From the NCBI RefSeq assembly GCF_009914755.1, contig NC_060926.1: a stretch of 64,000 nt of DNA. One strand, 5' to 3'. Source of the stretch: the human T2T-CHM13v2.0 reference genome, Homo sapiens. Every line of letters begins with the position of its first letter. Position 1 is the first letter of the stretch. Positions 1 to 64,000 of this stretch are shown piece after piece. The translations under genes and the position numbers were made by a program. The notes beneath the pieces are model-generated. The model was not told the origin of the DNA. It made no database searches and was given only the letters and a program-made list of their open reading frames with translations.

Positions 1-351
1 TTGTGCGTGGCAGCGTCTGCAGCTCGGAGCTGGGGCTGGAGGAGCTGGCTGCAAATGGCCTCAAAATCCCGGAGCACAAGATGCCCACTGAGCCCAGCGC
101 CTGCCTGAGGTGCCTTTGACACCTGGTCCTCTTTGCTCTGCACCCAGAACACGAGGCCATCAGCGAGGGGGCATTTGGGGCCACAGGATCGCGGCCAGCT
201 CCTGCCCCGGTGCCCCCTGCCCGGTGTCCAAGCCAGGGCCAACAGCTATAGGGCTTCTGGCCTGGGGGGCTCTGCTCCACTGGCATGCAATAGGGTCAAG
301 GTGCAGACCGCTGTGTCCACGCCGGCAAGAGGGGGCTTGGAGGAGCAGTCA

Positions 352-909
<558 letters not shown>

Positions 910-939
910 CTAGACCTCTTAAGGACACCTCTGCCTTCC

Positions 940-2120
940 ACCTCACTCCTGAATCACCCACTTCTTCCTCTCTAGTCAGTTGTACAAACGTGCTTTTTCC
1001 TGGCCCATCTTTAAAACATCCTCTTCATGCTTCGCTCTCCAGCTGCATCCCATTTCTCTGTTCCCCTGTAGAGCAAAATGGCTCCAAAGCGTGGTCTCGT
1101 CTTACCTTGAACACCCCTCCTCCCTCTCGCTATGTGAGCTACTCCAGTTCAGCTCTCCACCTCTGCACTACCCTGAACCTGCTCCTGCCGGCAGCAATGG
1201 CCTATGGAGAAGTGCAGCCCCCAGCTGTAAGACAGGGGGCCTCCCTCCCTGCTGCTCCTCAGCACCCCCTGCACGTGGCTTCCTGGACCACTCCTCTCCC
1301 GCTCCAAGGCCCCTCCTCCGCGCACATTTCGGGACTCCTGGCTGCCCAAGGCCGCTCTTCTGTTTTCTGTCCACACCTGCTCCCTGGGGTTGCATTTATT
1401 CCCGCAGCTCCAAATGCCACCTGCCTGCTCATCGCGCCCCGCCCAGGCCTCTCCCTCGCTAGGAGCGTCTCCTCCGTTTTTCCACTTGATGCTCATAGAC
1501 ACCACCTCTCGCCCTTCCTTCACAGTCAGCTCCAAACAAAACAGTCTCCGTTTCAGTTCATGGCTCCTCAGGACGGAAAACCCCGAGTCCTCCCCGTGTG
1601 CTCTTTCTCTCACACCCAGATCCAACCCAGCATTAATCCCTGCGACTCTTGCAAGCTTCCAGCCTCCACCGCCCTGACCTAGGCTCCGGGTCCCCTCGCA
1701 GCCGCCTCCACCCTGCGCCCTGCGGTTCATGCTCCACACAGGCTCAAAAGTCAGATCGCGCCTCCCTGGCTCCACCAGAGAGCAGGCCTGCGAGGCCTAC
1801 AGCAGGGGCCAGCACTCCCTGCTCCTTCCTGGGCCCAGCGCACTCTTTGCAGGCATCCTGGCTCCCTCAGCAGAGGAGGTCTTGCCAGAGTGTCACTTTC
1901 TCTGTGAAACACTCCAAATGTCCCTTTATGCCCTCATTTTTTTACTCTCCATAGCATTTTTCTTCCTCTAATATACTATTTACTTATGTTGTTTATTTTC
2001 TTTCTTCTCCTACCAGAATGTACTGGCCATAAAGGCAGAACTTTTTTTCCTGCTTTGTTTACCTTTGTATCCCTGGTAGCACAGACGTATTTAATATTTA
2101 ATTGTTGAGAGAATGAATGA
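940..2120 (+). mobile_element. Degraded L2 LINE 3' portion
   Basis: Pyrimidine-rich body ending TTGTTGAGAGAATGAATGAAT, typical of an L2 3' end. Confidence 0.55.
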
Positions 2121-2177
2121 ATATGCTCCCCCTATTTACCTATCACTCTGCTGCCCTGCAACGGGCCCTCAGCTTCC

Positions 2178-2630
2178 TGCTAACAAAGATTCTCTGCTTG
2201 GCCAAAGGGTAGTCCAGCTCCCGAACCTCCTCCTACGTCCATCTGTGCACGTCCTGGTAAAATCCAGTTTCACCAAGAACCTTGGTAAGTCAGTTTAGCA
2301 AGAAGCCCCTACCCTCAATACCTCATCGCCCTCCATATCTGATGAGGCTCCTCATCCTCCATCGTCCCCAAGGTGAAGTCTGACCACCATGGCCTGTCGT
2401 CAGCAAGAATCCTATTGGGCCAGATTAGCCAGAGTCCTTTAACTCTGAATCACCTTTTAGTCATTTTCCACCCACTGCCCCCAACCCTGCTCCTTGGTTA
2501 TCAGCTCCCCCTCGCCCATGCTGTATTTGAGTTGAACCTGATCTATCTCGATCCACCTATACCTACCTCAATGGTCTGGAATAAAGTCCACCTGCCATGC
2601 TAGTAACGTTGAGTAATTTTTCTTTAACAC
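2178..2630 (+). mobile_element. ERV1-class solo LTR (MER65/MER39-like)
   Basis: AAAGATTCTCTGCTTGGCCAAA...GTCAGTTTAGCAAGAA...AATAAA...TTTAACA; subfamily uncertain. Confidence 0.6.
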
Positions 2631-3114
2631 TGCTCATGCTGACCTTATACCTGCTGACCTCAGCCCCTCTCTCCACCACTCTGTGTCCTCCACCCAGTTT
2701 TGCTGGCTCTTCCAAGCAGACAATGTCCTCCCTGCTTTCTGTTTCCACAGTCTTTCCTCCGCATCTCTTCTTGGACACTAATGATTGATGTGTTCATCTC
2801 CCCTCCCTTCCACACTAAGCTTAGCCCCACAGCCTCTTGTCTAAGACTAGCTGAAGTAGTGCTTGAAGAAACCAGCTCTGAGAGGTTAAACGGTCTGCCA
2901 AAACCAGTGAGGTCCCTACCTCTGTGCATTCACACCTGCCACCTCTGGAAAGAGACCTGGCACTGCACCCTGCTGAGGCTGCCCAGCTACCCTGAGCCCT
3001 TGCCCAATGCCACCAACAGTGAATCTGCATCAGAGACACTGGACTGAACCCTAGCTTTTGGCGATTTGCTAAGTTAGAGAAATCACGTGTTTAGCATTGA
3101 ACCCAAGCAGCACC

Positions 3115-3512
3115 TGTCTTAGTCTGTTATATGCTGTTTATAGCAGAAAACGTGAAACTGGGTAATTGATAAAGAAAAGAAATTTTCATTTCTCTCCCAA
3201 GGTCGAGGGAGCACATCTGGTGAGGAACTTCTTGCTGGTGAGGACTCTGCAGAGTCCCAAGGCAGTGTAGGACAGTCCATGGCAAGGAGGTGGAGCATGC
3301 TGATGCTACCTCTTCTTCTTCTTCCTTTAAAGCCTTCAGTCCCATTGATATCATAATGCACTAATCCATTAACTCATGGTGGATGAGTCCATTCGTGAGA
3401 ATGAAGCCCTCAGGACCCAATCGCCACTTAAAGAACCCAACTTCTCACACTGCCACACTGGGGATTCAGTTTCAGCAGGAGTTTCAGACAGGACAAACAC
3501 TGCTATCATAGC
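3115..3512 (-). mobile_element. MST-type MaLR LTR
   Basis: TGTCTTAGTCTG...AAACTGGGTAATTGATAAAGAAAAG...CATAGC, characteristic MaLR termini. Confidence 0.7.
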
Positions 3513-4029
3513 CACCCCTCTTCTCATGCCACCCAGGCTGGGACCCCAGCCTACCCTGCAACTTAGCCACAGGGCACAAGCCCCAAGGCCTCCTACCCCC
3601 TGCCACATTCAGGAGTCCCACCCAGTCTTCCTGAAAGGCTCCCACTCTTCCTTCTTCTTTCCAGCCAGAATGGCCGTAAATCACACACCCCTCCTTCCTG
3701 TTCAAATCAGGTACCCCTCCTTCCGTCTCCCAGCATGTGACCTCTATCACACCTCACACTGGAGCTGGCAGAGGGAAGGTGCTTTCTTCTTAACTTAGTG
3801 AGCCAGGGCCTGAGCAGGCTCTCAGGAGTGCTGGTGACTGAATTAGGAGGGTGGGAGCGTGCAGCAATGTCAACAGAGGTGCACCTGCTGGAGAGATTTC
3901 AGGAAATCCCTAAGCAGCTATTGTTCATAAACAGTTGTGTGACAATAGTTATTTGCAGCTCAAACACAAAGTCAACAATTAATAAACTATGTGGCATGAG
4001 GGGATTGTTGTCTTTGTGAAAATAGGAAG

Positions 4030-4472
4030 CTTATTTTTTCATTTGTACACATTCATGGGGTACATGTGCAATTTTGTTACATGCATGGATTGCATAGTGG
4101 CCAAGTTGGGGCTTTTAGGATATCCGTCACCAGAATAATGTACATTGCACCCATTAACCAATTTCTCCTCCTCCTCCTCCCTGCCACCCCTTCACCCTTT
4201 GTCTCCATTGTCTCTCATCTTACTTTCAGCATACATATTTTTTAGCTCCCAATTATGAGTGAGCACATGCAATGTTTGTCTTTCTATGCCTGGCTTATTT
4301 CACTTAAGAACTTAAGATAATGGCTTCCATTTCCATCCAGGTTGCTGCAAAAGACATGATTTCGTTCTTTTTATGGCTGAATAGTTTACCATTGTGTATA
4401 TATGGCACATTATCTTTATCCGTTTATCCAATGATGGACACCTTGGTCGATTCCTTATCTTTGCGATTGTGA
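4030..4472 (-). mobile_element. L1 3' fragment (L1MA/L1PB-type)
   Basis: GGGTACATGTGCAATTTTGTTACATG...TTCCATCCAGGTTGCTGCAAAAGACATGATTTC. Confidence 0.8.
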
Positions 4473-4665
4473 AGCTTTGACTTATTAATGAAGTGGCTTG
4501 AAATTCACCCAGGAAATTGCTGAGGTCTTATCAGAACTGAGTCCTTTGCTGGGTCTGCAGTCATTTGGATCAAGCATGACCTTATTCCCAGCAGGGTGGG
4601 CATTCAGAACTGCAGAGCTCTACTCCACACAGCCCCTCTGGGTCCCTTATTGGACCTGGGCCTGA

Positions 4666-5043
<378 letters not shown>

Positions 5044-5063
5044 ATTATTACTTTTTATCTTAA

Positions 5064-5426
<363 letters not shown>

Positions 5427-6900
5427 ATTTTATTAACTCTTAAATTGAGCTCAGTTCTCTATGTGAACTCAGTTGTCAATCATTAAAACTGGTAGGTTGG
5501 CTGTTTCAAGGCAAAATCTACTTCTTACTCCAAACTGGTTTCCTTTTCAAATTTAAACAGGGAGGAAGCCCCAGCCCAACTGGCTGGATCCCAGAGCTGC
5601 AGGTGACAACCCCCATGCACCCTCTGAGTCTCACTGTGAAATCCAGAACATTGGTGTGCAGTCTGGAGGGACTAGTGTTAAGCTCTTTATATATCAAGTG
5701 CTATCTATGAACAAATGAGGTTGATTCACAGAGTTTCATCAGCAGGGCATCATCCCCCAATAAAATACTAACTTTAAAGTTAATTCTTATTGTAGATCCA
5801 TATAGAAGTGCTTCATATGGAAAATTACCTTTTAAGGGGCCCCAAAGACATGTGGCTATACCAAGAACAAAATGCAGGTTAGCAAAGCCCTGCATCAATG
5901 TTTATAATTAAGTGGTTCTTATTATATTGAGGCAAAATCCAGACTTTTGCTTCATCAAATTTTAGAATAAATCAGCTTTAACAAGTAGAATTAAATGAGA
6001 TATAATCTAGTAAGAAGTTAGAAATTGAGAACAAAATCCAATAGAAAGGAAGATTGAGATATGAACTGAGGGGTTGATGGTGCTTACCGCTTGGGATTCT
6101 GAGGCAAAAACGCATCTCATCCCCAAATGGAATTTAGGCTGGATGGTCCAGGGTTCTGGAGCACTGTTGTTAATTCAGTTCCATCTAATACAGATTTGTG
6201 GGAACACAGCCTCATTTTTCAGACATCCTAAATATGAAAATATTCAGGAAGAAGATGTCATGATGTATGTAATTTACTTTAAAATTCTTCACTAAAAACA
6301 AAATAGCACATATGGCAAAACGAGTTTAATCTATGGGTGTGGCTAAGTCTCTGACAGGGCCCCAAAGAGTCCTTCCTGGCCTTCATGCCAATGTGCAACC
6401 TCCACCCTTAGAGTGGCCCTGGACTCACCTCTAACAGACAGCAGGTCACAAAAGGCGGGGACTCCCACTCTCTCACCCTCTCCCTCCTACCCTAGGGGAG
6501 GCCATATGTGCTGGTGCAGGGGAGAGGCCACCAGGCTGGAAGTGGAGGGTGTAGGGGCTGGGTGGAGGAAAGGGCAGGAAAGACCCTTCCAAGCCCAAAT
6601 GCTTCTGGTCAAAGCACTCAGGCACTGCAGGGTCCTGGCTGTTTCCTGAATGCCACCCAGTTGAAAGGGAAGCTCCTGAGGGAGGGTGCTTCTCTGTGTC
6701 CCAGTCCTCAGGGCTCTGCAGCAGCACTGGCACTGCCATGGGAAGATAAAATGGTCTTGATGCCTGACCCAGCTCTGAGCCCAGAGGTGAGGACAGGCTG
6801 ATTCCCCTCCTTGAGCCTGCACTCCCAGGAGGGCCCCTGCACGCCAGGCCTGTCCTTCAGCACGTGACTGCCTGCCTCCCTGAAAGATCCAATCTCTCTC

Positions 6901-7311
6901 TTTTTTTTTTGAGACAGAGTCTCACTCTGTCACCCAGGCTGGAGTGCAGTGGCACAATCTCAGCTCACTGCAACCTCCGCCTCCCAGATTCATGTGATTC
7001 ATTGCTTTTGTTTGTTTGTTTGTTTCTTGAGACAGAGTCTCACTCTGTTACCCAGGCTGGAGTGCAGTGGCGCAATCTCAGCTCACTGCAACCCCGCCTC
7101 CCGGGTTCAAGTAATTCTCCTGCCTCAGCCTCCCAAGTAGCTGGGACTACAGGCACCCACCACCATGCCTGGCTAATTTTTGTACTTTTTTTTTAGTAGA
7201 GACAGGGTTTCACCATGTTAGCCAAAATGGTCTCCATCTCCTGACTTCGTGATCCACCCGCCTCAGCCTCCCAAAGTGTTGGGATTACTGGTGTGAGCCA
7301 CCGTGCCCGGC
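6901..7311 (-). mobile_element. Partial Alu (6901-6998) plus full Alu (7005-7311)
   Basis: Two tandem Alu right-arm 3' ends. Confidence 0.85.
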
Positions 7312-7864
7312 CCCCATCTCTCTCTTAAAGTGCATTATTTTCAGCTTCCATTTTTACTTCAGGGAATTTTTGCTTTCTGCACCATGTTTTGTTCAAGTAC
7401 ATCTTTTCTGGCAGGTATTTTGTATGATTTAGAGACTAAAAGCATTGCTAATTATGCTAAATAAAAATTGGTATAATTAATAAAGGTCCTTATCTGAGCA
7501 TAGCATCATCTGGAAAATGAAGTTTGGTCCTGGAGCCCGACTGCTTGCGGAGGTGATGTTCTGTCCAGCATGGTCACTGCCTGGAGGCCAAAATGAGCAT
7601 CTCAGACTGTGCTGGGCTTTCTGAAGGGCCACACAACAGTTCAGATTCACCATTTGATTTAAAGGAACATCAGCCGGACTCACGCCATTGCCTTTGAGGA
7701 CTGTCTACAGGGTCCCCCCGTGAATGAAAATGTCTGTGTAAGGACCCTGCGTAAAAGATGCTCTCTGTAATTCTAGAAAGCCACCAGTACAAATGCACTC
7801 TAAATGCAGCAAAAATTACTAAATTACATAACACATAACAATCATGGAAAAACAAAAACCTGGT

Positions 7865-8280
7865 GTATCTGTCAGCTCGGGCTGCCCTAACCAAATGCCG
7901 CAGGCTGGGAGGCCTAACCCACAGAGACATTTCCTCTCACAGTTCTGGAGGCTGGAAGTCTGAAATCAAGGCGTCACCAGATTTGGGTTCCCCGGAGTCC
8001 TCCTTTATCGGTATGTGGATAGCTACCATCTCACTGTGCTCTTCCAAAAGGTAGAAAAACCAAATATGCATCAACAGATGACAAACAGACAAAATGCGGT
8101 GGATGGGTGTTCGTGAAATATTATTCAGTCACAAAAGGAGTGAAGCTCTGATGTGCGCTACAGCACAGATGGACCTAAAAGACATTATGCTACGTGGCAT
8201 AGGCCGGACGCAAAAGGAAAATACTGCATGATTCCCCTCACATGCAATCTCTAGATGAGGAAAATGTGTGAGACAGAAAG
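7865..8280. mobile_element. MLT1 LTR fragment followed by an old L1M fragment
   Basis: CTCACAGTTCTGGAGGCTGGAAGTCTGAAATCAAGG (MLT1), then ACAGACAAAATGCGGTGG...TATTCAGTCACAAAAGGA (L1 3' UTR). Confidence 0.6.
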
Positions 8281-9412
8281 CAGCCCCACCCAAGAAGCCA
8301 GGAGGGTGGAGAAAGGTGTTTCTCACTCCCCACAGGTGCCGGGGACAGCCCACTTGGACAGCCATCGCTTTAAAGTCCTCCTCAGAGAATCCCTTCACAC
8401 CTAATTTGTTGCAGAGCATTTTCCTTCATGATGGATGTGCTGAGAACATTGACGGGGCCTCCAGTCCTGGCACGGGGTTCCGGTCCCACACACTCTATGA
8501 GCCAGAACATTCCTCTGGAGTTTTGACGGGTGGGTCGGCTCCAGCCTTATCTGTTCACAGCTGATAAGGAGAAAAGAGGCCCTTTCCTGGCAGGGACCCA
8601 CCTCCTCCCTTCCAGTGCTCCCAGGCAACCCTTCCAGCTGGGCCTCTTGATGGCAAACAGGGCAGCGCCTCTGCAGTAAAATGCAAAACCCTTTTATAAG
8701 ACCTTTGAGTCAATGCGGCAACCTGGGACCGCTTTGTGTGGAGAGCAAGTGACAGTTTGGCGAAAATAGGTCATCAGAAGCTTTATTGCCTGGCCATCAG
8801 CCCTTCTCCTCAGAGCCGACTGCAGAGCTTAAGCAAACAGCTTAAGCACGTCGCACTGCTATTTCTTGCTTCTCAGTTCTGTCTTGCTGGCAAGACGTTT
8901 TTTTTTCCTAGTTTCCACTTATAAAGTGCAGATTTTCAAAATCTTACTCTACATATGAAATGTCATGATGTATTGGAGTTTTTAAAACTTCAAGAAAAAA
9001 GTTAGGGAGGAAACAAATGAAATAAAATTGGCAAAGGCTGATACTTAATTGTTGAACCTGGGTTTATTGGCTCATTCTACCAGCCTTTGTGTATGTTTGG
9101 AAATGTCCACTAAGGTAAAATTTAATAAATAAACTGTGGGGGAAAGTTAGATTTTAGAGGCTGCTTTTAAAGCTTTACTATTGTCAGAGAGGTTTGGTTT
9201 CAATATCACTCTGTAAAATGAACAGTTTTAAAACTTATTTATACAAAAAATACAATCATCTAGCTTATATACATCTTCATTTTAGTATACAAACAATTTA
9301 GCTCATGCAAAAGATTCTATTAACTTAAAGTCATAAAATGTACTTACTTTTACATATAATTAAATGATGCAATTAACCAGTAGTAACCACTGAGTTTAAA
9401 AGTGTATTTTTC

Positions 9413-10005
<593 letters not shown>

Positions 10006-11346
10006 CAAAATTAACAAGGTGTTTGTCTCATGACTTACAGCACTTACAGATGCTTGATGAAGTCCTGGGGCACCTTCCTCCATGTGCTCTGCCCACTCGG
10101 GTCTGCTGGCCTTGACCTGGTCCTTGCAGCCCACAGGACCCATTGCTGGGAGGCCCCCCAGGGTAGCCCGGTCCTCCAATTTCCTATTGCTTTATTTAAC
10201 AGCCTCTTTAATAAACCTCACACGTAAAGATGTAAGAAATTAAATCACCATTAAAGACTATTTCAGCCTTGGAGGAAGAATACTATTTTTAGAAATGAGT
10301 TTTTATATTAAAATCACAGAACAATTTGCAACACTGGGTTGCAAAGTGTCTTCTTTAGTGCTGATAAAAGGGGCTCAGTCCCTATTCTGGTAGTTAGAAA
10401 AGCAGATTTAGAAGGTGCTAGAAAATACCCCAAATCACTCCTTCCTTGGGTTCCGTTTGGATTCAGCAGGCTCCTCTGGCGATGGGCGGGCGCCGCAGTT
10501 GCGCCTGTGCTCCTAAGGGCTCGCCTTAAATACCTGTGGGTATCTCCTCATCATATCGGTGCCATTCATGTTTCTCAGAGATCTAACTGCCAAAGGACTT
10601 AAACTCTCTAAGCCTCCCTTTCTCTCTTTTCACGTGGGGGATAATAATAGTGCCTACCCTAGAGGGTCCTATAGTAAATGGGGGCAGTGCCCCTCCCCCA
10701 CTTGCTGGGCACAGAGAAGAGGCTCCATCTGCAGAGTAAGGGGGCCTCTCTTAAAGCAGGGGTGACGTGCTTTCCCTTATCCTCGTGTTCCCCACTCAGG
10801 GCGGCTGGGACCCCAGGCTGTTGCCTGTGCCCCACACAGGAGCTCCCTCTCCCACAGGGCCCCTCACCATCTCCCAGTACAAGTAGTATGCAGTAGAAAA
10901 TCTCCACCTTCCTGTGAAAGCTTTTTGTTCATGTTGGGATTTTTTTTTTTTTCCAGTGAGAAAATGGCTCGTCACCTTGGATACCAATGTTTTACATCAG
11001 GGATTGGTCACTCCTGCTGCTGTCAGCACTGTAAACACTGCTGGGGGGAGTCAGCCCAAGTCCCCACCCCCCAGCCAGGTCTCATAGAGGGAATTGTTCT
11101 TCAGGCTCGGAGGGGCCTGCCTGTCACTGCGCCCCCGACCCTAGCTCAGGGACTGCAGAACTCAAGATACCATCCCGTTTCTCCTGGCTGAGGAAGGGAA
11201 GGGAACATCCACATCTTCTGTACTCGTCCATTCTGTGTCCCCGGGGCCTGGAGTAAAGACACCTTCAAATGCAGAGACTCTTCAGATTCAGCTTTCCTGG
11301 AAACTGATCTTCAATGCACTAAGAGAAGGAGACTCTCAAACCAAAA

Positions 11347-17757
<6,411 letters not shown>

Positions 17758-17831
17758 TTTTCTATGTTGTAAATAATAGATGTGTTTAGTTTACCGTAAG
17801 CTGAAGCACTGGGTGAATATTTTTATTGGGT

Positions 17832-17837
17832 AATAAA
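17832..17837 (+). terminator. Polyadenylation signal AATAAA of the Cryptic gene
   Basis: Canonical hexamer 75 nt after the stop codon, in an AT-rich 3' UTR. Confidence 0.75.
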
Positions 17838-18556
17838 TATTTTCATGAAAGCGCCTTTGGCTCCAGATCCTTGGGAGAGGGACACGTGTGTCCCCAGCAC
17901 CACTGTGACCGGTAGGTAGAGACAGCAGAACAACAGCGAGAAGGAGCCAAAGCTGGAGCCAGAAAGCCTGGCACCGCCACCTTCCCCTGACAGTTAGCAC
18001 CTTCCTTTCACAACATCTCCCTTAAGGGGGAAGCGTCTGCTGTGGAACCCACCGCAAGGCAACGCAGGCAGAGTTCAGCCTGAAGAGCGCCAGGCCAGCC
18101 TCCTCTGTCTTCCGAGCACCGCTTCTCAGGTCGCTTCCCAATCTGAGGAGGCTGTCGTGTCCACAACCAGTCCAGGGGGATGTGCGCCACTAGCTGAGGA
18201 CGCCAGGCCCGGCGACACCACAAAGGCTTGGCCATGCGGAATGTGCCCTCAAGAGCACACACTTCGGGTAGAGGGCACTTGCATTGAGCTCTTCAGCTTT
18301 TTAAATCCACTGTAGTTCATGAGCCTGTGTGACATAATTACTTTTACATTTTATATTGTCAATTAGTTTATTGGCATTTTCAATCTTTTCAACTATTGGC
18401 TATGAAAATATGAATTTAACGTAACATTCAAATGAGTATTAAAGAAAAATAAAGTAGAACTTCATTAGAGGGCTGGCTTGGAGTTCATTGGTTCATGAGA
18501 AAAATAATTATTCAAGTATTGAGACATAAATATTTCTAGGCATTAATATTTTTTGA

Positions 18557-18852
18557 GACCCGGCGCGGGGGCTCACGCCTGTAATCTCAGCACTTTGGGA
18601 GGCCGAGGTGGGCGGATCACGAGGTCAGGAGATCGAGACCATCCTGGCTAACACGGTGAAACCCCGTCTCTACTAAAAATACAAAAAAAAAAAAAAAATT
18701 AGCTGGGCGTGGTGGCGGGCGCCTGTAGTCCTAGCTACTTGGGAGGCTGAGGCAGAATGGTGTGAGTGAACCCGGGAAGCGCAGCTCGCAGTGAGCCGAG
18801 ATTGCGCCACTGCACTCCAGCCTGGGCGACAGAGCGAGACTCCGTCTCAAAA
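18557..18852 (+). mobile_element. Alu (AluY-like)
   Basis: GATCACGAGGTCAGGAGATCGAGACCATCCTGGCTAACACGG. Confidence 0.9.
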
Positions 18853-20370
18853 ATATATATATATTTATACCAAAGTTGTTTCAAGTGTGTTCTGAGCAGT
18901 ACCTTTCCTTATTTCAGTTTATTGTAGGAATCAACAAGTGATGAACTTTGCAAATTAGCCTAAGAGCTTGATGAATATGTATATGCTATTCATAAAATTT
19001 GTGTTTACAAAATGCCTATTTTTTACAACACTGGCAGGCAAAAAAGACACTGCCTTATTTTCAGTAGGTGCACTTAGGAAATGGAACTTGAGAGGTCACA
19101 GTTGTGGTTAAAAGGAAAACTGAGAACTGTTCAATATTAGTATGAATAGGGTATAAATACGTTTTAATTAGAAAATTAGAAATCAGGCTCTATGGATTTC
19201 TCTACTAGAATACTAGAATGGATCCTTCTAGTGGAATGATTCTTGATTATAAGCAAGAAAGCCAAAGTTACCATTTATCTGTCTACTAACTGAGAAGCCC
19301 TTAAGTACCTAGCTCTGAAAAGACAAGGAGAATTTGAAGATAAAAGGCATTTTCTTTTGGCAGCCCAGGCGTCCAGGGAGACAGTTAAAAAGGAGAAACT
19401 TCTCAGGAGAGAAAAGAGCAATGCTGGGCTCATGGCTGTTAGCTTCACATAAATGTGTCCCAGATCTTATCTGTCCCCCGCAGTCGAGGAGGAGAGATAG
19501 AGAAATCCCCCTAGGCCACTATCTGCCAGCACCCCTTGCTGGGAAGAGCCTGTTCACACCTCTGGCTTTGCTCACCCGGATGGAGGGAGGGCATCTCCCT
19601 TCCCAGAGCAGTCCCCAGCTGTGTCCATTCTGCAGTGTTTATAGAAGCTGCCCTTTCCTTGCCAGCTTAGCCCTGGCTCAGTCATCCCCCACACATCCCA
19701 GAAGAGCAAAATCTGTCCTCACATCCCCTCTCCGAGGGAGCCACTCACCAGCGACACTGGGAGGAGACGCAGGGGATGCATAAGGACTTGTACCAGCACA
19801 GGGCTGGTATGTTCAGCCCATTCCTATGTTGGGGTTTAACTTCGGAGCCCCAGCGAATGCCTGCCGGCTGAGGGGCACTCTTGTTCCTTTCAGCCACATC
19901 ACAATTTCCCCACTCTAGCCTAGAACCAAATCGACTCTTCTGGCTGTGAGCGTTCAAAAGCAGTCTCTGGATATTTTCCCAGTTTCCATTGTCTGCAAAG
20001 CCACTCTGGCACATACAGCCATACATCACACCACAAAAGTTTCTGGGAGTGACTTTTCCACAGAATTCAGTTTTGAGTATTTAAAATTAAGTTTGATAAG
20101 CTTTCTATGCGCAGGCACTTATCTCACTTGGACTGTCTGTTATAGGGAAAGGAAAACAAGGGGCTGTGTCTCCCATGGTTACAGCTGCTCGACTCACATT
20201 GATCTGGCCAGCACCTGGACCCCTTCAGAACCCCAGCACAGTACTAAGGAAGTTTGTGGCCACAGAGCTAGCTGGATCCCCAGGAGCTGAGTGCTGCCAA
20301 GTGAGTGGGGCCCTAGGCTGGGAAATGTCTGCAGTACTCCCAGGGGAAGGATGTGCTGCTCAGTGTGTAA

Positions 20371-20742
<372 letters not shown>

Positions 20743-21941
20743 GATATCACTTTATTATAAGTTTTACTGATATAAAGTACATTATAGCACAGAATTTCAA
20801 GTAACAACAAAATATACAGTACTCTTTACTCCATGTAGCCTATATGCTTTTGTTGATTTTTATCAGATCTTCTATCTGTACTCAAACCTATGGTTGTGAT
20901 GCAACCATGATTTGACAAGTGGAGTTGCATCCCAACTCACTGACTCTCCAACAAATTTATTGTCATTAAATCTGAAATGTGATCTACTGTAGAACTATGT
21001 CTAATCCTTATACAAATTATGTTAATTACCTGAAACAGCTAAACTCTGGCACTACATATGTGAGAACATTACTAGTTTGTTCGCGAGTGATTTATTTGCC
21101 GAGTCAGTTCGTTTTCAAATGAGATTCGTTTTAACCAGATATGGTAAGAATGCAGACCTGGAAATGATGTCAAGGAGGAAAAAGTGTGTATACTCACTTA
21201 GAAACAGGAGGCGTGTCATGCAGGGCCACATGGGGCAGCCCCAGGGTGGGCCGGGAGGCAGAGGGAGTGGGCACTGTGGGCAGGAGCCTGTACTGTGGCT
21301 TCTGTGGGAAGGAGTAGGTGAGGCAGGGGCAGATGGTGTAGGGTTGGCTAGTGAGTCATTTCTGCAGGCTTCAGGGCACAGGGGCTGTCCCTAGTTGCCT
21401 GGTACATTTTCCCCTTGCTCCCTTTGCTTCCTGACCAACCCTGGTGCCTCTCCATGTGGCCCTGTGTGGGGTGGGGTGGACTGTCCTCCTGCCCTATGAA
21501 TATAATAAACTATCTTTTCATCATTTCCATGTCTGCATTCTTGTCCTACCTAAATAACAATAAAACCCACATTTAAAAACAAATAGGCAAGAGCTGTTCA
21601 CACCATTAGAACCGCCATGGACTAAGGAGCCACTGAGGCCTTGCTTCTGGGCTGTCCTTGCTAAAGCTCCCCTGATGCTGGTGGGGTGACTTTCTGTCTC
21701 GTTGGCGGGGCACACCCCAGAGCCGAGACGAGGATGATGAGTAACAAGCATCTGCTCGGACCCAGCATTGTGCTCAGCAGCCTGCTGCTGCCTCTGAGGT
21801 TTACTCTCTGGCAAGGACACCTCAGTAAACCTAGGGGGAAGTCTCATCACCACCCAGAACATGCTCACTGGGTTCTAAACGGACACACCCTGCTTCAGAA
21901 TCTGTCACGGAATCAATGACTTCATTTAATAATGAATCTCA

Positions 21942-22587
<646 letters not shown>

Positions 22588-22957
22588 CTCACCTCCAAGC
22601 AGACCTTTGTATTTTTCCCTCATGGCATGTGATAGATCATGATGAAAGAAAAGCCACCTTTACGGTCTTTGACTTATGTAGAAAACCCAGGCTTGAGGAG
22701 GTGGGAGAATTCAGCAGGTCCGGAAGCCAGCGAACAGGAAATCAGGGGGCTGCAGTTTGGCCCCTGGATTCCAACCCCCAGGCACCTTTTCTGCAGTCTA
22801 GGAGAGACTGTAAACCTCCACTACAAGTTTGACGTCAATTATCATTTTAACCCTTGTTCCTGAGCCTCCCTGTGTGGGGTGCTTGCCAGGCCTGAGACTT
22901 CAGTCATCCCAGAGTCTTTGCTCCCTCAGACACTTTTGGCATCAAATGAAAACTTCC

Positions 22958-23117
22958 AGCCAGGTACACAGTGGCTCACCCCTGTAATCACCACACTTTG
23001 GGAGGCTGAGGCAGGAGGATCACTGAGCCCTGGAGGTAGAGGCTGCAGTGAACTATATAATATGATGCCACCGCTGCACTCCAGCCTAAGCTACAGAGCA
23101 AGACCCTGTCTCAAAAA
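22958..23117 (+). mobile_element. Alu monomer (FRAM/FAM-like)
   Basis: Single-arm Alu sequence. Confidence 0.7.
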
Positions 23118-23746
23118 TTTTTAAATTAAAATTAAATAATATATTTTTTTTTAATAAAAGAAACTTCCCCCACTGCAGCATCACTCCAGCCCCTCTCTCA
23201 TTCCCATTGGTATTACAGGCGGCCTCAGTCAGCCCTCCCAGGATCTCAATAGCTGGAAGGCAGGACAGGGTTCCTGCCTTCTGCAGTCAGACCTCGGTGT
23301 AGCCACATCCGCCAAGTGCTGCTGAGAACCTCAGGAAAAAGGAGCCATTGGGCAGAGCTGGGGGAATCATCCTCCAAGTTTCACCATTTGGGGTCTAATA
23401 TTTTGCTTTAAACAATGTTGCCAAGAATAGGAAATGCCGTTATCGTGTGGAAAGTCTGTCTCTTTCACTCCTGCCCGCCATAATTCCTGTGTGGTGAGCA
23501 AGAAACACTATAATATGAAAATCGACATGAGGGTTTCTTCAGGGAAGAGCGTCAGGACCGCACATGGTCCTCTTCCTGCGCGGGAAGGCGCAGGCTGAGA
23601 AAAGCTCCGCAGGGGATGGGGGAGGGGGTGCCGCGCCCCACCCGAGTCCGCCCACTCTACCCGTTGAAATTCTTGCTGTGCTCTGCACACCTTTGCAAGG
23701 AAACCCGTCGAGGTTGTCATTTTGAGTAAATATAAATATAAAATGA

Positions 23747-25325
<1,579 letters not shown>

Positions 25326-25572
25326 TACTTATGTTCCTTTTATCTGTTTCCCAATCTTGTAAATAAATAAAATAAATAAAAATCAATATAACTCGATTTT
25401 TCACATTTAAAAAGCAGCATCTTCTGTAACATTTTCATGTTAGAACATGAAACATAGAACTATGTCTTTCTTACCATAGCATAAGTTTTTAAAATTGAAG
25501 TTTTGGTGGTTGTGTTTATGGAAAGAAAAATTACCATTAGGGGACAAAGAAAGAGCTCCCGGAAACTCTTCA

Positions 25573-25955
<383 letters not shown>

Positions 25956-26030
25956 AGCTCCACTCCTGGGCCTTGACTTCTGCTGTTTTTGCAAAGGTCT
26001 GCTGAGGTGCAGCCCAATTGTGAGCTCTGA

Positions 26031-26454
<424 letters not shown>

Positions 26455-28895
26455 GAAGATTTTTTTTTAAATAATACAATCAACACTTTTATTGATTTCT
26501 GTGTTTGTTTTAAGCAGGAGAGCTGACCCAAGTGACCGAGGCCACCTGCAGCTGCTCTCTCCACTTGCCATGGGAGCCTCAGCCGAAGATGTGGGAATGA
26601 AGTAGTCAGGGCATTTGTTTCCATGAAAATCCTCTTTGTGAGGCCGCCTTGGCTGGCTGTGTCCCTCGGCTGAGTGTCCCTGCTCCTCTCAGGCACCCTC
26701 TCCCCACGGCTCCTACTTCACTGGTCCCTCAGGGCCTTGGGTGGCAAGAGCTCTGCTTCTGATGCCTGTGCCAGGCCCCTGCCCTGGGCTTTCCCGGAGC
26801 CTTCAGCCCAAACATACCTGGGTGATTAGTACTTTTGTAAATAAATGCTCTACAAATTACCCCAACTAAAGTGGACCGGCTCCAAAGTCCACACTGTGAC
26901 AGCCATACCTTTAAAGTAACGACTGGCTTCCTCTTTCATCTGCATTGACCCTGTTTGCTCAATGTAATGTGGTCTTTAATTCAACGATTACATTTTGCAT
27001 ATGTAATATTTTGACTTGGTTCTTTTCGGTAGTTTCTTTGTCTTAGGTCTTATTACTAATAATATTTTTCTGTATCCAAAAAGATATTTATTGTGCTTAT
27101 TAAGTATGTTTGGTCTGTCTTTTCCAGCAACTCTACTTCCAGTAGTGGATGCTGTGCAGCCTACTGTGTTTCGGTGGGCATTGGACTCTTAAGATAGGCA
27201 GCTGCTCCAGTGCACGTGTGTGCATTCCCTGGGCTTAGCAGCTCCTGGTCACCCTGTCTGCACTAGCAAGGCTCCCAGTGAGTCAACGAGGAGGGTGGCC
27301 CCAGAGCAGAGGGCCCCAGGCACGAAGCACCTCACTCACTCTCTCCTGCATCCTGCCACCCCACAAGCCACTCCTGCAGGCGGGCCTGCCGGTGAAAGCC
27401 CTGGAGGAGATCACAGTGGAAGAGGCCCATTTCCCTGGATAGCAACTGTCCCACCCAGGGGGGTTTCAGGAGGAGGATGGAGGGCACACAACACCGGTGG
27501 CTTGTGGGGCCCTCACACTGGCTGACACAGCCACCTTGCAATCCTGACACCTGAGCGGGACCAGGCAGCATTTGTCACGAGGTGTGGGAGGCAAGCAACA
27601 AGAGCAGAGTGTGAACAGCCTTCTTAAGTCTGGCTCCTGGCTGCCCCATCCTCCATTCCCAGCTACAGCCGCCCAGGGTAACTTCAGTTTCTCCAAGATT
27701 TTCTCACTGATTTTGGTTAGTTTCTGAAATGCACACTGCCTTCTCGCCTCCACAGCTCACCCAGGGTCGATTTTGGAGAGGGAGCCAGTAGCCCGTGCAG
27801 CACAACACATGGAGGCCTGGAGCCCCTGACGATGGGTCTAGGGAAAACCACGCAGGGGCCACTCCCAGCCTTTCCGTAGCACCACTCACTGGCCCTGCAG
27901 ATCTGTTCTGTTCCCTGATGTCAGTATTGTGGCCTGGGGTCCTCCCTTGCCACTGACCAGATAGAATCTGGCCACACTAGAGACAGGCCAGCTAGAGCCT
28001 CTCAAGGCAGTCTGGGAAGGTGAGACAGGGCCGGAGGCCTCTGGAAACAGCTGCACTCATGGAAAGCACAAGGCTTCTGAGCTCTCTCTGGAGATGTGGG
28101 TTTGAATCCCTGTTCCAGTATTTACTACCAAGTGACCTTAGACAAGTTCCTAACCACGCTGGGCTTCGGGTTCCAGATCTATAAAAAGAGACTGAATGCG
28201 GCTTGTGGTCCTGAGGTGGGTTCCAGGCGCAGAAACCTACAGGCGCTGTGCTCCAGCAGGCCTGCGGAGCTCCTAGGTGTGGATTTGCAGCCACAGAATC
28301 GGAGGAGGCCAGAGGAACTTCATGGACAGGCAGGCCATTGCGTAACTCCATGCTTCACGTAGGAACATGCCTGCTGATGGACAAAGCACAAGTCACCACG
28401 TGAGGGAACTCCAGCCCAGCCAGCATGGGGCCACCATGGGCAGAGGGAAAGTGGCAGTTCTGGCAACAGCGGTGGCTAATGCTCTAAATCTGAACTGATC
28501 AAGTGCTAATTCCCACCTCAGGGCCCAGCAGTCCCACTCTGCAGCCCCATAACTGAGTTTGCCATCAGGAGAGGAAATGCTTTCTTCTCGCTTCCAGACA
28601 CTGCTGAGCTTGTAAAGCCAGATACCGTGCTGGGCATAGGTGTCTGGCTCAGTGGCACCTCACCAGGAAGGAGGGAAGGAAGGCTCTGAGTTGGAAAGGA
28701 AACCTCTGCATTAGTGTCAGAGGGCTTCAAGACCAAGAGATTCTGCCGATCATTCCCATGAGACTTCACTTGTTCCCACCTGCTGGTGAGGGCCTGGGCT
28801 ATCTGGGTGACAACAGGACTAGAAATAATTTGCACAGAACACCTGGATGGCACTTGGGGCACAATGTACCTTCAGTGAAGGGGGGCTGCCCTCTT

Positions 28896-28901
28896 TTTAT
28901 T
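28896..28901 (-). terminator. Candidate poly(A) signal for the PRSS40 pseudogene
   Basis: TTTATT on + (AATAAA on -), about 820 nt past the stop codon; usage not demonstrable from sequence. Confidence 0.35.
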
Positions 28902-29720
28902 GTGAGTTCAGGTTGGGGGTTGCGGGAGAGCTGCGGTGCGAGGCCCTTCGAGAGTCCTGCTGACTCGCTAGGATACAAACCTGACTCAGACAGGTTTACA
29001 GGGGCAACTCAGAGTCTGGTTTATGGGCTCAGTGCTGGACCAGCAAGTCCTGGGTCAGCTAAGCCACAACCCCTACAAGCTGGAGCAAGCCACAGGGATG
29101 GGGGCTGGGTTTCTGGAGGCAGGGAGAGGGCAGGGCAGCGGGTACAGGGGGCAGTCAGCTGAGAGCTGACCCATGGGACACAGCTCTGGTACTGCTGACC
29201 GAAGACCTCAGCCCCCTTCACAGTTTACTTGCAAGCTGTCGAGGAGAGCCTCTGTGACCTGCGCACCTGGAAGATGCCGCTTCATCCCTGACCGGTGCAC
29301 AACACCCAGCTCCAGGAGGACAGGCAGCTTCTTCCATGTGGGGAGGCCCTGGCCCCATTTTTCTGGAAGACTGCATGCCCTGGAGGACCCGAATGGGGCC
29401 TGAGTCTGCGCGACCCAACTTCCCAAGGAGAGTGACTTGGCTCCCATATGGTCAGCCTGGACCCTGCCCAGGGAGGAGGGAGACCTTCCCTCCCTGAGGA
29501 GCTGGAGACACAGTGGAGCATGGGAGATGGCTCTGGTGGGCCAGAAACCAGAGCCAGAAGCTTCTTGGGTGGTTTTTAGTTTGTCAGGCCTGAGGCAGGG
29601 GTGGCCTTGGGTGGACAGGAGAGCTCAGAGATGGAAACACGTCAGGAGTGTGCAGAGCTCAGCAAGGAGGCCGGCCTGAGGTGGGCATGCTTGTGGTAAG
29701 AGGCCAGGGGCCCTGGCCCT

Positions 29721-30035
29721 TCACAGGCTCCCCAGGAGAATCAGCAGCAGGAGGAACATGTGAGCAGCCAGAAGGGCTGCGCAGAGCCCGGGCTTGTGGA
29801 CGATGCCCTGAGAGGTCATGCTGTCCAGGGCTGGGGGTGTTTCCTGAGGAGGAGCCAAGGCGGGATCTGGAGGGGTGCTCTCCCTCTTCTTCTGGCTGAT
29901 CCAGTTGGTGAAGTAGGGGAGCCTGGTGAAGACCCTGGGACCGACGGGTGAGCAGCAGTCGAGGCTCCAACTAGACAGCCCCATCAGGAACCAGGTGCCA
30001 TTTAATGGGCAGACGAGGGGACCCCTGGAGTCTCG
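29721..30035 (-). pseudogene. PRSS40B: PRSS40 exon 5 (catalytic Ser, hydrophobic C-terminus)
   Basis: RDSRGPLVCPLNGTWFLMGLSSW...PRVFTRLPYFTNWI...AALLAAHMFLLLLILLGSL then TGA; acceptor TTCTCAG|. Confidence 0.93.
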
Positions 30036-30465
30036 CTGAGAACAGAGAGGACATGGTGGTAGGGACCAAGACAGGGAGGGACACGCATTGTTCAGGGCAC
30101 AGGAGGGGACCTTACGCTTCTCCAGGATGGAATGTGGGAAGCAAGGTGTGGGGCAGGTGTCTCCACTGTCTGAGTGAGTGGCGCTCATCAGTCACCTGGG
30201 CGATGTTAGAAGCCCAGACCCAGGAGGGACCTCCTGGATCAAAATCTCGAGCACGGGGCCCTGGAGCTTCACTCCACAAAGCTCCCAAGGAGACCCTGGG
30301 CAGAGCCTCCATCCTGGCAGTCACAAACCCATGAGAATAAGCAGGGGATTCTAGGAGATGGACATCCAGGCCTAGCCCTCCTGACCCCAGTGGGGAGAAG
30401 GCACTGCCTGTGGTCCCCAGGGTGGCTGGGTGCGAGCCTGGAGGAATGGCTGTGCCTTGGCCTGA

Positions 30466-30930
<465 letters not shown>

Positions 30931-31963
30931 TCTAGTCCCGAATCCAGATGTCCTTCACTTATTAAGGTCTCTAGTGTTCCCTCCATTTCTTGGTTGAGCT
31001 TTTTAGAAAATGCCAGGCTGTGGGATGTGCTGAGGGGAAAAGAGGTGCTGCCCGTGCCCAGCGTGGGGGTAGGGCAAGTGCCAGGGGTTCCCAGGTGAGC
31101 GCGGGGGATTGTGAGTGTGGCAGGGCCCCCAAGCGGGGAAGTCCCTGACATCATGGGCAGAGCACCCGCATCCCATAGGCCAAAAAGGGAAACCCAAGGA
31201 AACAAGCATCCTCCTGCCATCTGTGCAATCAACATGACCAAGTCTTTCTGTGTGCACACAGCACTGAAGAGGCCCCGAGGGACCTTCCACATGAACAGAC
31301 ATCGCAGACGTGGGGTGTGGATCGGGGCGGCCTGGAAGGACCCCAGAAGGGCTGCTCTAATTCTAGAGCTTCTCTGAGCCAACACAGGAAGGAGGGGCAA
31401 GACCTGACTGTGCCAGCCCACAGCCTCCTCAGAGGGCAGGGAACCCATGGGACCTGGTGCAGATTCTGTCTGATAGGATGGTACTGGCCTGAGCCCCATC
31501 AGGACACAACTGCAGGAGAAGGGATGGCAGAGGCTGGCGGGAAATGGTCAACAGACGGGACTTGCCATATCTGACCCTTTCTCTCTGTCTAAGGAAATGG
31601 GGCAAGGCAGGGGAAGCAGGCCCAGTGGTGCACAGTGGGCTGTTGGTGTCAGGAGGCTGAAGGGCCCCTCCAAGGAGGAGAGCAGAGAGCAGGAGGGGCC
31701 GCCCACAGTGTCTGATGGGGGATGCTGCACCAACGCCTGACAGCATGGCTGTGGTGAGGACGGAGCCCAGGAAGCAAGAGAGGGCACAGGCAGGCACCCT
31801 GGGGTGAGCCCTGCTGGGATGGGTGGGGTGGGAGGAGGTTGTGGGGAGCAGGGAGGGTGCCTGTAGGGCATTTTGTGATGAGAGTCATCGAAGAATGTTT
31901 CTGCACCATGAGGTGACCAAAGAGAGAGAAAGAAAAAGAGGGAGGCGCAACAGAGGGAGAGGA

Positions 31964-32259
31964 GGCCGGGCACGGTGTCTCACACCTGTAATCCCAGCAC
32001 TTTTGGGATGCTGAGGCAGGCAGATCACTTGAGGTCAGGAGTTTGAGACCAGCCCAGCTAACATGATGAAACCCCATCTCTACTAAAAATATAAAAATTA
32101 GCTGGGCGTGGTAGTGCATCCCAGTTACTCAGGAAGCTGAGGCAGGAGAATCACTTGAACCCAGGAGGCAGAGGTTGCAGTGAGCCGAGATTGCACTACA
32201 GCACTCTAGCATGGGCGATAAAGTAAGGCCCTGTATCAAAAAAAAAAAAAAAAAAAAAA
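31964..32259 (+). mobile_element. Alu (AluS)
   Basis: Sense Alu dimer with poly(A) tail. Confidence 0.9.
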
Positions 32260-32399
32260 GAGGGAGAGGATCCTGCAGGAGTCCTCCTGGGACCCACAGC
32301 TCCCAAGAAGGGCAGGGCCTCTCCAAGCTTGACTGTGGCTGTGACCCCTCACCTTGGGTGATACACTTCCTCTCTGGGCCTCAGTTCCCCGCACTATAA

Positions 32400-33770
<1,371 letters not shown>

Positions 33771-33783
33771 TGAGCCCACTCAC

Positions 33784-33959
33784 TCGGCAAATGGCCTTTC
33801 CTGTTATGAGGTCCCCAGCGCACAGCATGTCCTCGTGGATGGTGTAGTCACTGCTGCTTGGCTGGCCGGGGTACTGGGGCTGGAAAAAGGATCCGCAGAC
33901 AGTGTTGTCCATGACACCGACCTCTGCCTCCTGAAGTTGGAAGGGCTCAGGCAGGAAGA
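33784..33959 (-). pseudogene. PRSS40B: PRSS40 exon 4
   Basis: FLPEPFQLQEAEVGVMDNTVC...IHEDMLCAGDLITGKAICR; acceptor CCACAG|, donor |GTGAGT. Confidence 0.93.
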
Positions 33960-33960
33960 C

Positions 33961-34023
33961 TGTGGGAGGAGATGTCAGATGTGGGAGGAGATGTCAGATG
34001 TGGGAGGAGGTGTCAGATGTGGG
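33961..34023 (+). repeat. 19-bp tandem repeat (TGTGGGAGGAGATGTCAGA) x3.3
   Basis: Units start at 33961, 33980, 33999 and 34018. Confidence 0.92.
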
Positions 34024-34756
34024 CCTCAACTGCAGCTGCAGCCAGAGGGAAGCCCTCCCTCCCCAGCCTGCTGGCCCAGGGAGAGCACACGAAGATAAGG
34101 GGACAGCCAAAGGGGGAGGGCCTGCAGTAGGAAGAACCAGGAGGGAGGCCAATGTGGCTGCAAGGGAGCAGGCGTGGGGTGAAAGGTGAGGTGCAGCCGC
34201 CTCAGGGCCCAGAGCAGGGGCCCTCCTAGCCAGGATGTGGTGTTGGAGGTGTCGTTCCAAGCACACTGGGACACAATAGAAGGGTCAAAAACAAGCCCTC
34301 TGGCTGCTAAGAGGAGGCAGAGCTGGAGGCAGGGAGGGTGGCAGCTGGATTGCCAGCCTGGCCGGTGGCATACCTAGCAGGTGCTGGGTGGGTTTGAGCA
34401 GTGTAGCAGTGTGACAAATCAGGCATGGCCCTTCCTCAAGGAGCAACTGGTCTGGGGACACTTGGGCTCTGTTTCCAGATGTCGCTCCCAGATCTGGCCT
34501 GGGGTCCCCATGTGGGAGCAGCGCGATGACAGGGGCCGACCCCTGCACAATGCCTGCCCTGTGTGGGCCTCATGTGTCCTTGGGGGCTGCCGGTGTGTGG
34601 AGAGAGAAGGATGACTAGAGCCCAGATCTCTCATCAAGGTCGGTGGCTCTCTGCTCAGTAGCTGATCCAACTAACTGGTGACTTCCCCAGGCCCTAGCTC
34701 CTCCTTTCCCACCTGGAGAATCTTCTCTGCCTTGATTCTTAGAGAATGACAGTCCC

Positions 34757-35014
34757 TTGGAGGCCGAGGAGGGCAGATCACCTGCGGTCGGGAATTCGAA
34801 ACCAGCCTGACCAACATGGAGCAACCCGTCTCTACTAAAAATACAAAATTAGCCAGGTGTGGTGGTGCATGCCTGTCATCCTAGCTACTCAGGAGGATGA
34901 GGCAGAAGAATCGCTTGAACCCGGGAGGTGGGGGTTGTGGTGAGCCGATATCATGCCATCCCACTCCAGCCTGGACAACAAGAGCAAGACTCCGTCTCAA
35001 AAAAAAAAAAAAAA
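34757..35014 (+). mobile_element. 5'-truncated Alu with 15-bp TSD
   Basis: GAGAATGACAGTCCC at 34742-34756 and 35022-35036. Confidence 0.88.
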
Positions 35015-35370
35015 ATAGTTTGAGAATGACAGTCCCAGGAGGCTGTCTTTGGAGGGCTGGCTGCTCTCATGACTAGGGCCACGTGACTGGCATTCAGTGG
35101 CCAAGGCAGGGAGGCCAGCTCTGGCCTGTTCATGGAAGAAAGTCCTGTCCCAAATGCCTCCTCTGAGATATTCTGCCAGATCATGACCCCACAAATAATG
35201 CCAAATTGCCATTCTACTTTTTTGCACTCATCATTACATTTCCCTAAATCAAAAGCATTCACTCTTTTGCTAGAGTCTTTGCCTAACATTTCTTCCCTCT
35301 CAGTCTACAAATATACAAATATATGACAAATATACTGGGTGAGCAGTGAGGTTCACATTCACAGAGATAA

Positions 35371-35765
<395 letters not shown>

Positions 35766-36076
35766 AGGCCTGCTCTTACTTGCTACTGATGCCCAGCACC
35801 TTCCACAGCTGTGGAAGCTCCAGTAGAGTTTGGTGAGGCCCTGGAGGAGGTCAGATGGCAGCAGGCCCTTGTAATCAGGGTGGAGTCAGAAACATTCAGA
35901 ACCAGGGAATCCTGAATGGCTCAGAGTCAAAGAGCCCAAGTACCTGCCTCCAAAAGTGGGAGAAGCTCAGGCCGCTTGACCCATGCCAGGGGGAATTGTG
36001 ACACTAGGGAGGACTGGCAGAGCCCCGAAGCGGCCTCCCGCACCTTCACCTGCATTGCCTGCCCTGCACTGCTCAC

Positions 36077-36351
36077 CATCCTCGGTGACCATTCCCCAAC
36101 CAGATATCCAGCAGGAGCTGTCAGGGGCCAGCCACGTGGTTGGTTCCGGAAGGCAGGCGGGGAGGATGTGGGAGCTGAATTCCACATGACGGTGCAGCTG
36201 CAGCAGGGTGATGTCACTCCCCATGCGGTGCAACTCGTTATAGTCAGCGTGCACCATGATCTTATTCACTGTCATCTGCTTGCTGTGCTCTGTGGGATGG
36301 CTTTGCTGGTCATACCCAAGCAGGATCCGGTAATCAGATGGGTTAGTGGAC
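36077..36351 (-). pseudogene. PRSS40B: PRSS40 exon 3 (catalytic Asp)
   Basis: STNPSDYRILLG...GSDITLLQL...HILPACLP...CWISGWGMVTED; AG and GT sites intact. Confidence 0.93.
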
Positions 36352-37819
36352 CTGTTGTGGGGAGGCTCCTCTGAATGCTGGGCCGGCACCCTCACCCCGG
36401 CTGCCCACCTGGAAGGCACCCAGACCCCACCATCACTCTGGGGTTTCTGTCTCCTCCCTTCCTCGTGTCAGATAGCCCTGCTTTGCTCTTGACACAAGCT
36501 TGAGGGCCTACAGCCTCAGGACACTTGGCCTTGGATGATTCCTGATGGCTTTCCCAGCATGCCCCAGACTCAAAGGAGTAGAGAATCTTAGTGCAGAAAA
36601 CACTGGCGATGCATTACACTTCACCCCTTCATTTCAGAAAAGAAGAGACTTGGCTCATTCCTAGCTCTGACCAGAACCTTCCCAAGGCCCCATGACCTAC
36701 AGCAATTCTCAAAGACCCTGTTTCCCTAGCCAGCATGCTCCACCCACTTCTCCCCGGTTCTCACACACCACCTTCTCCAAGGCTGCCCCACCTGGTGACA
36801 GGAACTCAGTAGGTATTTGTGAAGCACATGGAGGAGTTAATGGAACTGAACTTCTTGTTTCCAGAAAACGAGTGACTTTCCAACCCACAGGTCCTGGCTG
36901 TGTGGTTCTCCTCCCCCAACATGGCTGCATCCACCTCCCCCAAGGCCTCTCCTGCTCTAAGCCCCTGTCTGGCACAGGGTCTACCATGGTCCTGGGCTTG
37001 CGCCTCACTTTCCTGACAGGATGAGAAGCCTCAGAGTGGGGCTTGCATCTCTATGTACCACACAATGGGCCTCACTTGAGGCCTGGCACCTGTGGATGCT
37101 GAATAAATGAGTGGGACCTGAGGAGGATGCTACAGCCAGCTATGTCCAAAGCTCTGGCTTCCTGGCTCAGAATTGGACATCCTCCCTGACTCCCTTTGGG
37201 CACACAGCGAGCCCAGGAAGCATCGGAGGAGTAACTCAGTCTCTTGACCCTCTGCCTCACACCTCCTGGGACAGAGGCCATCTGTTTCATCCCTCACTCT
37301 GGTCTGTGGGGACGGTGGCAAATAATTCTCCAGAAGTGACAAAAACCCCCTGGTGGCTGGACATACAGAGTCGCAGGACCCTTCTGGGGAAGAATGTGCC
37401 AGCATATGTGGGTAGCCAGGACCTAGGGGAGCCTCCGGCAGGTGTTCCCCGGACAGCCTGCAATGAGCCCTGGTTGGAAGGGGCCAGGTGCTCGACCATG
37501 CCTGCCTGGCCCTGAGAAGCCCTGGGACTGTCACTCTGTCTTATCACCTGAAGTGTGTGTCAAGTGTGTGGCCTGGGACACTGCACACCCACTACCATTT
37601 ACACAAGAAAAACCGAGGCCCACTGAGATTGTGTGGATGGCCTAGAGCTGGGCAAGATGCAGAAACCAAAGTTCACCCTGAGGGGAACATTAGGATTTTG
37701 ATTCCTAAAGTTTACAGCAGACGGAGAATGGGCTGGAAGTGGTTCCCTTTAGAACGAAAGTCTGTTTTCCTGTATTTATTGACAGTCCCAACTAGAGTGA
37801 GTTAATTTTCATTTAGCTA

Positions 37820-38425
37820 TTTATTTTATTTTATTTTTGAGACAAGATCTGGCTTTGTGGCCCAGGCTGGAGTGCAGTGGCACAACCACATTTCACTGCA
37901 GCCTCGACCTCCCTGGGCTCAGGTGATCCTCCTGCCTCAGCCTCCTCAGTAGCAGGGACCACAGGCCTGCCCCATCGTACTTGGCTAATTTTTTTATTTT
38001 TAGTAGAGATGGGTTTTGCCATGTTGCCCAGGCTGGTCTTGAACTCTTGGGCTCAAGCAATCCACCTGCCTTGGCCTCCTAAAGTGCTGGGATTACAGGT
38101 GTGAGCCACCGTGACAGGCCTTAACTATTTATTTTTACTTTTAATTATTTACTTATTTTCAGACAGGTCTCATTCTGTCACCCAGGGTGGAGTGCAATGG
38201 TGTGATCACAGTCACTTGCAGCCTTGACCTCCCAGGCTCAAGTGATCCTCCCAAGTAGCTGGGACTACAGGCGCACACCACCAGGCCCGGCTAATTTTTG
38301 TACTTTTTGTAGAGATGAGGTGTCACTATGTTGCCCAGGCTGGTCTGGAATTCCTGGACTCATACAATCCTCCCACCTTAGCCTCCCAAGTACTAGGATT
38401 ACAGGTGTGAGCCATCACACCCGGC
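37820..38425 (-). mobile_element. Two AluJ-like elements (mirror copy 62117-62722, +)
   Basis: Antisense dimers at 37820-38120 and 38130-38425. Confidence 0.85.
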
Positions 38426-38775
38426 TCCATTTAGCTATTTCAAAGTAATGTGCAATGTAATGAGGCAACCACACCATCTTAGCAGGCTGACCAATGTGGT
38501 GTGGGGTGGGGTGGGGTTGGGGAATGCCCAACCCCAGAGTGAGAGATGAGGTAGGAGCCTCTGCTTGGGAGATGCCACACAGTTGGTCAGGAGACTGGAG
38601 CAGAGTGACGAGCAGGGACAGCATTCCAGGCACAGGGCACTGCTGGGTCAAAGGCAGGACACCTGGGGCAGCAAACTGTCCCAGAACAAAGCGTACAAAG
38701 AAAAGACTGCGCCCTCACTTTGGGCTTCCCTCTTGCATGCACTCCCACAGCGGGGCCCGTGGAGGGAAGATGCAT

Positions 38776-38962
38776 CTTTGGAAGCAGTGAGCAGCAGAGG
38801 CCACCCAGTTGCTGTCGATGAGGGCAGCTCCACAGATGTGCCCGCCTAGGTAGAGGAGACTGGCCTGCCATGGCCACCGCTAAGGCTCAGCCCTCTGGCC
38901 TCCAAAGATCTTCCCGGTGGGCCTCCCGGAGGAATTGCCGCTGAATCTGGCCTTCTCACACA
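38776..38962 (-). pseudogene. PRSS40B: PRSS40 exon 2 (activation site and catalytic His)
   Basis: [62 protein letters not shown]; acceptor CCACAG|. Confidence 0.92.
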
Positions 38963-39149
38963 CTGTGGAGACAGCCCAGCAATGAGGTGCCTGCACGAAG
39001 GACGCCAGCCAGCCCCGGGTGCCCCCAAATATCAGGATCAACAGGACTCGGGGCCACCAGGCCCCTCCTCTCACTTCACAGGAGGGACAAGTCCAAGGCT
39101 CAGGTTGAAGCCACGTGGCCCATGTGACAGCACCACCTGGATGACCCGG

Positions 39150-39950
39150 GAGCACACAGCCCATGGCCCCCTGTCAGGGGCGACGGCCCGTGGGGCTACG
39201 GGGTGAGCACTGGGCCCGACTTTTCCCAGGCCTCAATGCCGTTTGTGATGGCGCAGAAGCTGCCTGCTACAGAAGGGATGTACTGCTCCACTGCGCGGCC
39301 CCTAAGCGGCAGTGCCCTCCCTTCCCGGCCCAGTGTTCTCCCAGACTGAAGCGAACGAGAGACAGTCCGCGCACAATCCCGTCTGCAGTAGCATTTCCCC
39401 ATCCTGGAAATGAGGGTGTGTGGGGCGCTGGACTGTAGAGGCCTGAGATCCAACCCGGCAGAGCCAGCGGGGGAGCGCCCCGCCCTCTCCCCTCCTTCCA
39501 AAGGCGCCTTCCTCCCAGGGCCCGGAGAGCCAGACCTGGCCTGGCTGGGCCCTCCTGGCGGGTGTCCTCATCGGGCGGAGGGGGACGGCCACGAGAGGCA
39601 GGCGACCTCTGCTCCTCGCTCTGTCTGGGCCACCCCTGCCCGCTCACCTGCAGAGAGGGACGAGGTGGACTAGACGCGCAGCGGCAGGAGGATTGGCCAG
39701 AGGAGGGAGGCGGCCAGTGCGCAGTGCCCCCGCCGGCCCTGGCCTGAGCGCTCTGCCCCTGCTTCCCTCATCAGGCCGGTGGCCTGGGCGTCCCCGACGG
39801 GGCGGAGAGCGCGGCGCGTGGCCAACCGCGGGGCTCCAGGAAAACGCCTGCGTCCATCAGGATGCTGGGACTGGATCTCGCGCGGCGGGTGCGGGGAGCC
39901 CAGGTCGGTAGGAGGCAGGGGTCGCTGGAAACCCCCAGAGCATCACAGGG
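39150..39950 (-). promoter_or_regulatory. CpG island / probable promoter of PRSS40 (left copy)
   Basis: CpG-dense, GC boxes (GGGGCGG), spans exon 1. Confidence 0.75.
39648..39771 (-). pseudogene. PRSS40B: PRSS40 exon 1 (signal peptide MREAGAERSGQGRRGHCALAASLLWPILLPLRV*STSSLSA)
   Basis: ATG inside a CpG island, hydrophobic stretch, TAG at codon 34, phase-1 donor G|GTGAGC. Confidence 0.75.
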
Positions 39951-40377
39951 CCCCTCCCTCCAGGAAGTCCACTGTGCAGGGGAGACATGAAGGCAACTAT
40001 GGCCCAAGCCCAGAAATATACAGTAATGATGAGAGGGCAAGTGCTTACATCACGTCATCAAGCATTTCCAGCTTGCTTTCCGAGTTCAACCCACTCCTCC
40101 ATAAGGACGCCGGCTCAAGGGATTAGGTCAGGCCCACTAGGGACAATACAATATCCTTTTCTTAAACTCCAGCATACAACAGTCACGAGAGGGCTGTGCC
40201 ATCTCAGTCACAGGTCCCTCCACACTCAACAGGAGGGTCATAGACAACAGCTGAGTGGCAGCGAGTCATCTTAGAATTCTACCTAACACAGCCCAACCTC
40301 CGGCCTCCAGTGACGCATGTCCCTCCCAATCCCCAAAATGCATTCAGCATACCTCAAGGTTACCAAGAGCCTCATCC

Positions 40378-41621
<1,244 letters not shown>

Positions 41622-41629
41622 ATCTCATT

Positions 41630-44312
41630 AGAGTCTCAACTTAAAATTCAAAATCTCATCATCTAAATCTAAATAGAATTATCTCATCAGCTCAAAATCC
41701 ACAATCTCATCATTTAAATACTCCAAATAGAATATGGATGAGGTTCCCAGCTGTAATCTGCTAAACACAGCCCTTGAGTACAATTCTTCCTCACCTGTGG
41801 ACCTATGAAATTAAAGAAACTTCCTACCCCAACATTCTGCACATACAATGACAAGATGGGCACAGCATAATGCTCAAAAGGAAGTTGGGGGAATGGACAG
41901 TGAAAAGCAGTTACTGGTCCGTAACAGCTTTTATATCCTTCTGGACAAACTCCATTAGGTTTCAAGGCCTGGGAGAAAATTCTCTGTGGCTCTCAGCTCT
42001 GGTCATCCTTCCTTTTTTATACAAAGTAGCACGTTTGCATCCAAGTAGTTCTATTGCCTTGCTTCCCGCAAGTGGAATTCTGGGGGCCTTCTTTCATGGT
42101 GTACTTTCCCTGTCCCTGTCAGTATGAGCTGGGAATGTTCTGCTGACATAAACATCTCAAGAACCTCATAGTCCTTGTAAGTGTGTTTCACCAGTTTCAC
42201 TTCATTAGATAAAGTCACATGCACAATATTTTTGAGATAGTCCCTCCTCCACCTGGGCCTCCTGCTGAGATGGCAGCGGGCTTGGGGCCCTCTGTTGTGA
42301 CTATACCTCAATGTCTTGAAAGGGCCCTTTGATCGACTGACTTTTCTGACCTCTTGGTCTTTCTGGGGTCTTAGCAGAACATTATAGTGTCGACCTTTTC
42401 TCTGTGCTGTGGTTTCAGTGACCATCTCTGACTTTTAGCATCTTTTGACATCTGGAGAGGCTAAGAATTTTCAAAACCCTCCAGTCCTGGTTCCTTTTGG
42501 TTTAGCAGTTCTTGCCTCAGTTTATCTCTCTTCCTTCACATTTTGCTATAAGTAGCAAGATGAAACCAGGTAGCACCTCAAAGCGTTGCTTAGAAATCTC
42601 CTAAGCCACATGAAACTGCCTTTGCAAAATTATAACTGTAAGAGAAATCTGACATAGTTGACTCCATCTTGCTTCTGACCTCCAAGCTGTCCTTGGTCAT
42701 TCCTGGGGCTAAGCCAAGCTAACTTTGAGAAGAATTTAGTTTATAGTTTAATTTGAAAGCAAGGATAATAATAGCTCCTCCCGAAAACTAATCCCTTCCT
42801 TGCTCAGGGACTGAAAACCACCTTTGGTAAGACTAACGAAAGGCCACAAGAATAGGATTATGGGAGGGGACTAAATTCTGATAAGGTAGGCATAGTTTCT
42901 ATAATCCCTTACAGCTCAGGAGTCAGATGGCCAGAGGTCACAAGATTTGTGACTCTTCCAATTGCTCCTGTAGATAATGTCACTATTGTAGAACCTAAGA
43001 TCGTTTTTTTTTTTTTAGATTTTTCAGACTGACCCCACCTAGACTTGTGACTCATGACTCAAATGGCCCTGTGACCCCACCCAGAGGTGGACTCAGTGCA
43101 CGGGAACCATTTTCCACACCTCTATAATTTCATCCCCAACCAATCAGCTGCACTTATTCCCTAACCCCCTGTCCATCAATTGTCCATAAAATCCCCTGGC
43201 TTCTGAGCCTTCAGGGAGACCAATTTGAGTGAGAATGCCAGTTCTCCTGTGTGAGCTGGGCTTGGTCAATGAAAGTCTTTCTCTACTGCAACAGCACAGT
43301 CTCAGTAGATTGATTTTGTCTGTGCAGCAGGCAGGAAGAACCTGTCTGGTGATATGTGATTACACATATGTGCAAACAGGCCCCTGAAAGTTTGCTCCCT
43401 ACACAGCAGCTGGACACAATTTCTGCTGTGACGCCACCAGGACCTACCCCGTTTCCAGTGGCATACCCCCCACCTGGTGAGCTCTCAACCATGGAAGCCT
43501 TAAATTCTACATTTCTATGCACAGTCTATCCGAGGAAATAGAGGCTTTCCCTAAGGTAGTTTAAGTTTTTTAAATGAGGTTCCTCAAAATATTTCCAGGC
43601 CCCATCCACTGCCCAGTTCCAAAACTACCGGCATATTTTTAAATGTTTCTTACAGCAGCACCTCATTCCTGGAACCAAAATTCCTATTAGTGTTCTGTTG
43701 CCGTGCAACAAATTGCCACAAACCTCGTGGCTTAAAACAACACAAATATATGACCATGCCATGCCCATGGGTGAGGAGTCTGGCATGGCCCAACTTGGTT
43801 CTCTGCTGAAGGTCTCATGCTCAAGGTGTCGACTGGCCACAAGTTCTCTGAAGGCTCTGCAGAAGAATTTGCCTTCCAGCCCATTTAGGTTGTTGGCAAA
43901 ATTCCGTTTCTTGCAGTTGAATGACTGAGGCACTCATTTGCTTGTTGGGAGCCACTGTCGACTCCTGTAGGCCACTTGGCTGCTTCCCACAGGCCCTCTC
44001 ACAATACCGCAGCTTTCTCCTTCAGGGGTAGCCTCAGGATCTCTTGCATCAAATCCTTCCTAGGCTTTGAATCTTTGACTTCTCCTGTTTGTGACCTCTA
44101 GACCCAGATACAAAGGACTCCCATGATTTGGTCTGAACTTTCAAGGACATCACCCTTCCTTAATCAATAATCTCCCTTTCTTAAAGTGCTATATGGTTAA
44201 CACAGTCACAAGACTGATGGCCCATTATATTCACAGTCCCTCCCACCCTTGTGGGGAGGAATTACATAGGATGTGGGTTGTTGAGGGTTAGCTTAGAATT
44301 CTCCCTACCACA
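41630..44312 (-). mobile_element. MLT1-type MaLR internal remnant and LTR (LTR about 43687-44312), split by LTR8 (mirror about 56230-58912)
   Basis: GTGGCTTAAAACAACACAAAT...CATTATATTCACAGTCCC...CTACCACA resemble an MLT1 LTR; boundaries approximate. Confidence 0.55.
42611..43363 (+). mobile_element. LTR8-family solo LTR
   Basis: Begins TGAAACTGCCTTTGCAAAATTATAACTG, ends ...GATTACA. Confidence 0.8.
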
Positions 44313-44364
44313 GTCTCCTATGAGACAGATTCTGCTAACGCAGACACGAGATGCAGAAAAGTAA

Positions 44365-44885
<521 letters not shown>

Positions 44886-45049
44886 AATTGATGATTTCAA
44901 TGTACTGTGAAAAGAACCAGAATAAACACAGGCAAAAGAGTCTCAAGTTTACACATGGAACAATGGTGTATTTCTAACTTATCTACTTTTATCTACCCTT
45001 TAAAAAATACTTGATCTTTTTATACTCTCTGAACTGTTTCTTTTCTTTG

Positions 45050-46365
<1,316 letters not shown>

Positions 46366-47677
46366 TACTGGAAAAAAGTAATGTGTCCCTCCCCAATATA
46401 GCCAGAGGTGTAGAGGATGAGACTGAGAATTGTATAGGGAAGCTAGAGGGGGTGGGCAACGCAAGAAGTCTGAGGGTGGCCACAGAGGAGGCGCCCGGAG
46501 TGGGGTGCGGAGGTGTCACACAGGGTGGGTGACACTGGGCGGGGCCGAAACACACTAGGCGGGTGGGTGAGGACGAAGGTGGCCTGGCCCCAGGAAGCTG
46601 CAGGAACACTGTCTTCAGGGAGGTGAAAGGGGCTTTGGAGAGCTGGGGTGCTGGAATGCACTGCTAACCATCTGGGCTGTTCCTCAGGCATCCAGGGACC
46701 ACACCTCCCACACCATGTCACCTCACAATCATGCGCATTGTCAGTTTGCAGATGAGGAGCCTGAAGCCAAGGAAAACCCACCTCATGTGGGGAGCATGGG
46801 CATGGGGAGCATGGGCGTGGGCAGGCCTGCTGGCCACCTGCCCCTCTGTGTCCTGCTGCTGGTCCTAAGCACGACCCCTCTTGCCTGGCCCAAGCTGCTC
46901 CCAAGTGAGCGCAGAAGAAAGATATTGTTCAGTCTGGATACGGGACAGGGTTGCCACAGTCACAAGCTGGGTGGGCCTACAGAGTAGGAGGTTCCCAGTG
47001 ACAGCCTGTAGTGCGTGAGCAGAGGTGGGACTCCAGGCAGGCTGTGGGCACCCAGTGGGGCAAGTGCCCTGAAGCCTCACAGCCACCCCTGCACTCCCCC
47101 TCACAGACGAGGTGCCAGCATCACCCAGTGGCACAGTGACCTGCAGGCAGGTTCAGGGCAGCACTGGGCCTCAGCGGAAGGGCTCTGGTGACCAATGCCC
47201 TCACGGCCTCTCTCCACAGGCTCAAGGTGCCAAGGGGCTGTGCTCTCCCATGCCATGCCCTGCATGCCAGACCAGACAGCGCCTTCCTCTTCTCATTGCA
47301 TTCTCACCACCAGATGGTTTTTCCTCTGTCTGTTTTCCAGGAATAAGTTGCTCTGAGCTTGCCACGAGGTGGCAGTGTTAAACTGTTTTATAAGGGCCTA
47401 ATCAGCTTGTAGGCCCGGGACCTAAAATCACAGCCCCAAACCCTGGACTGGTACCTACTGTTCCCTCCATCAGCAGCCTCAGTTTACCTGTGGCTCCCGC
47501 ATCCCCTCCAAGCCATCCACACCACCCCAGACCCGCAGGAGCATCCTGTTTCTCCTCCTCCCCTCGGGAGGGAAAGTTCACTCTTTCTGGGAATCCCTTT
47601 AGCGCTCAGTGGGGACTTTCGAGTTCCCCCCTCTCTTCCTCTGTGGGTCCCCGGGTGTGCCAACCACCTTTCTCACT

Positions 47678-47761
47678 GTATTCATCAGTGTTCTCCAGAG
47701 GCAGAGAACTAATAGGAGATATATATATATCTCCTATATATATATATAAAATATATAAAAC

Positions 47762-47812
<51 letters not shown>

Positions 47813-48322
47813 GGAATTTATTGAGAATTGACTCCTTTATTAAGGAGAATTGACTCACGTGATCACAAGGTGAAGTCCCATGATAGGCCATCTGCAAGCT
47901 GAGGATCACGGAAGCCAGTAGTGGCTTAGTCTGAGTCCAAAAACCTCAAAAGTAGGGAAGCCAACAGTGCAGCCTTAAGTCTGTGGCCGAAGGCCCGAGA
48001 ACCCCTGGCAAACCACTGGTGTAGGTCCGAGAGTCCAAAAGCTGAAGAACTAGGAGCCTGATATGCAAGAGCGTGAAGCATTCAGCACGGAAGAAGGATG
48101 AAGGCCAGGAGACCCAGCAAGTCAGCTTCTTCCACCTTCTTCTGCCTGCTTTTTCTAGCCACACTGGCAGCCTACTGGATGGTGCTCACCCACATTACAG
48201 GTGGGTCTTCCTCTCCCAGTCCACTGACTCAAATGTTAATCTCTGCTGGCAACACCCAGAAACAGCCAGAAACAATACTTTGCATCCTTCAATCCAATCA
48301 AGTTGACACTTAATATTAACCA
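47678..48322 (-). mobile_element. MLT2 (ERVL) LTR containing (TA)n
   Basis: TGTATTCATCAGTGTTCTCCAGAGG...CAATCAAGTTGACACTTAATATTAACCA. Confidence 0.82.
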
Positions 48323-49739
48323 CTAACCACCACACTCACCTTCCCCGCTGCTCTGCAAGCACTGTTGGGGCAGAGGCCACGTCTCACTTGTGTTGCTGAC
48401 GGCATGGGCAGTGGGAGATGTTGCTCTCTGAGGCCTCTGTGACTGCCTCCTCCTCCCCAGCCATGGTGATGAGGCTGGAGGAAGGCAGTGACTGCCATTC
48501 CAGAGAGATGTTGTTGCAGGATCAGGAAGAACAGAGGGGCAGGGTTGAGAGGCGCCATCTCACACTGCGCACCCCTGTGCAGGGCCTCCCGTCTGAGACT
48601 GAGGTTGGTGTCACATGGTCCCCTGATGCCTTCAGATCATCTACAGGGGCACAGACTATGTTCCATTCTATGTTGAGAGTGAGGGGTGCCGCTACCCTGC
48701 CTGCATGCTGTCTGAGAGAGGAAAGTGCTCTTATTCTTTGGACATAGTTCCAGAGGACTCGGGTCACTGGTGTTGAAGGCAAAGCATCCCTTCCCTGTCT
48801 CAGCTATATTTGAAGAAACCTTCAGTGCCTGCCTTGACAGAGCAGGTTCCAGTAAGTGGCAGGTGAAGACACCTGGAGAAGTGAGGCTGTCCACTCCTGC
48901 TGGCATCAGATGTGCTGGTGCTACAGGGATGGTGACAACAGATGGCTGTCCTACCACATGACCAGGAGGGGAACACAGCTCCTTATGCTACCTACAACGC
49001 AACACATCTAGATCCAAACAAGAACCCGCCTCCTCCTCAGTGCCGAGGGTCCACCTCCAAAGTGGTGCCTGAATGAACTTAGCAAACCTCACAGCACTTG
49101 ACGGGAGACCGGCCCACCCTGTAGGGCCTAGGCTCCTCTGAGGGTCCCGTGACCACTCCAGCAGGGCCTTCTCACACGCTGCTGGGGAGTGTAGGGTGGA
49201 TGCTGTGGAGGGCAACACGGCGCATCTCGTACAGCTGACCATGTGATTCCTCCTGCTAGAGAAACATCCTAGGTGAACATTCAGACTCCACCTAGCAACC
49301 TTGTCACTGCCCTGCTTGTAAGACTGGAAAAAAGCAAAAACATCCATCAAGGAGCAGCGGAGAAATAAGTGGTGAGGTGCCCAGAGAAGGGAACGCTGTA
49401 GAGCATTTTCATAGAATGAACTAGGCCTGTGAATGGCAACAGCGTTGGCCCGGAAGGTGGGATGTTGAGTGGAAAATGCCAGCAGTAGAATGAAGCAACC
49501 ATACCAAATATAGAATAAATGCTATATATAGTTCAGGGACCATGTATTTGCAGCAAAAGTTCAAAAATATGGGCAGGAGGAAGATACAGTAACTTCAGGG
49601 TGGATACTGTGCAGGGAGGGAGAGAATAGGCCAGAGGATGGTGACAAAGGGGTCTGTAACTGTATGTGAGAGGCTTTGCTGTGTTAAAAAATGTATACAA
49701 TATGTAATATATGTTTACATGTAAATATATTTATATCTA

Positions 49740-50803
<1,064 letters not shown>

Positions 50804-52220
50804 TAGATATAAATATATTTACATGTAAACATATATTACATATTGTATACATTTTTTAACACAGCAAAGCCTCTCACATACAGTTACAGACCCCTTTGTC
50901 ACCATCCTCTGGCCTATTCTCTCCCTCCCTGCACAGTATCCACCCTGAAGTTACTGTATCTTCCTCCTGCCCATATTTTTGAACTTTTGCTGCAAATACA
51001 TGGTCCCTGAACTATATATAGCATTTATTCTATATTTGGTATGGTTGCTTCATTCTACTGCTGGCATTTTCCACTCAACATCCCACCTTCCGGGCCAACG
51101 CTGTTGCCATTCACAGGCCTAGTTCATTCTATGAAAATGCTCTACAGCGTTCCCTTCTCTGGGCACCTCACCACTTATTTCTCCGCTGCTCCTTGATGGA
51201 TGTTTTTGCTTTTTTCCAGTCTTACAAGCAGGGCAGTGACAAGGTTGCTAGGTGGAGTCTGAATGTTCACCTAGGATGTTTCTCTAGCAGGAGGAATCAC
51301 ATGGTCAGCTGTACGAGATGCGCCGTGTTGCCCTCCACAGCATCCACCCTACACTCCCCAGCAGCGTGTGAGAAGGCCCTGCTGGAGTGGTCACGGGACC
51401 CTCAGAGGAGCCTAGGCCCTACAGGGTGGGCCGGTCTCCCGTCAAGTGCTGTGAGGTTTGCTAAGTTCATTCAGGCACCACTTTGGAGGTGGACCCTCGG
51501 CACTGAGGAGGAGGCGGGTTCTTGTTTGGATCTAGATGTGTTGCGTTGTAGGTAGCATAAGGAGCTGTGTTCCCCTCCTGGTCATGTGGTAGGACAGCCA
51601 TCTGTTGTCACCATCCCTGTAGCACCAGCACATCTGATGCCAGCAGGAGTGGACAGCCTCACTTCTCCAGGTGTCTTCACCTGCCACTTACTGGAACCTG
51701 CTCTGTCAAGGCAGGCACTGAAGGTTTCTTCAAATATAGCTGAGACAGGGAAGGGATGCTTTGCCTTCAACACCAGTGACCCGAGTCCTCTGGAACTATG
51801 TCCAAAGAATAAGAGCACTTTCCTCTCTCAGACAGCATGCAGGCAGGGTAGCGGCACCCCTCACTCTCAACATAGAATGGAACATAGTCTGTGCCCCTGT
51901 AGATGATCTGAAGGCATCAGGGGACCATGTGACACCAACCTCAGTCTCAGACGGGAGGCCCTGCACAGGGGTGCGCAGTGTGAGATGGCGCCTCTCAACC
52001 CTGCCCCTCTGTTCTTCCTGATCCTGCAACAACATCTCTCTGGAATGGCAGTCACTGCCTTCCTCCAGCCTCATCACCATGGCTGGGGAGGAGGAGGCAG
52101 TCACAGAGGCCTCAGAGAGCAACATCTCCCACTGCCCATGCCGTCAGCAACACAAGTGAGACGTGGCCTCTGCCCCAACAGTGCTTGCAGAGCAGCGGGG
52201 AAGGTGAGTGTGGTGGTTAG

Positions 52221-52729
52221 TGGTTAATATTAAGTGTCAACTTGATTGGATTGAAGGATGCAAAGTATTGTTTCTGGCTGTTTCTGGGTGTTGCCAGCAG
52301 AGATTAACATTTGAGTCAGTGGACTGGGAGAGGAAGACCCACCTGTAATGTGGGTGAGCACCATCCAGTAGGCTGCCAGTGTGGCTAGAAAAAGCAGGCA
52401 GAAGAAGGTGGAAGAAGCTGACTTGCTGGGTCTCCTGGCCTTCATCCTTCTTCCGTGCTGAATGCTTCACGCTCTTGCATATCAGGCTCCTAGTTCTTCA
52501 GCTTTTGGACTCTCGGACCTACACCAGTGGTTTGCCAGGGGTTCTCGGGCCTTCGGCCACAGACTTAAGGCTGCACTGTTGGCTTCCCTACTTTTGAGGT
52601 TTTTGGACTCAGACTAAGCCACTACTGGCTTCCGTGATCCTCAGCTTGCAGATGGCCTATCATGGGACTTCACCTTGTGATCACGTGAGTCAATTCTCCT
52701 TAATAAAGGAGTCAATTCTCAATAAATTC

Positions 52730-52781
<52 letters not shown>

Positions 52782-52865
52782 GTTTTATATATTTTATATA
52801 TATATATAGGAGATATATATATATCTCCTATTAGTTCTCTGCCTCTGGAGAACACTGATGAATAC
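52221..52865 (+). mobile_element. MLT2 LTR with (TA)n, mirror copy
   Basis: Mirror of 47678-48322. Confidence 0.82.
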
Positions 52866-54177
52866 AGTGAGAAAGGTGGTTGGCACACCCGGGGACCCAC
52901 AGAGGAAGAGAGGGGGGAACTCGAAAGTCCCCACTGAGCGCTAAAGGGATTCCCAGAAAGAGTGAACTTTCCCTCCCGAGGGGAGGAGGAGAAACAGGAT
53001 GCTCCTGCGGGTCTGGGGTGGTGTGGATGGCTTGGAGGGGATGCGGGAGCCACAGGTAAACTGAGGCTGCTGATGGAGGGAACAGTAGGTACCAGTCCAG
53101 GGTTTGGGGCTGTGATTTTAGGTCCCGGGCCTACAAGCTGATTAGGCCCTTATAAAACAGTTTAACACTGCCACCTCGTGGCAAGCTCAGAGCAACTTAT
53201 TCCTGGAAAACAGACAGAGGAAAAACCATCTGGTGGTGAGAATGCAATGAGAAGAGGAAGGCGCTGTCTGGTCTGGCATGCAGGGCATGGCATGGGAGAG
53301 CACAGCCCCTTGGCACCTTGAGCCTGTGGAGAGAGGCCGTGAGGGCATTGGTCACCAGAGCCCTTCCGCTGAGGCCCAGTGCTGCCCTGAACCTGCCTGC
53401 AGGTCACTGTGCCACTGGGTGATGCTGGCACCTCGTCTGTGAGGGGGAGTGCAGGGGTGGCTGTGAGGCTTCAGGGCACTTGCCCCACTGGGTGCCCACA
53501 GCCTGCCTGGAGTCCCACCTCTGCTCACGCACTACAGGCTGTCACTGGGAACCTCCTACTCTGTAGGCCCACCCAGCTTGTGACTGTGGCAACCCTGTCC
53601 CGTATCCAGACTGAACAATATCTTTCTTCTGCGCTCACTTGGGAGCAGCTTGGGCCAGGCAAGAGGGGTCGTGCTTAGGACCAGCAGCAGGACACAGAGG
53701 GGCAGGTGGCCAGCAGGCCTGCCCACGCCCATGCTCCCCATGCCCATGCTCCCCACATGAGGTGGGTTTTCCTTGGCTTCAGGCTCCTCATCTGCAAACT
53801 GACAATGCGCATGATTGTGAGGTGACATGGTGTGGGAGGTGTGGTCCCTGGATGCCTGAGGAACAGCCCAGATGGTTAGCAGTGCATTCCAGCACCCCAG
53901 CTCTCCAAAGCCCCTTTCACCTCCCTGAAGACAGTGTTCCTGCAGCTTCCTGGGGCCAGGCCACCTTCGTCCTCACCCACCCGCCTAGTGTGTTTCGGCC
54001 CCGCCCAGTGTCACCCACCCTGTGTGACACCTCCGCACCCCACTCCGGGCGCCTCCTCTGTGGCCACCCTCAGACTTCTTGCGTTGCCCACCCCCTCTAG
54101 CTTCCCTATACAATTCTCAGTCTCATCCTCTACACCTCTGGCTATATTGGGGAGGGACACATTACTTTTTTCCAGTA

Positions 54178-55493
<1,316 letters not shown>

Positions 55494-55835
55494 CAAAGAA
55501 AAGAAACAGTTCAGAGAGTATAAAAAGATCAAGTATTTTTTAAAGGGTAGATAAAAGTAGATAAGTTAGAAATACACCATTGTTCCATGTGTAAACTTGA
55601 GACTCTTTTGCCTGTGTTTATTCTGGTTCTTTTCACAGTACATTGAAATCATCAATTGGTCAGGTGCAGTGGTTCACTCCTGTAATCCCAGCACTTTAGG
55701 AGGCCGAGGTAGGTGGATCACATGAGGTCAGGAGTTCAAGACCAGCCTTGAACCCAGGACCCAGGAAGCAGAGGTTGCAGTGAGCCGAGATTGCACCATT
55801 GCACCCCAGTCTGGGCTACAAGAGTGAAACTATTA

Positions 55836-56177
<342 letters not shown>

Positions 56178-57178
56178 TTACTTTTCTGCATCTCGTGTCT
56201 GCGTTAGCAGAATCTGTCTCATAGGAGACTGTGGTAGGGAGAATTCTAAGCTAACCCTCAACAACCCACATCCTATGTAATTCCTCCCCACAAGGGTGGG
56301 AGGGACTGTGAATATAATGGGCCATCAGTCTTGTGACTGTGTTAACCATATAGCACTTTAAGAAAGGGAGATTATTGATTAAGGAAGGGTGATGTCCTTG
56401 AAAGTTCAGACCAAATCATGGGAGTCCTTTGTATCTGGGTCTAGAGGTCACAAACAGGAGAAGTCAAAGATTCAAAGCCTAGGAAGGATTTGATGCAAGA
56501 GATCCTGAGGCTACCCCTGAAGGAGAAAGCTGCGGTATTGTGAGAGGGCCTGTGGGAAGCAGCCAAGTGGCCTACAGGAGTCGACAGTGGCTCCCAACAA
56601 GCAAATGAGTGCCTCAGTCATTCAACTGCAAGAAACGGAATTTTGCCAACAACCTAAATGGGCTGGAAGGCAAATTCTTCTGCAGAGCCTTCAGAGAACT
56701 TGTGGCCAGTCGACACCTTGAGCATGAGACCTTCAGCAGAGAACCAAGTTGGGCCATGCCAGACTCCTCACCCATGGGCATGGCATGGTCATATATTTGT
56801 GTTGTTTTAAGCCACGAGGTTTGTGGCAATTTGTTGCACGGCAACAGAACACTAATAGGAATTTTGGTTCCAGGAATGAGGTGCTGCTGTAAGAAACATT
56901 TAAAAATATGCCGGTAGTTTTGGAACTGGGCAGTGGATGGGGCCTGGAAATATTTTGAGGAACCTCATTTAAAAAACTTAAACTACCTTAGGGAAAGCCT
57001 CTATTTCCTCGGATAGACTGTGCATAGAAATGTAGAATTTAAGGCTTCCATGGTTGAGAGCTCACCAGGTGGGGGGTATGCCACTGGAAACGGGGTAGGT
57101 CCTGGTGGCGTCACAGCAGAAATTGTGTCCAGCTGCTGTGTAGGGAGCAAACTTTCAGGGGCCTGTTTGCACATATGT

Positions 57179-57931
57179 GTAATCACATATCACCAGACAG
57201 GTTCTTCCTGCCTGCTGCACAGACAAAATCAATCTACTGAGACTGTGCTGTTGCAGTAGAGAAAGACTTTCATTGACCAAGCCCAGCTCACACAGGAGAA
57301 CTGGCATTCTCACTCAAATTGGTCTCCCTGAAGGCTCAGAAGCCAGGGGATTTTATGGACAATTGATGGACAGGGGGTTAGGGAATAAGTGCAGCTGATT
57401 GGTTGGGGATGAAATTATAGAGGTGTGGAAAATGGTTCCCGTGCACTGAGTCCACCTCTGGGTGGGGTCACAGGGCCATTTGAGTCATGAGTCACAAGTC
57501 TAGGTGGGGTCAGTCTGAAAAATCTAAAAAAAAAAAAACGATCTTAGGTTCTACAATAGTGACATTATCTACAGGAGCAATTGGAAGAGTCACAAATCTT
57601 GTGACCTCTGGCCATCTGACTCCTGAGCTGTAAGGGATTATAGAAACTATGCCTACCTTATCAGAATTTAGTCCCCTCCCATAATCCTATTCTTGTGGCC
57701 TTTCGTTAGTCTTACCAAAGGTGGTTTTCAGTCCCTGAGCAAGGAAGGGATTAGTTTTCGGGAGGAGCTATTATTATCCTTGCTTTCAAATTAAACTATA
57801 AACTAAATTCTTCTCAAAGTTAGCTTGGCTTAGCCCCAGGAATGACCAAGGACAGCTTGGAGGTCAGAAGCAAGATGGAGTCAACTATGTCAGATTTCTC
57901 TTACAGTTATAATTTTGCAAAGGCAGTTTCA
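57179..57931 (-). mobile_element. LTR8-family solo LTR, mirror copy
   Basis: Mirror of 42611-43363. Confidence 0.8.
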
Positions 57932-58920
57932 TGTGGCTTAGGAGATTTCTAAGCAACGCTTTGAGGTGCTACCTGGTTTCATCTTGCTACTTATAGCAAA
58001 ATGTGAAGGAAGAGAGATAAACTGAGGCAAGAACTGCTAAACCAAAAGGAACCAGGACTGGAGGGTTTTGAAAATTCTTAGCCTCTCCAGATGTCAAAAG
58101 ATGCTAAAAGTCAGAGATGGTCACTGAAACCACAGCACAGAGAAAAGGTCGACACTATAATGTTCTGCTAAGACCCCAGAAAGACCAAGAGGTCAGAAAA
58201 GTCAGTCGATCAAAGGGCCCTTTCAAGACATTGAGGTATAGTCACAACAGAGGGCCCCAAGCCCGCTGCCATCTCAGCAGGAGGCCCAGGTGGAGGAGGG
58301 ACTATCTCAAAAATATTGTGCATGTGACTTTATCTAATGAAGTGAAACTGGTGAAACACACTTACAAGGACTATGAGGTTCTTGAGATGTTTATGTCAGC
58401 AGAACATTCCCAGCTCATACTGACAGGGACAGGGAAAGTACACCATGAAAGAAGGCCCCCAGAATTCCACTTGCGGGAAGCAAGGCAATAGAACTACTTG
58501 GATGCAAACGTGCTACTTTGTATAAAAAAGGAAGGATGACCAGAGCTGAGAGCCACAGAGAATTTTCTCCCAGGCCTTGAAACCTAATGGAGTTTGTCCA
58601 GAAGGATATAAAAGCTGTTACGGACCAGTAACTGCTTTTCACTGTCCATTCCCCCAACTTCCTTTTGAGCATTATGCTGTGCCCATCTTGTCATTGTATG
58701 TGCAGAATGTTGGGGTAGGAAGTTTCTTTAATTTCATAGGTCCACAGGTGAGGAAGAATTGTACTCAAGGGCTGTGTTTAGCAGATTACAGCTGGGAACC
58801 TCATCCATATTCTATTTGGAGTATTTAAATGATGAGATTGTGGATTTTGAGCTGATGAGATAATTCTATTTAGATTTAGATGATGAGATTTTGAATTTTA
58901 AGTTGAGACTCTAATGAGAT

Positions 58921-60164
<1,244 letters not shown>

Positions 60165-60589
60165 GGATGAGGCTCTTGGTAACCTTGAGGTATGCTGAAT
60201 GCATTTTGGGGATTGGGAGGGACATGCGTCACTGGAGGCCGGAGGTTGGGCTGTGTTAGGTAGAATTCTAAGATGACTCGCTGCCACTCAGCTGTTGTCT
60301 ATGACCCTCCTGTTGAGTGTGGAGGGACCTGTGACTGAGATGGCACAGCCCTCTCGTGACTGTTGTATGCTGGAGTTTAAGAAAAGGATATTGTATTGTC
60401 CCTAGTGGGCCTGACCTAATCCCTTGAGCCGGCGTCCTTATGGAGGAGTGGGTTGAACTCGGAAAGCAAGCTGGAAATGCTTGATGACGTGATGTAAGCA
60501 CTTGCCCTCTCATCATTACTGTATATTTCTGGGCTTGGGCCATAGTTGCCTTCATGTCTCCCCTGCACAGTGGACTTCCTGGAGGGAGG

Positions 60590-61390
60590 GGCCCTGTGAT
60601 GCTCTGGGGGTTTCCAGCGACCCCTGCCTCCTACCGACCTGGGCTCCCCGCACCCGCCGCGCGAGATCCAGTCCCAGCATCCTGATGGACGCAGGCGTTT
60701 TCCTGGAGCCCCGCGGTTGGCCACGCGCCGCGCTCTCCGCCCCGTCGGGGACGCCCAGGCCACCGGCCTGATGAGGGAAGCAGGGGCAGAGCGCTCAGGC
60801 CAGGGCCGGCGGGGGCACTGCGCACTGGCCGCCTCCCTCCTCTGGCCAATCCTCCTGCCGCTGCGCGTCTAGTCCACCTCGTCCCTCTCTGCAGGTGAGC
60901 GGGCAGGGGTGGCCCAGACAGAGCGAGGAGCAGAGGTCGCCTGCCTCTCGTGGCCGTCCCCCTCCGCCCGATGAGGACACCCGCCAGGAGGGCCCAGCCA
61001 GGCCAGGTCTGGCTCTCCGGGCCCTGGGAGGAAGGCGCCTTTGGAAGGAGGGGAGAGGGCGGGGCGCTCCCCCGCTGGCTCTGCCGGGTTGGATCTCAGG
61101 CCTCTACAGTCCAGCGCCCCACACACCCTCATTTCCAGGATGGGGAAATGCTACTGCAGACGGGATTGTGCGCGGACTGTCTCTCGTTCGCTTCAGTCTG
61201 GGAGAACACTGGGCCGGGAAGGGAGGGCACTGCCGCTTAGGGGCCGCGCAGTGGAGCAGTACATCCCTTCTGTAGCAGGCAGCTTCTGCGCCATCACAAA
61301 CGGCATTGAGGCCTGGGAAAAGTCGGGCCCAGTGCTCACCCCGTAGCCCCACGGGCCGTCGCCCCTGACAGGGGGCCATGGGCTGTGTGC
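60590..61390 (+). promoter_or_regulatory. CpG island / probable promoter of PRSS40 (right copy)
   Basis: Mirror of 39150-39950. Confidence 0.75.
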
Positions 61391-64000
61391 TCCCGGGTCA
61401 TCCAGGTGGTGCTGTCACATGGGCCACGTGGCTTCAACCTGAGCCTTGGACTTGTCCCTCCTGTGAAGTGAGAGGAGGGGCCTGGTGGCCCCGAGTCCTG
61501 TTGATCCTGATATTTGGGGGCACCCGGGGCTGGCTGGCGTCCTTCGTGCAGGCACCTCATTGCTGGGCTGTCTCCACAGTGTGTGAGAAGGCCAGATTCA
61601 GCGGCAATTCCTCCGGGAGGCCCACCGGGAAGATCTTTGGAGGCCAGAGGGCTGAGCCTTAGCGGTGGCCATGGCAGGCCAGTCTCCTCTACCTAGGCGG
61701 GCACATCTGTGGAGCTGCCCTCATCGACAGCAACTGGGTGGCCTCTGCTGCTCACTGCTTCCAAAGATGCATCTTCCCTCCACGGGCCCCGCTGTGGGAG
61801 TGCATGCAAGAGGGAAGCCCAAAGTGAGGGCGCAGTCTTTTCTTTGTACGCTTTGTTCTGGGACAGTTTGCTGCCCCAGGTGTCCTGCCTTTGACCCAGC
61901 AGTGCCCTGTGCCTGGAATGCTGTCCCTGCTCGTCACTCTGCTCCAGTCTCCTGACCAACTGTGTGGCATCTCCCAAGCAGAGGCTCCTACCTCATCTCT
62001 CACTCTGGGGTTGGGCATTCCCCAACCCCACCCCACCCCACACCACATTGGTCAGCCTGCTAAGATGGTGTGGTTGCCTCATTACATTGCACATTACTTT
62101 GAAATAGCTAAATGGAGCCGGGTGTGATGGCTCACACCTGTAATCCTAGTACTTGGGAGGCTAAGGTGGGAGGATTGTATGAGTCCAGGAATTCCAGACC
62201 AGCCTGGGCAACATAGTGACACCTCATCTCTACAAAAAGTACAAAAATTAGCCGGGCCTGGTGGTGTGCGCCTGTAGTCCCAGCTACTTGGGAGGATCAC
62301 TTGAGCCTGGGAGGTCAAGGCTGCAAGTGACTGTGATCACACCATTGCACTCCACCCTGGGTGACAGAATGAGACCTGTCTGAAAATAAGTAAATAATTA
62401 AAAGTAAAAATAAATAGTTAAGGCCTGTCACGGTGGCTCACACCTGTAATCCCAGCACTTTAGGAGGCCAAGGCAGGTGGATTGCTTGAGCCCAAGAGTT
62501 CAAGACCAGCCTGGGCAACATGGCAAAACCCATCTCTACTAAAAATAAAAAAATTAGCCAAGTACGATGGGGCAGGCCTGTGGTCCCTGCTACTGAGGAG
62601 GCTGAGGCAGGAGGATCACCTGAGCCCAGGGAGGTCGAGGCTGCAGTGAAATGTGGTTGTGCCACTGCACTCCAGCCTGGGCCACAAAGCCAGATCTTGT
62701 CTCAAAAATAAAATAAAATAAATAGCTAAATGAAAATTAACTCACTCTAGTTGGGACTGTCAATAAATACAGGAAAACAGACTTTCGTTCTAAAGGGAAC
62801 CACTTCCAGCCCATTCTCCGTCTGCTGTAAACTTTAGGAATCAAAATCCTAATGTTCCCCTCAGGGTGAACTTTGGTTTCTGCATCTTGCCCAGCTCTAG
62901 GCCATCCACACAATCTCAGTGGGCCTCGGTTTTTCTTGTGTAAATGGTAGTGGGTGTGCAGTGTCCCAGGCCACACACTTGACACACACTTCAGGTGATA
63001 AGACAGAGTGACAGTCCCAGGGCTTCTCAGGGCCAGGCAGGCATGGTCGAGCACCTGGCCCCTTCCAACCAGGGCTCATTGCAGGCTGTCCGGGGAACAC
63101 CTGCCGGAGGCTCCCCTAGGTCCTGGCTACCCACATATGCTGGCACATTCTTCCCCAGAAGGGTCCTGCGACTCTGTATGTCCAGCCACCAGGGGGTTTT
63201 TGTCACTTCTGGAGAATTATTTGCCACCGTCCCCACAGACCAGAGTGAGGGATGAAACAGATGGCCTCTGTCCCAGGAGGTGTGAGGCAGAGGGTCAAGA
63301 GACTGAGTTACTCCTCCGATGCTTCCTGGGCTCGCTGTGTGCCCAAAGGGAGTCAGGGAGGATGTCCAATTCTGAGCCAGGAAGCCAGAGCTTTGGACAT
63401 AGCTGGCTGTAGCATCCTCCTCAGGTCCCACTCATTTATTCAGCATCCACAGGTGCCAGGCCTCAAGTGAGGCCCATTGTGTGGTACATAGAGATGCAAG
63501 CCCCACTCTGAGGCTTCTCATCCTGTCAGGAAAGTGAGGCGCAAGCCCAGGACCATGGTAGACCCTGTGCCAGACAGGGGCTTAGAGCAGGAGAGGCCTT
63601 GGGGGAGGTGGATGCAGCCATGTTGGGGGAGGAGAACCACACAGCCAGGACCTGTGGGTTGGAAAGTCACTCGTTTTCTGGAAACAAGAAGTTCAGTTCC
63701 ATTAACTCCTCCATGTGCTTCACAAATACCTACTGAGTTCCTGTCACCAGGTGGGGCAGCCTTGGAGAAGGTGGTGTGTGAGAACCGGGGAGAAGTGGGT
63801 GGAGCATGCTGGCTAGGGAAACAGGGTCTTTGAGAATTGCTGTAGGTCATGGGGCCTTGGGAAGGTTCTGGTCAGAGCTAGGAATGAGCCAAGTCTCTTC
63901 TTTTCTGAAATGAAGGGGTGAAGTGTAATGCATCGCCAGTGTTTTCTGCACTAAGATTCTCTACTCCTTTGAGTCTGGGGCATGCTGGGAAAGCCATCAG
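60771..64000 (+). pseudogene. PRSS40A: Second PRSS40 pseudogene copy: exon 1 (60771-60894), exon 2 (61580-61766) and part of intron 2; continues beyond the window
   Basis: Reverse complement of the left copy, with the same TAG stops (60870-60872, 61660-61662) and the same AT donor at 61767. Confidence 0.9.

What the first reader, a model, noticed from the sequence alone, without database searches (positions are those of the whole stretch)
36542..64000. Centre of a giant, almost perfect palindrome (arms of at least 13.3 kb, 908-bp spacer)
Seen: 36542-49817 is the reverse complement of 50726-64000. From the mirrored ORFs and spot checks I found only two differences: T17 at 44692-44708 vs A16 at 55835-55850, and one substitution at 47809/52734 at the edge of the (TA)n. 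The constant coordinate offset implies other long poly(A) tracts are length-matched. Known: CFC1 and CFC1B are an inverted pair at 2q21.1. Inference: if symmetry continues, the second Cryptic ATG lies near window coordinate 89195 on -, giving arms of at least 38 kb. Such identity suggests a very recent origin or ongoing arm-to-arm gene conversion, as in Y and X palindromes, here on an autosome and around a left-right patterning gene.
Basis: partly seen in the sequence, partly recalled or inferred. Interest (0 to 1): 0.8.

Follow-up and report, generated by a model that had tools for sequence, protein, structure and literature searches.

The report
Human chromosome 2 CFC1/CFC1B giant palindrome
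The window holds the centre of a real 319-kb mirror-image duplication on human chromosome 2 that was made in one step by copying 159 kb backwards into a single Alu element, and whose inner 51 kb, carrying the two Cryptic genes, was later made almost identical again.

Summary
Window 36542-49817 is the reverse complement of 50726-64000, with one T17/T16 length difference and one substitution. With flanking DNA from the same assembly, the arms are 158,365 and 159,367 nt (window -108547..49817 and 50726..210092) around a 908-nt, mostly Alu spacer.

Identity has two tiers. The outer part differs by about 0.5%. The inner 50,940 nt differ by 3 substitutions and 4 homopolymer lengths. The step lies inside a 111-nt tandem array in POTE exon 1, where the arms differ by one unit.

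The right arm is one inverted copy inserted into a single Alu. A 71-nt stretch of that Alu brackets the arm, its 31-mer occurs exactly twice in the genome, and the Alu's own 10-nt target-site duplication sits 159 kb apart. The inner block is therefore as old as the outer arms, and its near-identity reflects later arm-to-arm homogenisation, not recent origin.

The locus is a known human-specific segmental duplication, with copy number 4 in 259 of 259 people. It is a new documented member of a known kind. Interest is moderate.

The parts
1..49817 (.). Left arm, the part inside the window. The whole arm is window -108547..49817, 158,365 nt. It carries POTEI (outside the window), CFC1B and PRSS40B. 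Structurally it is the ancestral copy. The near-perfect inner block runs from window -1122 (outside the window) to 49817. Its outer end lies in a 111-nt tandem array of POTEI exon 1 at window -1273..-955, with 2.9 copies, against 1.9 copies at 101499-101705 in POTEJ.
   Evidence: megablast of left half against right half; probes at -72 kb and -90 kb; outer end; ancestral status; tandem arrays, in agreement with the cysteine-repeat counts of 3 and 2 in Table 2 of PMC7073761
49818..50725 (.). Asymmetric spacer, 908 nt, 46% G+C, mostly Alu sequence
50726..64000 (.). Right arm, the part inside the window. The whole arm is window 50726..210092, 159,367 nt. It carries PRSS40A, CFC1 and POTEJ. It is the derived, inserted inverted copy.
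49784..50066 (+). AluL, a full-length Alu. Arm identity stops 34 nt into its left monomer, after CCTGTAATCCCAGC at 49804-49817.
   Evidence: alignment; Metazoa_SRP-like matches 49784-49900 and 49919-50066; more than 150 genomic matches of 250-280 nt at 87-93% identity
50248..50529 (-). A second Alu inside the spacer, inverted relative to AluL
   Evidence: Metazoa_SRP-like matches 50248-50370 and 50399-50529 on the minus strand; genomic matches to spacer positions 420-714
50603..50725 (-). AluR, 3' piece: A-tail and most of the right monomer of a different Alu. It is 82% identical (110 of 134) to AluL's right monomer, so it is not a copy of AluL. Its 5' piece lies outside the window at 210093-210312.
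50669..50739 (+). A 71-nt stretch repeated exactly, in direct orientation, at window 210088-210158. It consists of 5 nt (CACTG) shared with the outer end of the arm, 52 nt found only in AluR, and 14 nt (GCTGGGATTACAGG) shared with AluL. It brackets the whole right arm.
   Evidence: a 31-mer from it occurs exactly 2 times in the 3.1-Gb assembly, with 0 control hits
50595..50604 (+). AluR's own target-site duplication, AATTAATCTT. The second copy is at window 210313-210322, just beyond the Alu head on the far side of the right arm.
11059..18469 (+). CFC1B. Its mirror CFC1 is at 82073-89483 on the minus strand. The coding sequences are identical, and the gene spans differ only at 13226, in an intron.
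   Evidence: with exon coordinates from the hub's annotation table
3542..3542 (.). Arm-to-arm substitution, 1 of 3 in the inner block. The other two are at 13226 and 47809.
44692..44708 (.). T17 against A16 at 55835-55850. This is one of 4 homopolymer length differences; the others are at -665, 24679 and 24977. All four could be consensus errors.

Best explanation
The window holds the centre of a 318.6-kb inverted segmental duplication at 2q21.1. It carries POTEI-CFC1B-PRSS40B on one side, a spacer, and PRSS40A-CFC1-POTEJ on the other.

Origin. Shown: the right arm is a single inverted copy of the left arm, sitting inside one Alu (AluR). The ancestral order was left arm, AluL(+), about 0.5 kb, AluR(-), and then the sequence now found at window 210093 onward. 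Inferred: during replication or break repair, a growing strand left AluR at the 14-nt motif it shares with the inverted AluL about 0.9 kb away. It then copied the arm backwards for 159 kb and returned to AluR through a 5-nt microhomology, 52 nt behind the point where it had left. That is a fold-back or template-switch event of the FoSTeS/MMBIR type. It happened of the order of 1.6-2.4 million years ago.

Later history. Inferred: the 50.9 kb next to the spacer was made identical again by non-reciprocal transfer between the arms of one chromosome. This most likely took one or a few long-tract events (gap repair or break-induced copying) in the ancestry of this haplotype, within roughly the last 12-170 thousand years. 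The transfer ran from the spacer outward until the first structural mismatch, a one-unit length difference in the 111-nt repeat of POTE exon 1. Shorter conversions also occur further out.

The consequence is that CFC1 and CFC1B behave as one four-copy locus.
For: - Structure. The inverted homology is continuous from the spacer to window -108547 and 210092. A probe at -120 kb finds nothing on the right side.
- One-step origin. The centre junction joins AluL nt 1-34 to the right monomer of a different Alu. The 71-nt exact direct repeat 50669-50739 = 210088-210158 brackets the arm. Its 31-mer occurs 2 times in 3.1 Gb, with 0 control hits. The 10-nt target-site duplication AATTAATCTT lies beside the Alu tail at 50595 and beside the Alu head at 210313. 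The two Alu pieces overlap by 52 nt and add up to one full-length element.
- Two tiers of identity. The outer block has 230 mismatches in 47,362 columns. The probes show 8 of 1502 and 9 of 1500. The inner block has 3 substitutions in 50,940 nt, with P(<=3) about 1e-101 at the outer rate.
- Position of the step. It lies inside the 111-nt array, 2.9 against 1.9 copies.
- Independent conversion tract. Window -12017..-6035 in the outer arm has 1 substitution where about 29 are expected. The expectation is my arithmetic.
- Age against identity. POTEI/POTEJ are dated to 1.57 Mya as a human-specific duplication (PMC7073761, passages). With 3 substitutions the inner arms coalesce at about 59 ky (12-172 ky) at 0.5e-9 per year. 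P(<=3) is 1.7e-4 if they had been separate for 300 ky.
- Population data. Copy-number mode is 4 in a fraction of 1.0 of 259 unrelated people, 52 of them African. Median pairwise divergence among all CFC1/CFC1B haplotypes is 2.34e-4, and the 90th percentile is 1.875e-3 (Supplementary Data 1 of PMC11890787). None of 14 reference paralog-specific variants is a fixed difference (PMC13475201, passage).
Against: - Only one haplotype was examined, so conversion is inferred from a pattern and not observed.
- The step lies only about 1.5 kb outside the edge of the multi-copy POTE duplicon, which ends near window +347. That coincidence would also fit a separate, later copying of the two-copy block.
- A 51-kb tract is far longer than ordinary gene-conversion tracts (general knowledge). 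It is not explained why the outer arms, still 99.5% identical, have not been homogenised as well.
- The four homopolymer differences may be consensus errors.
- Human specificity and the dating rest on the literature, because no ape sequence was available here.
- Dennis et al. 2017, the primary description of this duplication, could not be read. It may already contain parts of this account.
Confidence: 0.72

Rival explanations
1. Two-step origin. Inverted POTE blocks already flanked a single-copy CFC1-PRSS40 segment. The 51-kb segment was then copied backwards only recently (tens of thousands of years ago) by Alu fold-back priming, and the event was resolved by annealing inside the pre-existing POTE homology.
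For: The near-perfect block is almost exactly the part that exists in only two copies in the genome: window 348-49817, plus 1.5 kb of the POTE edge. The centre junction is an Alu-Alu hybrid of the kind fold-back priming would leave.
Against: Both ends of the whole 159-kb right arm lie within 52 nt of each other in one Alu, whose own target-site duplication still flanks the two pieces. Two independent events would both have had to strike the same 300-nt element. Copy number is 4 in 259 of 259 people from five ancestries, and a tenth of haplotype pairs differ by at least 0.19%. That depth is too great for a copy only 12-172 ky old.
Confidence: 0.08
2. Steady high-rate short-tract conversion, as in Y-chromosome palindromes. 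On this reading the inner block sits at a mutation-conversion equilibrium maintained by many small events, not by one or a few long tracts.
For: The inner divergence of 5.9e-5 is in the range I recall for Y palindromes. None of 14 paralog-specific variants is fixed. The median pooled divergence of 2.34e-4 is like that of X palindromes in the same table, for example SSX2 at 2.44e-4 and CENPVL2 at 2.25e-4. A separate short tract exists in the outer arm.
Against: It does not by itself explain an 80-fold change in divergence within a few tens of bases, while the outer arms keep 99.5% identity. The 14 reference differences in about 7.4 kb, against 1 difference in this haplotype, suggest that haplotypes differ in how recently they were homogenised. 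That inference assumes the two reference arms come from one haplotype, which I could not check.
Confidence: 0.15
3. Assembly artefact. Either a fold-back join created a false second arm, or the two arms were given one shared consensus so that true differences were erased.
For: Arms that are nearly identical over 51 kb exceed the read length of accurate long reads. Four of the seven differences are homopolymer lengths, which are error-prone.
Against: The outer 108 kb of the same arms differ by about 0.5% and by repeat copy numbers. The spacer is asymmetric, and the right arm has its own unique outer junction. Independent long-read data give copy number 4 in 259 of 259 people. Both genes are annotated in two reference assemblies (the hub's table; GRCh38 coordinates). 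A false phase would move differences between arms but would not remove them (inference).
Confidence: 0.03
4. The whole palindrome is very young, and the 0.5% divergence of the outer arms was imported by conversion from the other POTE-block paralogs on chromosome 2, which are 91-96% identical.
For: Such paralogs exist at C2:130.44, 130.55, 131.65, 131.76 and 132.03 Mb. Two 2.5-kb bins in the outer arm are enriched in substitutions, with 25 and 36.
Against: Substitutions are spread evenly: 7-18 per 2.5 kb in 17 of the 20 outer bins. Two distant probes show the same level, 0.53% and 0.60%. Imported tracts from donors 4-9% diverged would be patchy. Fixation at copy number 4 and the deep haplotype pairs argue against youth. 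POTEI/POTEJ have been dated to 1.57 Mya.
Confidence: 0.02

Closest known systems
Large near-identical palindromes of the human Y (P1-P8) and X chromosomes
   Same: Both have head-to-head arms of tens to hundreds of kb, over 99% identity, an asymmetric spacer and invariant copy number. Pooled paralog diversity is as low as in X palindromes. Genes with testis-linked names (PRSS40, POTE) lie in the arms; expression was not tested here.
   Different: This one is autosomal and, according to the literature, human-specific, whereas many X palindromes are conserved for 25 million years. Near-identity covers only the inner third of each arm and has a sharp step. The spacer is very short, at 908 nt.
Human-specific segmental duplications (the CFC1 and TISP43/PRSS40 families of Dennis et al. 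2017)
   Same: This is that locus. Two papers citing Dennis et al. name CFC1 and TISP43 among the human-specific duplicated families. The difficulty of telling CFC1 from CFC1B is well known.
   Different: None of the papers I could search or read describe the palindrome's anatomy, the split-Alu origin or the two-tier identity. The primary paper itself was not available, so this may be partly in print.
Replicative inverted duplications by template switching at inverted repeats (fold-back inversion, FoSTeS/MMBIR, Alu-Alu mediated rearrangement)
   Same: One junction lies in a pair of inverted Alus about 0.9 kb apart, with 14 nt of shared sequence. The second junction has 5 nt of microhomology. 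The copy sits in place with a 52-nt duplication of the target.
   Different: Those mechanisms are known mainly from disease alleles, tumours and yeast (for example PMC7467729, search listing only). Here the product is a fixed, 159-kb evolutionary duplication. The Alu-Alu switch is out of register, left monomer to right monomer.
Interlocus gene conversion between segmental duplications
   Same: It involves non-reciprocal homogenisation of paralogs, and paralog-specific variants are shared or not fixed (titles and abstracts).
   Different: The inferred tract of 50.9 kb is far longer than typical conversion tracts (general knowledge), and it is bounded by the spacer on one side and a repeat-length mismatch on the other.

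Membership tests
Large near-identical palindrome (criteria as I recall them from Warburton 2004 and Jackson 2021: arms over 8 kb, over 99% identity, spacer under 500 kb) | Two arms in inverted orientation on one chromosome | tested here: met
Large near-identical palindrome | Arm length over 8 kb | tested here: met
   158,365 and 159,367 nt
Large near-identical palindrome | Arm-to-arm identity over 99% | tested here: met
   99.994% over the inner 50.9 kb. 99.36% over 47.4 kb of the POTE part. 99.3-99.4% in two outer probes. Only a tandem array at -60..-50 kb falls to 96.7-97.7%.
Large near-identical palindrome | Spacer short relative to the arms | tested here: met
   908 nt
Large near-identical palindrome | Identity maintained by arm-to-arm gene conversion | tested here: inconclusive
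   The one-step origin combined with an 80-fold step in divergence, and a 6-kb tract in the outer arm, imply it. Published population summaries fit. No direct cis-versus-trans or cross-species test was possible.
Human-specific segmental duplication | Duplicated segment of at least 1 kb at 90% identity or more | tested here: met
   Window 1-6000 has exactly one other full-length match in the genome.
Human-specific segmental duplication | Single copy in other apes | not testable with these tools
   No ape genome was held. The claim is stated in PMC13475201 and PMC11725983, both citing Dennis 2017, and in PMC7073761 for POTEI/J.
Human-specific segmental duplication | Duplicated state fixed in humans | not testable with these tools
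   From the literature: copy-number mode 4 in a fraction of 1.0 of 259 people.
Template-switch or fold-back inverted duplication (FoSTeS/MMBIR, Alu-mediated) | Breakpoint junctions with microhomology or homeology | tested here: met
   14 nt (GCTGGGATTACAGG) at the centre and 5 nt (CACTG) at the outer junction
Template-switch or fold-back inverted duplication | Inverted copy adjacent to its source, with the spacer equal to the distance between the switch points | tested here: met
Template-switch or fold-back inverted duplication | Return to the original template near the point of departure | tested here: met
   52 nt of AluR are duplicated on both sides of the insert. The Alu's target-site duplication is preserved at 50595 and 210313. 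The 31-mer occurs 2 times in the genome.
Template-switch or fold-back inverted duplication | Replicative rather than breakage-and-ligation origin | not testable with these tools
   Inferred from the junction anatomy only

The most novel reading that the evidence does not exclude
An autosomal, human-specific palindrome contains a sharply bounded identity domain. On this reading, homogenisation between the arms starts at the 0.9-kb centre and is stopped by a one-unit length difference in a coding tandem repeat (POTE exon 1). The left-right patterning gene pair CFC1/CFC1B is therefore kept as a single four-copy locus, while the outer two thirds of the same arms diverge freely. If the domain is episodically reset by 50-kb tracts that differ between haplotypes, this would be a tractable natural system. 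It would allow long-tract intrachromosomal repair and the heterology barriers that limit it to be measured in the human germ line.
Probability: 0.35. Interest if true: 0.6.

Novelty: new member of a known kind. Interest (0 to 1): 0.42.

Why it matters
CFC1 is listed as a heterotaxy gene, yet it cannot be told apart from CFC1B. In this haplotype the two coding sequences are identical. Knowing that the pair sits in the homogenised inner domain of a palindrome explains why no fixed paralog-specific variant exists. It also explains why variants must be called as a four-copy locus.

The structural signature shows that the arm carrying the gene named CFC1 is the derived copy. The signature is one Alu split by a 159-kb inverted insert, with its target-site duplication intact. 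It also gives a simple empty-site test for ape and archaic genomes.

The two-tier identity, with a step at a repeat-length mismatch, offers a natural experiment on how far arm-to-arm repair can run and what stops it. A 159-kb inverted repeat with a 0.9-kb spacer is also a likely substrate for inversion and isodicentric-type rearrangements.

Tried and rejected
I used smaller requests instead and one genome search. As a result the left arm between -60 kb and -108.5 kb was sampled by two 1.5-kb probes and one 6-kb match, not read through.
- Genome searches with the right-hand pieces L018, L017 and L022 were swamped by high-copy repeats and did not even list the query's own place. They say nothing about the arms.
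- I first read the shared alignment end at query position 6092 for three paralogs as an old duplicon edge. I rejected that: the query was the right arm, so every alignment must stop where the right arm stops.
- I tested whether the right-hand hybrid Alu is a copy of AluL with an internal deletion, and rejected it. Its right monomer is only 82% identical to AluL's.
- Literature. No paper holds both CFC1B and palindrome. CFC1B with gene conversion gave only PMC13475201. CFC1 with palindrom* and segmental duplication gave 3 papers, of which 2 were listed, and neither calls this locus a palindrome. Of the 37 papers listed out of 41 that mention CFC1B, I opened three. One of them calls the genes 'tandemly duplicated', which the sequence contradicts.
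- Dennis 2017, Warburton 2004 and Sudmant 2010 were not held. The last id was recalled and may be wrong.
- One search was badly framed and mostly useless.
- Table S9 of PMC13475201 is in a PDF that could not be read.
That part is now folded into the description of the left arm.

Full report
OBSERVATION. Window 36542-49817 (13,276 nt) is the reverse complement of 50726-64000 (13,275 nt). There are two differences: T17 at 44692-44708 against A16 at 55835-55850, and a substitution at 47809/52734 at the edge of a (TA)n run. From 36542 to 44691 there is no mismatch at a constant coordinate sum of 100542. The spacer is 49818-50725, 908 nt.

EXTENT. The window's own assembly was available. I fetched 200 kb to the right, 60 kb to the left and three 1.5-kb probes further left.

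A megablast of the left half against the right half gives three blocks:
- Window -1162..49850 pairs with 101705..50693 at 99.959%.
- Window -2826..-1067 pairs with 103254..101499 at 98.24%.
- Window -49999..-2689 pairs with 150513..103175 at 99.358% (230 mismatches and 21 gap openings in 47,362 columns).

Beyond that, several further pieces place the outer ends:
- Window -59999..-50000 pairs with 150514..161574 through a tandem array at 96.7-97.7%.
- Probes at -71999..-70500 and -89999..-88500 match the mirrored places at 99.33% (8 mismatches) and 99.40% (9 mismatches).
- A probe at -119999..-118500 matches nothing on the right side.
- A genome search with window 204001-214000 matches C2:130835453-130841538 on the minus strand over query positions 1-6092 only.

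The arms are therefore window -108547..49817 (158,365 nt) and 50726..210092 (159,367 nt), and the whole structure is 318.6 kb. The stretch between -60 kb and -108.5 kb was sampled, not read through. The hub's gene table fits: CFC1B/CFC1 and the far ends of PRSS40B/A mirror at a sum of 100542, and POTEI/POTEJ lie in the outer arms.

TWO TIERS OF IDENTITY. Between window -1122 and 49817 (50,940 nt) the arms differ by 3 substitutions (3542, 13226, 47809) and 4 homopolymer lengths (-665, 24679, 24977, 44708). Outside that block, 2.5-kb bins hold 7-36 substitutions, apart from one empty bin.

At the outer rate, about 247 substitutions would be expected in the inner block, and P(<=3) is about 1e-101. 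The step is abrupt: six mismatches lie within -1154..-1123, and then none until 3542.

The step lies inside a 111-nt tandem array. That array has 2.9 copies on the left (-1273..-955) and 1.9 copies on the right (101499-101705). These are the cysteine-rich repeats of POTE exon 1; Table 2 of PMC7073761 lists 3 for POTEI and 2 for POTEJ.

Homology with other POTE paralogs (91-93%) reaches to about window +347. Window 348-6000 has just one other copy in the genome, which is the mirror. The near-perfect block is thus the two-copy CFC1-PRSS40 segment plus 1.5 kb of the POTE edge.

In the outer arm, -12017..-6035 holds a single substitution where about 29 are expected. The expectation is my arithmetic. 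I read this as a separate conversion tract.

GENES. The six coding exons of CFC1B and their mirror are identical (672 nt, 223 residues). The two 7,411-nt gene spans differ only at 13226, in an intron.

THE CENTRE. The spacer is mostly Alu. It holds three elements:
- AluL(+), at 49784-50066.
- A second Alu(-), at 50248-50529.
- The 3' part of a third Alu(-), AluR, at 50603-50725.

Arm identity stops 34 nt into AluL's left monomer, after CCTGTAATCCCAGC. On the right side the sequence continues as an Alu right monomer that is only 82% identical (110 of 134) to AluL's own right monomer. The junction is therefore a hybrid of two different Alus, joined out of register at a motif that both monomers carry.

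THE OUTER JUNCTION AND THE ORIGIN. Immediately outside the right arm lies the rest of that same Alu. Three results show this:
- Window 50669-50739 is repeated exactly, in direct orientation, at 210088-210158. The 71 nt comprise 5 nt shared with the arm's outer end, 52 nt of AluR only, and 14 nt shared with AluL.
- A 31-mer from it, which carries private changes from the usual Alu sequence, occurs exactly twice in the 3.1-Gb assembly, with 0 control hits.
- AluR's own target-site duplication, AATTAATCTT, lies beside its A-tail at 50595-50604 and beside its head at 210313-210322.

The two pieces overlap by 52 nt and add up to one full-length Alu. It follows that the left arm, the spacer and the sequence from 210093 onward were once contiguous. 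It also follows that the whole right arm is one inverted copy inserted into a single Alu.

The simplest mechanism is inferred, not shown. A growing strand switched from AluR to the inverted AluL 0.9 kb away, through 14 nt of shared sequence. It copied 159 kb backwards. It then switched back through 5 nt of microhomology, 52 nt behind where it had left.

Structurally, the arm carrying the gene named CFC1 is the derived one. Later exchange between the arms blurs that label for the inner block.

AGE AND HOMOGENISATION. Both ends of the arm lie in one Alu, so the inner 51 kb was duplicated together with the outer 108 kb.
- The outer divergence of 0.49% corresponds to about 2.4 My at 1e-9 per site per year.
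- PMC7073761 dates the POTEI/POTEJ duplication to 1.57 Mya and calls it human-specific (passages).
- The inner block's 3 substitutions correspond to about 59 ky (12-172 ky) at 0.5e-9, or 29 ky (6-86 ky) at 1e-9.

The inner block must therefore have been made identical again long after the duplication. Published data agree:
- In 259 unrelated people from five ancestries, the CFC1/CFC1B group has copy-number mode 4 in a fraction of 1.0.
- In the same data, the median pairwise haplotype divergence is 2.34e-4 and the 90th percentile is 1.875e-3 (Supplementary Data 1 and methods of PMC11890787).
- None of 14 reference paralog-specific variants is a fixed difference between the genes (PMC13475201, passage).

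A copy made only tens of thousands of years ago could be neither fixed nor contain pairs 0.19% apart.

What I cannot decide from one haplotype is how the block arose. It could be the product of one or a few long tracts, such as gap repair or break-induced copying that runs from the spacer to the first structural mismatch. It could also be the product of steady short conversions confined by that mismatch. I favour the long-tract reading because of the sharpness of the step, and because the reference genome is reported to carry 14 differences in about 7.4 kb where this haplotype has one.

ARTEFACT. A false fold-back is excluded. The outer arms are diverged, the spacer is asymmetric, and the right arm has its own unique outer junction. 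Independent long-read data give copy number 4. The four homopolymer differences may be consensus errors.

WHAT IS KNOWN. The locus is a published human-specific segmental duplication. CFC1 and TISP43/PRSS40 are named as duplicated families in Dennis et al. 2017. I could not read that paper and know of it only through two citing papers. The near-identity of CFC1 and CFC1B is a known obstacle to variant calling.

Large palindromes kept alike by arm-to-arm conversion are well described on the X and Y chromosomes. The Paraphase paper states that 16.8% of its autosomal paralog groups are palindromic.

In the papers I could search, nothing describes this locus as a palindrome, the split-Alu origin or the identity step. 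One preprint calls the genes tandemly duplicated, which the sequence contradicts. Supplements in PDF form and the papers not held may bear on this.

VERDICT. This is a real, very large autosomal palindrome that is a new documented member of a known kind. The added value is the one-step Alu-templated origin and the sharply bounded homogenised domain. Interest is moderate.

Noticed in passing
G000:C2:130440444-130446514 (-) and C2:131755096-131761164 (+), found with window 204001-210092: Two further copies of the outermost 6 kb of the arms, at 96% identity. They lie outside the palindrome on either side and in mirrored orientation. The POTE blocks on 2q21.1 therefore form a nested, older inverted pair around the younger one.
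   Followed up: partly
window -59999..-50000 and 150514..161574 (L034, L017-L018): A satellite-like tandem array inside both arms, with many internal offsets of about 0.6-1.2 kb. It has 86-93% matches on chromosomes 2, 4, 9, 13, 14, 15, 18, 20, 21 and 22. Arm-to-arm identity drops to 96.7-97.7% here.
   Followed up: partly
window -12017..-6035 (L030/L029): A 6-kb patch of the outer arm (POTEI/POTEJ) with a single arm-to-arm substitution in a region that averages 0.49%. It is probably a separate conversion tract.
   Followed up: partly
window -5000..-2500 and -22500..-20000: Two 2.5-kb bins with 36 and 25 substitutions, against 7-18 elsewhere. These could be conversion from other POTE paralogs or misaligned repeats.
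   Followed up: no
window -39054..-12316 against 112813..139568: Secondary inverted matches at 88-91%, offset by about 14 kb from the main diagonal. They fit the internal duplication of POTE exons 6-9 described in PMC7073761.
   Followed up: no
window 53026-54158 and 58936-59437: RefSeq enhancer features are annotated only on the right arm. Their mirror places on the left arm (about 46384-47516 and 41105-41606) are identical in sequence apart from the one-base T-run offset.
   Followed up: no
window 49784-50066 with 50248-50529: Inside the spacer, AluL and the second Alu form an inverted pair only about 180 nt apart. The truly unpaired centre is therefore shorter than 908 nt.
   Followed up: no
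window 194001-214000 (L022, L023): Query positions 1-6217 of window 194001-204000 match chromosomes 14 and 22 at 94%. Pieces of window 204001-214000 match chr12:29.15 Mb at 86-88%, and query positions 7965-9998 of window 194001-204000 match chr12:29.15 Mb at 83%. The chr12 matches would fit the FAR2-derived pseudogene named in the hub's table.
   Followed up: no
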